DNA of 64,000 nucleotides from Nitrospirota bacterium. GTDB taxonomy: Bacteria > Nitrospirota > Thermodesulfovibrionia > Thermodesulfovibrionales > JdFR-86. Where the stretch lies: positions 480,001 to 544,000 of the forward strand of contig CAVRJY010000001.1 in NCBI GenBank assembly GCA_963721805.1, given 5' to 3'. Under the pieces are notes generated by a model. It was not told the origin of the DNA. It saw only the letters and a list, made by a program, of their open reading frames with translations, and made no database searches. Positions within the stretch are counted from its first letter, which is position 1. Every line of letters begins with the position of its first letter. The position numbers and the translations under genes are program-made. Below are positions 1 to 64,000 of this stretch, piece after piece.

Positions 1-264
1 TTCTTGGTGTATATTGATTTCATGAGCATTATATGCACATATTTTATAAGCGGGACGGCGAAGCGATCTGGTCTCGCCGCCTGTTCGGATAATGGGCCAA
101 AAACCGCGCTTTTTATCCGAACATCCGAACATGAGACTCGCAAACAATTTAACGATTCCAATATGTTAGCCTCGTTTTTACGCCCGACATCCGAACAGAA
201 TCGGCAAAAACGCGCGCGCATGCGCGCGGAATGCGTAACTATACCTAAGCGCGGACATCCGAAC
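1..264 (+). repeat. Long-extension module of the dispersed repeat family (partial, truncated by window start)
   Basis: Colinear with the reverse complement of 18890-19228: shared TGGTGTATA, TGTTCGGATA, CGCTTTTTATCCGAACATCCGAACA, ACATCCGAACA and AAAACGCGCGCGC blocks; abuts the ATGCCGTTGACC tail. Confidence 0.8.
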
Positions 265-438
265 ATGCCGTTGACCACGTGGGGCGCGGGGGGCCTCCTT
301 CGTCCGTGCCCCCCGAAAGCGCGCCCAAATCGGCTTCAGACAAGGCAGGGCGAGAAGACCGCCCGATGGTGTACTGTGACGTACATAGAGGGCGAGTCTT
401 CGCAGCCCAACGACGTATCAAGCGATTTGGAGCGCTTT
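265..438 (+). repeat. Nested-hairpin repeat copy 1 (tail ATGCCGTTGACC, G-rich/C-rich arm, core 316-438)
   Basis: Core AAAGCGCGCCCAAATCG...CGATTTGGAGCGCTTT, near-identical to the copies at 17129, 18718, 20731 and 33159. Confidence 0.95.
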
Positions 439-636
439 CAAATCCGTATGACTATGTCATTGAAGGAGGCTTGCGGTAATTATTATACTATTGACTATAT
501 GAACGAACCCTGATCCATCTGCTAATTATAGCCGTGTGCTGTTCTGCAGCCTCCCCGTACTTGGGCGGCTGATTGCCGTTCAGAGATTTCCGACGCCACA
601 GGTACCTACTCCCTCTGCGGTGACAGTAAAGCTACC

Positions 637-1281
637 GTGGTGCTCGTCGGAGATAAGCGCATCCCTATCGCCGTTCCCGCGACCGGTATCATGACATCTA
701 TGAGGCCCGGCCTCCTGTTGGTCTATTGGCAGTCCTTCACCCCCGAGCGGATCGGCATGGACGTGGACTACGCGCTCTATACGCTTGACGTCGCCTCGGG
801 CGAGCTTAAGAAGGTCTACTCCGAAAGCCGCATAGGTTACGGCCGCAGGTTCAAGCCCTCGGCATACAGGGGCTGGGCCGGCGCATCGCCGACCGCTACC
901 GATGCCCTGCTCGTGGACTTTGTCGTCCCGCCGAACATTCCGCCCCACATGAGCTTCATCGCGGTCGATTACCTTACGGGCAAATTTCGCGAACTCGGCC
1001 GCTCTGACGAGCTCGGCATATCGCCAGAGGCCACATGGAGCCCCGACGGCAGCGCCGTCGCGTTTCAGATCGGGGCCGTGGCCGGGCGGTATCTAAGCCT
1101 CAATACGGATACCGGCGAGATCACGCAGCTGGACGCGAAGCCTCCTATTGGCCCTGCCGTAGGCCCCGAGGCGAAGGCTAAGATCCTGAAGCTCAAGGGC
1201 CTGCTGATGGACGGACTGATAGGTGCGGACGAGTACCGCGCGAGGCGGCTAAAGCTGATAGAAGCGGGCGGGGCGCGATGA
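637..1281 (+). CDS. Exported TolB/WD40-like beta-propeller protein with C-terminal SHOCT-like tail; true start probably near 499 (signal peptide disrupted by indels)
   Basis: ATWSPDGSAVAF propeller motif; C-terminal KILKLKGLLMDGLIGADEYRARRLKLI; frame is open upstream to about 532, and a hydrophobic RTLIHLLIIAV lies in an adjacent frame. Confidence 0.6.
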   Translation: MVLVGDKRIPIAVPATGIMTSMRPGLLLVYWQSFTPERIGMDVDYALYTLDVASGELKKVYSESRIGYGRRFKPSAYRGWAGASPTATDALLVDFVVPPNIPPHMSFIAVDYLTGKFRELGRSDELGISPEATWSPDGSAVAFQIGAVAGRYLSLNTDTGEITQLDAKPPIGPAVGPEAKAKILKLKGLLMDGLIGADEYRARRLKLIEAGGAR

Positions 1282-2561
1282 GGCTGCTGGCCCTCGCTCT
1301 GATACTCGCCTTCTCGGCGACCGCATACGCGGCCGATCCGTGCCTGAAGTGCCATGAAGAGAAGACCCCGGCGGTCGTCGCCATCTGGCGGGCGAGCGCG
1401 CACTTTGGGGCCTCCGTCGGCTGCGCGGACTGCCACGGCACCGACAGGGAAGCAGCTCACGCGGGCCGCGCGAAGGTCGATAGCGCGAAGTGCGGGGCGT
1501 GCCACGAAAAACAGCTCGCATCGCAGGGGCTCGGCAAGCACGCGATGGGGCTCAGATCCGGCCGGGGCTGCACGCGCCGAAGCCCGGAGACGCCAGCCCA
1601 GAAGCGAAGCTGCGCGCTCTGCCACAAGGCCGGTACTGACGTGCCCTATGTCGAGACCTCGTGCGCGATGTTTCTGGCCCAGAGCCCCGAGATGCAGCGG
1701 CAGGGCTGCGGCGCATGCCACCGCGTAGAGACCGGCTGTGACGCCTGCCACACCAAGCACTCGACCGACTTGCGGACCGCGAGCGATCCCCGCACCTGCG
1801 GCATCTGCCATATGGGCCCGGATCACCCGCAGTACGAGGCGTGGTCCGCCTCGGTGCACGGCGTGCTCTACGCAGCCAAAACGCCCGGGGCCGAGGCCCC
1901 GACCTGTGTGACCTGCCATATGGCCGGCGGGAGCCATAACGTCAGCGAGGGCATCGCGACCGGCCGCGAGACCTGCGCCGCCGAGCGCGAGACGATGCTC
2001 AAGAGGTGCGAGACCTGCCATGCCGGATCGTTCGCGAGGCGGAGCCTCGAGGACGCGGACAAGATAGCCCTGCAAGGGCAGGGACTCGTCAACGAGGCCC
2101 ACGACATAGTGGCCGCGCTTGCCGCGGAGGGCCTGCTCGTGCCGAGCCCGGCTGACCGCCCGCCGCACCCGCTCGAGGGCAAGTCCCTCGTCCTCGGGCC
2201 CCAGATGATCTATGAGAACCTCTCGGGGGCCGAGGCCCTGTACTTCAGGCTCGCGAGGTTCTATTACCCCACGATGTTCAAGTCCGCCTTCCACCAAAGC
2301 CCGGACTACGCCCACTGGTACGGAAACGCGATGCTAAAGCTCACGCTCTCGGAGCTTAAGAGCGAGGCCGCATCGCTTAGGGAGACCGCGAAGCTCGCCC
2401 GCCGCATCGACAACCTCTCGGGGCCGCTCGGGACCGCGCCTTCCGCAGACGGGCTCAGGGCCGAACTGCGCGCCCTCAAAGACCGCTTTCTGCGCGGCGA
2501 TATCACGGAGCGGGACTACAAGCGGCGCGTATCTGAGCTGCTTGACAGGCATGGGTACTGA
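1278..2561 (+). CDS. Multiheme cytochrome c, hydroxylamine oxidoreductase (HAO)-like, 9 CxxCH motifs, C-terminal SHOCT-like tail
   Basis: Signal peptide; CLKCH, CADCH, CGACH, CALCH, CGACH, CDACH, CGICH, CVTCH, CETCH; HAO-family signatures CGICHMGPDHPQYEAW, APTCVTCHM and FHQSPDYAHWYG. Confidence 0.85.
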   Translation: MRLLALALILAFSATAYAADPCLKCHEEKTPAVVAIWRASAHFGASVGCADCHGTDREAAHAGRAKVDSAKCGACHEKQLASQGLGKHAMGLRSGRGCTRRSPETPAQKRSCALCHKAGTDVPYVETSCAMFLAQSPEMQRQGCGACHRVETGCDACHTKHSTDLRTASDPRTCGICHMGPDHPQYEAWSASVHGVLYAAKTPGAEAPTCVTCHMAGGSHNVSEGIATGRETCAAERETMLKRCETCHAGSFARRSLEDADKIALQGQGLVNEAHDIVAALAAEGLLVPSPADRPPHPLEGKSLVLGPQMIYENLSGAEALYFRLARFYYPTMFKSAFHQSPDYAHWYGNAMLKLTLSELKSEAASLRETAKLARRIDNLSGPLGTAPSADGLRAELRALKDRFLRGDITERDYKRRVSELLDRHGY

Positions 2562-2739
2562 GGGGCCGTGAGGGCTCCGGAGGCATATCCCTTGACACGG
2601 AGAGCTTAATATGATTAGATGGATACTGTCGCCCCCCTTGACAGGGGGATTTTCTTTATGATTAGATTGTTGTGCTGAGTTTGAGGCATAATAGATCATC
2701 AAAGGCAAAATCCGTTAACGAAAGGGGGTGAATACAACA

Positions 2740-3045
2740 ATGAAGAAGGCAACCATTCTCCTTACGCTCATCATCGCCCTTGCGTTCGTGGCGACCGCTT
2801 TTGCCGTCCCGCCCGGGAAGACCGTAGAGTTCGAGTCCCCGATGGGAAAAGTAATATTCGACGGCACGGTTCACGCTAACGCTGGCAAGAAGTGCGCCGA
2901 CTGCCATCCCGGAATCTTCCAGATGAAGAAGGGTCCGCTTGGCATGAAGGCCCCGCACCAGCCGGGCAAGTACTGCGGTACCTGCCACGACGGCAAGACC
3001 GCGTTCGAGCAGAAGACCAACTGCGCGAAGTGCCACAAGAAGTAA
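2740..3045 (+). CDS. Small periplasmic triheme cytochrome c (c7/c3-like)
   Basis: SD-like AAGGGGGTG, signal peptide MKKATILL..AFA, CADCH/CGTCH/CAKCH. Confidence 0.9.
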   Translation: MKKATILLTLIIALAFVATAFAVPPGKTVEFESPMGKVIFDGTVHANAGKKCADCHPGIFQMKKGPLGMKAPHQPGKYCGTCHDGKTAFEQKTNCAKCHKK

Positions 3046-3063
3046 TTTACCGGATAAAAAGAT

Positions 3064-3104
3064 AAAAGGCGGGCCGCCCGTAAAAAGGCGGTTCGCCTTT
3101 TCTT
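3064..3104 (+). terminator. Bidirectional intrinsic terminator
   Basis: AAAAGGCGGGCCGCC-loop-GGCGGTTCGCCTTTT between convergent genes. Confidence 0.75.
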
Positions 3105-3122
3105 TATCAGCGCGGGCGCGTT

Positions 3123-3296
3123 TTATGCCCGGTTGCAGGAGCGCATGGATATCTTCGCCCAGGTCTCCTCGTCGATCTCATCCAGGTAATCCGATAGGGG
3201 GTATGATCTGCCGCATCCCGTGCAGCGGAAGTACGTCGAGCTTCAGCCGAACCGGAGCGAGACCTCGGCCTCGCAATGTTTGCATTTCAGGTTCAT
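3123..3296 (-). CDS. Small dual-CXXC selenoprotein (57 aa, UGA=Sec at codon 18); absent from the ORF track
   Basis: Manual translation MNLKCKHCEAEVSLRFG-U-SSTYFRCTGCGRSYPLSDYLDEIDEETWAKISMRSCNRA; TGA at 3245-3243 between two CxxC motifs; downstream hairpin GCTGCA-CGGGA-TGCGGC. Confidence 0.8.
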
Positions 3297-3327
3297 GTCA
3301 GAGGGGAAGCCACCGAAGGAGCAGCCA

Positions 3328-3528
3328 CTAGGAGGGTTTGACCTCTTTGCTGTCGGTCTCTATGCGCTTGGCGTCGGCCTCTGGGTCGTCCTTGATCGCC
3401 TTCTTGAACTCCCTGATGCTCTTACCCAGGCCGGAGCCCAGTTCCGGGAGTTTTCCGGGGCCGAAAATCAACAGCACTATGGCGAGTATCACGAGCAGGT
3501 GCATCGGCTGCAGCAATCCTTCGAACAT
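3328..3528 (-). CDS. tatA: Twin-arginine translocase subunit TatA
   Basis: [43 protein letters not shown] upstream. Confidence 0.92.
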
Positions 3529-3596
3529 AAGCGTGGCCTCCTTTCGACCTAATTTAACTCTACCGGAAACCGGGGGTCCTTTGCAAGGGGGCGCCA

Positions 3597-3674
3597 CGGG
3601 GGGCCGACTGGCCCCCTTCCCTATTCGCGGGGTCACGGACCCCTCTCACTATTCGCGCCATAGCGCTCATCTCT
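3597..3674 (+). repeat. Second repeat type: hairpin-linker module
   Basis: GGGGCCGACTGGCCCC / CTATTCGC / GGGGTCACGGACCCC / TCTCACTATTCGC / GCCATAGCGC; near-identical to 15059-15136. Confidence 0.85.
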
Positions 3675-3699
3675 ATAATAATATCGTTGATCTCTCCTG

Positions 3700-4578
3700 C
3701 TAGGGTGCCATAACTATGAGCACGAACCCCGCGAACATCATCAGCGCCCCGAGGATGCGTTCCCTGAACTCCCCCTCGTGGAAGACCAGCCTGCCGAGCA
3801 CCACGCTCATAAGCAGGCTCGTGCGCTTGACCGATACGACGTACGCGACCTTGGCCATCTCAAACGCGATCATGTTGGTCACGCACATCACGGCCATCAA
3901 CACGCCGGAGATCACGAGCAGCCAGACGTACCGCCCATGCACCTGTGGGGCTGGGATGCCGCGCCTCCTCATGCCCGCGACGCCCAGCGGCGCGTATATC
4001 GCAGCCAGCACGATGTAGTAGGCCGAGCCGAAGAAGACCCCGCTCGAATGCAGGATCGCGACCTTGCACAGCGAGGCGGTCACGCTGTATAGCGCGGCCA
4101 CGCCGATCATCATCCAGATGCCGCGCTCGCGCCCTATCGCCCTAAACGGGCCCAGGAGCCCCCCGGCCCTGCCGATGTTCAGCACGTAGCCCCCGGCCGC
4201 GATCAGCCCGATCCCCCCAAGCCCCATCGCGGAGCTTATGGTCTCGCCGGTGATGACGTAGCCGACCCCTATCAGGAATACCGGGGTGAGGGCCTGAAAC
4301 GGCGTCGTGATCCCGATGGGCGAGATCTGCAGCGCCTTGTTGTACAGGTAGTAGGCCGCGAACTCAAACGGCAGCGCTGCGGCCACCGCGAGGTAGAACG
4401 TCCTGTCAACCTGCGGCCATTTGATCACTACTAGCAACACCGCGAGCACCGGGGCCGAAAACAGCAGCCTGAGCCAGCCAGCCGCGAGGTCGTCCGCCCC
4501 GCGGCGCATCGCCTCCTTTGCCGCGGCGTCCGAGAGCGCGAGCGTCAGGGCGCATATGAGCGATACCAGTACCCACAT
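3700..4578 (-). CDS. DMT/EamA family transporter
   Basis: About ten hydrophobic segments with two EamA-like halves. Confidence 0.85.
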   Translation of the reverse strand: MWVLVSLICALTLALSDAAAKEAMRRGADDLAAGWLRLLFSAPVLAVLLVVIKWPQVDRTFYLAVAAALPFEFAAYYLYNKALQISPIGITTPFQALTPVFLIGVGYVITGETISSAMGLGGIGLIAAGGYVLNIGRAGGLLGPFRAIGRERGIWMMIGVAALYSVTASLCKVAILHSSGVFFGSAYYIVLAAIYAPLGVAGMRRRGIPAPQVHGRYVWLLVISGVLMAVMCVTNMIAFEMAKVAYVVSVKRTSLLMSVVLGRLVFHEGEFRERILGALMMFAGFVLIVMAP

Positions 4579-4647
4579 GGGACATATTACATGATGACGG
4601 AAAGGGAAGGGGGCCAATCGGGCTCCCACTTATGTTATTTTATTGCT

Positions 4648-6063
4648 ATGAGCGAGACTGATTTTAAGGCCGCATCGGTGATCGTCGTTGGCGACGCGAT
4701 GGTCGACAAGTACCTGATCGGACGCGTCAGAAGGCTCTCGCCCGAGGCCCCGGTGCCTATAGTCGAGGTAGGCCGCACCGTGCTCGCCCCTGGGGGCTGC
4801 GCCAACGTCGCCAACAATGTAGTGCACCTGAGGGCCCGCGCCCACCTCGTCTGTGCGGCAGGCCGGGACGCCGGGCGCGCTGACCTGGAGCGCATGCTCG
4901 GCGAGCGCAAGATCGACCACACGCTCATCGACGCCGGGCTCCCGACGACCACCAAGGTCCGCGTCATAGGCGACCGCCAGCAGATGATCCGCCTCGACTT
5001 CGAGGAGGTCGCCCCGATAGACGACGCCTCTACCGAGGGCATCGCGGCCGCGGCCGAGGCGCTCATGGCCGGCGCTGGCGTGCTCGTGATCTCCGACTAC
5101 GGCAAGGGCGTATGCACCCCCGAACTCACCGCCCGGCTCATAGCAGCGGCTAACAGACGGGCCATACCCTCTATCGTCGACCCCAAGGGCACGGACTGGA
5201 TGAAGTACGCCGGGGCGACCATAGTGACCCCGAACCTCAAGGAGCTCGGGCGCGTCATGGGCGTGGAACTCAAGAACGAGGACGCGACGGTCGATGCCGC
5301 CGGGCGCGACGCCATAACTCGCTTCGGGCTTAAGACCCTGCTGGTCACGAGATCCGAGCGCGGGATGACGCTCCTGAGCCCGGACGGCGGCTGCCTGCAC
5401 GTCCCGGTCGAGGCGCGCGAGGTCTTCGACGTCTCCGGCGCGGGGGATACCGTGGTCGCAACGCTCGCCGTAGCTCTGGCATCCGGCATCGACATGCCCC
5501 ACGCGGTGAAGCTATCGAACAAGGCCGCCGCTATAGTGGTCGGGAAGTCCGGCACCGCGCCTATCGAGTACGAAGAACTCATGGACTCGGCGCGCGGCGC
5601 GAGCAGAAAGCGCATGACGCTCGAGCGTCTGATCTCGCGCGCCGCGGAGCACCGGCGCGGCGGGGACAAGATCGTATTCACGAACGGCTGCTTCGATATA
5701 CTGCACAGGGGGCATGTCTCGCTCCTGAGGGAGGCCAAGAAGCTCGGCGACGTGCTCGTGGTGGGGATCAACTCCGACCGCTCGGTGCGCTCATTGAAGG
5801 GCGAGGGCCGCCCTGTCAATACCGAGGAGGACCGCGTGGAGCTATTGGCGGGACTGGAGTTCGTGGACTACGTCGTGGTCTTCGACGAGGAGACGCCGGA
5901 GAATATACTGCGGGCGCTCAGGCCGGAGGTGCTCGTCAAGGGCGGCAATTACGCGGTCGAGCAGGTAGTGGGCAGGGAATTCGCAGGCCGCACCGTAATC
6001 GTCCCAATGCTCGAAGGTTACTCGACTACCCGCATCATAAGTGCCATCCGAGAAGATACGTAA
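4648..6063 (+). CDS. hldE: Bifunctional heptose 7-phosphate kinase / heptose 1-phosphate adenylyltransferase
   Basis: LSPEAPVP, DVSGAGDTV, VFTNGCFDILHRGH, LVKGG motifs. Confidence 0.95.
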   Translation: MSETDFKAASVIVVGDAMVDKYLIGRVRRLSPEAPVPIVEVGRTVLAPGGCANVANNVVHLRARAHLVCAAGRDAGRADLERMLGERKIDHTLIDAGLPTTTKVRVIGDRQQMIRLDFEEVAPIDDASTEGIAAAAEALMAGAGVLVISDYGKGVCTPELTARLIAAANRRAIPSIVDPKGTDWMKYAGATIVTPNLKELGRVMGVELKNEDATVDAAGRDAITRFGLKTLLVTRSERGMTLLSPDGGCLHVPVEAREVFDVSGAGDTVVATLAVALASGIDMPHAVKLSNKAAAIVVGKSGTAPIEYEELMDSARGASRKRMTLERLISRAAEHRRGGDKIVFTNGCFDILHRGHVSLLREAKKLGDVLVVGINSDRSVRSLKGEGRPVNTEEDRVELLAGLEFVDYVVVFDEETPENILRALRPEVLVKGGNYAVEQVVGREFAGRTVIVPMLEGYSTTRIISAIREDT

Positions 6064-6084
6064 TCGATAATCGCCCCCTCTTTC

Positions 6085-6249
6085 AAAGCGCGCTAAACTC
6101 GCGTGATACTGCGTCAGGGCTTCAAAGACGCGCCCTCGGAGTACGTCTCAGTACACCGTCGGGCGGTCTCCTCGCCCTTCCTTGTCTGACGCGCTTTATC
6201 GCGCTTTAAATTTCAACTGCCTAATCGTGCGAGCGGTCAACGGCATTGA
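6085..6249 (-). repeat. Nested-hairpin repeat copy 2 (subtype B)
   Basis: AAAGCGCGCTAAA...TTTATCGCGCTTT followed by GGTCAACGGCATTGA; near-identical to 30987-31160. Confidence 0.9.
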
Positions 6250-6300
6250 CTTTATCCAGCGTTGGTGCGAAAATCGGACATATTCCAAGGAGGAATTAAT

Positions 6301-6876
6301 ATGAAGGTTATAGCGATCAACGGAAGCAGCCGCAAGGGCGGCAACACCGCAACGATGATAAATACCGTATTCGAGCGGCTAAACGCCGAGGGCATCGAGA
6401 CCCGGATGATCGAGCTTGCGGGCAGGGCGCCGCAGGGCTGCATAGGGTGCTTTAAGTGCTTCGAGAGCAAGGACAGGCGCTGCGCGGTGAAGGGCGATAT
6501 CGTTAACGACTGCATCGAGGCGATGCTCGCCTCAGACGGCATACTGCTGGGCTCGCCCACGTACTTCGCGGACATGTCGGCCGGGATGAAGGCGTTAATC
6601 GAGCGGGCCGGGATGGTCTCGCGCGCAAACGGCTGGATGTTCAAGGGCAAGGTAGGCGCTTCTATCGCGGTCGAGCGCAGGGCCGGGGCGACCTCCGTGC
6701 TCAGCTCTATGAACTTCTTCTTCCTGCAGGCCCAGATGGTCATGCCGGGCTCGTCGTACTGGAACCTCGGCGAAGGGAGGAACCCCGGAGAGTTCAGCGC
6801 GGACCAGGAAGGCATCGAAACCATGCGCAACTTAGGCGACAATTTCGCCTGGGTTCTTAAAAAGCTCAACTCTTAA
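6301..6876 (+). CDS. Iron-sulfur flavoprotein / flavodoxin family (NADPH-dependent FMN reductase)
   Basis: INGSSRKGGNT, CIGCFKC..C, GSPTYF; SD AAGGAGG. Confidence 0.9.
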   Translation: MKVIAINGSSRKGGNTATMINTVFERLNAEGIETRMIELAGRAPQGCIGCFKCFESKDRRCAVKGDIVNDCIEAMLASDGILLGSPTYFADMSAGMKALIERAGMVSRANGWMFKGKVGASIAVERRAGATSVLSSMNFFFLQAQMVMPGSSYWNLGEGRNPGEFSADQEGIETMRNLGDNFAWVLKKLNS

Positions 6877-6888
6877 GGGGGCGGTTCT

Positions 6889-7062
6889 AAAGCCGAGCTA
6901 AATCGCTTGATGCGTTGTCGCGGCGTCGGAAATCCGTCCTCGATGTACGCCTAAGTACACCGTCGGACGTTTTCCTCGCCGATTCTAGCCTCAAGACGAT
7001 TTATCGCGCTTTAGTGTGGCCCCTGCCTGATCGCGCGAGTGGTCAACGGCATTGATTAGAGC
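6889..7062 (-). repeat. Nested-hairpin repeat copy 3 (divergent, compensatory changes)
   Basis: Same nested stems with GGAAATCCGTCC/GGACGTTTTCC; tail GGTCAACGGCATTGATTAGAGC. Confidence 0.85.
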
Positions 7063-7178
7063 GGCCTAATTGCTGCCGCCCCGTGGAAGTGTGTCAATAG
7101 GAGTTCATCATTTCAAATAAATAGGCTGTACTGTTATTCCCTATATAATTTCAGAGAACGGGGGTGAGGTAAACGCTA

Positions 7179-7415
7179 TTATCCGGAAGAGTTAATTTTC
7201 CTTCTTGCCATGTCCACTACACGGTGGACGTCTCCAAGACATCACTTTCCGAGAGGATTAGTAAGGTGACAGTGACAGGCACCTTTCTGTTTCTCGGCTT
7301 TTATTCTGTTTAGGATAGAAGATTCGCCATTATTGGCAATAACATCGGCCTCGATATCGGATTCCGTATATCCGAAGCAGTAGCAAATTTGCTTATTTTC
7401 CTTGAGCAGCTTCAT
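7179..7415 (-). CDS. BFD/CopZ-like [2Fe-2S]-binding small selenoprotein (78 aa, UGA=Sec at codon 58); absent from the ORF track
   Basis: Manual translation MKLLKENKQICYCFGYTESDIEADVIANNGESSILNRIKAEKQKGACHCHLTNPLGK-U-CLGDVHRVVDMARRKINSSG; TGA at 7244-7242 occupies the first Cys of the NPxGxCC motif; downstream hairpin GTCCAC-CGTGTA-GTGGAC. Confidence 0.85.
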
Positions 7416-7466
7416 GCATGATTATAACATGGCCCAATCATACCAACAAAATTTGGCCTCTTTTCA

Positions 7467-7750
7467 CTAACTATAGTTAACCAAAAAATTCACGCGCATC
7501 AATTTTTCCTATGAACCTCGGTTTATATATAAACCGTAGGTTATCACTTTTTTCATTGGGGGCGCGGGGGGTCGGCGGCGGAGCCGCGTTAACCCCCGAA
7601 AGCGAGCCGCAATCGGCTTCAGACAAGGGGGACGGTTGGCCCCAGTCTTTTAGGCGAGGTGCCCGTGGCACCCCGATGGTGTACAGTGACGCACATGGAG
7701 GGCGAGGCTTCGAAGTCAACGAAGTATCAAGCGATTTGGTGCGCTTTGAA
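7467..7750 (+). repeat. Nested-hairpin repeat copy 4 (subtype C, core 7599-7747) with shortened extension including the palindrome at 7514-7542
   Basis: TTTTTCCTATGAACCTCGGTTTATATATAAACCGTAGGTTATC shared with 32798-32841; core ends GTATCAAGCGATTTGGTGCGCTTT. Confidence 0.85.
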
Positions 7751-7824
7751 AGAGGAAGCGTTGACATTACCAGAGAAGCTTGCTTTAATTAACGGTACAT
7801 TCCAGTTCACAGGAGGCTATTAAC

Positions 7825-8595
7825 TTGGCGATAAAGGTGGGCATTATTGGCGGTTCCGGCATGGACGATCCGAAACTGCTAAAAGACAAGAAGGATAAGG
7901 CCGTCAAGACCCCCTGGGGCGCGCCCTCGTCGAACCTCTCCATAGGGACGATTGGCGGCGTGGCGGTCGTAATACTGGCGCGCCACGGCAAGGACCACTC
8001 GATCTACCCGACCGGCGTGAACTTCCGCGCCAACATCAGCGCGCTTCAGGCCGAGGGGGTCACGCACATACTCGCGACCACTGCCGTCGGCTCGCTACGG
8101 GAGAAGATCAAACCCGGAGACCTCGTCTTCCCGGACCAGTTCATCGACCACACGAAGCTCCGGGCGCTTACGTTCTTCGACAAAAACAAGGTCGTGCACA
8201 CCCCGATGGCGGACCCGTTCTGCGCCGCGCTCAGGAAGATCCTCATCGACTGCGCAAAGTTGCTGAAGCTCCGCCATCACAGGCAGGGCACCGTGATCAC
8301 GATTGAGGGCCCGAGGTTCTCGACGCGCGCAGAGTCGCACATGTTCCGGCAGTGGGGCGCGGACGTGATCAACATGTCCACGGTGCCCGAGGTCTCTCTG
8401 GCGCGTGAGGCCGGGATATGCTACCAGTCCATCGCGATGTCCACGGACTACGACTGCTGGAAGGAAAACGAGGAGCCCGTGACCTGGGAGATGGTGCTGG
8501 GCACGATGAACCGCAACGCGGAAAACGTGCGCAAACTGTTAGTGAAGGCCCTGCCGCACATAACCGATACCCGCTGCTGCTCCGGCGGCCACTGA
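7825..8595 (+). CDS. mtnP: S-methyl-5'-thioadenosine phosphorylase
   Basis: GIIGGSG, LARHG, IEGPRFSTRAES, INMSTVPE, TDYDCW. Confidence 0.93.
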   Translation: MAIKVGIIGGSGMDDPKLLKDKKDKAVKTPWGAPSSNLSIGTIGGVAVVILARHGKDHSIYPTGVNFRANISALQAEGVTHILATTAVGSLREKIKPGDLVFPDQFIDHTKLRALTFFDKNKVVHTPMADPFCAALRKILIDCAKLLKLRHHRQGTVITIEGPRFSTRAESHMFRQWGADVINMSTVPEVSLAREAGICYQSIAMSTDYDCWKENEEPVTWEMVLGTMNRNAENVRKLLVKALPHITDTRCCSGGH

Positions 8596-8608
8596 GAAAG
8601 AGGATGCA

Positions 8609-9142
8609 ATGCCGATAAAATCGAAGATTCGCACCGTGCCGCACTACCCCAAGAAGGGGATCATGTTTAGGGATATCACGACGCTCATTAAGGACCCTGT
8701 CGGGTTCCGCCTGATGATCGACACCATCACGCAGCACGTGATCGAGGCCAGGCTACAGTTCGACGTGATCGTCGGGATCGAGAGCCGCGGGTTCATCATG
8801 GGCGGCGCGTTGGCATATACCTTGGGCAAGGGGTTTGTTCCCATAAGGAAAAAGGGGAAGCTCCCGGCCAAGACCGTGCAGCAGGAGTACCAGCTTGAGT
8901 ATGGCACCGACACTATTGAGATCCATAAGGACGCGATCAAGAAGGGCCAGCGGGTCCTGCTCGTAGACGACCTGCTCGCCACCGGCGGGACCGCGCTGGC
9001 CTCGGCCGCGCTGATCGAGAAGCTCGGCGGCAGGATCGTCGAGATGCTCTTCATCGTCGACCTGCCGGACGTGGGCGGCGCCAAGAGGATCAAGGCCAAG
9101 AAGTACAAGATGTTCGCGCTGACGGAGTTTGAGGGCGACTGA
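8609..9142 (+). CDS. apt: Adenine phosphoribosyltransferase
   Basis: GIMFRDITTL, GIESRGF, LVDDLLATGGT. Confidence 0.96.
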   Translation: MPIKSKIRTVPHYPKKGIMFRDITTLIKDPVGFRLMIDTITQHVIEARLQFDVIVGIESRGFIMGGALAYTLGKGFVPIRKKGKLPAKTVQQEYQLEYGTDTIEIHKDAIKKGQRVLLVDDLLATGGTALASAALIEKLGGRIVEMLFIVDLPDVGGAKRIKAKKYKMFALTEFEGD

Positions 9143-9150
9143 GGGGTGCG

Positions 9151-9352
9151 AAAGCGCACCAAATCGCTTGATACTGCGTTGGGCATCGAAGACTCGCCCT
9201 CTATGTACGCCCAAGTACACCATCGGGGTTCCTCGGGCACCTCTCCTGAAGAAAGGGCCAGTCGGCCCCTTGTCTGAAGCCGATTTGGGCGCGCTTTGCG
9301 GGGAGTAGCGAAGCCCCCGCGCCCCCAAGCCCCCAAGGTCAGTGGCATTGAT
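9151..9352 (-). repeat. Nested-hairpin repeat copy 5 (subtype C)
   Basis: Core 9151-9297 with the same ~25-bp internal insertion as copy 4; tail GGTCAGTGGCATTGA. Confidence 0.9.
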
Positions 9353-9357
9353 ATGAA

Positions 9358-9410
9358 AAGTGAGAGGGGCTTTTGCCCCGCGAATAGGAGCGAGGGGGCG
9401 CTGCCCCCTA
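9358..9410 (-). repeat. Partial hairpin-linker module
   Basis: Reverse complement reads GGGGGCAGCGCCCCC-TCGCTCCTATTCGC-GGGGCAAAAGCCCC-TCTCACT. Confidence 0.65.
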
Positions 9411-9848
9411 AAACGTATCCGGGTTCTCGGGCGGGAGTGCGGCCTCGTCAAATGGCATGATACCGAGCTCGGTCATAAGCGCATCTAGCGCGGCGATGCG
9501 GGCAGGGAGGGCGCTGGCGTCCACGCTCCCCGCGAGCGCGTCCTCGACAAGGCACTGAAACGCGTCATAGTCGAATCTCCCGCTGAGTATCCCGGTGCTG
9601 ACGAGGACATCGTATGCGGCCTGCTCGTAGTCGAACGGCTGGTTGGGGATCTCATTTGAGTGCAGGTCGAGCGCGTACTCTATCGCGGCCGAGAGCGCGT
9701 CGCCGAGCGTCACTATCCCGGCCTCGTGCTTGCCCTGCCGTAGGCGCCTCTTGCCGCCCCGGATATGGAGCCGCGCGCGCAGGAGCGGCCCTTCCACTGG
9801 GCCCATATCGCGTTCCTTCATCAGCCCGGCATGCGGCATCTCTCGCAC
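9408..9848 (-). CDS. Hypothetical protein (start uncertain)
   Basis: ORF downstream of the fabF-like gene with host-like codon usage. Confidence 0.65.
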   Translation of the reverse strand: MREMPHAGLMKERDMGPVEGPLLRARLHIRGGKRRLRQGKHEAGIVTLGDALSAAIEYALDLHSNEIPNQPFDYEQAAYDVLVSTGILSGRFDYDAFQCLVEDALAGSVDASALPARIAALDALMTELGIMPFDEAALPPENPDTF

Positions 9849-9859
9849 CTCATGCCCAA

Positions 9860-10981
9860 TTATATCGCAATGAGCGCCGAGGCGTTAGCCCCCCCGAACC
9901 CGAACGAGCAACAAAGTGCGATGCGGCCATCGACCGCTTGCGCAGCCGCGGAGCACGGTATCGAGGGGAACTCGCTATCCGCGAGCGTGGGGGTCGGCGG
10001 GAGCATTCCCGCGCGAAGCGCCATCACGGCCATCACGGCCTCGAACGCGCCGGACGCGCCGAGCATGTGGCCTGTCATCGACTTAAGCGCGCAGACCGGC
10101 GGGACGCGGCCCTTGAAGACCCCGGCGAGCGCGCTGGCCTCGGAGAGGTCGCCCAGGCGAGTCGCGGCCGCATGAGCGAATACCGCCGAGACATCCCCTG
10201 GAGCGATGCCTGCATCGCGCAGCGCGCGGCCCATCGCGAGGGCCTGGCCCGCGGCGCTCGGGGCGGTTTCGTGCGAGGCGTCCGAGGATGCGCCGAAGCC
10301 GATGACCTCCGCGCATATTTGCGCGCCGCGCCCGCGCGCTTTATCGTAGTCCTCCAGCACCATGACCGCCGCGCCGTCAGCGAGCGTAAACCCGTCGCGT
10401 CCCTTATCGAACGGCCTGACGATGCCGATTTTCGAGAGCACACCGGCCCGGCCATATCCCGCTATGGCGAGCCCGCATACCGGGGCCTCGGCCCCTCCGG
10501 CTATCGCGATCTCGCACCTGCCGCGCCGGATCGCCTCGTACGCCTCGCCTATGGCGTAGAGCCCCGAGGAGCATGCGTTGGAGACGCCGAGCGTCCGGCC
10601 GGTTATGCCGAACCTTATCGCGATGTACGATGCCGCCATCCCGACGGCCGATGCGGACATCGTGTACGCGCCTGGCCTTGTGGCGCATGCGGCCTCGAGC
10701 GTTGCGATGCCACCGCGCGCCGAGCCCACGATCACGTCCGCCTCACGCAGGGCATCGGAGGGGAGCCCGGAGCCGCCGATAGCCTGCGACGCGGCAGCGA
10801 GCGCATACTGCACGAACCTGTCGAGCCGCAGGGCTTCTTTGGGAGTGAGGCAACCGGATGCGTCGATTGAGAGCGCCTCGCGCCCGCCGCGTCCGCCGAT
10901 CATGGCGGCCTCCCACGAGGCGGCCGCTGTGGAACCCAGCGGGCTTACCGCGCCCATACCTGTGATCGCCACCCTGCGCAT
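9860..10981 (-). CDS. Beta-ketoacyl-ACP synthase (FabF-like)
   Basis: SNACSSG, AHAAAT, KSMTGHMLGASG, SFGFGG. Confidence 0.88.
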   Translation of the reverse strand: MRRVAITGMGAVSPLGSTAAASWEAAMIGGRGGREALSIDASGCLTPKEALRLDRFVQYALAAASQAIGGSGLPSDALREADVIVGSARGGIATLEAACATRPGAYTMSASAVGMAASYIAIRFGITGRTLGVSNACSSGLYAIGEAYEAIRRGRCEIAIAGGAEAPVCGLAIAGYGRAGVLSKIGIVRPFDKGRDGFTLADGAAVMVLEDYDKARGRGAQICAEVIGFGASSDASHETAPSAAGQALAMGRALRDAGIAPGDVSAVFAHAAATRLGDLSEASALAGVFKGRVPPVCALKSMTGHMLGASGAFEAVMAVMALRAGMLPPTPTLADSEFPSIPCSAAAQAVDGRIALCCSFGFGGANASALIAI

Positions 10982-11027
10982 TGTAAACTATTTTAGCACA
11001 GAGGGTTTACTGGATAAGAGGGGCACG

Positions 11028-11834
11028 TCAGCCCCTTAGCCTGCCGATGACGAGCGAGACCGCGAAGATCCCGAACGCGGTGCCTATGACCGCCGGGCCC
11101 GAGGGGATGTTGAGGTAGTATGAGGAGAGGATGCCCGCGCCGAACGAGGTTATGCCCACTACCGGCGCGATCACCGTAAACTGCCTGAAACTGCGGCTCA
11201 GGAGCTTGGCCGACGCGGCAGGTATCACGACCATCGCGTTTGCGAGTATCACGCCGATGAGCTTGATGCTCAGCGCGATGGCAAGCGCGATGAACCCGAT
11301 CAGGACGTAGTCGTATGCGCGCACCGGGACGCCCTCGGCCTGCGCGATCTCCGGCAGGAACGAGGCCTTCAAGAGCCGCCGCATGTTCATGGCGAGGAAT
11401 ACCGCGAACGCCGCAAGCAGCCCGGCCGAAAGCAGGATGTCGCGCGTGCCGATCAGGAGTATGTCGCCGAAGAGAAACTGCATGAGCGTGGCCTGCCCGA
11501 TCCCCTTGACCGAGATGATGATGATGCCGGCGGCCACCGCCCCGCCGTAAAATACCCCGAGCACGGTGTCTCGCGAGAGGCTGAAGGAGTTCCATACGGC
11601 CGCCACGGTGAAGGCCATCACGAGGCTGTAGGGGATCAGAAATAAAGCGGGGTCGGCGTTCAGCATCAGCGCGAGCGCCGCGCCCAGGATCGCGGAGTGG
11701 GCGATGAAGTCCGAAAAAAACGACATCCCGCGCGTGACCACGAATATGCCCATGAGCGAAAACAACGCCCCGAGGATGACGCCAGCAAGGAGCGCCGAGC
11801 GCATGAAGCCGTAGTCCAGCGCCTCAATGCCCAC
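11028..11834 (-). CDS. znuB: Zn/Mn ABC transporter permease
   Basis: SDFIAHSAILG, FLFGDIL, PSGPAVI; GTG start inferred. Confidence 0.85.
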   Translation of the reverse strand: MGIEALDYGFMRSALLAGVILGALFSLMGIFVVTRGMSFFSDFIAHSAILGAALALMLNADPALFLIPYSLVMAFTVAAVWNSFSLSRDTVLGVFYGGAVAAGIIIISVKGIGQATLMQFLFGDILLIGTRDILLSAGLLAAFAVFLAMNMRRLLKASFLPEIAQAEGVPVRAYDYVLIGFIALAIALSIKLIGVILANAMVVIPAASAKLLSRSFRQFTVIAPVVGITSFGAGILSSYYLNIPSGPAVIGTAFGIFAVSLVIGRLRG

Positions 11835-12585
11835 AGTTGCAGCCCCCATCCGTCTGCGAGCAGCCTGCGACATGCAGGATGCACTTGCCGCCTACGTGGT
11901 GCGTGCTCCCGGAGAGCCCGGCCACGCTTGCGTCGAGCTCCGGCGCACCGGCAGGCATGAAGAACCAGTGGCCCTCGCCCCCGAGCCCGAGCACGTGGGT
12001 CGAGACCGGCCGCAGGGAGTGGAAGTCGTGCGATACGACAACGATGGCGATGCCTTTCTTGCGGAACTCCTCGATGATGCAGATGATGCAGTCCGCGCCG
12101 CGCGTGTCGACCCAGCTCGTCGGCTCGTCCATCACGAGCAGGCCGGGCTCCTTCGTGACCGCGTACGCGAGCAGCGCGCGCTGCATCTGCCCGCCCGAGA
12201 GCTCTCCCACGCGGCGGCCAAGCAGCGGGCGCAGCTCCAGCAGGTCGAGGTATTTCCCCATGTCAGCGTCCGGCGCGCTCAGGGCGAGCATCTCCCTGAG
12301 CGTGATCGGGAAGCTGCGGTCGAACTCAAGGCGCTGCGGGATGTATGCGACCCTGCGCTCGGCCTCGCTGGGCGCGAGCCTTTTGTGGCCGAAGTACTCG
12401 AAGCTCCCTGCCTTGAGCGGCAGCATCCGGAGCATGGCCTTAAGCAGCGTGGTCTTGCCCGAGCCGTTGGGGCCGATCACGGCCATGACCTCGCCCGGGC
12501 CGAGCGCGAACGTGACGCCGTTTAGCACCGCGCGCTCGCCATATCCGGCGGTGACCCCGTCAGCCCTTAGGACGTCCGGGCTCAT
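11824..12585 (-). CDS. znuC: Zn/Mn ABC transporter ATP-binding protein
   Basis: GPNGSGKTT, LSGGQMQR, MDEP; ATGA overlap with the upstream gene. Confidence 0.88.
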   Translation of the reverse strand: MSPDVLRADGVTAGYGERAVLNGVTFALGPGEVMAVIGPNGSGKTTLLKAMLRMLPLKAGSFEYFGHKRLAPSEAERRVAYIPQRLEFDRSFPITLREMLALSAPDADMGKYLDLLELRPLLGRRVGELSGGQMQRALLAYAVTKEPGLLVMDEPTSWVDTRGADCIICIIEEFRKKGIAIVVVSHDFHSLRPVSTHVLGLGGEGHWFFMPAGAPELDASVAGLSGSTHHVGGKCILHVAGCSQTDGGCNCGH

Positions 12586-13424
12586 CTGGCGCACTCAAGG
12601 ATGGTCTTCAGGTTTCTGTGCATGGCCTCCTCATAATAACCGGGTTCATCCCTGCCCAGCTCAAGCGACGAGATGCCGCACATGCGCACCCCGACGTCGC
12701 GGCTGAGCTTCTCCATCTCGGCCGGAGGGAACCCCTCTTCCATGAAAACCGCGGCTACGGCCTTCCTCCTCGCCATGTCATGGAGCCTGGCCATGCTGGC
12801 CGGCAGCGGCGCATCGCCGGTCGGGCCGCTCAGGGAGAATGCATCGAGCCCGTAGCGCTCGGCGAAATATGCCATAAATGCATGGTACGTCACTATGTTG
12901 CGGTTGGCAAGGGGCCGGAGGCCCTTTTCTATCTCGGCATCGAGCGCGGTGAGGCTTCTGATATAACCCTCGGCGTTGCGCCTGTATGCGTCCGCGTTTA
13001 CCGGGTCGGCCTTCGCCATCGCGGCCTCTATGTTGCGCACCTGCTGCATCGCACGGCGGGGGTCCATCCAGACGTGAGGGTTCGTGGCGCTGCCCGTGCC
13101 GATGAGCCTGACCCCGGCCGAGGTGTCCACGATGCGCTCCCTGCGGCCGAAGGGCCTCATCATCACGTCCTCGAGCCCGGCGCCGTTTAGGAGTATGAGC
13201 CCGGCCTGATCGAGCCGCTTGATGTCCTGCGGCCTGAGGCTGAACTCATGGACGTCCTCGCCGGGCGGCACGAGCAGGCTGACCTTCATCAGCCCGCCCG
13301 AGACGTTCTCGGCGAATATCGCTATCGGCAGGAACGAGGCCACCGCGGAGAGCTGCCCGGCCATCGCGTTTCCGGCCGTCATGAACGCCATAAGCGCGGT
13401 CAGCGCAAGTATCTTCGCCTTCAT
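12582..13424 (-). CDS. znuA: Zn/Mn ABC transporter substrate-binding protein
   Basis: DVHEF, NGAGLE, NPHVWMDP, YHAF. Confidence 0.88.
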   Translation of the reverse strand: MKAKILALTALMAFMTAGNAMAGQLSAVASFLPIAIFAENVSGGLMKVSLLVPPGEDVHEFSLRPQDIKRLDQAGLILLNGAGLEDVMMRPFGRRERIVDTSAGVRLIGTGSATNPHVWMDPRRAMQQVRNIEAAMAKADPVNADAYRRNAEGYIRSLTALDAEIEKGLRPLANRNIVTYHAFMAYFAERYGLDAFSLSGPTGDAPLPASMARLHDMARRKAVAAVFMEEGFPPAEMEKLSRDVGVRMCGISSLELGRDEPGYYEEAMHRNLKTILECAR

Positions 13425-13430
13425 CTCCGG

Positions 13431-14258
13431 TCAGAACCCGACCGAAACGGTCACGCCGCCCCAGAGCACGTGGCTGTCGCCGCCGTCGCCCACTGCCATG
13501 CGCGCGTCGCTGATCGCGTAACTCGCGTCCTTGCTCAGCGGGAAGTCGTACATTATCGAGGGCACTATCGTTATGGCCTTCGTCGCCGGTATGCTCACGT
13601 TGGCGCCGAGCTCGCCGTAGTACGGCCCGTTAAACCGCTTGCCGTCCTGGTTGACCCCCATGGTCGCGTTTTTGAAGTTAAACCCGGCCGAGGCGCAGCC
13701 GCCCACGGTAATGCCGCGCCAGAGCTCAGGGCTCTGCTGGCTCAAGCCGAGTATCATAAACCCGCCGCCCTTGCCGAGCCTGAGGTCCTGATAGTACGTG
13801 AGCGTCGGGGTGAGTATCGTGTCGTATGAGGCCGAGACGAAGGCCTCCTCGGTGTTGGCGTCCTTGAATCCCAGGTAGCTGTAGCCCGCGCTCATCGTGA
13901 GGGCCTTGAGCGTATAGGTGTATTTAAGCGTCAGGTCGGTCTCGGTGACCTCGCTCAGATGGCGGCCGGTGTCGTAATTCGCCCAGACGTTCATGTTAAA
14001 ACCATGGTAGTCGAAGTCTATCGAGGGCTGGACCACGCCACTGCGGCTTAAGACCTCTCCGCGCGAGACGTACCGGCTCATGTAGCTTACGGACGCGTCA
14101 GCCGAGGTGGTCGTCTCCTCCGGCGCGGCGACCGCCTCCTTGCCGCCCTCGCCCGGGTCTGCCGGCGCTTTGCTGCTTACATCGTCCGCCATCGCGGCCC
14201 CGGCAGCCATAAGCAGCATGACCGCCGCGAGCAACATGCTTAACGCCTTCCTTGTCAA
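13431..14258 (-). CDS. Outer-membrane beta-barrel protein (putative porin)
   Basis: Signal peptide, SRYVSRG..VQP motif, amphipathic strands, terminal Phe. Confidence 0.75.
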   Translation of the reverse strand: MTRKALSMLLAAVMLLMAAGAAMADDVSSKAPADPGEGGKEAVAAPEETTTSADASVSYMSRYVSRGEVLSRSGVVQPSIDFDYHGFNMNVWANYDTGRHLSEVTETDLTLKYTYTLKALTMSAGYSYLGFKDANTEEAFVSASYDTILTPTLTYYQDLRLGKGGGFMILGLSQQSPELWRGITVGGCASAGFNFKNATMGVNQDGKRFNGPYYGELGANVSIPATKAITIVPSIMYDFPLSKDASYAISDARMAVGDGGDSHVLWGGVTVSVGF

Positions 14259-14277
14259 TTCATTCCCCTCCCGATCC

Positions 14278-14715
14278 CTATCGCCTGCATTGCGAGCAGA
14301 GCCCCTCTATGTGCAGGGAGTGGCTCTTGACCTCGCCCTTCAGGTGCTTCTCGATGAACCTCTCGACCTCCGCGAAGTTGCAGTACTCGACCTCCTCGAC
14401 CTTCCGGCAGCGCTGGCAGACGAAGTGGTGATGGTGGTGCTCCTCAGGCATGCGGCAGAGCATGTAGGTGAGTTCGCGCGAGGGCACCGGCATCAGCGCG
14501 CCTAGCTCCTTAAGCTCTTCAAGTATGCGGTATACCGTAGGCAGCCCGAGCGTGGGGATCTCCTTGATCAGGCCCTCGCGCACCTCGTGCGGCCCCATGC
14601 ACCGGTTCTCCCTGAGGAAGAGCCCGAGCACGGCCTTGCGCTTCGGCGTGACCTTGAGCCCGCCCTGCCTGAGCATCGCCTCATACCGTTCGGTGCAAAT
14701 AGAATTCATTTCCAT
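14278..14715 (-). CDS. zur: Fur-family regulator, probably Zur
   Basis: TVYRIL, HHHHFVCQRC, GLCSQC; heads the znu operon. Confidence 0.85.
   Translation of the reverse strand: MEMNSICTERYEAMLRQGGLKVTPKRKAVLGLFLRENRCMGPHEVREGLIKEIPTLGLPTVYRILEELKELGALMPVPSRELTYMLCRMPEEHHHHHFVCQRCRKVEEVEYCNFAEVERFIEKHLKGEVKSHSLHIEGLCSQCRR
14694..14714. promoter_or_regulatory. Candidate Fur/Zur operator
   Basis: 21-bp imperfect palindrome TGCAAAT-AGAATTC-ATTTCCA at the start of the zur-znu operon. Confidence 0.5.
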
Positions 14716-14793
14716 CTAAATTATCACGCATCATGTGCTAAGTCAAGCTTTATATGACCGGGATCAGGGAATTTCTCTAAAGGAGGCGCTACA

Positions 14794-15044
14794 ATTAATC
14801 CAGGAGGACGGCCTTCATAGCGCTCATAGTATGCATAGCTCTCTGCGGCGGCGTTGCATCGGCCGGGGGGTTCGTCTGCACCGAGTGCCACAGCAAGGAC
14901 CCGAAGATGAGGGCCATGCACGAGGCGCTTGGGTTCAAGGGCTGCGAGGCGTGCCACGCCTCGCGCACGGACGTTAAGTTCACGGACGAGGCCAAGCGCA
15001 ACCGCTCAAAGGACCCCCGCTGTGTGCGCTGCCACCAGAAATAA
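14794..15044 (+). CDS. Small periplasmic triheme cytochrome c; start codon not resolvable; absent from the ORF track
   Basis: Frame from 14802: RRTAFIALIVCIALCGGVASAGGFVCTECH...CEACH...CVRCHQK-stop; SD AAGGAGG at 14780-14786. Confidence 0.8.
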
Positions 15045-15045
15045 A

Positions 15046-15314
15046 GCCGTTGACCTTGCGGGGGGCCGACTGGCCCATCTCACTATTCGCGGGGTCATGG
15101 ACCCCTCTCACTATTCGCGCCATAGCGCTCATCTCTTATTAAAGCCTTTGACCTTGTGGGGTGCGGGGGGCTTTTTTATTCTCTCCCCCCGAAAGCGCGC
15201 CCAAATCGTCTTCAGACAAGGAACAACGAGCGGACCGCCCGGAGGCGTATATAGACATACGTCGAGGACGAGGCCGCGAGTTGTGACGCAGTATCAAGCG
15301 ATTTGGGGCGCTTT
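15046..15314 (+). repeat. GCCGTTGACC tail + hairpin-linker module (15059-15136) + second tail + nested-hairpin repeat copy 6 (core 15192-15314)
   Basis: Outer stems conserved; inner stems replaced by compensatory GCGGACCGCCC/GGACGAGGCCGC and GCGTAT/ATACGT. Confidence 0.88.
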
Positions 15315-15325
15315 CAAAAAACCAT

Positions 15326-17119
15326 CTACCCCTCACCCAGTGCCTCTTTAACCGCGCGCGCGGCGGCGAGGTTCATCCCCGGCGTGGCCGCGATCTCCTC
15401 CTCGGTGGCCTCGCGCATCTCGTCATAGCTCGCGAAGCGTTTTAAGAGTTCGACCCTCCGCTTTGAGCCTATGCCCTTGATGCCCTCAAGCGGAGAGCGC
15501 ACCTGCCGCTTGGCGCGCAGGCTCCGGTGAAACGTGATCGCGGAGCGGTGGACCTCGTCGCGGATGCGGCGCAGGAGCAGCGACGAAGGGCTCGGGTCCG
15601 TGATCCCGACCTGCTCTCCGCCGCAGGGCAGGTATATGCGGTCCGGGTCCTTGGCGAGCGAGACGACGTGCGGCGGATGCTCCAGCTTGAGTCCCTCGAC
15701 CGCCTCTAAGGCGGCCATCAGGTGGCCGGCCCCGCCGTCGATCACGACTACCTCTGGGAGTTCGATGTCCTTAAGCACGCGGCGGATCGCCTCCTGCATC
15801 ATCGCGTAGTCGTCGACGCCCTCGACCTCCCTGATCTTGACGAGCCGGTAGCCGTCCTTTTTAAACCGCCCGTCCTCCCAGAGTATGAACGCCCCGACCG
15901 GCTCCGAGCCCGAGAGGTTCGAGATGTCAAACGCGCCGATGCTGCGCGGCGCGTGGTCAAGGCCGAGCTTCCGTCCGACCTCATTAAGCATCTCGTCCGA
16001 GCACTCCATCCGGCGGCGCGAGAGCTCGACCCGCGCGTTTTCCTCGGCCATGTGCAGCAGGTCGTGCTTCTTGCCGCGCTTGGGTGTCATGAGGTGGACG
16101 CGGCCTCCACGAAGCCCTCCGAGCCATTGCTCGAGCTCTTCGGCGGCCTCCGGCTCCGCGGTAGCGTACACGGCGGGCGGCGGGACTAAAACACCGGAAT
16201 ACAGCGATTCTAGCACCCCGTGCATCAGCTCGGCCTCATCGACCCCGCCCATGCCCTTAAGATAGAAGTTCTTGGCCCCGATCATTATGCCCTCGCGGAT
16301 GAAGAAGACCGAGCAGGCCGCGTCGCCGCCATCGCGGGTTAACCCTAAAACGTCCGCGTCGCCTAGCTCCGGGGCCACGACCTTCTGGGACTCGAACGCC
16401 GCGCGCAGCGCGCGGATGCTGTCTCTGACCTCGGCCGCGTCCTCGTACCGCTGTTCCTCCGAGAGCGCGAGCATCCGCGCCTCGAGCTCGTCCATGAGCT
16501 CGGTCTTCTTGCCGCGCAGGAACAGGATCGTGTCCTCTACCGAGCGCATGTAAATGTCGCGGTCGATCAGTCCGGCGCAGGGCGCGGGGCAGCGGCCCAT
16601 CTGGTGCTGGATGCAGGGGCGCATCGGTCTCTCCAGCCTGTAACGGCATGGCCGGATGCCGAACGTCCGGCGGATGAACCGCAGGGCCTCGTACATCGCC
16701 GAGGCCGGGACGTAAGGGCCGAAGTATACAGCGCCGTCGCGCTTTATGCGGCGGACGACGTCGAGCTTGGGCCAGGCCTCCTTTGGATCGATCCGCAGGT
16801 ACGGGTAGTTCTTGTCGTCACGGAGTATGACGTTATATTTCGGGCGGTACTGCTTGATGAGGTTGGCCTCGAGCGCCAGGGCTTCAAGCTCGTTGTCAGT
16901 GACGATGAAGCTCATGTCGCGTATGGTGCGCACCATCGTTTGCTTGCGCGCGTCGAGACCGGACGATGCGCGGAAGTATGAGCCCACTCTGGCGCGGAGG
17001 TCCTTGGCCTTGCCGACGTAGATCACGTGCTCGCCGGAGGCTTTGAAGAGATACACGCCCGGCCTGTGCGGGAGCTCGGCCAGGGGGCGGGGAGGGGTTA
17101 TCTCGGTTATCTCATCCAT
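15326..17119 (-). CDS. uvrC: Excinuclease ABC subunit C
   Basis: PGVYLF, IYVGKAKDLR, AFDIS, IDGG, RDEVHR, HhH; start at MDEI. Confidence 0.96.
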   Translation of the reverse strand: MDEITEITPPRPLAELPHRPGVYLFKASGEHVIYVGKAKDLRARVGSYFRASSGLDARKQTMVRTIRDMSFIVTDNELEALALEANLIKQYRPKYNVILRDDKNYPYLRIDPKEAWPKLDVVRRIKRDGAVYFGPYVPASAMYEALRFIRRTFGIRPCRYRLERPMRPCIQHQMGRCPAPCAGLIDRDIYMRSVEDTILFLRGKKTELMDELEARMLALSEEQRYEDAAEVRDSIRALRAAFESQKVVAPELGDADVLGLTRDGGDAACSVFFIREGIMIGAKNFYLKGMGGVDEAELMHGVLESLYSGVLVPPPAVYATAEPEAAEELEQWLGGLRGGRVHLMTPKRGKKHDLLHMAEENARVELSRRRMECSDEMLNEVGRKLGLDHAPRSIGAFDISNLSGSEPVGAFILWEDGRFKKDGYRLVKIREVEGVDDYAMMQEAIRRVLKDIELPEVVVIDGGAGHLMAALEAVEGLKLEHPPHVVSLAKDPDRIYLPCGGEQVGITDPSPSSLLLRRIRDEVHRSAITFHRSLRAKRQVRSPLEGIKGIGSKRRVELLKRFASYDEMREATEEEIAATPGMNLAAARAVKEALGEG

Positions 17120-17128
17120 GGCTTTTAG

Positions 17129-17298
17129 AAAGCGCTCCAAATCGCTTGATACTGCGTTGGGCATCAAAGACTCGCCCTCTATGTACGTCACAGTACACCA
17201 TCGGGCGGTCTTCTCGCCCTGCCTTGTCTGAAGACGATTTGGGCGCGCTTTCGGGGGGCACTGCAAAGAACGCCCCCCGCACCCCGAAGGTCAACTGC
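17129..17298 (-). repeat. Nested-hairpin repeat copy 7
   Basis: Core 17129-17251 near-identical to copies 1, 8, 9 and 11. Confidence 0.95.
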
Positions 17299-17407
17299 TC
17301 AGTTGGATGAATTATTGAGCGTGTTAGCCTCATTCCGTATTGAATCATATGGCGGGGCCGAAAGTCGATAAAGCGGAGCTGATGATCTGACAATAAATTA
17401 CGGGTGC

Positions 17408-18667
17408 TTACGCGGATTCCTTTTCTCTGGAAACCACAGCCCCTAGGGCTTGAAGTTTAAGTTCCATGGATTCGTATCCCCGGTCGAGGTGGTATATGCG
17501 GTGGACATTGCTGCGCCCCTTGGCCGCGAGGGCTGCGACTACTAATGATGCGCTTGCGCGGAGGTCCGTGGCCATAACGTCCGCGCCGGTGAGTTCGGCC
17601 ACGCCGCGCACGGTCGCGATATGCCCGTTGAGGCTGATGTCCGCGCCCATGCGCTGAAGCTCTGCCACGTGCATAAAACGGTTCTCGAATATGTTTTCGC
17701 TTATCACGCTCGTGCCGTCCGCGATGCACATGAGCGCCATGAACTGGGCCTGCATGTCGGTCGGGAACCCGGGGTAGGGCCGGGTCGAGATGTCGCACGC
17801 GGTCAGGCAATCCGGCCCCTTCACGCGGAGTCCGGTGGCCGTGGGCTTGAGCTTCACCCCGGCCTCCATGAACTTCAGCATCACCGCGTCATCGGGCGCG
17901 TCCTCGATCCCACGGAGCGTTACCTCGCCGCCGGTTATCGCGGCCGCTGCCATGAACGTGCCCGCCTCGATGCGGTCCGGGATCACGGTGTGGTCAAAGG
18001 GCTTAAGCTCATCGACGCCGCTGATCTCTATGACGCTCGTGCCCGCGCCGGTGATCTTCGCGCCCATCGAGCGAAGCAGCGCGGCTGTGTATATGACCTC
18101 CGGCTCCATGGCCGAGTTCTCCAGCACGGTGGTGCCTTTGGCGAGCGCTGCGGCCATCATCAGATTCTCGGTGCCGGTGACGGTCGGTACGTCGAAGTAT
18201 ATCCTTGCCCCGTGGAGGCGCTTGGCCTTTGCAGAGACATACCCGCCCTCGAGCGTGATCTTCGCGCCCATCTTTTCCAGTCCCATCAGGTGCAGGTTAA
18301 TCGGCCTCGCGCCTATCGCGCAGCCGCCGGGTAGCGATACCCGTGCTCGTCCGTATCTCGCGACCAGCGGGCCCAATACGAGCACGGACGCGCGCATCGT
18401 CTTTACGAGTTCATACGGGGCCTCGAAGTTGCCGACCGCGCCGGTATCTATCTCTGCCACGCCGTCTTCGTGCGTAAACCCGCAGCCCATGTTGCCCAGA
18501 AGCCTGCCCATAGTGCTAATATCCATCAGCCGCGGGACGCGCTTAAGGCGGCTTTTGCCGCGGGCGAGCAGGGCGGCCGTAAGCGCCGGGAGCGCGGCGT
18601 TCTTCGAGCCGCCGATCTCGACCGAGCCCTTTAATTTAACCCCGCCCTCGATAACAAACTTATCCAT
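17408..18667 (-). CDS. murA: UDP-N-acetylglucosamine 1-carboxyvinyltransferase
   Basis: [33 protein letters not shown]. Confidence 0.97.
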
Positions 18668-18717
18668 CGTCAGAAATCATATCATTTGCGCATAAACGCG
18701 GGCAAACGGTGAGTGTT

Positions 18718-19228
18718 AAAGCGCTCCAAATCGCTTGATACTTCGTTGGGCATCGAAGACTCGCCCTCTATGTACGTCACAGTACACCATCGGGCGGTCT
18801 TCTTGCCCTGCCTTGTCTGAAGACGATCTGGGCGCGCTTTCGGGGGGCGAGGATGACGGACGCCCCCCGCGCCTCGTGGTCAACGGCATGATTTGAGGGC
18901 CGGTCATACGCATATATACGCATACCGCGCGCGCGTTTTATTTTATGTGTTCGGATGTTTGAGGCAAATAAGCGGATAATCCTATGGAAAACATCGTTTT
19001 TCTGAGTCCGGCGCTGTTCGGATGTTCGGATAAAAAGCGTGAGATTTGCCGATCTATCCGAACACCCGGCGCAACCTCTTGCTTCCCCCGCCCCGCCCAT
19101 CAAAAATGCTCTTATCTTACTCATGCCACCACTATACACCAAAGACCACCAAACTTTGGTTTATATCCACCGAAAAAAATAAGGTCCGTGCGTTTTCTAT
19201 TAACTTTCGACTAACTACTGTTAATTAA
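18718..19228 (-). repeat. Nested-hairpin repeat copy 8 (core 18718-18840) with full long extension
   Basis: Core, tail GGTCAACGGCAT, then GTTCGGATGTTCGGAT repeats and terminal TGCGTTTTCTATTAACTT shared with 32751-32790. Confidence 0.92.
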
Positions 19229-19402
19229 GGGCTCTTTGCAACGGAAAAGATTGGCTTAAATGCGATAGCTGCTTATGCTAATGGCAGGGTGGACAAAGGC
19301 ATAACCCATACCGCAAGCTCAGAGCTCTCCCACATCAGAAATCGGGCTCCGCCCTATTTTCCCACAGAACCTTTCTTTTGTGGAATTATTTATAATTTGT
19401 GC

Positions 19403-19648
19403 ATGCCCAATGTGCTCAGAGTCGGGAAGTACAGGTTTTTCTTTTTCAGCAAGGAGGGCGGTGAACCGCCGCACATACATGTCGAATCAGGCGATGATTA
19501 CGCCAAGTTCTGGCTATCGCAACTTTCTCTTGCAAAATCCATAGGGTATAATAGTAAAGAACTCGGGGAAATACGGATTATCGTCGCGGACAACGTCGAG
19601 ATGATGAAGGAGAAATGGAATGAGCACCTCAACCGCAAAATCGGCTGA
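19403..19648 (+). CDS. DUF4160 family protein (putative toxin-antitoxin component)
   Basis: MP.V....YRFFFFS.E..EPPHIHV.....AKFWL signature. Confidence 0.85.
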   Translation: MPNVLRVGKYRFFFFSKEGGEPPHIHVESGDDYAKFWLSQLSLAKSIGYNSKELGEIRIIVADNVEMMKEKWNEHLNRKIG

Positions 19649-19859
19649 ACCCATGGCCAGCGCGGTCTGGTTCGACGCGGACAAGCTCCATGTGCGCCTG
19701 CTCGACGGCAGGGAGATAGGCGTCCCGCTTGAGTGGTTCCCAAGGCTCCGCGACGCGTCCGAGGCCCAGCGCGCCAATTGGAGGCTAATCGGCAGGGGCA
19801 TCGGCATACATTGGGACGAGATCGACGAGGACGTTTCGGTGGAGAGCATCCTGTCCTGA
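19620..19859 (+). CDS. DUF2442 family protein (partner of DUF4160)
   Basis: LLDGREIGVPLEWFPRL, GIHWDEIDEDVS. Confidence 0.85.
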   Translation: MSTSTAKSAEPMASAVWFDADKLHVRLLDGREIGVPLEWFPRLRDASEAQRANWRLIGRGIGIHWDEIDEDVSVESILS

Positions 19860-19920
19860 GTTGACCGCCCTCGGCGTGGGCATAATGCGGAGAACAAGGC
19901 GGCCCTATTTCCTGTATTAA

Positions 19921-20616
19921 ATGTGGTTGGTGAGAGGTAAAATCGGAAAGATGGTCACTGACGAATTTCACTTCGATTTGAACGCAAAGCGCACTCGCCT
20001 TAGCGACGACGATCTTATGATCGCATTGCAGTCTGCTGCTGAGACGCTTGGTGAGGGTTACTTTACGTCCATACAATACAATGCACTCCCCGGAAAACGG
20101 CCTCATTCTGACACAATAAGCGATCGCTTCGGTTCATGGAAAAAGGCACTGACACTCATTGGAATCGCTGGAGGTCGAGAAAGAAAGTATTCGCCCGAAA
20201 CGCTCATTGACAATATAGAAAACATTTGGAGGAAGTTGGGTTATCCGCCTGGCAAGAGGCAACTCTCAACCTGTGGGGAGAGAATTTCCGAGTCTCCATA
20301 CAAGAATCACTGGGGTAGCGTGCGTGCCGCATGCGAAGCACTTGAAGAGTTTCACTCTGGAAGAATCTCAAGAGAGCAACTGCTCAAAGGTAAGCCTAAT
20401 GAACCAACCCGTACAACAATCCCGTTGAAAGATAGATGGGCTGTATTGAAGCGCGACAACTATAGTTGTGCAAAGTGCGGTGCAAGCCCATCCAATGATC
20501 ACAACGTTGAACTAGAGGTTGACCACAAATTCCCCGTCGCAAGAGGTGGAGAAAATAGCCTTACTAATCTTCAAACACTCTGTCGAAAATGTAACCAAGG
20601 GAAGAAAGACAGATAA
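19921..20616 (+). CDS. HNH endonuclease with two N-terminal homing-endonuclease-associated repeats
   Basis: RFGSWKKAL / HWGSVRAA repeats; VLKRDNYSCAKCG, EVDHKFP..GG..SLTNLQTLCRKCN; lower GC than flanks. Confidence 0.85.
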   Translation: MWLVRGKIGKMVTDEFHFDLNAKRTRLSDDDLMIALQSAAETLGEGYFTSIQYNALPGKRPHSDTISDRFGSWKKALTLIGIAGGRERKYSPETLIDNIENIWRKLGYPPGKRQLSTCGERISESPYKNHWGSVRAACEALEEFHSGRISREQLLKGKPNEPTRTTIPLKDRWAVLKRDNYSCAKCGASPSNDHNVELEVDHKFPVARGGENSLTNLQTLCRKCNQGKKDR

Positions 20617-20695
20617 TTCCGGCCAACAAAAGACTGTTCAGCAGTCCACTCGAGTAGAAAATAGGAACGGCTCTATCCAATCAAACCCCTTCAAC

Positions 20696-20853
20696 GGGGG
20701 CGCGGGGGGCTCCGTTATCCTCTCCCCCCGAAAGCGCGCCCAAATCGTCTTCAGACAAGGCAGGGCGAGAAGACCGCCCGATGGTGTACTGAGACGTACA
20801 TAGAGGGCGCGTCTTCGCAGCCCAACGCAGTATCAAGCGATTTGGAGCGCTTT
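20696..20853 (+). repeat. Nested-hairpin repeat copy 9
   Basis: G-rich/C-rich arm and core 20731-20853. Confidence 0.95.
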
Positions 20854-20865
20854 GAAGAAGGCAAC

Positions 20866-20899
20866 AAAAAAAGGGCCGGGAGAAAATCCCGGCCCTTTG
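20866..20899 (-). terminator. Intrinsic terminator of trpB2
   Basis: AAAAAAGGGCCGGGA-loop-TCCCGGCCCTTT. Confidence 0.8.
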
Positions 20900-20914
20900 T
20901 AGGCTGAGCTATAT

Positions 20915-22268
20915 CTATATCTTGGGCAGCTTGGCCAGCGACTCCTTGATCTTCTCTTCCGGATACTCATAGTCCACCAGCTTCCCCGCCATATAATCGG
21001 CATAGGCCATGAGGTCGAGATACCCATGTCCGCTCAGGTTGAACAGTATCGTCTTTTGCTTGCCCTCTTCCTTGGCAGCCAAGGCCTCGTCTATCGCGGC
21101 GCGGATCGCGTGCGAGCTCTCCGGGGCGGGTATGATCCCCTCGGTGTTCGCGAACTGAAGCGCGGCCTCGAAGACCGCGTTCTGGCCGTACGCCCTCGCC
21201 TCGATCAGGCCGTCTTTGTGGAGCTGGCAGACGAGCGGCGAGTCCGCGTGGTATCTGAGCCCTCCGGCGTGGATGCCGGGGGGCATGAAGTCGTGGCCCA
21301 GCGTGTACATCATCATCAGCGGCGTCATGCCGATCGAGTCGCCGAAGTCATACCGGAACTCGCCCTTGGTGAGCGTGGGGCAGCTTACGGGCTCGACCGC
21401 GATCACGCGCAGCTTCTTGCCGTTGATCTTGTCTTGCAGAAACGGGAAGCCGATGCCGCCGAGGTTGCTCCCGCCGCCGCAGCAGCCGATCACGATGTCC
21501 GGGTAGTCGCCCACGAGCGCGAGCTGCTTCTTCGCCTCCTGCCCGATAATGGTCTGGTGCAGCACCACGTGGTTGAGCACCGAGCCGAGGGCATAGTTCG
21601 TATCCGGCCTGCTCGCGGCGTCCTCGACGGCCTCCGAGATCGCGATGCCCAGGCTGCCCTGGCTGTTTGGGTCCTCGGCCAGTATCTTGCGCCCTGCGTT
21701 CGTGGTGTCCGACGGGCTCGGGATGACCTTCGCGCCCCAGGTCTCCATCGCTATGCGGCGGTAAGGCTTCTGGTTATAGCTGACCTTGACCATATAGACC
21801 ATGATCTCGATGCCGAACATCTTGCCCGGCCAGCGCGAGCGCCGAGCCCCACTGCCCCGCGCCGGTCTCGGTCGCGATGCGCTTGATCCCGGCCTGCTTG
21901 TTGTAGTAGGCCTGCGGGACCGAGGTGTTGGGCTTGTGGCTCCCGGCCGGGCTCACGCCCTCGTATTTGTAGTAAATCTTGGCCGGGGTGCCGAGCGCGG
22001 CCTCGAGCCTGTGCGCGCGGTACATCGGCGAGGGCCGCCAGAGGGTGTAGATGTCGAGGACCTCCTCGGGGATGTCGATCCAGCGCTGCGTGCTGACCTC
22101 CTGCTCGATCAGGGACATCGGGAAGATCGCGCTTAAGTCCTCCGGGCCTATCGGCTTGTGAGTGCCGGGGTGCAGCGGCGGCTGGACCGGGTTTGGCATG
22201 TCGGCCGCGATGTTATACCACTGGCGCGGCATCTCGGACTGCGGAAGGTTGATGATCGTCTGTCTCAT
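20915..22268 (-). CDS. trpB2: TrpB-like PLP enzyme (TrpB2); apparent frameshift near 21826
   Basis: [29 protein letters not shown] across ORFs 21774-22268 and 20915-21820. Confidence 0.9.
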
Positions 22269-22373
22269 CGAGCTGCGTCCCCCTTGAGGTTTGGATGTTT
22301 CGATTATATCACGGCATATGCGAGGGGGCCCCCTGTTAAATCCCGTGCCTGTTTTCCCTTATAATAAGACCCG

Positions 22374-24764
<2,391 letters not shown>

Positions 24765-24766
24765 CG

Positions 24767-25599
24767 ATGACGCGCAAGGTGAGCATAGGCGGTGTCGAAA
24801 TCGGGGCCCGTGGCCCCTTGCTGGTCATCGCCGGGCCCTGCGTGATCGAAGACAAAGAGACGATGATGCAGACCGCAGCCGAGATGCGCGACATTTGCGC
24901 CTCACTTGGACTGCCGTTCGTGTTTAAGAGTTCATACGACAAGGCCAACCGAAGCTCGGTCATCGTCCCCCCGCGGCCCCGGCATCGAGGCCGGGCTCGC
25001 GATGCTCAAAGAGATAAAAGACGCGCTCGGCGTGCCGGTCTTAAGCGACGTGCACACCCCCGAGGAGGCCACTGCGCGCGGCCAAGGTGCTCGACGCGCT
25101 GCAGATCCCGGCGTTCCTGTGCCGCCAGACTGACCTGATAGTCGCGGCCGCAAAGACAGGCAAGCCGGTCAATATCAAGAAGGGCCAGTTCCTTGCGCCC
25201 TGGGACGTCCAGAACATCATCGAGAAGGCCCGCTCTACCGGCAACGAAAATATCATGCTCACCGAGCGCGGGACTACGTTTGGGTACGGGAACCTCGTCG
25301 TGGACTTCAAGGGCGTGGCCCTGATGCGCACGTACGGGTATCCGGTGATATTCGACCTCACGCACAGCTTGCAGCTTCCGGGTGCTCAGGGCACGTTTAC
25401 CGGAGGCGAGCGGCAGTACGCCGCGCCGCTGATGCGCGCGGCATGCGGCGCGGGGATAGACGGGCTGTTTATAGAGGTCCACCCGGAGCCCGAGCGCGCG
25501 CTGTCGGACAAGACGACGGTGCTCCCGCTCTCTGACGTGCGCGCGATGCTCGAGGTCGCGCGCGACATACACGCGATAGTGAGGCGGGGCGGATTATGA
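24767..25599 (+). CDS. kdsA: KDO8P synthase; apparent frameshifts near 24966 and 25078
   Basis: [39 protein letters not shown]. Confidence 0.92.
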
Positions 25600-25623
25600 A
25601 AAGAAAAGAGCGATGAGCGGATC

Positions 25624-26604
25624 ATGAAGAAAAAAGAGATCGACGCGGCCGCCGAGGCCCGAAACGTGATACTGACCGAGGCCGACGCGCTGCGCGATAT
25701 GGCCGGGAGGATTACCCAGGACTTCTCACGCGCGGTCGATATGATCGCGGCCTCAAAGGGGCGCCTGATCGTGACCGGCATGGGCAAGTCCGGGCTGGTC
25801 GGGCAGAAGGTCGCGGCCACGCTGGCCTCGACCGGCACGCCCTCGTTCTTCCTGCACCCGGCCGAGGCCTCGCACGGGGACCTCGGGATGGTCACGCGCG
25901 AGGACATCGTGCTCGCGATATCCAACAGCGGCTCGACCGAGGAGATCGTAAACATCCTGCCCACGCTCAAACGCTTCGGCGTCGGGCTGATCTCGATGAC
26001 CGGAAACGCGGAGAGCGTGCTCGGGCGCGCGTCGGACGTGCACCTCGACGTCGCGGTCTCTAAGGAGGCCTGCCCGCTCGGGATCGTGCCTACGGCATCG
26101 ACTACCGCAGCGCTCGCGATGGGCGACGCGCTGGCCGTGGCGCTGCTTTTAAAGAGCGGGTTTAGCGAGGAGGACTTCGCGGCGTTTCACCCTAGAGGCG
26201 CGCTCGGCAAGAAACTGCTCATCCGGGTCTCTGACCTGATGCACGCCAAGGACGCGATGCCGCGCGTCTCGCCCACGATGCCGATGCGCCACGCCCTGAT
26301 CGAGATATCGACGAAGCGGCTCGGCCTGACGACCGTGGTCGACCAAAGCGGCGCGCTGCTTGGCGTCATCACGGACGGCGACCTCCGCCGCGCGATAGAG
26401 ACCCACGGGGGCAAGCTGTTTGACCTCACGGCGCAGGACATCATGGGCAAAAGCCCGAGGACGATCAGCGAGGACGAACTCGCCGCGGCCGCGCTTGCGC
26501 GCATGGAGGCCCACGCCATCACCGCGCTCGTAGCGCTTAACGAAAGCGGCTACCCCGTAGGCGTCATCCACATCCACGACATCCTCAAGGAGGGCATCGC
26601 GTGA
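25624..26604 (+). CDS. kdsD: Arabinose-5-phosphate isomerase (KpsF/GutQ)
   Basis: GMGKSG, LHPAEASHGDLG, CBS pair. Confidence 0.93.
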   Translation: MKKKEIDAAAEARNVILTEADALRDMAGRITQDFSRAVDMIAASKGRLIVTGMGKSGLVGQKVAATLASTGTPSFFLHPAEASHGDLGMVTREDIVLAISNSGSTEEIVNILPTLKRFGVGLISMTGNAESVLGRASDVHLDVAVSKEACPLGIVPTASTTAALAMGDALAVALLLKSGFSEEDFAAFHPRGALGKKLLIRVSDLMHAKDAMPRVSPTMPMRHALIEISTKRLGLTTVVDQSGALLGVITDGDLRRAIETHGGKLFDLTAQDIMGKSPRTISEDELAAAALARMEAHAITALVALNESGYPVGVIHIHDILKEGIA

Positions 26605-27137
26605 GCCATACCGCGGCCGTGCTCGAGGCCGCCGCGAAGGTGCGCATGCTCATCCTCGACGTCGACGGCGTGCTCACGGACGGCGGGATCATACTCGACG
26701 ACTTCGGCAACGAGATAAAGAAATTCCATGTCCGCGACGGCCACGGCATAAAGCTCGTCCAGCGCGCCGGCATCACCGTGGCGCTCATCACCGGGCGCAA
26801 CTCGCGCGTCGTCGCGCACCGCGCGCGCGAGCTCGGCATTAAAGAGGTCCACCAGCGCGTGTTTAAGAAGGCCGAGGTCTACGAGGCGATGCGCGACCGC
26901 TACTCGCTTAGCGACGAGGAGGTCGCGTTCATAGGCGACGACGTCGTGGACATACCGATACTCGTGCGCGTGGGGCTGCCGGTCTGCGTGGCCGACGCGG
27001 TCGTCGAGGCCAAGGAGCACGCGATGTTCGTCACCGATGCGCCCGGCGGCGGAGGGGCGGTGCGCGAGGTCACGGACCTGATCCTCAAGGCCAGGGGGCT
27101 CTGGCAGGGCATCATCGATGGCTATAGCAAGGCTTAA
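26601..27137 (+). CDS. kdsC: KDO8P phosphatase
   Basis: LDVDGVLTDG, IGDDVVD, GGGAVRE. Confidence 0.93.
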   Translation: MSHTAAVLEAAAKVRMLILDVDGVLTDGGIILDDFGNEIKKFHVRDGHGIKLVQRAGITVALITGRNSRVVAHRARELGIKEVHQRVFKKAEVYEAMRDRYSLSDEEVAFIGDDVVDIPILVRVGLPVCVADAVVEAKEHAMFVTDAPGGGGAVREVTDLILKARGLWQGIIDGYSKA

Positions 27138-27665
27138 CCTCCCGACCGTCCTGAGCCTCAGCCGCATCGTCATCATACCGCTTTTCATCTACGTCACGCC
27201 CGACTATAACGTGCTCGGCGCGGCGATATTCGCCCTGGCCTCGGTCACGGACTTCCTCGACGGATACCTCGCGCGCAGAAAGGGGCAGATCACGACCTTC
27301 GGGATCATCATCGACCCTATCGCGGACAAGTTCCTGGTGATCTCGGCCCTGTTCCTGCTCGTGGACATGGGGAGGCTCTCGGTGCTCCCGGCGGTCATCA
27401 TAACCGTCAGGGAGTTTCTGATCACCGCGCTTCGGGGCGTGGCGCTCGCGAAGGACATAGTGATAAAGGCCGAGATGGGCGGCAAGCTCAAGGTCGGCGC
27501 GCAGATCACGGCCGTGATATGCCTGATACTCGGCTGGGACGTTATCGGGATCGATTTCTTCGACCTCGGCATAGCCGCGATATGGGTATCGGTCGTGCTC
27601 GGGGTCATCTCCGGGGTGCAGTATATCGTCGCGTTCTGGCGCAGGCTCGCCGCAGAGAACAGGGC
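27118..27665 (+). CDS. pgsA: CDP-diacylglycerol--glycerol-3-phosphate phosphatidyltransferase; 3' end uncertain (no stop at the expected position)
   Basis: NLPTVLSLSR, TDFLDGYLAR, DPIADK. Confidence 0.88.
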
Positions 27666-27709
27666 AGGGCGACGTTCGGTGATCGGCGTCAAGGAGGCGT
27701 TGCTGTGCC

Positions 27710-28276
27710 GTGATGGCCTATCTGGTCGGGGGGATCCCGTTCGGCCTGATATTTTCGCGCATGAAGGGCGTGGACCTGCGTGCGGTCGGCAGCGGCAACA
27801 TCGGCGCGACCAACGCGCTTCGCGGCGCCGGAAAGACGGTGGCCGCCCTGACGCTGCTGGGCGATATCGCAAAGGGCACGGCGGCGGTGGCCTTAGGCCG
27901 CGCGTTTGGAGCGAGCGAGGCGCTTCAGGGAGCTCTCGGGGTGCTCGCGGTGCTCGGCCACGACTTCCCGGCGTTTTTGGGCTTCCGGGGGGGCAAGGGC
28001 GTTGCGACCAGCCTCGGGGTCATATTGATTTACTTACCGGGGGCTGGTATCCTTACTATAGTTATCTGGCTTATTGTGGCATTGGTATTCAGGTATTCGT
28101 CACTCGGGGCGCTGGTCTCGTTCGCCGCCCTGCCGTTGGTCGCGTGGGGTCTTGGGTATGGGGGCATCAAGATCGCTGTGGCGTGCGTCCTGACCGCACT
28201 GCTTGTGGCGAGACACCATGAAAACATTCGGAGGCTTCTTGCCGGGACCGAAAGCAGGATCGGCAGCAAAGTCTAG
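27710..28276 (+). CDS. plsY: Glycerol-3-phosphate acyltransferase PlsY
   Basis: YLVGGIPFG, GSGNIGATN, FRGGKGVAT, RHHENIRRL. Confidence 0.93.
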   Translation: MMAYLVGGIPFGLIFSRMKGVDLRAVGSGNIGATNALRGAGKTVAALTLLGDIAKGTAAVALGRAFGASEALQGALGVLAVLGHDFPAFLGFRGGKGVATSLGVILIYLPGAGILTIVIWLIVALVFRYSSLGALVSFAALPLVAWGLGYGGIKIAVACVLTALLVARHHENIRRLLAGTESRIGSKV

Positions 28277-29944
28277 CCTCATCCTTCTGGCCGGTGCGCT
28301 ATGCGCCGCGCTGATACTTGCCGTCTCATTCTCCTGGGCGCAGCCGGCCCCGGGCTACCTCGACAAGCTCCTGGACCGCGGCCTCTCGACGGACAGCTAC
28401 GAAAGCCGCGTGCTGATGCAGCAGGCCTCCGAGGCCCACGGCGGGGACGCGGCGCGGCTGCTCGCCGATGCGGCAGCGATAAGCCCGGACCTCCCGGCCG
28501 TGCATTTGCGGCTCGCGCTGGCGGCCCTGCCTGACGCGTTTGAGTCGCTAAGCGAGCTGATCGCGGCCGGCGAGGCCTACAAGCACAGCTTCTGGTGGTC
28601 GATGAGCCTGCGCGCAAGCGCGCTGCAAGCCCTCGTGGCCGCCGTCATGCTCGGCCTCGCGGGGCTGATCGCGATCAGGCTTACGGTCGACCTGCCGCTT
28701 TTGATGCACGATATCAACGAAAAACGCGTGCGCCTCATCCTGCCTGCCCTGATGCTCCCGTTTTCGCCCCTGGGGCCGGCCCTCGTGCTGCTCGCTGCGC
28801 TTATGACCGTCTGCCTGTATGCGCGCAAGGGCGTGGCGGTGTTCTATCTGGCGGCGGTCTTCGCGGTAGCGCTGCCCGCGCTCCAGGGCCCGCTCGATGA
28901 CGCGTACACCGCCAGCATGCCCCGGATGGCCGCGATAGTCGGCGTCAACGAGGGCTCGACCAACCGCTACGCCATAGGCGTGCTTGCGGGGCACGACGAC
29001 TACATGTCGAGGTTCGCTTACGGCCTGGCGCTCAGGCGCGACGGCCGCATAGAGGACTCGGTCGCGGTATTCCGCAAGCTGCTTGCCGAGACGCCCGATG
29101 ACGGCCGGGCGCTGATAAACCTCGGCAACGCGCAATTCGCCGCCGGCCGCTTCGCCGAGGCGCGCGACTCATACCAGAAGGCGTACGATAGCTCAAAGAC
29201 CGTCGTCTCGGCCTATAACCTGGCCATGGCCTCGCGCGCGCTTTTCGATTACGCCTCGGGCGACAAGTTCTACGCCGAGGCCGCGGCGCTTGACGCCCAG
29301 GTGGTGTCGGCCTTCAACTCCATCGCATCCAAAAACCCGAACCGGACCGTCATGGACTCGGTCTTCACCCACGCCGAACTCGAGGACTACATCGCGCATA
29401 ACGCCACTAATGCGGCCTCGCTCTACCCGCTGGGCGGCAAGGCCGCGATGGCCGGGGCCGGGGTGCTGGCCGTGATATTCACGGTGCTCCTGTTTTCGGG
29501 CATCGGGCTTGCGGGCCGCTGCACGAACTGCGGCAAGGTGCTCTGCGAGCGCTGCGCGCCGACGAGGAACTATGCCGGCAAGTGCGCCTCGTGCCACAGG
29601 CTGCTTGCGGAGTTCGACGACACCAGCCCGAGGGCCAAGGTGGCGCGCATGCTCTCGTCCATGCGCATCAAGGACAAGATGCGCGACCGCCTGAAGGCGC
29701 TCTCGTTCGCCCCGCCGGGCATCGCCCAGATATTCGCCGGGAAGCTCTTGGAGGGTTTCCTCTACCTCACCGGGTTCCTGTTTCTGGTATTCGCGGCCAT
29801 ACTCGCGGCCGACCCCATCTTCACGGTCGGCCTCGCGGGGCTGACCCACCTCTGGCTCACGCCGCCCCTGGCGGCCGCGGCGGCCTGCTGTATCTGTTGT
29901 CATTCATGTCCGTAAACCGGAGGCTCGAAATCGGATGGCTCTAG
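28218..29944 (+). CDS. Membrane protein with TPR repeats and Zn-ribbon; apparent frameshift near 29880
   Basis: TPR ALINLGNAQF; CTNCG..CERC..CASC; C-terminal LLYLLSFMSVNRRLEIGWL in an adjacent frame. Confidence 0.7.
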
Positions 29945-30972
29945 AGGGATCGCTCAGGGAGTTCAGCCTCGCCGACATATTGCAGCTCCTGCACTTCCAG
30001 CGGAAGACCGGGGTGCTCACGATCGCGGGCAAGTCCGACAAGATCCGGCTGATGTTCAACGAGGGCCAGATAGTCGCGGCCGAGAGCCAGAAGCGCGACG
30101 TCGCGGGGCGCCTGGGCCGGGTGCTGGTATCGCGCGGGATCATAACCGAGGACTCGCTCGAGCAGGCCATCGAACGGCAGAAGGACTCGGGCATGCGCCT
30201 CGGAGAGATACTCATCGCCGACGGCCGCGCCACGCCCGAGGACATCAAGGGCGTGCTCTCGTTTCAGATCACCGAGGCAGTAAACCAGCTCTTCACCTGG
30301 AAGGAGGGCCGGTACGACTTCACCGCGCAGGCCGTGCCCGTGGACCAGGAGCTCTCGGTGAGCCTCGATACGCAGCACGTCCTGATGGAGGGCCTGCGCC
30401 TCCTTGACGAATGGACCCAGCTCGGGGACATGATAAACGTCGATACCGTATTCGTCCAGAGGGAGAACCCCGATGCCGAGGTCACGGACGAGGAGCAGCG
30501 CATACTCGCGTTCGTCGACGGCGCAAACGACGTCGGCACTATCGCGGACCTCACAGGCATAGACAGCTTCAACGTCTCGATGCTGCTGCTGGGGCTCATA
30601 CAGAAGGGCAGGGCCGCCAAGAAAGAGGCGATTACCGCGCAGTCGGTCGCGGCGGTGCGCATCTACATCCCGCCGCCCCCGGTGCCGCAGCTCACGCTCA
30701 TCCTCGCCCTGATGCTGGCGGTATCGCTGGCCATAAGCGTGGCGCTCGTCTGGGCCACCGGTGACGTGCGGGCGTTTAAGGCCGCAACGCAGATAGACCG
30801 CATTCGCACCTCTGTCGAAATGCAGCAGCGCATGAGCGGCTCGTACCCGGCGGCGATAGAAGGCACTGACCCGTGGGGGACGCCGTATGTATATCAAGCG
30901 ACCGCGCAGGGATTCACCATCTTCTCCGCAGGGCCGGATCGCACGCCCAACACGCCGGACGACATCCACTAA
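29935..30972 (+). CDS. DUF4388 (PATAN-like) domain protein with C-terminal GspG-like segment
   Basis: MALEGSLREFSLADILQLL; DPWGTPY..SAGPD..TPDD. Confidence 0.8.
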   Translation: MALEGSLREFSLADILQLLHFQRKTGVLTIAGKSDKIRLMFNEGQIVAAESQKRDVAGRLGRVLVSRGIITEDSLEQAIERQKDSGMRLGEILIADGRATPEDIKGVLSFQITEAVNQLFTWKEGRYDFTAQAVPVDQELSVSLDTQHVLMEGLRLLDEWTQLGDMINVDTVFVQRENPDAEVTDEEQRILAFVDGANDVGTIADLTGIDSFNVSMLLLGLIQKGRAAKKEAITAQSVAAVRIYIPPPPVPQLTLILALMLAVSLAISVALVWATGDVRAFKAATQIDRIRTSVEMQQRMSGSYPAAIEGTDPWGTPYVYQATAQGFTIFSAGPDRTPNTPDDIH

Positions 30973-30986
30973 ATCGTTTTCAATCC

Positions 30987-31160
30987 AAAGTCGCGTTAAA
31001 TACGCGTGATACGTTGTCAGGCCTTCAAAGACGCGCCCTCGGAGTACGTCTCAGTACACCGTCGGGCGGTCTTCTCGCCCTTCCTAGTCTGACGCGATTT
31101 ATCGCGCTTTAAGTGGCTGATGCGGGATCGTGCGAGCGGTCAACGGCATTGATTAGAGCG
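30987..31160 (-). repeat. Nested-hairpin repeat copy 10 (subtype B)
   Basis: Near-identical to copy 2; tail GGTCAACGGCATTGATTAGAGCG as in copy 3. Confidence 0.9.
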
Positions 31161-31246
31161 CCCCAGCATATTATTATTTGATGCCACGCAAAGCAACTAA
31201 GGTTTATTTTGACATCATAGGCCATTCAAGAGTATTATAAGAATCT

Positions 31247-31831
31247 ATGGAAACTGAGATAAAATTAAATCAAATAAATATTAAGGTTCCTGGCAACTGG
31301 AACAGAAGAATTTTTTCACCAGCTTGGATTAGCAAGAATTTTACTGTGCCCGAAGGTATTCGTGAGATAAATTTACTTTTTAATCCAGACGATATAGAGA
31401 TCGGCTATAAAATAATGGGAGTGCAAATTTTTCCTAAAGAAAACGAATTGGCCTTAGTTATTGGAAATTCAGACGAAATTAACAATGACAACATACTTTT
31501 ATGTTTTAAGCTTTTCATAAAGATTTTAGACATTCTTCCTCAAACCCCGATAAAAGCAATTGGATTCAATGTGGACTATTTGTTACCTGTTAATGCAAAG
31601 TCTAATTTAGGTGATTGGATAAAAAAGCAAAAACAAGATTATGAAAAGCTCGCAATGAATGGCTTGACATTAAAACAAGACACCGAGAAATATACATTAA
31701 ATTTAAAAATCGAAATCATCGCAGATACCTTTAAGGTAGATTTTAATTACCATTTCAAAAATTACGTTGACATTGATCAATCTCCAGATTTTTTCATAAA
31801 GCTTATCGAAGACACAAAGAGGTACTTATAA
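31247..31831 (+). CDS. Hypothetical protein, AT-rich cassette gene 1
   Basis: Intact ORF in AT-rich DNA; motifs GNWNRRIFSPAWI, TPIKAIGFN, DFNYH. Confidence 0.8.
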   Translation: METEIKLNQINIKVPGNWNRRIFSPAWISKNFTVPEGIREINLLFNPDDIEIGYKIMGVQIFPKENELALVIGNSDEINNDNILLCFKLFIKILDILPQTPIKAIGFNVDYLLPVNAKSNLGDWIKKQKQDYEKLAMNGLTLKQDTEKYTLNLKIEIIADTFKVDFNYHFKNYVDIDQSPDFFIKLIEDTKRYL

Positions 31832-32316
31832 TGTCTGACTCTCCTAATATGGCGCTCTCAAACACTGAAAACAATGAGCATGAAAATATCTGGACATTTT
31901 CTATAGAGAATCCACATAACCAATTTAGCTTTAAATTTCCAGAGCGAACTTTTAGGACAAAGTATTTCACTGTCTTAAGCAACTTGACGCGCACAGAAGA
32001 CTACTATGTAACCGCTATAAGAAATTTGCTGAAAAAAACAAATTTCCTTGAATTATATCAACAGCTCTTGGAAGATCAGATATCACAAGAAAGTTTCCAT
32101 AAAGAACTCGCGGAATCCTCCAATAAGTATGTTGTTGATATACATCCTCTTGCCAACAAAGAAGATATTAATATAATTATAGGAATTGTCAACAGAATAG
32201 GCTATGAACTCAGAGAGTTTTCTGGGAATGAAATTGATGAGCTTTTTTCAACCAATATTAGTGAAGAGATTGCTGCTATCGACAGCAGTTCGCTGACGAA
32301 AAATCTGTATGGTTAA
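31831..32316 (+). CDS. Hypothetical protein, AT-rich cassette gene 2
   Basis: TAATG translational coupling with gene 1. Confidence 0.75.
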   Translation: MSDSPNMALSNTENNEHENIWTFSIENPHNQFSFKFPERTFRTKYFTVLSNLTRTEDYYVTAIRNLLKKTNFLELYQQLLEDQISQESFHKELAESSNKYVVDIHPLANKEDINIIIGIVNRIGYELREFSGNEIDELFSTNISEEIAAIDSSSLTKNLYG

Positions 32317-32689
32317 GCTAATTGCCCAAGGCGCTTCAATCGAAGGCGAAAGAGTATCAGTATATACTCGCAAACAAATATTCCACTCTCTTGTTCAAAT
32401 AGGAGGTATGACATTATGTAAATACAAATGTTCGACACATGTAAAATCAGAAGTTATAGAGGAACTAATCCCAAAAAGATATAAGATCAAAAAGACCTCC
32501 AATCTGAATGCTGGAGATTTGTTGGAGGCAGATGTTATTGAAGTATATCCCCAATCTATGCTGACGTTCGAAAAAGAAGCAAATTATAGTCATACTCATG
32601 GCATCCAAACAGCTCAATCAAAAGGTTTCACATATGCTGAAATAGCGATCCCTTTTCGGTTTTTGTTAGAAAGAGCTATTGGGAGATAA
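32309..32689 (+). CDS. Hypothetical protein, AT-rich cassette gene 3
   Basis: Overlaps the gene 2 stop by 8 nt. Confidence 0.7.
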   Translation: MVKLIAQGASIEGERVSVYTRKQIFHSLVQIGGMTLCKYKCSTHVKSEVIEELIPKRYKIKKTSNLNAGDLLEADVIEVYPQSMLTFEKEANYSHTHGIQTAQSKGFTYAEIAIPFRFLLERAIGR

Positions 32690-32750
32690 GAAAATGGGAG
32701 AACCGGGACAGCTATACTTTTTACGAATTTCGATGCAGGCGGCCCTCTTC

Positions 32751-33281
32751 ATTAACCACAGTTAATCGGAAGTTAATAGAAAACGCATGACCCTTCATTT
32801 TTCCTATCAACCTTCGGTTTATATATAAACCGTAGGTTATCGCATTTTTTATTTCGTTGTGCTTCAATACTGCATGAGGCTGATATGCTCATATTTGAAG
32901 GTGCTGAAAACGCGGAAGGATGCCGATGGGCGGCGCGAAAAACGTTTCTGAACGCCTAAACACGGAGGTCGCAAAAAAGCGATGAAATCCGCATGGTTAG
33001 AAGCTGTTTTCTTCGTTCATTTGAACGCTCTAAAAAAATACGCGCGGCCGCGCGCGGTAAGTATGTATATAACTAAGGCTACGGATGCAGGTCAAAGAAA
33101 GCCGTTGACCTCGTGGGGCGCGGGGGGCGGGGCCGACTGGCCCCCTTCTTTCCCCCCGAAAGCGCGCCCAAATCGGCTTCAGACAAGGCAGGGCGAGAAG
33201 ACCGCCCGATGGTGTACTGTGACGTACATAGAGGGCGAGTCTTCGAAGCCCAACGCAGTATCAAGCGATTTGGAGCGCTTT
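32751..33281 (+). repeat. Long extension (32751-33100) + nested-hairpin repeat copy 11 (core 33159-33281)
   Basis: TTAACCACAGTTAATCGGAAGTTAATAGAAAACGCA start, palindrome 32809-32838, CGCGCGGCCGCGCGCGG tract, GCCGTTGACC tail, core. Confidence 0.9.
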
Positions 33282-33331
33282 GAAAAAAAGCTTGTTGAGC
33301 GGTGGGGCGTTGTGAGGGTATACTGTTAGTT

Positions 33332-34027
33332 ATGGCTGACAAGGGAAGAATCCTGGTAGTCGAGGACGAACAGAAGATCGCCGACGTTACCAAGGCCTAT
33401 CTCGAGCGCGCCGGCTTCGAGGTCGTGCATGCCGCTACAGGCGCGCGCGCGGTCTCGCTCCTGAAGGAGAAGTTCGACCTCATCTTGCTTGACCTGATGC
33501 TCCCGGACATGGACGGCGAGGAGATATGCCGCCTCGTGCGCGAGCACTCGCAAGTGCCGATCATCATGCTCACGGCCAAGAGCGCCGAGGACGACCGCGT
33601 CAAGGGCCTGGGCATGGGCGCGGACGACTACGTTGTGAAGCCCTTCAGCCCGCGCGAGCTGGTCGCGCGCGTAGAGGCGCACCTGAGGCGCACGAAGAAG
33701 CCTCAGCACACGATGAAGTTCAACGGCGGGGCGCTGGTTATCAACGTCGAGAACCACGAGGTGCTGGTCGACGGCTGCCCGATCACGCTGACCCCGACCG
33801 AGTTCAAGATACTCCAGTGCCTGGCCGACAGGCCGCAGGCCGTCCTGGGGCGGCTTCAGCTCGTGAACCTCGTGCAGGGCTATGACTTCGAGGGCTACGA
33901 GCGCACCATAGACGCGCACGTCAAGAACCTCCGCCACAAGATCGAGGAGGACTCGCGCTCGCCGCGCTTCATCAAGACCGTCTACGGCATGGGCTACAAG
34001 TTCATCGGCACGCGGGATGAGGACTAA
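33332..34027 (+). CDS. OmpR-family response regulator
   Basis: REC (VVEDE, LDLMLP, KPF) + wHTH (RTIDAHVKNLR, TVYGMGY). Confidence 0.95.
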   Translation: MADKGRILVVEDEQKIADVTKAYLERAGFEVVHAATGARAVSLLKEKFDLILLDLMLPDMDGEEICRLVREHSQVPIIMLTAKSAEDDRVKGLGMGADDYVVKPFSPRELVARVEAHLRRTKKPQHTMKFNGGALVINVENHEVLVDGCPITLTPTEFKILQCLADRPQAVLGRLQLVNLVQGYDFEGYERTIDAHVKNLRHKIEEDSRSPRFIKTVYGMGYKFIGTRDED

Positions 34028-35381
34028 GCTTTTCGTAGCCTTCCTGGCCGTCATCCTCATGGCCCTGCTGTCGAACCTCATCTTCCACTACAAGATAATC
34101 GACGACTTCGAGGAATACTCGCGCAGCGTCGTCGAGGACGAGCTCTACCTCGTCCTGGCGGCCGTCGAGGGCTGCCGCAAAGAGGACGGCACGTGGGACC
34201 GCGAGGAGCTGGTCGACTCGGTGCGCTGGGCCGCGATGCTCGGTTTCGGCGTCGAGGTGCTCGACGAGGGCGGCCACGTGATGCTGACCACCAGGGACTC
34301 GCTCCAGGACATCACGCCCGCGCTCTGGCGGAGGGTCAACGCGATAGTTGAGCTCAACTCTCCGGCCGGGGAGTTCGAGGACTACCCGCTTTTCTCCGGC
34401 GGGGTCGAGATCGGGACGCTCAAGATCAGGCCGCTTCGGAAGCACGGGCTTCAAGCCAAGAAGGAAGACACGTTCAAGCGCCGCGAGAACGAGTTTCAGA
34501 ACTTCTCGTTCCTGATCGCGGGGGGCGGTGCGGTATTCCTGGCGCTGATGCTGGTGGCGTACATCACGCGGCCGCTCAGAAGGCTCAGAGAGGCCGCGTC
34601 GCGCGTCGCTTCCGGGGATTTCTCGGTGCGCATCAGGCCTCCGTCGAGCGGGGACGAGATCGAGGAACTCGGCAAGAGCTTCGACCACATGGTCGAGAGC
34701 CTCGAGCGCGAGGAGGCGATCAGGAAGCGGCTCACGTCGAATATCGCGCACGAACTCCGCACGCCGCTTACGGTCATGCGCGCCCAGATCGAGGCGATCT
34801 CGGACGGCGTGATCGAGCCGGACCGCGAGACGATAGATACGCTCTCCGGCGAGGTCCACCGGCTCGTGAGGCTCGTCGAGGGCATCGAGGAGATCACGCG
34901 CGCCGAGGCGAGCATATTCAAGCAGCCCTCGGTCGATTCGGTCAACTTGCGGGGCATGCTCGAGGGCATCGCCCAGTCTCTGGGCCTGATCTTCGAGCGC
35001 AAGGGCCTGAGCCTGGAGCTTGCGGGCCCGGCGCTCGTCGTGCGCACCGATGCCGACAAGCTCGAGATAATCCTCCGGAACCTCCTTAACAACGCAGCCC
35101 AGCACACCGCGGCCGGAGGCGTCTCGGTCTCGTGGGGCGCGGAGTCCGGGGGCTTCTCCATCGAGGTCAGGGACACCGGCCCCGGTATCCCGGCCGAGGA
35201 GATCCCGCTGCTGTTCAAGCGCTTCTACAAGGGCTCGGCCTCGAGCGGCACCGGCGTCGGGCTCTCGATAGTGCGCGAGCTGCTCGATATCCTCGGCGGC
35301 ACCGTTACGGTCATGAGCAAGCCCGGCGAGGGCGCGGTTTTTCGCGTGAGCATACCCGAGGCCGGCTCCAGGCGCAGGTAG
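34017..35381 (+). CDS. HAMP sensor histidine kinase (BaeS-like)
   Basis: AHELRTPL, NLLNNA, DTGPGI, GTGVGL. Confidence 0.95.
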   Translation: MRTKLFVAFLAVILMALLSNLIFHYKIIDDFEEYSRSVVEDELYLVLAAVEGCRKEDGTWDREELVDSVRWAAMLGFGVEVLDEGGHVMLTTRDSLQDITPALWRRVNAIVELNSPAGEFEDYPLFSGGVEIGTLKIRPLRKHGLQAKKEDTFKRRENEFQNFSFLIAGGGAVFLALMLVAYITRPLRRLREAASRVASGDFSVRIRPPSSGDEIEELGKSFDHMVESLEREEAIRKRLTSNIAHELRTPLTVMRAQIEAISDGVIEPDRETIDTLSGEVHRLVRLVEGIEEITRAEASIFKQPSVDSVNLRGMLEGIAQSLGLIFERKGLSLELAGPALVVRTDADKLEIILRNLLNNAAQHTAAGGVSVSWGAESGGFSIEVRDTGPGIPAEEIPLLFKRFYKGSASSGTGVGLSIVRELLDILGGTVTVMSKPGEGAVFRVSIPEAGSRRR

Positions 35382-35547
35382 TTGGTGTCTGTCTCAGGGG
35401 CGGCCATATCGACCGACGGTTTTTTGGCGCTTGTGTCATGACAGCATGCTCCGGCGGGATATCAGAAGCTGAAAAAGCATTTAATTACGGCCTGTTACGT
35501 CTGGGCATCCATCTTGCATCACTGGGGTTGCAAGGAGGGATCGAGAT

Positions 35548-35745
35548 ATGTCCATTGACAGAGTCGGCGCATCGGCCGCGCGCGAGGAGCTGTTGGCGAT
35601 GATAAGGTCTTCGCGTCAGGCGGCACCGGCCGCCCCGGCCCGGAAGCCTCAGCCAGCGGCCCTCACAAGCCCTGCTCCAGCGCTGGCCGAACGCCCGGTG
35701 GCAGAGGGCCGCATGCCGGTCAGGCGCATCAGCATCTACGTCTGA
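35548..35745 (+). CDS. Small hypothetical protein
   Basis: SD AAGGAGG upstream; Ala/Pro-rich. Confidence 0.55.
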   Translation: MSIDRVGASAAREELLAMIRSSRQAAPAAPARKPQPAALTSPAPALAERPVAEGRMPVRRISIYV

Positions 35746-35747
35746 AG

Positions 35748-36122
35748 CTATGGGATCGGGTTGCCGCCGATGGTCTGGGTTAGGGCCTCGATGAGCTGCG
35801 GCGTTTCGAAGGGCTTGATCAGCAGGCCGCTCGATGCGATGCTTGAGGCCTCGCGCATGGCGTAAGCATCCATCGTGTCCGCTATCAGGACGACTGGCAC
35901 GCTGTGGGTTTCGGTGAGGCTCCTGGCGAGGCTCAGTTTGTTGCGGTCAAACGATATGTCCAGCACCATGGCGTCCGGACGCGTCTGCTCCAGGAGGGCC
36001 GCCGCGTCCTGGCGGTTCGCGGCTATGCCGACCACGTCATAGCCGGCGCGCTGAAGGGCGCTCTGTATGTCCATCGCGATGATGGACTGGTCTTCGATTA
36101 TGAGAACCTTTACCGGCGCCAT
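35748..36122 (-). CDS. Stand-alone response regulator receiver
   Basis: IIEDQ, VLDI, IKPF. Confidence 0.85.
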   Translation of the reverse strand: MAPVKVLIIEDQSIIAMDIQSALQRAGYDVVGIAANRQDAAALLEQTRPDAMVLDISFDRNKLSLARSLTETHSVPVVLIADTMDAYAMREASSIASSGLLIKPFETPQLIEALTQTIGGNPIP

Positions 36123-36461
36123 TGCATTGCTCCCTCCCTGCCTACGCTTAGATGTTAAGTGAATGCAAGCAGGAAGGCAACTAGGTAATTATACTTACAT
36201 AGACACAACCGGCTATAGTAAAGCATCGGCCTAAAATTCATATTATGGTTGTATGATATAATGAATTAGTTATAAATAACATAAGCATTATTGGTGTTGG
36301 CGTAGATGAATTTTTTGAGTTAGCCTGCAAGCATCAGTGTGCGGCGCGCTCTGGATGTCGAACCTATGCTGTGTGTTAAATTATCGGATCGGTTCAATGC
36401 TATCATTGGGGGAGATCAATGAAAACAGTAATCTGTCGCGGAGGTCTGTGCTGTCTAATGG

Positions 36462-37577
36462 ATGTGTTTAAATGCGCTTGTACTAGGGGTGCGGCGCATG
36501 TCTGAGGGCAAGGGACGCAACAACCTGCGGAAACTCGGCCGCGAGATCAAGCGGCGCAGCATCTGCCTCATGGACCGCGAGTCCTTCACCGAATCCATCA
36601 TGCGCCACTTGAAGACCTCGCTCGGGTGCGCCGTTACGGCCGTGGTCCATGCCTCCGATACGGGGCTCGACCTCTGCGGCGGGATCCTCCTCGGTTTTTC
36701 GCCCGAGCGCGTCAACGCTTTTTTCAACAACGACCACGGTAAGCTCGCGGTCTATAAGGACCTTTTTGACGGGGCCAGGCGACACGGCTACCACTGCATG
36801 TTTTTCAACGACGCCGAAAAGAACGCCAAGCCCATATTTGACGAACTCTACAAGCCCTTCGGCCTGACCTGCGGGGCGAAGATCGTCTTCAGCGATGCCG
36901 CCGGCTCGGTGATCGGGGCATATACCCTCAGCAGGGAGACGGGCCCCGATTTCAGCGATGCGGAAAAGGAGCTCATCCAGGACATTGCGCCTTACGTGTT
37001 TTTCGCGTTCAGGCGCTACCGCTGGCTGGTCGCGCTCGATTTTTTCGGCGTGATCCGCCACGACGAGCTGATGTACGGTATGCTTATCACCGACGACTCC
37101 GGACGCGTAACATACCAAAACGATGCCGCGAGGTTTCTGCTTAAATCCAAGGAGGGCGATACGGTCCCGATGCCGCTGCTGGGGGTGTCAGGCAGGCTTG
37201 AGGCGGCCTCGAACTCCGCCGATAAGCATACGTTTAACTTCAGGGAACTCGAGGCCTACAAGCCCCCTATCGGAGGCGTTACCGCCTACAGGTTCGATGA
37301 GGCCCATGGCAACGGCCGCCTCCCTGTCAGCGGCTCGGGCTGGGTGTACCTGCTGAACCCCTGCCACAAGGACGAGCGGGAGAAGTCCCTATTGACGAAA
37401 CGCGAACTGGAGGTCATAAGGTGCATAGGCCGCGGCCTGCAGGACAAGGAGATCGCGCTTGCGCTTAACATCTCCGAGAAGACCGTGCAGGCCTTCGTGC
37501 AGAAGATATACAAGAAGCTCAACACCGAAAACCGGACCGAGGCGGCCATGAAGGCCATACGCCTCGGGCTCCAGTAA
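36462..37577 (+). CDS. LuxR-family transcriptional regulator with N-terminal sensory region (start uncertain)
   Basis: LTKRELEV..G..DKEIA..LNISEKTV..IYKKL. Confidence 0.88.
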   Translation: MCLNALVLGVRRMSEGKGRNNLRKLGREIKRRSICLMDRESFTESIMRHLKTSLGCAVTAVVHASDTGLDLCGGILLGFSPERVNAFFNNDHGKLAVYKDLFDGARRHGYHCMFFNDAEKNAKPIFDELYKPFGLTCGAKIVFSDAAGSVIGAYTLSRETGPDFSDAEKELIQDIAPYVFFAFRRYRWLVALDFFGVIRHDELMYGMLITDDSGRVTYQNDAARFLLKSKEGDTVPMPLLGVSGRLEAASNSADKHTFNFRELEAYKPPIGGVTAYRFDEAHGNGRLPVSGSGWVYLLNPCHKDEREKSLLTKRELEVIRCIGRGLQDKEIALALNISEKTVQAFVQKIYKKLNTENRTEAAMKAIRLGLQ

Positions 37578-37583
37578 CGCGCG

Positions 37584-38921
37584 CTAAGATATCGACTCGA
37601 TGACGGCCGGGCGCGGCGGCTTCTCGCGCTCTCCGATCTCGATGCCCGAGACGAAGGCCTCCTCGGCCTCCGCTAAGGCCGCGCCGTCGTTGTAGTGCAG
37701 TATCGCCAGCGGCTCGCCCTCGCGCACCGTCTCTCCGACCTTGCGGTTTATCACGATGCCGGCCGCCAGGTCTATCTCGTCTTCGGCCCTCATGCGGCCG
37801 GCCCCCAGCAGCCTTGCGGCCGTGCCCACGGCCTCGGCGTCCAGCGCCCTGAGTATGCCGTCCCTCGGCGCGGGGACGACCTTCGTGAAGGCCGCGCCCG
37901 GGAGCGCCGAGCGCCCCATCACCGCGTCCACATCTCCGCCCTGCGCGTCGACCATCTCCAGGAACTTCTTAAGCGCGTCGCCTTTTTCTATGAATTCCAT
38001 CGCCTCGTGCTTGTAGCCTCTGGTCGTGAAATCCGTGAGCCTCGCGGTGGGGCACTCCTCCGTGATCGCGTCGGAGAGGCTTAGCATCGAGGCCGCGAGG
38101 ATCAGCGTGACCTCCATCAGGTCCGGTGCGCCCTTGCCCTTAAGCGCGCTTATGGCCTCCTTGATCTCGAGCGAGTTGCCGACCGTGCGCCCCAGCGGCT
38201 GGTCCATGTCCGTTATCACCGCGACCGTTCGCACGCCCATCGCGTTGCCGATCTTGACCATCGTGTGGGCGAGGGAGCGGGCCGATTGCAGGTCCTTCGT
38301 AAACGCCCCGGAGCCGACCTTGACGTCCAGCACGAGGCCTCTCAAGCCCTCCGAGAGCTTCTTGGACATGATGCTGGACGCTATGAGCGGGATCGACTCC
38401 ACCGTGGCGGTCACGTCCCTGAGGCGGTAGAGCACGCGGTCGGCCGGGGCTATCTCCGGGCCCTGCTCGGCTATCGCCACCCCTATATCGCCCACTATGG
38501 CCGAGAACTCATCCGCGCTAAGGTCGGTCCTGAAGCCGGGGATCGCGTGCAGCTTGTCGATAGTCCCGCCGGTATGCCCGAGCCCGCGCCCGGCTATCAT
38601 CGGCACCTTCGTGCCCATCGCGGCCATCAGCGGGGCGAGTATTATGCTCGTCTTGTCACCGACGCCGCCGGTCGAGTGCTTGTCCACTATCGGCGTTGCG
38701 GCGTCGCCGAATTCCAGCGTCCGCCCGGAGCGCACCATCGCCTCTGTCATCGCGACCGTCTCGGGGTCGGTCATGCCGCGCAGGAATACGGCCATCAGGA
38801 ACGCCGAGGCCTGGTAGTCCGGCACCAGGCCCGTGGCGATGCCGCCTATGATGAAGGCTATCTCCTCATGGGAGAGTTCGCCGCCGTCGCGTTTCTTCTT
38901 TATGATGTCATAGGTATGCAT
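37584..38921 (-). CDS. pdp: Pyrimidine-nucleoside (thymidine) phosphorylase
   Basis: DKHSTGGVGDK, GRGLGHTGGT, SIMSKK. Confidence 0.95.
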   Translation of the reverse strand: MHTYDIIKKKRDGGELSHEEIAFIIGGIATGLVPDYQASAFLMAVFLRGMTDPETVAMTEAMVRSGRTLEFGDAATPIVDKHSTGGVGDKTSIILAPLMAAMGTKVPMIAGRGLGHTGGTIDKLHAIPGFRTDLSADEFSAIVGDIGVAIAEQGPEIAPADRVLYRLRDVTATVESIPLIASSIMSKKLSEGLRGLVLDVKVGSGAFTKDLQSARSLAHTMVKIGNAMGVRTVAVITDMDQPLGRTVGNSLEIKEAISALKGKGAPDLMEVTLILAASMLSLSDAITEECPTARLTDFTTRGYKHEAMEFIEKGDALKKFLEMVDAQGGDVDAVMGRSALPGAAFTKVVPAPRDGILRALDAEAVGTAARLLGAGRMRAEDEIDLAAGIVINRKVGETVREGEPLAILHYNDGAALAEAEEAFVSGIEIGEREKPPRPAVIESIS

Positions 38922-39044
38922 AGTCCCTCCTGTAGCTGAGCGTATTCTTTTTTATTGATTAATGGCTGAAAGTATAGTATATTTACACGAATAGTATACA
39001 TGTGGCGTTATGCATATTAAAACAGGGGGTGAAAGGGGAATCCT

Positions 39045-39326
39045 ATGGGAGAAGAAAAACTCTCGAAAGAGGAGTTCATCAGACAGGCTATCGTAGGGCT
39101 CAGGAAAGAGGGGTACAAGGGTATCCATACCGTCTATTCCGGCTTTAACGAGGCCTTCAAAGCCTATTATCCCGGCGAGGATCCGATAGTGAACACGACC
39201 AAGCTCGCATCCGAGGGCAAGATCGTCATCCGTCCCGTCAGGGGCGGCGTGATGCTATACCTGCCCGAGGACGCCCCCGCTCAGGGCCGCACGGCCGAGG
39301 AGGCTCTCAAAAAAATGGGCCTATGA
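39045..39326 (+). CDS. Hypothetical protein
   Basis: SD present; ATGA overlap with nadD. Confidence 0.75.
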   Translation: MGEEKLSKEEFIRQAIVGLRKEGYKGIHTVYSGFNEAFKAYYPGEDPIVNTTKLASEGKIVIRPVRGGVMLYLPEDAPAQGRTAEEALKKMGL

Positions 39327-40030
39327 AAATAGGCATCCTCGGCGGGACCTTCAACCCGGTCCATTACGGCCACCTGAGGGCCGCCGAAGAAGTACGGGAG
39401 CGGCTTGCCCTGGAGCGGGTGCTGTTCGTGCCCGCCGGCACGCCTCCCCTTAAATCCGGCGAACTCGCTGATGCCCGCCACCGTCTCGAGATGGTAACTC
39501 TCGCGGTGGCGGGCAATCCTTTTTTCGAGGTCTCCGGCGTCGAGTGCAACAGGCCCGGGACCTCCTATCTCATCGAGACGCTCGAGACCATCTCGGCCGG
39601 ACACCCGGACTGGGAGCTGTATTTCATCATCGGCTCCGAGGCGTTCGCCGAGCTCCCGAGGTGGCGCGAGCCCAGGCGGCTCCTGAATATGGCGCGCTTC
39701 GTCGTGCTCGGCCGCCCGCCGCTCGGGTTCGAGGCCGCGCTTAAGGGCTCGCCGTACATCGGCGACGCGCACGCGCTCCGGGCGCTTGACCGGGGTGAGA
39801 CCGGGGAGGCCGAGGTCAGCGTTATGGGCGGGGGCTCGGTCATAATGCTCCGGATGGATGCCCTGCCGGTCTCGTCCACCGCGATACGCTCGGCCCTCAG
39901 GGAGGGCAGGAGCATAAGGTATCTGTTGCCACGCGACGTTGAGTTATATATAATAACTGAGAAGCTTTATTTGCCTATGCTCAGGGAGGACCAGACGACA
40001 AGGCGCGAAGGGAAGACAGATTGCCGTTAA
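39323..40030 (+). CDS. nadD: Nicotinate-nucleotide adenylyltransferase
   Basis: GGTFNPVHYGH, SSTAIR. Confidence 0.95.
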   Translation: MKIGILGGTFNPVHYGHLRAAEEVRERLALERVLFVPAGTPPLKSGELADARHRLEMVTLAVAGNPFFEVSGVECNRPGTSYLIETLETISAGHPDWELYFIIGSEAFAELPRWREPRRLLNMARFVVLGRPPLGFEAALKGSPYIGDAHALRALDRGETGEAEVSVMGGGSVIMLRMDALPVSSTAIRSALREGRSIRYLLPRDVELYIITEKLYLPMLREDQTTRREGKTDCR

Positions 40031-40446
40031 AACGCAAGGACGCAAGCAGGCGGCGCGCGATTGAAATTGCCCGTATAGCCCTGGATAAGAAGGCCTCATC
40101 GGTAGTCGTTCTAGATATGTCCGGTCTCGTGTATTTCACCGATTACTTCGTGATCTGCTCGGCCGATAACGTCACCCACGCCGGGGCGCTCGTGGACCAC
40201 ATCGAGCAGGGCATGAAGACCGCCCACAGGCTCAGGCCGATAGGGATCGAAGGCAGGCAGCACGCCCACTGGGTGCTGATCGATTACGGCGACGTCGTCG
40301 TGCATGTGTTTGACAGGGAAACCCGCGAGCACTACGAGCTCGAGAAGCTCTGGCTCGACGCCCCGGAGGTCGCGGTTGAGGAAGCTAAGGATAAGGCTGC
40401 TGTGGGTGGGAAAGACACGGGAGGCGTATCTGAAAAAAGGCATTGA
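40021..40446 (+). CDS. rsfS: Ribosome silencing factor
   Basis: DYFVICS, WVLIDYGDVVVHVF, YELEKLW. Confidence 0.95.
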   Translation: MPLKRKDASRRRAIEIARIALDKKASSVVVLDMSGLVYFTDYFVICSADNVTHAGALVDHIEQGMKTAHRLRPIGIEGRQHAHWVLIDYGDVVVHVFDRETREHYELEKLWLDAPEVAVEEAKDKAAVGGKDTGGVSEKRH

Positions 40447-40831
40447 CGACTACCTCGAGAGGCTCGGCCCGTACGCCGAGGTCGAGGTCGTGGAGATAAG
40501 GGAAGAGAAGGGCGCAAGCGGCGGGCTGAGCGCCGAGGGCCTTGCGCGCGAGGGCAGGCGTATTGCCGGGAAGTCCGGCGGCTACGTCCTGCTCGACGAG
40601 CGGGGCCGCCAGCTGAGCTCCCCCGAGCTCGCCTCATACCTGGGCAAGCACCCCTCGGTGGACTTCGTCCTGGGAGGGGCCTACGGCGTGAGCGACGAGG
40701 TGCGCAAGGGCGCTGGCGATACGATCTCTCTCTCGCAAATGACGCTCACCCACGAGATGGCCCGGCTGCTGTTTACGGAGCAGCTCTACAGGGCATGCAC
40801 CATAATCCGCGGCATGAGGTATCATCACTGA
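40376..40831 (+). CDS. rlmH: 23S rRNA m3-pseudouridine1915 methyltransferase
   Basis: VGKT, LDERG, GGAYG, MTLTHEMARL, EQLYRA, YHH; TTG start after GGAGGT. Confidence 0.92.
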   Translation: MRKLRIRLLWVGKTREAYLKKGIDDYLERLGPYAEVEVVEIREEKGASGGLSAEGLAREGRRIAGKSGGYVLLDERGRQLSSPELASYLGKHPSVDFVLGGAYGVSDEVRKGAGDTISLSQMTLTHEMARLLFTEQLYRACTIIRGMRYHH

Positions 40832-40832
40832 G

Positions 40833-42146
40833 ATGGCCAAGCTCGTCCTGCTGATATTCATAATCGTGCTCGGGGCGTTCGGTCTCCTGGCCGCCTACAA
40901 CCACGGCACCACGGACATAAACGTCCCTTTTGACAAGACCTACGAGGTCTCGAAGCCCGGCCTGATACTGATGTCCTCGGCGGTGGGCGCGCTGCTGATG
41001 TTCGTCATGTTCGTCGTGCGCGACACGCGGAGGTTCCTGCTCACCTACCAGTTCCAGCGCAACCGCAAGCGCGAGGAGCGCATAGACAACCGCTACTCCA
41101 AGGCCATGAACGCGATGCTTGCCGAGGACGAGGCCGAGGCGCGCGCCGCTTTAGAGGGCATACTCAAGGAGGACCCGGAGCACACCGGGGCGCTCCTGAG
41201 GCTCGGCGACCTGGAGCTCAGGCGCAAGGAGTACCAGGCCGCGCTCGAGTGCTACCGCAGGGCGCTTGCGATCTCCCCGCGGAGCCTCGAGGTGCTTTTC
41301 AGCATAGTGACCGCCAACGAGAAGCTCCACCGCACCGTCGACGCGATCCGGTATATCGAGGAGATCCTCGAGATAGACCCCGACAACCTCAACGCCCACC
41401 ACCGGAAGCGCTCGATCCTCGAGGCCCAGGGCCGGTGGGAAGACGTCATGGACCTTCAAAAGCAGATCGTCCGCTACGAGCACGACGGCCACCAGCGCTC
41501 GGTCGAGCAGGCCCTGCTTCTGGGCTACCGCTACGAGGTCAGCCGCGAGCACCTTGAGCGCGGCGACGTCGAGAAGGCGATGAAGGGCTTCAAGGCCATA
41601 CTCAAGGACGACAAGGACTTCATCCCGGCTTACCTGGGCGCGGCCGAGGGGCTGTTTCTGTCCGAGCCCGAGCCGGAGGAGGCCGTGGAGTTCCTGGAGA
41701 AGGGCTACGAGCAGACCTCGTCGCACATCATACTGGCTCGGCTCGAAGACATGCTGATAAACCTCGGCGAGCCCGCCCGGCTTATCAAGACATACAGGGC
41801 CGCCATAGCGCGCGACCCAAAAAACGACATGCTCAAGTTCTTCCTCGCGAAGCTCTACTACAGGCTCGAGATGATCGACGACGCCTTCTCGATCATGTCC
41901 GCGCTCGATATGCCGCAGCCGTTCCCGGAGTTCTCGACCCTGATGGGGCAGCTCCACCTCAGGCGCGGCCAGTGCGAGCGCGCCGTGGAGGAGTTCAAGA
42001 AGTCCCTCGACTTCAAACGCGCCATCCTGGTGCCCTACTGCTGCTCCGCCTGCGGCACCGTGGCGCAGGAGTGGTCCGGCCGCTGCGCCAACTGCGGCGG
42101 ATGGAACACCTACAAGTTCAAGTTCAATGTCTCCTGCAAGCTCTAG
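40833..42146 (+). CDS. LapA/LapB-like TPR protein with C-terminal rubredoxin-like motif
   Basis: Two N-terminal TM segments, TPRs, CSACG..W..RCANCGGW. Confidence 0.8.
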   Translation: MAKLVLLIFIIVLGAFGLLAAYNHGTTDINVPFDKTYEVSKPGLILMSSAVGALLMFVMFVVRDTRRFLLTYQFQRNRKREERIDNRYSKAMNAMLAEDEAEARAALEGILKEDPEHTGALLRLGDLELRRKEYQAALECYRRALAISPRSLEVLFSIVTANEKLHRTVDAIRYIEEILEIDPDNLNAHHRKRSILEAQGRWEDVMDLQKQIVRYEHDGHQRSVEQALLLGYRYEVSREHLERGDVEKAMKGFKAILKDDKDFIPAYLGAAEGLFLSEPEPEEAVEFLEKGYEQTSSHIILARLEDMLINLGEPARLIKTYRAAIARDPKNDMLKFFLAKLYYRLEMIDDAFSIMSALDMPQPFPEFSTLMGQLHLRRGQCERAVEEFKKSLDFKRAILVPYCCSACGTVAQEWSGRCANCGGWNTYKFKFNVSCKL

Positions 42147-42732
42147 CCGGCTGCGAGTCGTCCTGGACACGAGCCTCTTCGTCAACCCCGACGTGAGGGC
42201 CAGCCTTGGGGAGAACCCGACCGAGGCGATCACCAGGTTTCTGGAGCTCGCCTCGCGCATACCCTCGGTGGAGTTTTACATGCCCCCCTCCGTGTTTGAG
42301 GAACTCATGAACTTCGTCGAGCGCGGGCGGCTGCCCGCGGCGCTCCTGATCCACCTGATACAGAAGTCCCCGCAGCGGTACGAACTCATGACCCCGGCCG
42401 CGTTCATATACGAGCTCATCGAGGAGATCAGGGAGCGCATCAACCGCGGCCTGCGCGTGGCCGAGACCGCGGTGCGCGGCGCGGCCTTAAAGGGCGGCGT
42501 GGACGAGGTGATCAAGGACCTGCGGCGGAAGTACCGCGAGGCGCTCAGGGAGGGGATCATCGACAGCCGCGAGGACGTGGACCTGATCCTGCTCGCGCGC
42601 GAACTGGACGCCACGCTCGTAAGCGCCGACCAGGGGGCGGTGAAGTGGGCCGACAAGCTCGGCATCAAGTGGCTGCTGCCGGAGAAATTCAAGGAATACC
42701 TCGAGGCGCTGGAGCAGAGTCCCGCCGAATAG
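42127..42732 (+). CDS. RNA-free ribonuclease P (HARP, PIN-like)
   Basis: VLDTSLFVNP, FYMPPSV, RINRGLRVAE, LRRKYREALREGIIDSREDVDL, SADQG. Confidence 0.88.
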   Translation: MSPASSSRLRVVLDTSLFVNPDVRASLGENPTEAITRFLELASRIPSVEFYMPPSVFEELMNFVERGRLPAALLIHLIQKSPQRYELMTPAAFIYELIEEIRERINRGLRVAETAVRGAALKGGVDEVIKDLRRKYREALREGIIDSREDVDLILLARELDATLVSADQGAVKWADKLGIKWLLPEKFKEYLEALEQSPAE

Positions 42733-42878
42733 CGCTTCTAAGGCGGTGACGGTTTTCTCCCGGAGCGATGAGTCCATGGCGGTCGAGTGCCCTGGGTGAA
42801 GCGGAGGGGTGAACCTTATAAGCCGCCGTATCCCGCGATTTCAGTCTCTTGAGGCCGGAAGCAATCTCTTGACAGGCG

Positions 42879-43994
42879 CTATTTTGCGGGCTGCTTGTCT
42901 TTGGGACCTTTTGCCGTGGGGGTGTCGGCGGGTTTTTCGGCCGGATGCAGGGCCGGATCGTCGGGGTGTGCCTGCTTGTAGCGGTCCGAAAGGTACTGGA
43001 AGATCTGGACCCTTCCGTTTACGCTGTCCGCGACGTAGACCTTGTCGTTGTGGTCAACGAAGATGTCCTCCGGGATCCGGAACGTCCCGAGGCTGCTGCC
43101 GGTCGCGCCGACGAAGAGATAGACGAGGCCCTTGGAGTCGAATATCTGGAAATTGCCGAACGCGGCGTCCGTGATGAAGACATACCCGTCGTCGCTTATG
43201 GCGATGCCCTTCGGCCTGGCCACGCTCCCCGGGGTGTCGCCGTGCTGGCTGAATGCGCGCGAGGTCTTGCCGTCGGGGCTTATCACCTGTATCCTGAAGT
43301 TCATCGTGTCGACGACGTAGACGTTGCCGTCCTTATCCAGCGCGATGCCGGTCGGAAAATGGATCTGGCCTACATCGATGCCCCCTGAGGCGAGCTGTCC
43401 CACGTATTCGCCTTTATCGTCGAATATGAAAATCCCCTCCAGCTTCGAGTCGCTCACGTACATGAGCTTGCGCACCGGGTCGAGCGCCACCCCTACGGGG
43501 TTTCTAAGCTTGCCTTTCGCCGTAATGTACTTGAGCTTGGAGCTGTCCAGGTCGAAGATATATACCGAGCCGGCCCCGGCGTCCGCCACGGCGATCAGCC
43601 TGTTTGTGAGGTCGACCGCGATCGACATGGGGGTCTTCCAGCCGTATGGATGCGCCAGGAAGTCGAGCGTGTTTTTCTGCAGGTTGATGACAGCCACCTT
43701 ATGGAGCTGGATGTCGGAGACGTAGATGTTCCCCTTGTCGTCGGCTGCGATGCCGTGCGGCTTGGCGAACCTGAACGTGTAATCATCGCCGAACATGGCG
43801 TCGAAGTTGCTGTTGCTCGATACGTCGAGGTCAGTGGTGATGGTTTTGAGGAGCTTTATCTTCGCGGGCTCGGGGGGCTTCGGCCATACGTAGCCGGAGA
43901 GGTCCATCGGTTTGCGCGGGGCCGCGCAGCCGACGATCATCGCCGCGAGGATGGCAAGGCTTACAGCCAGGATGGATTTATTGAGCTTGTACAC
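42879..43994 (-). CDS. NHL-repeat beta-propeller lipoprotein
   Basis: Lipobox IVGC, VWPKPP, repeated P.GIA.D..YV.D. Confidence 0.88.
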   Translation of the reverse strand: MYKLNKSILAVSLAILAAMIVGCAAPRKPMDLSGYVWPKPPEPAKIKLLKTITTDLDVSSNSNFDAMFGDDYTFRFAKPHGIAADDKGNIYVSDIQLHKVAVINLQKNTLDFLAHPYGWKTPMSIAVDLTNRLIAVADAGAGSVYIFDLDSSKLKYITAKGKLRNPVGVALDPVRKLMYVSDSKLEGIFIFDDKGEYVGQLASGGIDVGQIHFPTGIALDKDGNVYVVDTMNFRIQVISPDGKTSRAFSQHGDTPGSVARPKGIAISDDGYVFITDAAFGNFQIFDSKGLVYLFVGATGSSLGTFRIPEDIFVDHNDKVYVADSVNGRVQIFQYLSDRYKQAHPDDPALHPAEKPADTPTAKGPKDKQPAK

Positions 43995-44103
43995 TGATCC
44001 ATTTTAATTAAACTTCCGCCCCCGAGTCAAGGCGGCCCAGGTGACGTCCGGCGCGATATGTGATATATTTATGTCATATACGTATATAAGGGGTGGGGGT
44101 GCG

Positions 44104-47100
44104 TTGAATTACTTAGGGCTTGATGCCGGCTCCGTAAGCGTAAAGGCCGTTGTGCTGGATCCCTCCGGAAGCAGGGTGAGGTCGACCTATGTCCTGCACA
44201 GGGGACATCCCCTGCCTGTGGCGCTCTCGGTGCTCAGGGAGTTCAGCTCCGCTTCAGAGTGCCTCGTGTCCGTCACAGGTTCCGCCGGGCGGCTCATATC
44301 CTCCGTGCTGGGGCTGGAGCCCATAAACGAGATCGTCGCCCAGTCCTATGCCGCGAGGCGGCTCTATCCCCACGTCCGCACCGTGATCGAGATGGGGGGC
44401 GAGGACTCGAAGCTCATCCTGCTTGGCGAGGCCGGGGTCAGGGACTTCGCGATGAACTCGGTCTGCGCCGCTGGCACCGGCTCGTTCCTGGACCAGCAGG
44501 CCGAGCGGCTCAGGCTCCGGGTGGAGGAGCTCGGCGAGCTCTCGCTTCAGTGCAAAAAGCCGCCCCGCATAGCCGGGCGGTGCAGCGTGTTCGCCAAAAG
44601 CGACATGATCCACCTCCAGCAGATCGCCACTCCGGTTCACGATATCGTGGCCGGGCTGTGCTTCGCGGTGGCCCGCAACTTCAAGGGCTCGATCGCGCGC
44701 GGCCGCACGGTCGCGGCTCCCGTGGCGTTTCAGGGCGGGGTCGCCGCCAATGTGGGCATGGTGCGCGCCTTCAGGGAGATATTCGGCCTCGAGGAGCTGT
44801 TCGTGCCCGAGGAGTTCGCGCTTACGGGCGCGATCGGCGCAGCGCTGAAGGGCATCGAGGAGGGCACCGCCCGCGCCATCGACCTCAGCGCTCTCGAGCG
44901 CTACATCGACGAAGGCCACACTGCGCGCGAGGGCCACGCGCCGCTGATATCCGTTGGCGACGGGTTTAAGGCCCGCCACCTCGACCCGGACCTTTCGGTC
45001 ATGCACCCGCCGAAGGCCGGTCAGCCTGACGCCTATATGGGCATAGATATCGGCTCGATCAGCACGAACCTCGCGGTGACAGACGCCGAAGGCCGCCTGC
45101 TCGCCAAGCGCTACCTGATGACCGCCGGCCGGCCGATCGAGGCCGTAAGCCGGGGACTCGCCGAGATAGCCGCCGAGGTTGGGGGCAAGGTCAATATCCG
45201 CGGCGTCGGCACCACGGGATCGGGCCGGTACATGATAGCGGACTACGTCGGGGCCGACATCGTCAAAAACGAGATCACCGCCCAGGCCACCGCGGCCGCG
45301 CACATCGACCCCACCGTGGATACGATCTTCGAGATCGGCGGGCAGGACTCGAAGTTCATATCGCTTAGAGACGGCGTGATCGTGGACTTCGAGATGAACA
45401 AGGCCTGCGCCGCAGGCACGGGATCGTTTTTGGAGGAGCAGGCCGAGAAGCTCGGCATCTCGATCAAGGGCGAGTTTCAGGACGCCGCGTTTTCATCGGA
45501 TAACCCCTGCAAGCTCGGCGAGCGCTGCACCGTGTTCATGGAAAACTCGCTGATGGCTAATCTCCAAACCGGCACCGCGACCCCGGACCTCCTGGCCGGG
45601 CTTTCGTACTCAATCGTCCAAAACTACATAAACCGCGTAGTCGCCGGCCGCGCGATAGGCAAGCGGATCTTCTTTCAGGGCGGCGTCGCGTTTAACAAAT
45701 CCGTGGTCGCCGCGTTCGAGAAATACACCGGAGAGACCGTCACCGTCCCGCCGAACCACGACGTCACCGGCGCGATAGGCATGGCGCTCATCGCCCAGCG
45801 CAACGCGCGGGACAACTCTGCCGGGCGCTCTTCGTTTAAGGGCTTCGAGTACTCGAGCCGCCCCTATACGGTCTCGTCGTTTGAGTGCCGGGGCTGCGAG
45901 AACCTCTGCGAGATCAACCGCGTGCAGGTCGAGGGACACCAGGAAAAGCTGTTCTACGGCGGCAGGTGCGAGAAATACGACATCCGCAAGAAACGCGCCT
46001 CCGGGCCCCCGGACCTCTTCGCGTTCAGGGAAGAGCTGATGGCCTCGTATGTCAGGCCGCCCAAAGGGTCCCGGCCCACGGTCGGAGTCCCGCGCATATT
46101 CTATTTCGAGGAGATGCTGCCCTATTGGGCCACGCTGCTTGAGGAGCTTGGGTTTGATGCGGTACTTTCGCCGCACACGAACCGCAGCGTGGTGGACCTC
46201 GGGCTCGAGACCGTGCTCTCGGAGGCCTGTTTCCCGGTGAAGGTCGCGCTCGGGCATGTCCGGCAGCTCAAGAACTCCGGGGTCGATGCGGTCATTCTGC
46301 CGAGCTTCATCAACATGAATACCGCGAGCGAGGAGTTCGCAAGCGGCCAGGCCTGCCCGCACACCCAGACTATCCCCTATGTCGCGCGCACGGCGGTCGA
46401 GGGGCTGCGCACGGTCACCCCGGTGGTCGATGTCGCGCGCGGCCAGGAATACATGATCAGGGAACTCGGCCGGGCGTTTAGAGAGGCCGGGCTCGGGCGC
46501 GGCAAAGGGGCGATAAAACGCGCCGTGACCGCGGCCGAACGCTCGCAGGAAGCCTTCAGGCAGGCGCTGCTCGAGCGCGGGCGGATCGCGCTTGAATCGC
46601 TTGCCGGCCGCGCGGTGGTCGTGATCGGCCGGGCGTATAACGCGCTGGACCGCGGGATGAACCTCGGCGTGCCGGAGAAGCTCGCGACACTCGGGGTGCT
46701 CTCGATCCCGATGGACATGCTCCCGATAGACGATATCCGCCTCAGCGACGACTGGCCTGACATGTACTGGAGGTCGGGGCAGCGCGTGCTGCGCGCCGCG
46801 CGGTTCGTGGCGGGCCACGAGCACCTCTATCCGATCTTCATCGGCAGCTTCCTGTGCGGCCCGGACTCTTTCATACTCAAGTATTTCGCCAGGGAGCTGA
46901 TGGACAAACCGTACCTGCACCTCGAGATCGACGAGCACAGCGCCGACGCAGGTGCGATCACGCGCTGCGAGGCCTTCCTCGACAGCATCGACGGACAGAG
47001 GCGGGCCGCTCCAAAGCCGGTTGCCGTATTGCCTGTCAGGAGAGGGGCCGAGCCCTCGGGCATCGGCGGCAGGACGATCTATATCCCCAATATGTCAGAC

Positions 47101-48273
47101 CACGCCTGGGCGCTCGCCGCCGCGTTCGAACGCGCCGGGGGCCGCGCCGAGGTCCTGCCCGAGAGCGACAGCCGCTCGGTCGAGTTGGGCATGCGGCACG
47201 TCTCCGGCAAGGAGTGCTATCCCTGCGCGGTGACTACAGGCGATATGGTGCGGGCCGCAACCGACCCGGGATTCAGGCCCGAGCAGTCAGCGTTTTTCAT
47301 GCCGTCCGGCTCCGGGCCGTGCAGGTTCGGGCAGTATAACGTATTTCACAAGCAGGTGCTCGAATCGATAGGGATGGCGGACGTCCCGGTCTTCGCCCCC
47401 GTGCAGGACGATACCCTCTATGCCACGCTCGGCGTCATCGGCAAGGACTTCGTAAAGCACTCCTGGCATGGCATCGTGGCCATGGAGCTCCTGGGCAAAT
47501 GCCTGCGCGAGACACGCCCGTACGAACGCGAAACCGGAGCGTCCGACGCACTCTATGGGGATTACTTAAAGCGGCTGTATGCGGCCCTGCGCTCAGGCCG
47601 GGGCGGCGTCGAAGGCGTGCTCAGAGACATGAGGCGCGATTTCGTCGCGGTGCCGCGCACGGGCGAGCCCCGCCCCCTGATCGGCGTGATCGGCGAGATA
47701 TTCGTCCGCAGCAACCGGTTCTCCAACGAGGACCTGGTCAGAAAGATCGAGAGCTTGGGCGGCGAGGCATGGCTTTCGCCGGTCGAGGAGTGGATTTATT
47801 ACATAAATCAGATGGCGATGCGGCAGGCCTTGATAAAGCGGGACGTCTCTGTTATCATAGACACTTTCGTGAAAAGGAAGTACAAGCATTACGTCGAGCG
47901 CCGTTACAGCGGCGCGTTCGAGGGGTTCTTAAGGACGCTCCACGAGCCGGGTACGGGGGACATTCTCAGAAAGGCCGCCCCCTATGTCCACGATTCCTTC
48001 GAGGGCGAGACCGTGCTGAGCATCGGCAAGGCCGTCGACCTCTGCGAGCGCGGGGCCTCGGGGATCGTAAACGCGATGCCCTTCGGGTGCATGCCGGGCA
48101 CTATAGTGACCGCCCTGATGAGGGGCATAAGCAGGCGCTACGGCATCCCGTCGATAAGCGTGCCGTACGACGGAACAGCGTCTCCGGCCAACGCCATCGT
48201 GCTGGAGGCGTTCATGGACCAGGCGAAGGGCATGAAAAAAAGCTCAACCGCGCGGGAGACGGTCCCGCGTTAA
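44104..48273 (+). CDS. 2-hydroxyacyl-CoA dehydratase activase-like protein (two BadF/BcrAD ATPase domains + DUF2229-type domains)
   Basis: Duplicated GxDxGS, GGEDSK/GGQDSK, CAAGTGSFL; CFPVK, CGPD, PFGCMP. Confidence 0.9.
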   Translation: MNYLGLDAGSVSVKAVVLDPSGSRVRSTYVLHRGHPLPVALSVLREFSSASECLVSVTGSAGRLISSVLGLEPINEIVAQSYAARRLYPHVRTVIEMGGEDSKLILLGEAGVRDFAMNSVCAAGTGSFLDQQAERLRLRVEELGELSLQCKKPPRIAGRCSVFAKSDMIHLQQIATPVHDIVAGLCFAVARNFKGSIARGRTVAAPVAFQGGVAANVGMVRAFREIFGLEELFVPEEFALTGAIGAALKGIEEGTARAIDLSALERYIDEGHTAREGHAPLISVGDGFKARHLDPDLSVMHPPKAGQPDAYMGIDIGSISTNLAVTDAEGRLLAKRYLMTAGRPIEAVSRGLAEIAAEVGGKVNIRGVGTTGSGRYMIADYVGADIVKNEITAQATAAAHIDPTVDTIFEIGGQDSKFISLRDGVIVDFEMNKACAAGTGSFLEEQAEKLGISIKGEFQDAAFSSDNPCKLGERCTVFMENSLMANLQTGTATPDLLAGLSYSIVQNYINRVVAGRAIGKRIFFQGGVAFNKSVVAAFEKYTGETVTVPPNHDVTGAIGMALIAQRNARDNSAGRSSFKGFEYSSRPYTVSSFECRGCENLCEINRVQVEGHQEKLFYGGRCEKYDIRKKRASGPPDLFAFREELMASYVRPPKGSRPTVGVPRIFYFEEMLPYWATLLEELGFDAVLSPHTNRSVVDLGLETVLSEACFPVKVALGHVRQLKNSGVDAVILPSFINMNTASEEFASGQACPHTQTIPYVARTAVEGLRTVTPVVDVARGQEYMIRELGRAFREAGLGRGKGAIKRAVTAAERSQEAFRQALLERGRIALESLAGRAVVVIGRAYNALDRGMNLGVPEKLATLGVLSIPMDMLPIDDIRLSDDWPDMYWRSGQRVLRAARFVAGHEHLYPIFIGSFLCGPDSFILKYFARELMDKPYLHLEIDEHSADAGAITRCEAFLDSIDGQRRAAPKPVAVLPVRRGAEPSGIGGRTIYIPNMSDHAWALAAAFERAGGRAEVLPESDSRSVELGMRHVSGKECYPCAVTTGDMVRAATDPGFRPEQSAFFMPSGSGPCRFGQYNVFHKQVLESIGMADVPVFAPVQDDTLYATLGVIGKDFVKHSWHGIVAMELLGKCLRETRPYERETGASDALYGDYLKRLYAALRSGRGGVEGVLRDMRRDFVAVPRTGEPRPLIGVIGEIFVRSNRFSNEDLVRKIESLGGEAWLSPVEEWIYYINQMAMRQALIKRDVSVIIDTFVKRKYKHYVERRYSGAFEGFLRTLHEPGTGDILRKAAPYVHDSFEGETVLSIGKAVDLCERGASGIVNAMPFGCMPGTIVTALMRGISRRYGIPSISVPYDGTASPANAIVLEAFMDQAKGMKKSSTARETVPR

Positions 48274-48297
48274 TCAATATTGCGAGGAGGTGATCTG

Positions 48298-48393
48298 GTG
48301 GGTAGTGTCGTAAAGTGGCGCAAGAAGAAGATGAGCAAGCACAAGCACCGCAAGCTCAGGAAGAAGATGAAGTTCTCCCGCAGGAACAAGTAG
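48298..48393 (+). CDS. Small basic protein, bS22/AURKAIP1-COX24 family (31 aa); absent from the ORF track
   Basis: MGSVVKWRKKKMSKHKHRKLRKKMKFSRRNK; strong SD GAGGAGGTGA. Confidence 0.88.
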   Translation: MGSVVKWRKKKMSKHKHRKLRKKMKFSRRNK

Positions 48394-48544
48394 CGCGCTC
48401 AAGCACCCCGGGCAGCCCGTCGGCCCCATTGCAGCCGATGGCAAAAAGATTTTAGAGAACCGCCCGGTCTGGCCAGCCGATTACTCGTACCTCTCAAGTG
48501 AAAAGCCTTATATCAGGGAAGGGACAGTTGCGCCCGGAGCTTTT

Positions 48545-49294
48545 TTAAGGCAGCCTGCCGACCATGACGCCCACAAAGGGCATCCCGGCCGCGTAGTCCG
48601 CGAAAACCACCTTCTTGACCTCGCCCCCGGAGCCCTTCGAACCCGAGGCATGGATCATATAGGCCACGCCTCCCTCGCGCTTGATGATCCCGATATGGCC
48701 GACTATCTCCCCTGCCTTGCGCCTCGAGGCGTCCTTGACGAAATATATGATGTCCCCGTCCCTGAGTTTGGGGATGATCTTTGGAATGCTGGCTGACATG
48801 ATGACCGGGACGGTCTTAATCCCGCGGCTGCCCTTGTATCCTACAAACGGCGCGCCGAGGGCGGTCGTGATATCTTCGCCCCACCTGCCGCTTCTGAGCA
48901 TGTCCTCGCCGTACTGGAACCGTTCCGCGTAATTGAGCACCTTGCCTTGAGGGTCGAGGCGGCCCTGTCCGGGAAACCTCATCCGAAGCGCGGCGTTTAC
49001 GGCCCCGGCCGGGGAATCCGAGAGCGCGAGCTCCGCGGCCCTGAACGTCAGGTACATGCAGTCCACGTGGTCGTCCGCCACTATCGCATTGCGGGTTACG
49101 TATGCGCCCATGGGGTCGGTGTCATAGGGGGTGCCGATGAACTCTCCGGCCCAGTATGCGATCCGTTGATTTAGAGGGGAGTTGCTCATCGCGGCCTGCC
49201 GGGCCTGGATATCGGCGTCGGGCATGAAGGCTTGGGCCAGGGCCGGGGTGATGAGGATGAGGGATATGAGTGCGGTAATCCTTAACTTTCTCAC
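48545..49294 (-). CDS. Exported NlpC/P60-like (DUF1460-like) putative amidase
   Basis: Signal peptide, FIGTPY, VDCM, GDIIYF, HIGI, IHAS. Confidence 0.75.
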   Translation of the reverse strand: MRKLRITALISLILITPALAQAFMPDADIQARQAAMSNSPLNQRIAYWAGEFIGTPYDTDPMGAYVTRNAIVADDHVDCMYLTFRAAELALSDSPAGAVNAALRMRFPGQGRLDPQGKVLNYAERFQYGEDMLRSGRWGEDITTALGAPFVGYKGSRGIKTVPVIMSASIPKIIPKLRDGDIIYFVKDASRRKAGEIVGHIGIIKREGGVAYMIHASGSKGSGGEVKKVVFADYAAGMPFVGVMVGRLP

Positions 49295-49372
49295 TTTTTT
49301 AATATAACCCGGCCGCGTGTTATAATACCAGAGGCTTATTAACGTCAAATAACGGCAAGGAGCGAACAAAAA

Positions 49373-49678
49373 ATGAAGCGGATTTTTACGGTATTGGCAC
49401 TGGCGGCATGCGCGTTAATGCTCACGGTCTCGATGGCATTCGCGGTTGACAGCAACAACCTCAGCGGCAAGGTCCTTGACACGGTCAACAGCGGCGGCTA
49501 CACCTATGCCCAGATCGACGTCAAGGGCGAGAAGGTCTGGGTCGCGGTCCCCGAGGCCAAGGTTACGAAGGGCAAGGTCGCGTCGTTTCAGCCCGGCATG
49601 CCTATGAAGAACTTCAAGAGCAAAACTCTAAATCGCACGTTCCCCGTGATCTATTTCTCGGGCGGCCTCGCCAAGTAG
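49373..49678 (+). CDS. Periplasmic OB-fold-like protein
   Basis: Signal peptide, GKVLDT..GGYTY..WVAVP, FKSKTLNRTF. Confidence 0.75.
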   Translation: MKRIFTVLALAACALMLTVSMAFAVDSNNLSGKVLDTVNSGGYTYAQIDVKGEKVWVAVPEAKVTKGKVASFQPGMPMKNFKSKTLNRTFPVIYFSGGLAK

Positions 49679-49705
49679 GCAGCGCCCGCAACTGCCGCGC
49701 CTGAT

Positions 49706-49737
49706 ACATCCCCCCTGTCCGCAGGGGGGATGTTTTT
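49706..49737 (+). terminator. Intrinsic terminator
   Basis: ACATCCCCCCTG-loop-CAGGGGGGATGT followed by a T tract. Confidence 0.8.
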
Positions 49738-49758
49738 ATCCGCGGTCAGGCCTCTATC

Positions 49759-50172
49759 TTACTGCACGACCTCTATCTTGCCCTCCATGCCCTTCTCGCG
49801 GTGGCTCTCGAAGAACAGGAGCTTCTTGTCGCAATAAAACGGGTAGGTGCCGGTCTTGGTCGGCGTGAACTTGATGACCGAGCCATCCGACGAGATCGCC
49901 TCCTTGAACTTCATCCCGGCCTCGGGCGACTCCATCATTATATCGTGCGGCACAAAGCCCTTGGTCTTCTTCACGTGGAGCTCGACCGGGACGTTCACCT
50001 TCACGATTATGCGGTCGGGGTCGAAGAAGTACTCCCCGCCGAGTACGTCCACGACCTGTACGCCCTGGGCGTTGACAGAGGCGGTAACGGTCTTTTCCTC
50101 ATGCGTGCCGGCTGCGTAGGCCACCCCGGCAAGGCAGGCGGCGGCGATAAGCGCTATCAGGACTTTCTTCAT
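49759..50172 (-). CDS. Cupredoxin-domain periplasmic protein
   Basis: PHD, GTYPFYC..H..GMEG. Confidence 0.85.
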   Translation of the reverse strand: MKKVLIALIAAACLAGVAYAAGTHEEKTVTASVNAQGVQVVDVLGGEYFFDPDRIIVKVNVPVELHVKKTKGFVPHDIMMESPEAGMKFKEAISSDGSVIKFTPTKTGTYPFYCDKKLLFFESHREKGMEGKIEVVQ

Positions 50173-50216
50173 CTGTTGATCCTCCTATGGGTGTAATACC
50201 CACATTATCCCGCACG

Positions 50217-50374
50217 CCGGGGCTATGCGCAAGCGATAATATCGAGCTATACTAAGCGTATGAAGGTCATAGCCCTAAACGGCAGCCCGCGCACCGGGGC
50301 TATGCGCAAGCGATAATATCGAGCTATACTAAGCGTATGAAGGTCATAGCCCTAAACGGCAGCCCGCGCACCGG
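50217..50374 (+). repeat. Exact 77-bp tandem duplication bounded by CCGG
   Basis: 50217-50293 equals 50294-50370, followed by a third CCGG. Confidence 0.95.
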
Positions 50375-50891
50375 CGGCAACACCGAGCTGCTCCTCGACG
50401 CCGCGATAGAGGGCGCGGGGGGCGCTGTCACCGTATTCAGGCTCAACGATATGAATATCAGGGCCTGCCAGAACTGCGGCGGCTGCGACAAGACCGGCAT
50501 CTGCGTGATGCGCGACGACATGGACGCGATATACGACGCCATACGCACGGCAGACCGCATTATACTCGCAAGCCCGATCTACTTCATGGCGCTCTCGGCC
50601 CAGATAAAGGCGATGATGGACCGCTGCCAGGCGCTCTGGTGCGAGAAGTACCTCCTCGGTCGCAAGTCCGTGAAGGACGGCTGCCGGGGGCTGCTGCTGG
50701 TGGTCGGCGGGCTTAAGCGCGAATCGGGGATCAGGTGCTGCGAGACCTCGGCGACCGCGTTTTTCCGCTCTATCGGGGTCGAAAAGCACGAGTCCCTCGG
50801 CTTCGTCGGCATAGACGGGAAGGGCGATATACTCACGCACCCCACCGCACTTGGTGAGGCCCGCGCAAAGGGCGCGGCGCTCGTCGGCTAG
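50337..50891 (+). CDS. Flavodoxin family / iron-sulfur flavoprotein
   Basis: NGSPRTGGNT, CQNCGGC..C, ASPIYF. Confidence 0.9.
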   Translation: MKVIALNGSPRTGGNTELLLDAAIEGAGGAVTVFRLNDMNIRACQNCGGCDKTGICVMRDDMDAIYDAIRTADRIILASPIYFMALSAQIKAMMDRCQALWCEKYLLGRKSVKDGCRGLLLVVGGLKRESGIRCCETSATAFFRSIGVEKHESLGFVGIDGKGDILTHPTALGEARAKGAALVG

Positions 50892-52063
50892 CGCTTCTTC
50901 TGAGACTTCTTCGCGGCCTCGATAACGTCGAGTAGCGGAATGCCTGAGTTCCGCGCCAGCGCGGCGCAGTCCTCATACTCCGGGGTACGCTGCACGACCT
51001 CTGCGCCCATACTCGATACCTTGACCCTCACCTTGCCCCATGGCGTGGCCGCCTCCTCGATCCTGCGGTCGAGCACCGTGCGCCCTGCCCTGTGGTGGCG
51101 CACGCCTATCGTGGTCGTCTCTTTAAATAGCGTCTCGATCACGGCGGGCCGCGCCTCTTCCGTGCACAGCACCGTGAGCACCACGCCCGGCCGGGACTTT
51201 TTCATTATCACGGGCGCAAGCCACGCATCGAGCGCCCCGGCCGCGAGCAGCCTCTCTATCGCGTATCCGTATACCTGCGGGCTCATATCGTCAATCGTAG
51301 CTTCGACCACTGTGACGGAATCATCGGTGGAGGTCACAGCCGAGACCTCGCCCACCATGGCCCGTAAAACGTTAGGGTGGCCCTCGGTGTCCCGCCCTCC
51401 GGCTCCGTAGCCTATCGAGCCTATCGCCATCGCCGGCATCTGGCCGAAGCCGCTCGATACCGTCGCGACTATCGCGGCCCCGGTCGGCGTCGTAAGCTCG
51501 AATGCCGGGCCGCAGGAATATACCGGGATGTTCTTTTCCTTTAAGACTTCGGCGGTCGCCGGGGCTGGCACAGGGAGCACGCCGTGCGCGGCGCGCACCG
51601 TACCTGAGCCGACATTTATGGCCGAAGCGTATACGCGCTCGACAGCCAGCAGCTCTATCGCGACCATCGTGCCCACGATGTCCACGAGCGCGTCCGTGGC
51701 CCCGAGCTCGTGCAGGTGGACGTCATCGTACTGCCCGCCATGGACCTTGGCCTCTGCCTCGAACAGCCGCCTGAAGCACGCAAGCGAGCGTTCCTTCACC
51801 GCACTAGACAGGCCCGAGCGAGTGATGATCGATCTGATCCCGGCCCATCTGCGCGCTGGCTCCTTGCCTTTCAATCCTACGCGCACCGAGAGGGCGTCGA
51901 TGCCCGAGCGCGAGACACGCCGCGAGCCGATCGAATAGCCAGCGATGCCCAGTTTTACCAACTCTCGTTTAATGGGGGCTAGCCCCCCACCGGCGTCCGC
52001 GAGCGCCCCAAGGCACATGTCCCCGCTGATGCCCGAGAAACAATCGAAATATAAAGCCTTCAT
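50888..52063 (-). CDS. larC: Nickel pincer cofactor biosynthesis protein LarC
   Basis: DCFSGISGDM, HLHELGA, ELTTPTG, MKKSRPG, PEYED. Confidence 0.92.
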   Translation of the reverse strand: MKALYFDCFSGISGDMCLGALADAGGGLAPIKRELVKLGIAGYSIGSRRVSRSGIDALSVRVGLKGKEPARRWAGIRSIITRSGLSSAVKERSLACFRRLFEAEAKVHGGQYDDVHLHELGATDALVDIVGTMVAIELLAVERVYASAINVGSGTVRAAHGVLPVPAPATAEVLKEKNIPVYSCGPAFELTTPTGAAIVATVSSGFGQMPAMAIGSIGYGAGGRDTEGHPNVLRAMVGEVSAVTSTDDSVTVVEATIDDMSPQVYGYAIERLLAAGALDAWLAPVIMKKSRPGVVLTVLCTEEARPAVIETLFKETTTIGVRHHRAGRTVLDRRIEEAATPWGKVRVKVSSMGAEVVQRTPEYEDCAALARNSGIPLLDVIEAAKKSQKKR

Positions 52064-52157
52064 AGGCCTCCCTCGTGTGCTATCAAATTGCGCCCATCCC
52101 ATCTATAATTTAACATAGGCTCTGGAAACGCGAATCCAAAATGGAGGACAGCGCGTA

Positions 52158-53210
52158 GTGCAGGATGATATCTTCGGACTGATCGTGTTCGGAAACACGG
52201 TGGGGCAGTATGCCATAAGCCTGGGCATTCTTCTGGGCGGTGCGCTCCTGATAAAGCTCTTCGAGTCGATAGTGCTCAGGCGGGCGAGGGCGCGCGCCGC
52301 CGCGACCGAGACGAAGGTGGACGACGTCCTCGTTGGGCTCATAGACCGGGCTGTGTTGCCGGTTTTGTTTTTCGTCCTGTTTTACCTATCGGTCCAGCAC
52401 CTGAAGCTGCACCCCAAGGTCGAGCGCGGCATATGGCTGCTGGGCGTCTCGATCTTCACCTACGTAGGCGCACGGCTGTTAAGTGCGATACTCACCGCGT
52501 ATTTCGAGCACTTCTGGGGCGCGCACGACCCTGCGCGCAAAGAGAGCATTCGGAGGCTCATGCCGTTTGCGCGGGCCCTGATCTGGGTATCCGCGACTGT
52601 GTTCCTGCTCGATAACCTCGGCTTCAGGGTCTCGGCCGTGGTGGCGGGGCTCGGCATAGGGGGCGTGGCCGTGGCGCTCGCCGCGCAGGCGATACTCGGG
52701 GACCTCTTCAGCTACTTCGCGATCATGCTGGACCGGCCGTTTTATATAGGCGAGGTGATCATGGTCGGGGAGTTCAGCGGGGCGGTCGAGCACATAGGGA
52801 TAAAGACCACGCGCCTCAGGAGCCAGAGCGGCGAGCAGCTCATCGTGCCTAACAAGGACCTCACCGGCTCGCGGCTCAGGAACCTCTCGAAGCTCCAGGG
52901 GCGGGGGGTGCAGGTCACGGTCGGCGTGACGTACCAGACCCCCGAGCCGCTCGTCTCGGCCATACCCTCGATAGTCCAGTCCGTGGTCAGCGGGATCGAT
53001 TCAGCGCAGTTCGAGCGCTGCCATCTGAAGAGCCTCAGCGCCTCGAGCCTCGATTACGAGATCGTGTTTCAGGTGGCGGGAAACGACTATAATAAATATA
53101 TGGACGCGCTGCAGGCGTTTAATATCGCGCTGCTTCGCGAGTTCCGCGCCAGGGGGATAGAGTTCGCGTACCCGACGCGGACCGTATACAGCATCAGCAC
53201 GGAGGGGTAA
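52158..53210 (+). CDS. Small-conductance mechanosensitive channel
   Basis: GLGIGGVAVALAAQ, DRPF, EHIGIKTTR, IEFAYP. Confidence 0.92.
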   Translation: MQDDIFGLIVFGNTVGQYAISLGILLGGALLIKLFESIVLRRARARAAATETKVDDVLVGLIDRAVLPVLFFVLFYLSVQHLKLHPKVERGIWLLGVSIFTYVGARLLSAILTAYFEHFWGAHDPARKESIRRLMPFARALIWVSATVFLLDNLGFRVSAVVAGLGIGGVAVALAAQAILGDLFSYFAIMLDRPFYIGEVIMVGEFSGAVEHIGIKTTRLRSQSGEQLIVPNKDLTGSRLRNLSKLQGRGVQVTVGVTYQTPEPLVSAIPSIVQSVVSGIDSAQFERCHLKSLSASSLDYEIVFQVAGNDYNKYMDALQAFNIALLREFRARGIEFAYPTRTVYSISTEG

Positions 53211-53249
53211 GGCCGCATAACAATCATCTTCGTATGGATGGAGGCCCCG

Positions 53250-54056
53250 ATGGCGAGCGGCAAGGGTTTATACACTGGATTACTGCTGGTGGCGGGCGCG
53301 ATAGCCGTCGCGCTCATGGCCGCTGAATTCATGACCGCGGAGGGCATGTCCATGTCAGGGAAAGAACCTGTCACCGATGCCGCGATATTCACCTCCCACC
53401 GCCCGGCCGGAAGTGCTCTCGCCACGTTCGCTATCGGCTGATTCTGGGGCACCGACTCCCGGTTCGGGAGCCTTAAGGGCGTTATCTCAACCCGCGCGGG
53501 CTATGCGGGAGGAACGACCTCCTCGCCCACATACCACGACATCGGCGACCACAGCGAGAGCCTCCAAGTGCTCTACGACCCCTCGGTGATTAGCTACGAG
53601 GCCCTGCTTCGAGTCTTCATCGAGGGCCACGACCCGTTCTCCCAGCCGTATTCGAGGCAGTACCAAAACATCGTCTTTTACTCCGGCGAGGCCCAGCGGG
53701 CCGCGATAGAACGCGAGTTCGGCAGGCTCTCGGTTGGCGGCAGGAAGGTCACGACGCGCGTCGAGCCGCTCCGCACCTTCACGCAGGCCGAGGACTACCA
53801 CCAGAAGCACGACCTCCGCATGTTCGGAGAGTTCGAGGCTGAGCTCTCGGCGAAGCTCGGCCCCCAGTGGCTGTTCTCGACTCCGGCGACGAGGATAAAC
53901 GGATACCTAGGCGGAAGCGGCAGCTGCGAGGAGCTTCAAGCGGAACTCAAGGGATTTCAACTATCAGAGAGGCTCTCAAGCGAGCTTCGCTCTACCGTAT
54001 GCCAGGGACAGGAGAGCCGCCCCGGTGCAACGTGCCCGGTCCCGGCGAGGAAATAA
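53250..54056 (+). CDS. msrA: Selenocysteine-containing peptide methionine sulfoxide reductase A with N-terminal membrane anchor
   Basis: ORFs 53238-53441 and 53568-54056 are in one frame; TGA 53439-53441 gives G-U-FWG (MsrA GCFWG); continues GYAGG, DHSE, AEDYHQK; hairpin CTCCCG-GTT-CGGGAG at 53456-53470. Confidence 0.9.
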
Positions 54057-54074
54057 TAATGTATCATATCCCCC

Positions 54075-54839
54075 ATGGGAATTGACGAGCTTCGTGAGAT
54101 AATGGTGGCGCTCCGTGAGCGCTGCCCGTGGGACAAGAAACAGACTCGCCGCACCCTGCTGCCTTATCTGGTCGAGGAGAGCTACGAGCTTTTGGAGGCG
54201 CTCGAGGCCGACGACACCCCGGCCATACGCGAAGAACTCGGCGACCTGCTCTTTCAGATCGTGTTTCACTCCCGCATCGCCGAGGAGCGCGGCGAGTTCA
54301 CGCTCGACGACGTGATCGGCGACATATCCCAAAAGATGCGCCACCGCCACCCGCACGTGTTCGGCGACGCCCGGTACGATACGGCCGAGGAGGTCCTGGG
54401 CCAGTGGGAGACCCGGAAGAAGGAAGAGGGCAAGGGCAGGACCTCGATCCTCGAGGGCGTGCCTTCCTCGATGCCAGCGCTCCTGCGCGCCCACAGGCTC
54501 CAAAGCCGTGCGGCGCGCGCCGGGTTCGACTGGCCGCACATCGACGGCGCGCTCGGCAAGCTCGAAGAGGAACTCGGCGAGTTCCGCGAGGCGCTAAAGA
54601 AGCCCGAGGACGCCGAGGCGGTCGAGGACGAACTCGGGGACATATTCTTCGCGCTCGTAAACGTCGCGCGGTTCGTGGACGTCAATCCCGAGCACGCCCT
54701 CAGAAAGACGATCAGCCGCTTCATCGGACGCTTCCGTCATATCGAGGAGCACGCCGAGTCGGAGGGCCGCTCGCTCGATGACATGACCCTTGAGGAGATG
54801 GACGCCCTCTGGGACGAGGCCAAACTCAAAGAACGCTAA
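54075..54839 (+). CDS. mazG: Nucleoside triphosphate pyrophosphohydrolase
   Basis: CPWDKKQT, EELGDLL, GFDW, ELGD. Confidence 0.95.
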   Translation: MGIDELREIMVALRERCPWDKKQTRRTLLPYLVEESYELLEALEADDTPAIREELGDLLFQIVFHSRIAEERGEFTLDDVIGDISQKMRHRHPHVFGDARYDTAEEVLGQWETRKKEEGKGRTSILEGVPSSMPALLRAHRLQSRAARAGFDWPHIDGALGKLEEELGEFREALKKPEDAEAVEDELGDIFFALVNVARFVDVNPEHALRKTISRFIGRFRHIEEHAESEGRSLDDMTLEEMDALWDEAKLKER

Positions 54840-54842
54840 AAG

Positions 54843-54872
54843 AAAAAGGCCGCCGGACGAATCCGGCGGCCC
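54843..54872. terminator. Terminator hairpin between convergent genes
   Basis: AAAAAGGCCGCCGGA-loop-TCCGGCGGCC. Confidence 0.7.
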
Positions 54873-54889
54873 GTATCAGGCATCATCCC

Positions 54890-56428
54890 CTACGAATTAA
54901 AGACGTAGTCCCATATCATCCTGAATATCCTGAACTTCGAGTCCGTGGTTCTGGCACGGAATTGCGAGCCGAGTCCATAGCCGCCGCCGGTGTCGTAATC
55001 GAGGTTGGTCGGCAGATCTACGCGCGTGGAATCCGGCGTCACGTCCGCCCTAAAGTCGTATAAGTGTCCAGAAAAATTACCGGTATAGAATATCTCCATC
55101 TCGGCGTTGGCAGGAGTATACGATGGCATCGTATAGAAAAAGCTCATCGGCGTGGGCGGCCCCGAGCTGAAATAATGTCCGGCCGGCGGGTTCGCGTCAG
55201 CCGTTGAATTGACTAGCGTGGCGAAGTCCGATGAGGTGAGTGCGGTGGACTGCTTCGCGGTGTACGGTATGGCGACGTCCTTGGACTCATAGGTGTCGGT
55301 GGCGTAAGTGGCATACCAGACGTCCACCGTATAGGCCGATGCGTCCGGGATAGCCGCGAGCGTGGCGTCGTTTATTATCAGAGCGTCGCTCCCGGAGCTT
55401 AGGAAAAACGGGTTACCGCTGGGGTCCATCTCGGCGCACTCGCTGGCGACTCCGGGGCCTGTAACGCAGATGCTGACGATGCCGAACTGACCAGGGTCTT
55501 CCGCGTTGATCTTAACGCCGCCGCCGAACGAGACGTTGTTGTCGGCGTCGATGTGCTCCTCGTTATACGCAAAGAGATAGACGTCCGAGTGAAACCCGTT
55601 GCCTATAAACACCCAGCCGCCCGCACCGCTGTAGGCAGAGATGTCATATATGAGCCTGTAACTCATGGGGTAATAAGACCCGTCGTCTAAATGGGCTATG
55701 ATTGATACGTCATACATGCCGTCGAAGGTCTGATCGGTGATCGTGACTCCGGTTACCTGGGTCAGCGCGCGGCCCGGGGCGTTAAACTTCGATATAAAGT
55801 GCTGGATCAGGCCGGACGAAATGAGCGTGGAATCGGCATTGAAGATGTCGTCGCGGGAATACCCGTCGTGGACGCCGAAGGAGGTCGCATTCGCGAGAAA
55901 GAATCCGTCGATGTCCGAGTCTGTAAGCGACGGGCTTTTGGCCTTGGATACTGCCGCAAAATCATTGAACATCTTCGCTATCAGGTCCTGAATCGAGATG
56001 TTCAGGCTGACCGAGGCGGTCAGTATGTCGGCCGTCGCGCTCCCGGAGTAAAGCGGGTGTCCAAACGCATCGAGGAGGTCGACATGAAACACGCGGCTGT
56101 TGCCGGCCGGGACGTCCATGGTGAGCGTCACCGAGGTGGCTCCGTTGATGTCGGCGCTGGCGGACAGCGTGCTCATGTCGCTGCCGCTGATGGTCAGGCT
56201 CACCGAGTTAAGAAAAGACGGGCCCCCGCCGACCGCCGCCTTCATCCCGGCCGAGCCCGCCAGCGCTGCCTCGGCCGACTTGGGCAGCCCCTTGAGGTTG
56301 ATCGATACGCTCGCGCTGCCCGAAAAATGCGACGACGATGACGATGATCCCGATCCCCCGCCCGTGCAGCCCGCTATCATGAGCAGCCCGAGCAGGGCCG
56401 CGAGGAGTGCGAATTTATATCTGTCCAT
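54890..56428 (-). CDS. Putative surface lipoprotein
   Basis: Lipobox IAGC followed by a Gly/Ser linker; beta-rich body. Confidence 0.8.
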   Translation of the reverse strand: MDRYKFALLAALLGLLMIAGCTGGGSGSSSSSSHFSGSASVSINLKGLPKSAEAALAGSAGMKAAVGGGPSFLNSVSLTISGSDMSTLSASADINGATSVTLTMDVPAGNSRVFHVDLLDAFGHPLYSGSATADILTASVSLNISIQDLIAKMFNDFAAVSKAKSPSLTDSDIDGFFLANATSFGVHDGYSRDDIFNADSTLISSGLIQHFISKFNAPGRALTQVTGVTITDQTFDGMYDVSIIAHLDDGSYYPMSYRLIYDISAYSGAGGWVFIGNGFHSDVYLFAYNEEHIDADNNVSFGGGVKINAEDPGQFGIVSICVTGPGVASECAEMDPSGNPFFLSSGSDALIINDATLAAIPDASAYTVDVWYATYATDTYESKDVAIPYTAKQSTALTSSDFATLVNSTADANPPAGHYFSSGPPTPMSFFYTMPSYTPANAEMEIFYTGNFSGHLYDFRADVTPDSTRVDLPTNLDYDTGGGYGLGSQFRARTTDSKFRIFRMIWDYVFNS

Positions 56429-56443
56429 GGAGGTCACCTCTTT

Positions 56444-57220
56444 TTATCTTGGGATATTGATCTTTATCTTTACGGGCACCGGAGTGCCCGGCGCCACCGG
56501 CGGCGTTATGCCGGACGTCGGGGCCTGCAGGACCGGCGGCTCGCCGCTTGCGCCCGCGAGGTCGTCATAAAGTATCACGCCGCTCATGCCGCCCTCAGCG
56601 CCCTCAGCGCCTCCGCCACTGCTGCCGCCGGATCCGGCCGGCACGGGGCTCGGAAGCGGCTCTCCGGCTATGATCATGACCTCCTCGCCGGCATTGAGGA
56701 ATATCGAGCCGGGTATCGAGGGGTCGGTGCTCCGGATCTCGACCGTGCCCTCGAGGCACGTTATGCGCGTGAAGGGCTTGCCATTAAGCATGCCGACCTC
56801 GAACTCTATGACCGTGCCGCGCGCCGCCGCTATTGTCGTCGAGGTATGGACCTCGAAGCGGTTCTTGCCCACGACGGTGCGCATCTTGCCCTCTATCAGG
56901 TTGAAGATCGTGATCCCGCCGCCCTCGCGGCCGTATACGAACTCCTTAACGCTCACCTTCGAGTTCGGCGCGAGCGTAAGGATGCTCTCGTCTAAAAACA
57001 GCATCTTGGCGCGCGCCCCGGCCCCGGTTGTGACCGTGTCCTGGAGCTGGAGCCTGTCGTTAAGCTTTGCGTCGAGCCTCTGTCCGGCGCGCTCTATTGT
57101 AGCGCTGCCCTTGAGGTTTACAATCGAGCCGACCTCGGCGCTCGGTGCGGGCGCGGCCCATGCCGCGGAGGCCGCCGCGAGCGCGATCAAAAACGCCAAT
57201 GCGTATGCGGTTTTCCTCAT
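56444..57220 (-). CDS. Exported FecR-domain protein
   Basis: Signal peptide, DTVTTG..A..F.D.S, AARGT, CLEG. Confidence 0.85.
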   Translation of the reverse strand: MRKTAYALAFLIALAAASAAWAAPAPSAEVGSIVNLKGSATIERAGQRLDAKLNDRLQLQDTVTTGAGARAKMLFLDESILTLAPNSKVSVKEFVYGREGGGITIFNLIEGKMRTVVGKNRFEVHTSTTIAAARGTVIEFEVGMLNGKPFTRITCLEGTVEIRSTDPSIPGSIFLNAGEEVMIIAGEPLPSPVPAGSGGSSGGGAEGAEGGMSGVILYDDLAGASGEPPVLQAPTSGITPPVAPGTPVPVKIKINIPR

Positions 57221-57226
57221 GGCGTG

Positions 57227-58552
57227 CTAGAACCTCGCTTTCAGCAGGACGCTCGTGACCGTCCTGTCATATGTATAGAATGATACGTTGGAATCGTTGT
57301 AGACGTATGTGACCCCCGCCTCAGCGCTCAGCCAGTTCAGTATCGGCCTTCTGACCGCTACCGAGTAGGCGCTCTCGAATTCCCTGCGGTGCCTGCCCGT
57401 GGTGGGCTCCCGCTGGAAGCGGTAGTCTCTGGCCGAGAAGTCCCCGGAGCCGATTACGGTGATCTTCCAGGGCAGCGATGCGTTTAGGACCGCGAAGCCC
57501 TTGCACATGTCGTACGATTCCCAGTCAGCGCGCGCGTCGAAGTCCTCGTACTCAAACCCGAGCCTCGCCTTGACCAGCGGCCCTATCGGGAACGCCTGCG
57601 AAATGCTGCCCGACCATCCCTCGCCGCTCATGCCGCGGTTCTGCTGCTGCACTATGACGTTATAGTACGACTCGTTGGAGTATTTGGCGTCGAACTCGGT
57701 CGAGAGGCCGCGGCCCTCGTTGATCGTGGCCGAGGCGAGCGCACTTCGGGTCTCGCTGAACATGTCCCCGCCCATCGTGCTGAACTCATACGAGCCGATG
57801 AGCGCGGTCTTCAATAACTTCGACGGCTCGAACCCGAAGCCTATGCGTGCGGTCTGGGCCTGGACGTCGTATTCCTTGAGCACCGCGTTCTCGTTCTGGT
57901 AGAAAGAGTAACCTATGCTGCCCGTGGCGGGCCCTGCCTTCAGGAAGTTATACTCGCCTGCGAACGAATAGACGCTCCGCCAGTCGTACTGCTGGCGGAT
58001 GTCATCCGGGAGGCTCGAGCCGTGCCCCTTGAGCGCGACGTTGGAGTCGTACTGCACGCCGGTAGAAAACGCCAGCGCCCAGCGCTTCCGGGCCTCGCTG
58101 ACAGTCCCTCCGGGGGCCGCCCCTTCCTCCTGCATGATCCTGAGCTGGTCTTGTGCCATGCGCGCCAGCTCGCCTCCGGGCGCGAACTCAAGCACGTTTT
58201 CGAAGAAGTCCCTGGCCTCGGAGGGCACCGCGCGCCTGTAGAAGACCATTCCGAGTTCGAAGTTCGTCACGGGGTCCATGGGCGAGGCCGCGAGCGCGCG
58301 CTTGAGGTGGCTGGTGGCCTCCTTGTACTGTGACTTGTCGCCCTTGCGGCTGAGCGTGATGCCGAGGTAGAGCTCGGCCTCTGCGCTATACGGGTTTTCG
58401 GCCAGCGCAGAGCGGAACGCCTTCTCTGCGTGCGAGTAGTCTTTGGAAGCGAGCGCTGCCTTGCCCTCGGACATGAGCGAGCCGAAATCCGCCCCCCATG
58501 CAAGAGACGCGGTAAATAACAACACGATGGCAAGCGTTAGGATTCTTCTCAT
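57227..58552 (-). CDS. TPR + outer-membrane beta-barrel protein (Slam-like)
   Basis: Signal peptide, N-terminal TPRs, YDSNV, C-terminal beta-strands ending in RF. Confidence 0.8.
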   Translation of the reverse strand: MRRILTLAIVLLFTASLAWGADFGSLMSEGKAALASKDYSHAEKAFRSALAENPYSAEAELYLGITLSRKGDKSQYKEATSHLKRALAASPMDPVTNFELGMVFYRRAVPSEARDFFENVLEFAPGGELARMAQDQLRIMQEEGAAPGGTVSEARKRWALAFSTGVQYDSNVALKGHGSSLPDDIRQQYDWRSVYSFAGEYNFLKAGPATGSIGYSFYQNENAVLKEYDVQAQTARIGFGFEPSKLLKTALIGSYEFSTMGGDMFSETRSALASATINEGRGLSTEFDAKYSNESYYNVIVQQQNRGMSGEGWSGSISQAFPIGPLVKARLGFEYEDFDARADWESYDMCKGFAVLNASLPWKITVIGSGDFSARDYRFQREPTTGRHRREFESAYSVAVRRPILNWLSAEAGVTYVYNDSNVSFYTYDRTVTSVLLKARF

Positions 58553-58648
58553 GACGGTTTGATCCCCTCCCCCTGATATGTCACGGCATAACTAAACTAT
58601 TCTTTAAAGGGAGGAAAAGTCAATAGATTTCGTTATCCAGCGCGCTTT

Positions 58649-60982
58649 TTAGCGCAGTTTCGCTACCGTGGCCCCGGCCCCGCCCTCTTCGCGCTCTCCG
58701 GGCCTGAATCCCTCGACCGCAGGGTGCGACGAGAGGAATTCCTGCACCGCACGCCTAAGCGCCCCGGTGCCGATGCCATGGATCACGCGCACCTCCTCCA
58801 CACCCGCGAGAGACGCGCGGTTGAGGAACGCTTCCAGCAGTTCGAGGGCCTCGTCCACGCGCCTGCCTATAAGCTTGATCTCGCGCGGGGCGGCCTCCTC
58901 CACGGGCGCGCTCACCTCCGCCTGCCTCGGTGCGCCGCGCGGGGGCGAGAGGTATGACGCCGGGAGTTCGAGTTCCTTGTTGCCGTGCTTTATCGTGACG
59001 CGCCCCTGGCTGCGGTTGACCCTGAGCACCGCCGCATCCGCCCCGATGGACTTCACGAACACCGCGTCGCCAGCTTTAAGGGAATCAATCTTTAAAGAGC
59101 GGTTTTCGGGCTCGATCGCGTCGATTTTTTTGTCTATATCTGCGCGCGCAGCCTCAAGCGCCTTCAGAGGTGCGCGCTTCTTCTCGCGCCTGACCTCTTC
59201 CAGTATCTCGTGTGCCTCGCGGCTGGCCTTGGCTATCAGCTCCCTGGCCTCCTCGAGCGCGTTTTTGACCGCGAGCTTGCGCTCGTGCTCGATGCGGGCG
59301 AGCCGCTCGCTTAAGGCCGCGCGGTCGCGCTCGGCCTGGACGCGCAAAGTCTCTGCCTTGCGGAGTTCCTCTTCATATGCCATGCGCTTGCGCTTCATGT
59401 CCGATACGAGCGATTGGAACTCGGCGCGTATAGGGCCCATGAGCTCGCGCGCCTCATCCACTATATGCGCGGGCAGGCCGTAGCGCGCGGCCGCCTCAAG
59501 CGCGTAGCTCTGGCCGGGCTCGCCGAGTTTGAGGCGGTACAATGGGACATGGCGCTCGGGATCGAACTCCATCGAGGCGTTGCGCATCCCTGATTCGCGC
59601 TCGACGAACCCCACGATGTCGACCAGGTGCGTAGTAACGAGCACCATCGCGCCGCGGCGCAGGAGTTCGCGCATGATCGCGCAGCCGAGCGCCGCGCCCT
59701 CGGCCGGATCGGTCCCGGTGCCGAGTTCGTCCATCAGCACGAGCGTCGACGGCCCGGCCGCATTCAATATCCTCGCGAGGTTTCCTATATGCCCGGCGAA
59801 GGTCGAGAGGCTCGCCTCGATCGACTGCTCGTCTCCGATGTCAGCGAGCACGCCTTCGAGCACAGGATAGCTCGAGCCGTCCCCGCCGGGCACCGGCATG
59901 CCCGAGAGCGCCATCAGGGTCAGGAGCCCGGCCGCCTTGATCGCTATGGTCTTGCCCCCGGCGTTCGGGCCGGTGATCACCAACGCCCGGCCCCCGGCCT
60001 CCTCGGAGAGTTCCAGATCCAGCGGGACGACTTCCCTGCCAAGCAGCATCATCAATAGCGGGTGGCGCGCTCCGCTGAGCTTGAGCCTCCCCTCGGCGTT
60101 AAGCTCGGGGGAGGTCATCCTGAGCCTCTGGGCCAGCGCGGCTATCGAGGCGATCATGTCGATATGCACGAGTTCCCCAAACTGGGGCTCGATTTCCGGC
60201 AGGGCCTCTCTGAGCGATTTGCTTATCGCCTTAAGGATGCGTATCACCTCGGCCTTCTCCTCGGCCGAGAGGTTCTCAAGCTCGTTGCTCAGTCCTATTA
60301 TCTCGAGCGGCTCGACGAACGCGGTCTCGCCGGTGCGAGATACGTCATGCACGACGCCCTTGACCTGTCCCTTGGCGTCCATGCGCACAGGTATAACCCA
60401 TCTCCCCGAGCGCGTCGTGATGAAGTCGTCCTGGATAAACGGCGTGTAGTCGGCGTCGCGGACTATTTCCTCCAGGCGCCGGGTGATCTTTTTCTGTAGC
60501 GCGCGGAGCCTGACTCTCAGCTCGCGCAGCGTGATCGATGCCGAATCCAGGATCTCGCCCTCGCCGCCGACGGTGCGCGTGATCGTGCGCCGAAGGGCCG
60601 GAAAGCCGGTCAGCCGCTCCGCTATGGAGGCGAGCCTCGGCGTCGATTCGTCGGGCTTATAGTCCTCAAACGTGTGCTCCATCGCCCAAAGCGCCGAGAG
60701 CACCGCCAGCAGCTCCATCGGCTCGAGCACCGAGCCCACCGGCCTGAGCCGATCCAGCAGCGGCCTGATGTCCTCGAACGATCCGAGCCCGAGCGGGGCG
60801 CCCCTATCCGAGACCCTGCGGACCTCGTCGATGAGGGCGTGGCGCTCCGAGATCGGGAGGCGCTCTGACATTGGCGTGATATTCGAGATCGCCTCGCGCG
60901 TGGCGGGCGAGTGCGCGTATTCCGAGATCGCGTGAAGCACCCTCGGGAACTCAAGGAGTTTGAGCGTCTCGGGCCGGTTCAT
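58649..60982 (-). CDS. mutS2: Endonuclease MutS2
   Basis: ITGPNAGGKT, DIGDEQSI, DELGTGTDP, Smr IHGIGTG. Confidence 0.95.
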   Translation of the reverse strand: MNRPETLKLLEFPRVLHAISEYAHSPATREAISNITPMSERLPISERHALIDEVRRVSDRGAPLGLGSFEDIRPLLDRLRPVGSVLEPMELLAVLSALWAMEHTFEDYKPDESTPRLASIAERLTGFPALRRTITRTVGGEGEILDSASITLRELRVRLRALQKKITRRLEEIVRDADYTPFIQDDFITTRSGRWVIPVRMDAKGQVKGVVHDVSRTGETAFVEPLEIIGLSNELENLSAEEKAEVIRILKAISKSLREALPEIEPQFGELVHIDMIASIAALAQRLRMTSPELNAEGRLKLSGARHPLLMMLLGREVVPLDLELSEEAGGRALVITGPNAGGKTIAIKAAGLLTLMALSGMPVPGGDGSSYPVLEGVLADIGDEQSIEASLSTFAGHIGNLARILNAAGPSTLVLMDELGTGTDPAEGAALGCAIMRELLRRGAMVLVTTHLVDIVGFVERESGMRNASMEFDPERHVPLYRLKLGEPGQSYALEAAARYGLPAHIVDEARELMGPIRAEFQSLVSDMKRKRMAYEEELRKAETLRVQAERDRAALSERLARIEHERKLAVKNALEEARELIAKASREAHEILEEVRREKKRAPLKALEAARADIDKKIDAIEPENRSLKIDSLKAGDAVFVKSIGADAAVLRVNRSQGRVTIKHGNKELELPASYLSPPRGAPRQAEVSAPVEEAAPREIKLIGRRVDEALELLEAFLNRASLAGVEEVRVIHGIGTGALRRAVQEFLSSHPAVEGFRPGEREEGGAGATVAKLR

Positions 60983-62145
60983 TTTGCTGACAGCCTCCTT
61001 GTGGCCGCGTGCACGAGGCTTGCGTAATACTCGGCCCCGATCTTAAGCGCGGCCTCGTCGAAATCGAACGTGGGGCTGTGGCCCAGCAGCAGGCCCGCGC
61101 CCTTCTTGGCCGCTCCGATGCGCACGAAGCACCCGGGGGCCTCGTGGAGGTAATACGCGAAGTCCTCCCCGCCCATGCTGGGCTTCGGGATCACCCTGAC
61201 GTTGCGCGGCCCGACCAGCTCTCTCGCTGTATCCATGGCGATTTCGAATCCGTCTTCGGAGTTTACGGTGGGCGGGTAGCCCTCGATCACCTTCAGGTCG
61301 GTTTTCACTCTGTGCTGGGCCGCGACGGCACGCACCGTGTCCTTGATCCGCTTAAGAAGCTCACGCCGGGTCTCGGCGTCGGTCGTCCTTAAGGTGCCTT
61401 CTAGGTACGCCTTTTCGGCGATGATGTTGTGCGCAGTCCCGGCATGGAGGCTTCCTATCGTGAGCACCGAGGGTTCGAGCGGGTCGGCCCCGCGCGATAT
61501 CACGCCCTGCAGCGCCACGACGAGCGAGCTTGCGGCGTATACCGCGTCGAGCGCCTCATGGGGTCGCGCGGCATGGCCGCCCTTGCCCTGAATGCTTATA
61601 TGGAGCGCGTCGGTGTATGCGCTCTCGATGCCGTGCCTGAGAGCGATCACCCCGGTGGGCAGGTTCGGCTCAAGGTGGCCGCCGAAGACCATGTCCACGC
61701 CGTCCATCGCGCCGTCGCGTATGAGCGCCTGAGCGCCGCCCTCGCTTTCCTCCGCCGGCTGAAACATCAGCACCGTGCGGCAGCGAGCGGGGTTCTTTAT
61801 AAGCAATGCAGCCGCGCCGAGGACTATCGCAATATGTCCGTCGTGACCGCACGCGTGCATCACTCCCCTGTATCGGGATGCGAAAGCAAGCCCCGTTGCC
61901 TCCACTATGGGAAGCGCGTCGATGTCCGCGCGCAGCGCTATCGCCGGGACGCCTTTCCCCGCATCCCCAAACCGCCCCACCACGCCGGTTTGGGCCACGG
62001 CCCCGGCGCCGATGCCGAGGCGCCCGAGTTCCGCCTTGATGAGGGCTGACGTGCGCGCTTCCTTGTATCCCAGCTCGGGGTTGCGGTGCACGTCGCGCCT
62101 GATCGAGGTGATGTGTTTCAGGAGCTTGCCGTCCATGCGTATCAT
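60979..62145 (-). CDS. M20D amidohydrolase
   Basis: LRADIDALP, HACGHD, FQPAEE, GEDF. Confidence 0.92.
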   Translation of the reverse strand: MIRMDGKLLKHITSIRRDVHRNPELGYKEARTSALIKAELGRLGIGAGAVAQTGVVGRFGDAGKGVPAIALRADIDALPIVEATGLAFASRYRGVMHACGHDGHIAIVLGAAALLIKNPARCRTVLMFQPAEESEGGAQALIRDGAMDGVDMVFGGHLEPNLPTGVIALRHGIESAYTDALHISIQGKGGHAARPHEALDAVYAASSLVVALQGVISRGADPLEPSVLTIGSLHAGTAHNIIAEKAYLEGTLRTTDAETRRELLKRIKDTVRAVAAQHRVKTDLKVIEGYPPTVNSEDGFEIAMDTARELVGPRNVRVIPKPSMGGEDFAYYLHEAPGCFVRIGAAKKGAGLLLGHSPTFDFDEAALKIGAEYYASLVHAATRRLSAK

Positions 62146-62245
62146 GCGATAGAGTTTATCATAACGCGCCGGGGCCTTTGCCCATGCCAGACGGGCCGGG
62201 TTTCTATTTATAGTTTTAATCGACCGATAAAAGGCCTGATTTCCC

Positions 62246-62273
62246 TTGACTCAGCTTGCGGCGCTGTGATACT
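62246..62273 (+). promoter_or_regulatory. Candidate sigma70 promoter of the atp operon
   Basis: TTGACT-16nt-GATACT upstream of atpF'. Confidence 0.45.
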
Positions 62274-62335
62274 CTCAACACGTCTTTGCGGCGATACCGC
62301 GTACTCTACGCAGGTTTTTATCGAAGGGGAGAACA

Positions 62336-62755
62336 ATGCTGGAATTCAATCATTGGTTTTTTGTCCTGCTCGCGAACTTCCTCGTCCTGCTCTTTGTCCT
62401 GAATAAAATCCTCTTCCAGCCCCTGCTCGGAACTTTCAAGGAGCGCGAGGCCTCCACAAAGGGTTTTATGGACAACGCGCGCACGATGGAAGCCGAGAAG
62501 GAATCAGCCATAGCGGGTATGAGGAGCCGGTTCGCCGAGGCAGGCAAACAGGCCCGGAAGGAGTTCGAGGCGCTCAAGTCCGAGGGCCTCGACAACCAGC
62601 GCGCCCAGATGGCCGAGGCCGCAAAGCAGGCCGCGGCGACGATCGAGCGCGCACGCGCCGAGATCGAGTCCGATGCAGCCAAGGCCCGCCAGGCCCTGCA
62701 GGGCGAGGTCGTGAAGCTCTCGGCCGAGATTTCGCTCAAGGTCGCGGGAGTCTAA
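62336..62755 (+). CDS. ATP synthase F0 subunit b'
   Basis: NFLVLLFVLNKILFQP.. coiled coil; first gene of the atp cluster. Confidence 0.88.
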   Translation: MLEFNHWFFVLLANFLVLLFVLNKILFQPLLGTFKEREASTKGFMDNARTMEAEKESAIAGMRSRFAEAGKQARKEFEALKSEGLDNQRAQMAEAAKQAAATIERARAEIESDAAKARQALQGEVVKLSAEISLKVAGV

Positions 62756-62760
62756 CTGCA

Positions 62761-63348
62761 ATGATAAAGAGAGAAAACATAAAGTATATGGCTTACGGCT
62801 TCGCCTCTACGCTCACGCTCGTGGCGGCCAAGACCGCGTTTGCGGCCGAAGGCGCCGAGGAGGGCGGCGCGAGATAATGGTGTACGTCTGGCAGATCCTG
62901 AACTTCGCGATACTGGTCGTGGCCCTCGTCTACTTCGGCAAGAAGCCCCTGGCCAGCTACCTCGCCGAGCGCACCGCGACGATCAAGAAGAGCCTCGACG
63001 AGGCCCGCTAGGCCCGCGAACTAGCCCAGAAAGCACTCGACGAGGTGAAGGACCGCTTAAAGACCGTCGACAGCGAGGTCGCCGAGATGATCGCCGCCTC
63101 CAAGGCCTCCGGCGAGCGCGAGCGCGACCCAGCTCATCGAGGACGGCAAGGCGCTGAGCGCCCGCATCCTGGAGCAGGCCAAGGCCAATATCGATTTCGA
63201 GGTCAAGCGCGCCAAGGACGCCATCCGCGACGAGGCCGTACGCACGACGATGGACCTGGTCGAGAAGCACATATCCGAGAAGCTCTCGGAAAAGGAGCGC
63301 AAGTCGCTCCTCGAAGAGGCGCTCGTTAAGATGGAGGGCAGGAATTGA
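62761..63348 (+). CDS. atpF: ATP synthase F0 subunit b; disrupted by apparent errors (indels near 62872 and 63128, TAG at 63009-63011)
   Basis: WQILNFAILVVALVYFGKKPLASYLAERTATIKKSLDEA and IDFEVKRAKDAIRDEA in successive frames. Confidence 0.85.
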
Positions 63349-63884
63349 AGCCCGTAAAGCACGCACGCAAGTACGCCAAGATGTACCTTAACGCCGTCGG
63401 GATGGACGCCGCGCCCAAGGCCCTCAAGGACCTCGAGGCCGCGCGCGACCTGATGGAGAAGGCCCCGGAGTTCCGGCGGCTGATGCTCAGCCCGATCTTC
63501 ACCGAGAAGGAGCGCGCCGAAGCGCTCGCGGCCGTGGCCGCGAAGCTCGGTATGCAGGCCGAGACCGTAAAGTTCCTCAAATTCCTGGGCGATAAGGGCG
63601 CGGCGCACGGGCTTGCAATAATCACCGCCAAGGCCAGCGCGATGTACGCCGAGAGCAAGAGCGTGGTGAAGGCCACCGTAGTGACCCCGGCCGCGATTGG
63701 CACCGAGTACGGCGCACGCCTCACGGTCGCGCTTAAAAATATGACAGGCAGGGATGTCGATATCGAATACGCCACGGACCCGTCGCTGCTGGGCGGAGTG
63801 CTCGTTAAGGTCGGCAGCACGATGTACGACGGCACCGTAAAGGGACAACTGAGAATCCTTCGGGATGAGCTTCTAAAGGGGTGA
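63345..63884 (+). CDS. atpH: ATP synthase delta subunit
   Basis: ARKYAK, DPSLLGGVLVKVG..YDGTVKGQL. Confidence 0.93.
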   Translation: MKPVKHARKYAKMYLNAVGMDAAPKALKDLEAARDLMEKAPEFRRLMLSPIFTEKERAEALAAVAAKLGMQAETVKFLKFLGDKGAAHGLAIITAKASAMYAESKSVVKATVVTPAAIGTEYGARLTVALKNMTGRDVDIEYATDPSLLGGVLVKVGSTMYDGTVKGQLRILRDELLKG

Positions 63885-63890
63885 TAACGA

Positions 63891-64000
63891 ATGGACATTA
63901 AGGTCGAAGAAATTAGCGCGTTGCTCAGAAAACAGATCATGGACTTCGAAAAGCGGGTCGACGTCAGCGAGGTTGGCACTGTCATCTCGGTCGGCGACGG
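63891..64000 (+). CDS. atpA: ATP synthase alpha subunit (partial, 5' end)
   Basis: [16 protein letters not shown]...[10 protein letters not shown]. Confidence 0.93.

Follow-up and report, generated by a model that had tools for sequence, protein, structure and literature searches.

Loci A, B and C of the window (the whole stretch of 64,000 nucleotides that was analysed) are three of at least 55 small accessory islets which, together with 8 nearly empty sites, are found across the genome between inverted copies of a hairpin repeat. The enclosed DNA is foreign-looking, with low GC and a diverse, defence-like cargo. The preferred reading, to which a probability of about 45% is given, is that the repeats are resident and that the gap between two facing copies is a docking or exchange point for foreign cassettes. 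Such a gap would accept and swap cassettes bearing toxin-antitoxin, restriction-modification, abortive-infection and orphan genes. This could proceed through a putative site-specific enzyme acting at the inner end of the repeat or at a 360-bp module, or through homologous recombination after DNA uptake, in which the dispersed arms would serve as portable homology.

Repeat copies and islets in the window

The repeat has 234 copies in the 2.78-Mb Nitrospirota-like genome (94% complete). With a profile derived from its copies in the window, eleven were located in positions 1-33285 and none in positions 33286-64000. The end with the variable extension, called the tail in an earlier note on this DNA, is named the head here; the opposite end, which abuts host genes, is the tail. 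In loci A (6886-7751), B (18715-20856) and C (30985-33285), a minus copy, low-GC DNA (inner GC 0.41, 0.49 and 0.36, respectively) and a plus copy follow each other with the heads inward (Table 1).

All the elements described in the earlier note were found to exist, no more than a few bases away from where it had placed them. Its fourth right-hand end closes a further islet (L013; pair C1:479122-480442), which has a cargo of 963 bp with a GC of 0.42 and whose left arm is found some 880 bases ahead of the window. The identical junction that it had reported in A and C measures 23 nt and has exactly two occurrences, none being expected in 100 shuffles. The gene content proposed for locus B (DUF4160, DUF2442 and HNH) was recovered, as were the three orphans of locus C, for which neither Pfam nor PADLOC matches were obtained. 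The label "[2Fe-2S]" given to the small ORF of locus A was not confirmed, since no Pfam match was detected at E 0.01.

Table 1 Repeat copies, junction modules and cargo identified in the window
Feature	Position	Strand	Remarks
Module X, partial (right portion), fourth islet	1..263	+	Cut by window edge; non-coding junction module of ~360 bp
Right arm, fourth islet	264..442	+	Head at left
Repeat copy	6081..6249	-	Tandem with next copy; tail 18 nt past hldE-like stop
Left arm, locus A	6886..7055	-	Tail against FMN-reductase gene end; head bears 23-nt junction 7041-7063
Cargo A	7056..7541	.	GC 0.41; small ORF, then partial module X (about 7440-7541)
Small ORF of cargo A	7182-7415	-	Single in-frame TGA
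Right arm, locus A	7542..7751	+	Internal insert of ~30 nt; tail ~70 nt before mtnP
Repeat copy	9148..9351	-	Tail 6 nt past phosphoribosyltransferase gene end; head toward host-GC genes
Repeat copy	15139..15318	+	Tail 8 nt from uvrC stop
Repeat copy, murA/uvrC spacer	17125..17301	-	
Left arm, locus B	18715..18892	-	Tail 48 nt before murA start, immediately upstream of promoter-like site
Module X, locus B	18893..19245	-	
Cargo B genes	19289..20616	+	DUF4160, DUF2442, HNH endonuclease
Right arm, locus B	20684..20856	+	Tail abuts intrinsic terminator of trpB-like gene (20870-20898)
Left arm, locus C	30985..31152	-	Tail 13 nt past DUF4388 gene stop; head bears 23-nt junction 31138-31160
Cargo C	31153..32746	+	GC about 0.3-0.37; own promoter-like site 31209-31238; three ORFs
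Module X, locus C	32747..33096	+	Palindromes, iteron-like repeats; inward terminator-like hairpin 33041-33056 (-)
Right arm, locus C	33097..33285	+	Tail 17 nt before response-regulator gene

Fold and age of the repeat

The repeat unit spans about 180 nt, including a hairpin of about 120 nt, and its apical hairpin of about 77 nt was found by itself in other genomes. Compensatory changes were observed in 12 of the 31 pairs of the arm fold among the copies of the window genome. Three other genomes supplied a further 45 copies, whose alignment was fitted to the model; here 25 of the 31 pairs showed such changes, with a covariation score of 0.478 compared with at most 0.095 when slid. The fold is genuine on the evidence of these compensatory changes, which speak for folding alone and not for recombination. 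On the strand running from head to tail, G-U pairs greatly outnumber A-C pairs. This strand specificity suggests that the arm works either in the form of single-stranded DNA or as an RNA read in the head-to-tail direction. A search of Rfam gave no matches at the gathering score for the whole window, and none at E up to 1 for positions 30900-33400.

The arms are old, as no recent copies were found: the nearest-neighbour identity among copies was 0.88-0.90, and none of 172 copies reached 0.97. Their GC was 0.576 in paired and 0.577 in solo copies, compared with about 0.46 in the cargo, so in this respect they are host-like and look resident. Arms that form a pair resemble each other no more than randomly paired arms do (identity 0.688 and 0.684, respectively), and in 1 of 49 pairs the partner ranked among the three closest copies. 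The arms behave as mutually independent, resident chromosomal elements.

Position and polarity of the copies

The arms are pinned through the tail to host gene ends: for 197 of 221 tails a host-like gene end is no more than 150 nt away, and the median distance to a stop codon is 9-11 nt. The foreign DNA always begins at the head. For the 172 full copies, the mean GC of the 300-bp flank was 0.500 on the head side and 0.590 on the tail side (Wilcoxon p 7e-25), with 52% of the head flanks and 3% of the tail flanks below 0.5.

Adjacent copies at most 3 kb apart were arranged heads-inward in 52 cases, tails-inward in 7 and in tandem in 38; the shared layout noticed at A, B and C turned out to be a genome-wide rule. 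The GC was below 0.5 in 41 of 53 heads-inward intervals (50-5000 bp) and in 0 of 19 tails-inward ones. A total of 63 head-to-head pairs less than 6 kb apart were found on 6 contigs, the chromosomal contigs bearing repeat sites reaching 1.5 Mb. Cargo is enclosed by 55 of these pairs, and the other 8 are almost empty, with 4-60 bp between the heads and one overlapping. When the low-GC segments of at least 500 bp were considered (n = 149), at least one head-inward border arm was present in 79, and a tail-inward arm was seen at 5 borders only. The arm was absent from 70 of the 149 segments, showing that arms are not required for acquisition.

A passive association is an alternative explanation, although a somewhat unlikely one even when its two forms are taken together. 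In the first, the repeat is a gene-end element of the REP/MITE type and foreign DNA independently enters the same long permissive spacers; in the second, hairpin copies are kept at island borders, where they insulate host genes from read-through. The heads would then face the cargo solely because the tails face genes. With the tail jammed against a gene, an insert in the spacer necessarily falls on the head side, so that some of the polarity may be passive. Consistently, tails lie within 150 nt of a gene end alike in solo (96/102) and paired (101/119) copies, and a similar pinning was observed outside this genome: a convergent stop was no more than 30 nt away for 18 of 37 tails, but for only 9 of 35 heads, in other genomes. 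The unrelated arms with host-like GC also fit, as does the wide occurrence of the family as island-less solo copies; 67 full solo copies of the window genome are located in host-GC DNA. Even on this passive reading, no catalogued element corresponds to a strand-specific hairpin of 180 nt that is pinned about 10 nt or less from stop codons.

Occupancy is less easily explained in this way, since 55 of the 63 double-arm spacers are occupied, compared with about one fifth of the solo heads. Moreover, a correctly oriented arm stands at about 37% of the low-GC segment borders, whereas roughly 5% would be expected by our own estimate from the copy density. The junction module described below occurs once per site and never twice. 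Finally, the cargo is un-ameliorated and the arms seem to be older than it, at odds with a later arrival of the arms than of the islands.

Cargo and junction module

The cargo differs at nearly every site, with 137 clusters among 171 ORFs, and no islet is present twice in the genome. Toxin-antitoxin, restriction-modification, Abi (abortive-infection) and orphan genes abound in it, and it contains no recombinases besides ordinary insertion sequences (IS481-like, IS200). With respect to the module, the cargo ORFs have no fixed direction (31 toward, 39 away).

A non-coding module of about 360 bp, module X, was found at one cargo-arm junction in 34 of the 63 pairs, at neither in 29 and at both in 0. 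This is the long extension that the earlier note had placed on one inner side. The module adjoins the head in 48 of 56 occurrences. No RNA covariation was detected in it, hence it is probably a DNA-level site. It carries palindromes and iteron-like motifs, and its outer edge attracts two unrelated insertion sequences, with 10 of 10 copies of one and 3 of 6 copies of the other located there. Module X, present at most once per site, is the foremost candidate for a site at which a protein docks.

The docking reading can be extended to a dispersed chromosomal system, in which the heads would be attachment points and the cassette-borne iteron module would recruit a putative recombinase, leading to insertion, inversion and swapping of defence and toxin-antitoxin cassettes at dozens of loci. 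In this full form the proposal is to be regarded as unlikely.

Possible movement of the islets as units

Each islet might instead be a non-autonomous transposon with terminal inverted repeats of about 180 bp, or a composite of two MITEs, moved whole by a transposase provided in trans; this is quite improbable. The inverted-arm layout would suit such a unit, and its outer ends stop at a conserved terminus. The eight short head-to-head dimers look like cargo-less derivatives. Left and right are also differentiated to some extent, by the one-sided module and by the head types, for which the sides show only a moderate difference (Fisher p 0.011). Nevertheless, no duplication of 3-9 bp above the level of shuffled controls was found at any offset in 55 pairs; a duplication of at least 11 bp was detected in 1 of 130 units (a single one, of 16 bp), and none above such controls in 51 solo copies. 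Neither near-identical copies nor repeated islets were found, the arms within a unit are unrelated, and host GC is seen in the arms and not in the cargo. In addition, a Y1 transposase was present in only 2 of 5 repeat-bearing genomes. The earlier note had proposed composite units or insertion hotspots, with target duplications among the things to be sought; the hotspots fit best, and the composite units are not supported.

Enzymes searched for

With the integron integrase model (TIGR02249), the best match in the window genome scored 68.8 bits, the cut-off being 265. The Y1 transposases of this genome belong only to an ordinary IS200, in 6 identical copies; among the five other repeat-bearing genomes, Y1_Tnp was absent from three. 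Five of seven tyrosine recombinase matches lie inside arm-less low-GC segments, and there are two host-GC tyrosine recombinase genes (C1:637001-637792 and C2:584863-585621). No recombinase could be linked to the repeat/islet system from the cargo and genome matches.

A known site-specific cassette system, either an integron/CALIN with attC sites or Xer-dependent dif modules, is extremely improbable: structured strand-specific sites do bound small toxin-antitoxin-rich cassettes, and the inverse bounding sites and insertion sequence homing recall dif modules as presented in parts of PMC13141974 and PMC10132070, but the integrase score is below its cut-off, the sites are inverted and not direct, scattered over at least 55 loci, about 180 nt and not 28 bp long and located on large chromosomal contigs, cargo orientation is free, and Rfam family matches are absent. 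The dispersed integron suggested by the earlier note survives as an analogy only.

Other genomes

The repeat core is widespread, with 25 of 150 other Nitrospirota genomes and, in a second phylum, 11 of 151 genomes containing it, so that the question extends past a single genome. Its GC is lower in lower-GC genomes (0.39-0.48 among the matches listed). A BLAST search for the repeat in 30 relatives found none. The best murA relatives were 66-71% identical, the synteny of the murA neighbourhood is gone at family level, and no close relatives of the window genome were found. No pair of filled and empty alleles was seen, and capture or exchange was consequently not observed.

Speaking against the docking reading, in three other genomes with the family (G003, G037 and G054) the copies are mostly solo and show no head-tail GC asymmetry, the head and tail values being 0.559/0.568, 0.429/0.443 and 0.461/0.471, respectively (35 of the 37 listed full-length copies, excluding two whose head flank was shorter than 300 bases). 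In G003, a relative, a 220-bp duplication surrounds a small insert just upstream of mtnP.

Comparison with known systems

If the docking sites are true, this lineage would have its small defence and toxin-antitoxin genes distributed among dozens of insulated slots that lie between housekeeping genes, in contrast to one array or a few large islands. This would offer a new model for the low-cost acceptance of foreign genes, a new family of structured DNA/RNA sites and perhaps a new recombinase. After integrons and dif modules, dispersed docking would represent a third kind of organisation for captured genes.

Structured MITEs (Correia, ERIC, RUP) and Tn3-derived TIME composites are non-coding spacer repeats of 100-200 nt, two copies of which can bracket genes. 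The present repeat shares with structured MITEs the size range, the spacer location and the bracketing of genes. Unlike in MITE composites, no terminal duplication and no matching transposase were identified, the orientation around the cargo is strictly heads-inward, and the arms of a unit are unrelated. Helicobacter restriction-modification units with long target duplication and Neisseria minimal mobile elements are exchanged without mobility genes of their own. They resemble the islets as small defence cassettes between conserved genes, and the duplication in G003 is such a case; in the window genome, however, long flanking duplication occurs in 1 of 130 units and the cassettes are repeat-bounded.

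Integrons and CALINs likewise have folded strand-specific sites and small, often promoter-poor cassettes rich in toxin-antitoxin and orphan genes. The islets differ in that IntI was not found, the sites around each cassette are inverted instead of direct, gene orientation is free, and one cassette group per locus is found at many loci, not a single array. The likeness to REP, BIME and REPIN sequences lies in abundant intergenic hairpins, often at gene 3' ends, with inverted doublets and without target duplication. The repeat is 180 nt long, not 20-60 nt, and, in contrast to REPIN-RAYT pairs, no cognate Y1 gene was found, only the ordinary IS200. In Pseudomonas, according to part of PMC3390384, REPs are markers of old core DNA, with the strain-specific genes situated in REP deserts, which is the opposite of the repeat-cargo association described here.

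In the dif modules of Acinetobacter plasmids, accessory modules lie between inversely oriented pdif XerC/XerD sites (passages of PMC13141974, PMC10132070 and PMC6449649). As far as these passages describe them, they share with the islets small accessory or toxin-antitoxin modules between inverse sites, a match in layout only, as well as a content that varies by site and specific insertion sequences that home there. The islets differ in being bounded by hairpins of about 180 nt and not by 28-bp sites, in being chromosomal, dispersed over at least 55 loci and pinned to host gene ends, and in the additional 360-bp module on one side.

Repeat copies and their orientation

A repeat search of window positions 1-35000 gave repeat families 130-174 nt long, with members in either orientation, and a MAFFT alignment of the 11 window copies defined a conserved unit of ~180 nt, here called an arm. 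Its head is the end with a variable extension, which the earlier note had named the tail; tail here means the opposite end. With a profile built from this alignment, 234 copies, 172 of them full length, were found in the whole genome (2.78 Mb, 9 contigs, GC 0.60). The window copies all lay within 1-33285 and the remainder contained none. On contig C1 of this genome, copies were closely spaced over the first ~700 kb of its 1.55 Mb, the region of the window, and sparse between ~800 kb and 1.5 Mb.

At loci A, B and C a minus copy is followed by low-GC DNA and then a plus copy, and the heads of both copies point inward. The three-locus layout described in the earlier note is thus present and recurs across the whole genome. 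The fourth right-hand end that it had recognized belongs to a unit spanning the window start, and the junction said to be shared by A and C is a 23-nt sequence with exactly 2 occurrences, 0 being expected. The genome-wide enrichment in low-GC DNA that it had proposed as a test was found on the head side, which faces the cargo: for the 172 full copies, the GC of the 300-bp flanks was 0.500 at the head vs 0.590 at the tail (Wilcoxon p 7e-25). Flanks with GC below 0.5 made up 52% on the head side and 3% on the tail side, with a genome background of 7.5%.

Adjacent copies at most 3 kb apart formed 52 heads-inward, 38 tandem and 7 tails-inward pairs. When intervals of 50-5000 bp were considered, GC was below 0.5 in 41/53 heads-inward and in 0/19 tails-inward cases. 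A total of 63 heads-inward pairs spanned less than 6 kb; at least 200 bp was enclosed in 55, and 4-60 bp, or an overlap, separated the heads in 8. Genome-wide, 149 low-GC segments of at least 500 bp were detected. Correctly oriented arms were placed at both borders of 31, at one border of 48 and at none of 70, the latter including large islands with 5 of the 7 tyrosine-recombinase matches. A wrongly oriented arm was observed at only 5 borders. Two tyrosine recombinase genes of host GC are located at C1:637001-637792 and C2:584863-585621. Some "pairs" enclose host-GC genes and are probably just neighbouring solo (unpaired) copies. The 108 solo copies, of which 67 are full, lie mostly in host-GC DNA, with a head flank GC of 0.549.

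A second small repeat of ~78 nt, with copies 94% identical, is often found beside heads of the main repeat, and another short GC hairpin precedes many heads of one type.

Coordinates of features (window positions unless a genome or contig is named)
Feature	Position	Remark
Locus A	6886-7751	
Locus B	18715-20856	
Locus C	30985-33285	
Repeat copy	18715-18892	tail directly upstream of murA promoter-like site
Repeat copy	20684-20856	tail adjoins terminator of trpB-like gene
Heads-inward "pair" around host-GC genes	9352-15138	includes znuABC, fur
Second small repeat	3597-3674; 15059-15136	two short hairpins; also by the head at about 9352-9400
Cargo A ORF	7182-7415 (-)	78 aa, cysteine-rich, open only with one TGA read through
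Multi-haem cytochrome genes	1278-3045	directly right of the fourth islet; seven-haem type and cytochrome c7 type
trpB-like gene	20915-22268	split into two overlapping ORFs
CTP synthase gene	23106-25138	split at 24029-24032; second part continues into DAHP-synthase-like stretch
Contig of run X2	31167 joined to 32747	17 other letters between
L292, locus in a same-family genome	G003:C13:22895-26665	direct duplication at locus coordinates 2171-2388 and 3057-3275
IS481-like element, examples	G000:C2:405769-407088; C1:81042-82304	outside the window

Arms as residents of the chromosome

Host-like genes were called with a crude host-codon gene caller. It was found that 197/221 tails lie within 150 nt of the end of such a gene; 130 of these point at the 3' end of the gene, the median distance to the stop codon being 9-11 nt, and 67 at its 5' end. 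No sigma-70 promoter was detected in the head by a consensus scan. Genes inside tails-inward pairs, as candidate cognate enzymes, are ordinary host-GC genes as judged by position and length.

We propose, with a probability of roughly 0.45, that these are resident hairpin repeats anchored at gene ends, that the gap between two heads may accept and exchange foreign cassettes, a capture step which we infer, and that the ~360-bp non-coding module at the cargo-arm junction is the likely docking site for a protein. A passive association of repeats and cargo, or an insulating role of the repeats, is a viable though rather less probable account, because the pinning of the tail by itself forces any insert to the head side.

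Transposition of the whole unit is disfavoured and appears improbable. The earlier note had suggested composite units and had listed target duplications among its checks. Flanking duplications of at least 11 bp were seen in only 1/130 units; none of 3-9 bp was present at any offset in 55 pairs, and none was found in 51 solo copies. The identity between the arms of a pair was 0.688, vs 0.684 for random left-right combinations (p 0.33, with values as high in 334 of the 1000-scaled shuffles), and the pair partner was within the three nearest copies in just 1/49 pairs. Nearest-neighbour identity was 0.88 among paired copies and 0.90 among solo ones, and reached 0.97 in 0/172, unlike the two insertion sequences of the genome, whose own copies share 99-100% identity. 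The GC of the arms was 0.576 when paired and 0.577 when solo, with neighbouring cargo at about 0.46, and the repeat itself has a lower GC in lower-GC genomes. In these respects the arms act like independent residents of the chromosome.

Two other candidates were discarded: IS200/IS605-type behaviour of the repeat, since solo copies have no evident replichore bias, and tRNA genes as integration targets, with 0 tRNA genes within the window.

Cargo genes

The 55 pair interiors contained 171 ORFs of at least 50 aa, which fell into 137 clusters; therefore, nearly every site holds different cargo. A Pfam scan of 158 cargo ORFs of at least 60 aa left the majority without a family. Among the families assigned, toxin-antitoxin systems were represented by DUF4160/DUF2442, HepT/MNT, ParE/Phd, HicA, Gp49-HTH, PemK, MazE and DUF2283/DUF4258, and restriction-modification by MmeI-type and methylase-Mrr proteins. 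Abi_C, KAP NTPase, HEPN, PLD, Ser/Thr kinase, ankyrin, GNAT and HNH were also found. The toxin-antitoxin and defence-type cargo expected in the earlier note is accordingly distributed across these interiors, while its "Sec-[2Fe-2S]" label for the locus A ORF received no Pfam support. PADLOC gave matches for 8/27 further selected cargo ORFs. The ORFs of locus C matched nothing in Pfam or PADLOC. Cargo genes showed no consistent direction relative to the junction module (31 toward vs 39 away; not significant).

Junction module

The junction module adjoins a head in 48/56 occurrences. It accompanies one arm in 34 heads-inward pairs, neither in 29 and both in 0. It consists of sharply conserved blocks separated by variable spacers, the blocks comprising two palindromes and a 9-nt motif that recurs in direct and inverted orientation. 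A further block, an alternating C-G palindrome, resembles an intrinsic terminator when read inward; in locus C, the hairpin of the module lies at 33041-33056. A structured RNA was rejected, as no covariation was observed. A BLAST search of 400 further genomes of Nitrospirota, in which only 2 candidates were scored for each, gave no match to the module, and module plus arm had no match among PLSDB plasmids.

Module-side arms had mostly one head type (37 to 10), vs 14 to 15 for the partner arms (Fisher p 0.011). This is a moderate left-right asymmetry, in keeping with the identical junction of loci A and C.

An IS481-like element (1.2 kb, 344-aa rve transposase, copies 99-100% identical) lies 6-430 bases from a module match in 10/10 copies, in both orientations. 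These matches are mostly partial, and the arrangement was read as insertion at the outer edge of the module. For IS200, 3/6 identical copies are 6-259 bases from a module match. The terminal palindrome of the module looks like a strong target of insertion sequences.

Fold and distribution of the family

The repeat core folds as one long hairpin. Compensatory changes were found in 12/31 base pairs among 31 copies of the own genome, and in the 172-copy alignment G-U pairs are far commoner than A-C, so that selection for the fold acts on the strand running from head to tail. With a covariance model, the family was detected in at least 25/150 other Nitrospirota genomes and at least 11/151 genomes in the phylum to which a Desulfacinum MAG belongs; at most 17 candidates were scored per genome, and these counts are therefore lower bounds. 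Matches in the latter phylum are often the ~77-nt apical hairpin alone (model positions 84-161). Many genomes, among them G472, G469 and G054, carry only this hairpin, in at least 10 copies. This suggests that the apical hairpin is the unit from which a widespread, uncatalogued family arose. The window sequence gave no match in Rfam.

For 45 copies taken from three further genomes and aligned by fitting to the model, compensatory changes occurred in 25/31 pairs and the covariation score was 0.478 vs at most 0.095 for slid partners. Copies there are mostly solo, and no GC asymmetry between head and tail was detected over the 35 of 37 full-length copies that remained after exclusion of two whose head flank was short; bracketing of islets is therefore seen only in this genome. 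A convergent stop codon stood beside the tail in 18/37 and beside the head in 9/35.

Relatives and public reads

By BLAST, none of 30 relatives contained the arm. Relatives of murA were at best 66-71% identical, the best in metagenomes being 66%, and the best matches in the genome collection (60-66%) were Nitrospirota MAGs. No repeat was found near murA in 36 loci searched of 160 fetched, nor any shared neighbour of murA among genome-collection relatives and at family level, where only mtnP-phosphoribosyltransferase is kept. The DUF4388 protein had no relative in metagenome scans.

Part of the window was recovered in two public runs, whose contigs were short, with none across an empty site. 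A contig of run X2 hints that a related population may have an arm joined to the module without cargo; it is taken only as a hint because both sides are repeats and the likeness was set to 85.

Several further features were noted. At L292 the 5' end of mtnP and its upstream region are directly duplicated (~220 bp, copies 886 bp apart), enclosing a small insert with two related short ORFs and no repeat copy. This position, upstream of mtnP, is the spot of locus A in the genome of the window. The splits in the trpB-like and CTP synthase genes could reflect either assembly errors that cause frameshifts or genuine pseudogenes.

Comparison with known systems

No published account of chromosomal islets flanked by structured repeats was found in a limited keyword search of the literature. 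As for REP/RAYT systems, a Y1 transposase occurs here only as an ordinary IS200, and in 2/5 other repeat-bearing genomes. PMC3390384 presents Pseudomonas REPs as markers of old core DNA, with strain-specific genes in REP deserts, which is the reverse of the association of the present repeat with foreign DNA.

Membership in integrons or dif modules is very improbable: no integrase above cut-off was found in the own genome, the integron-like functioning suggested in the earlier note holding only as an analogy, and dif sites are 28 bp and located on plasmids, whereas the repeat is ~180 nt and chromosomal. In layout, the dif module is nevertheless the nearest analogue; there, accessory genes are flanked by inversely oriented Xer sites and insertion sequences target the sites (PMC13141974, PMC10132070).
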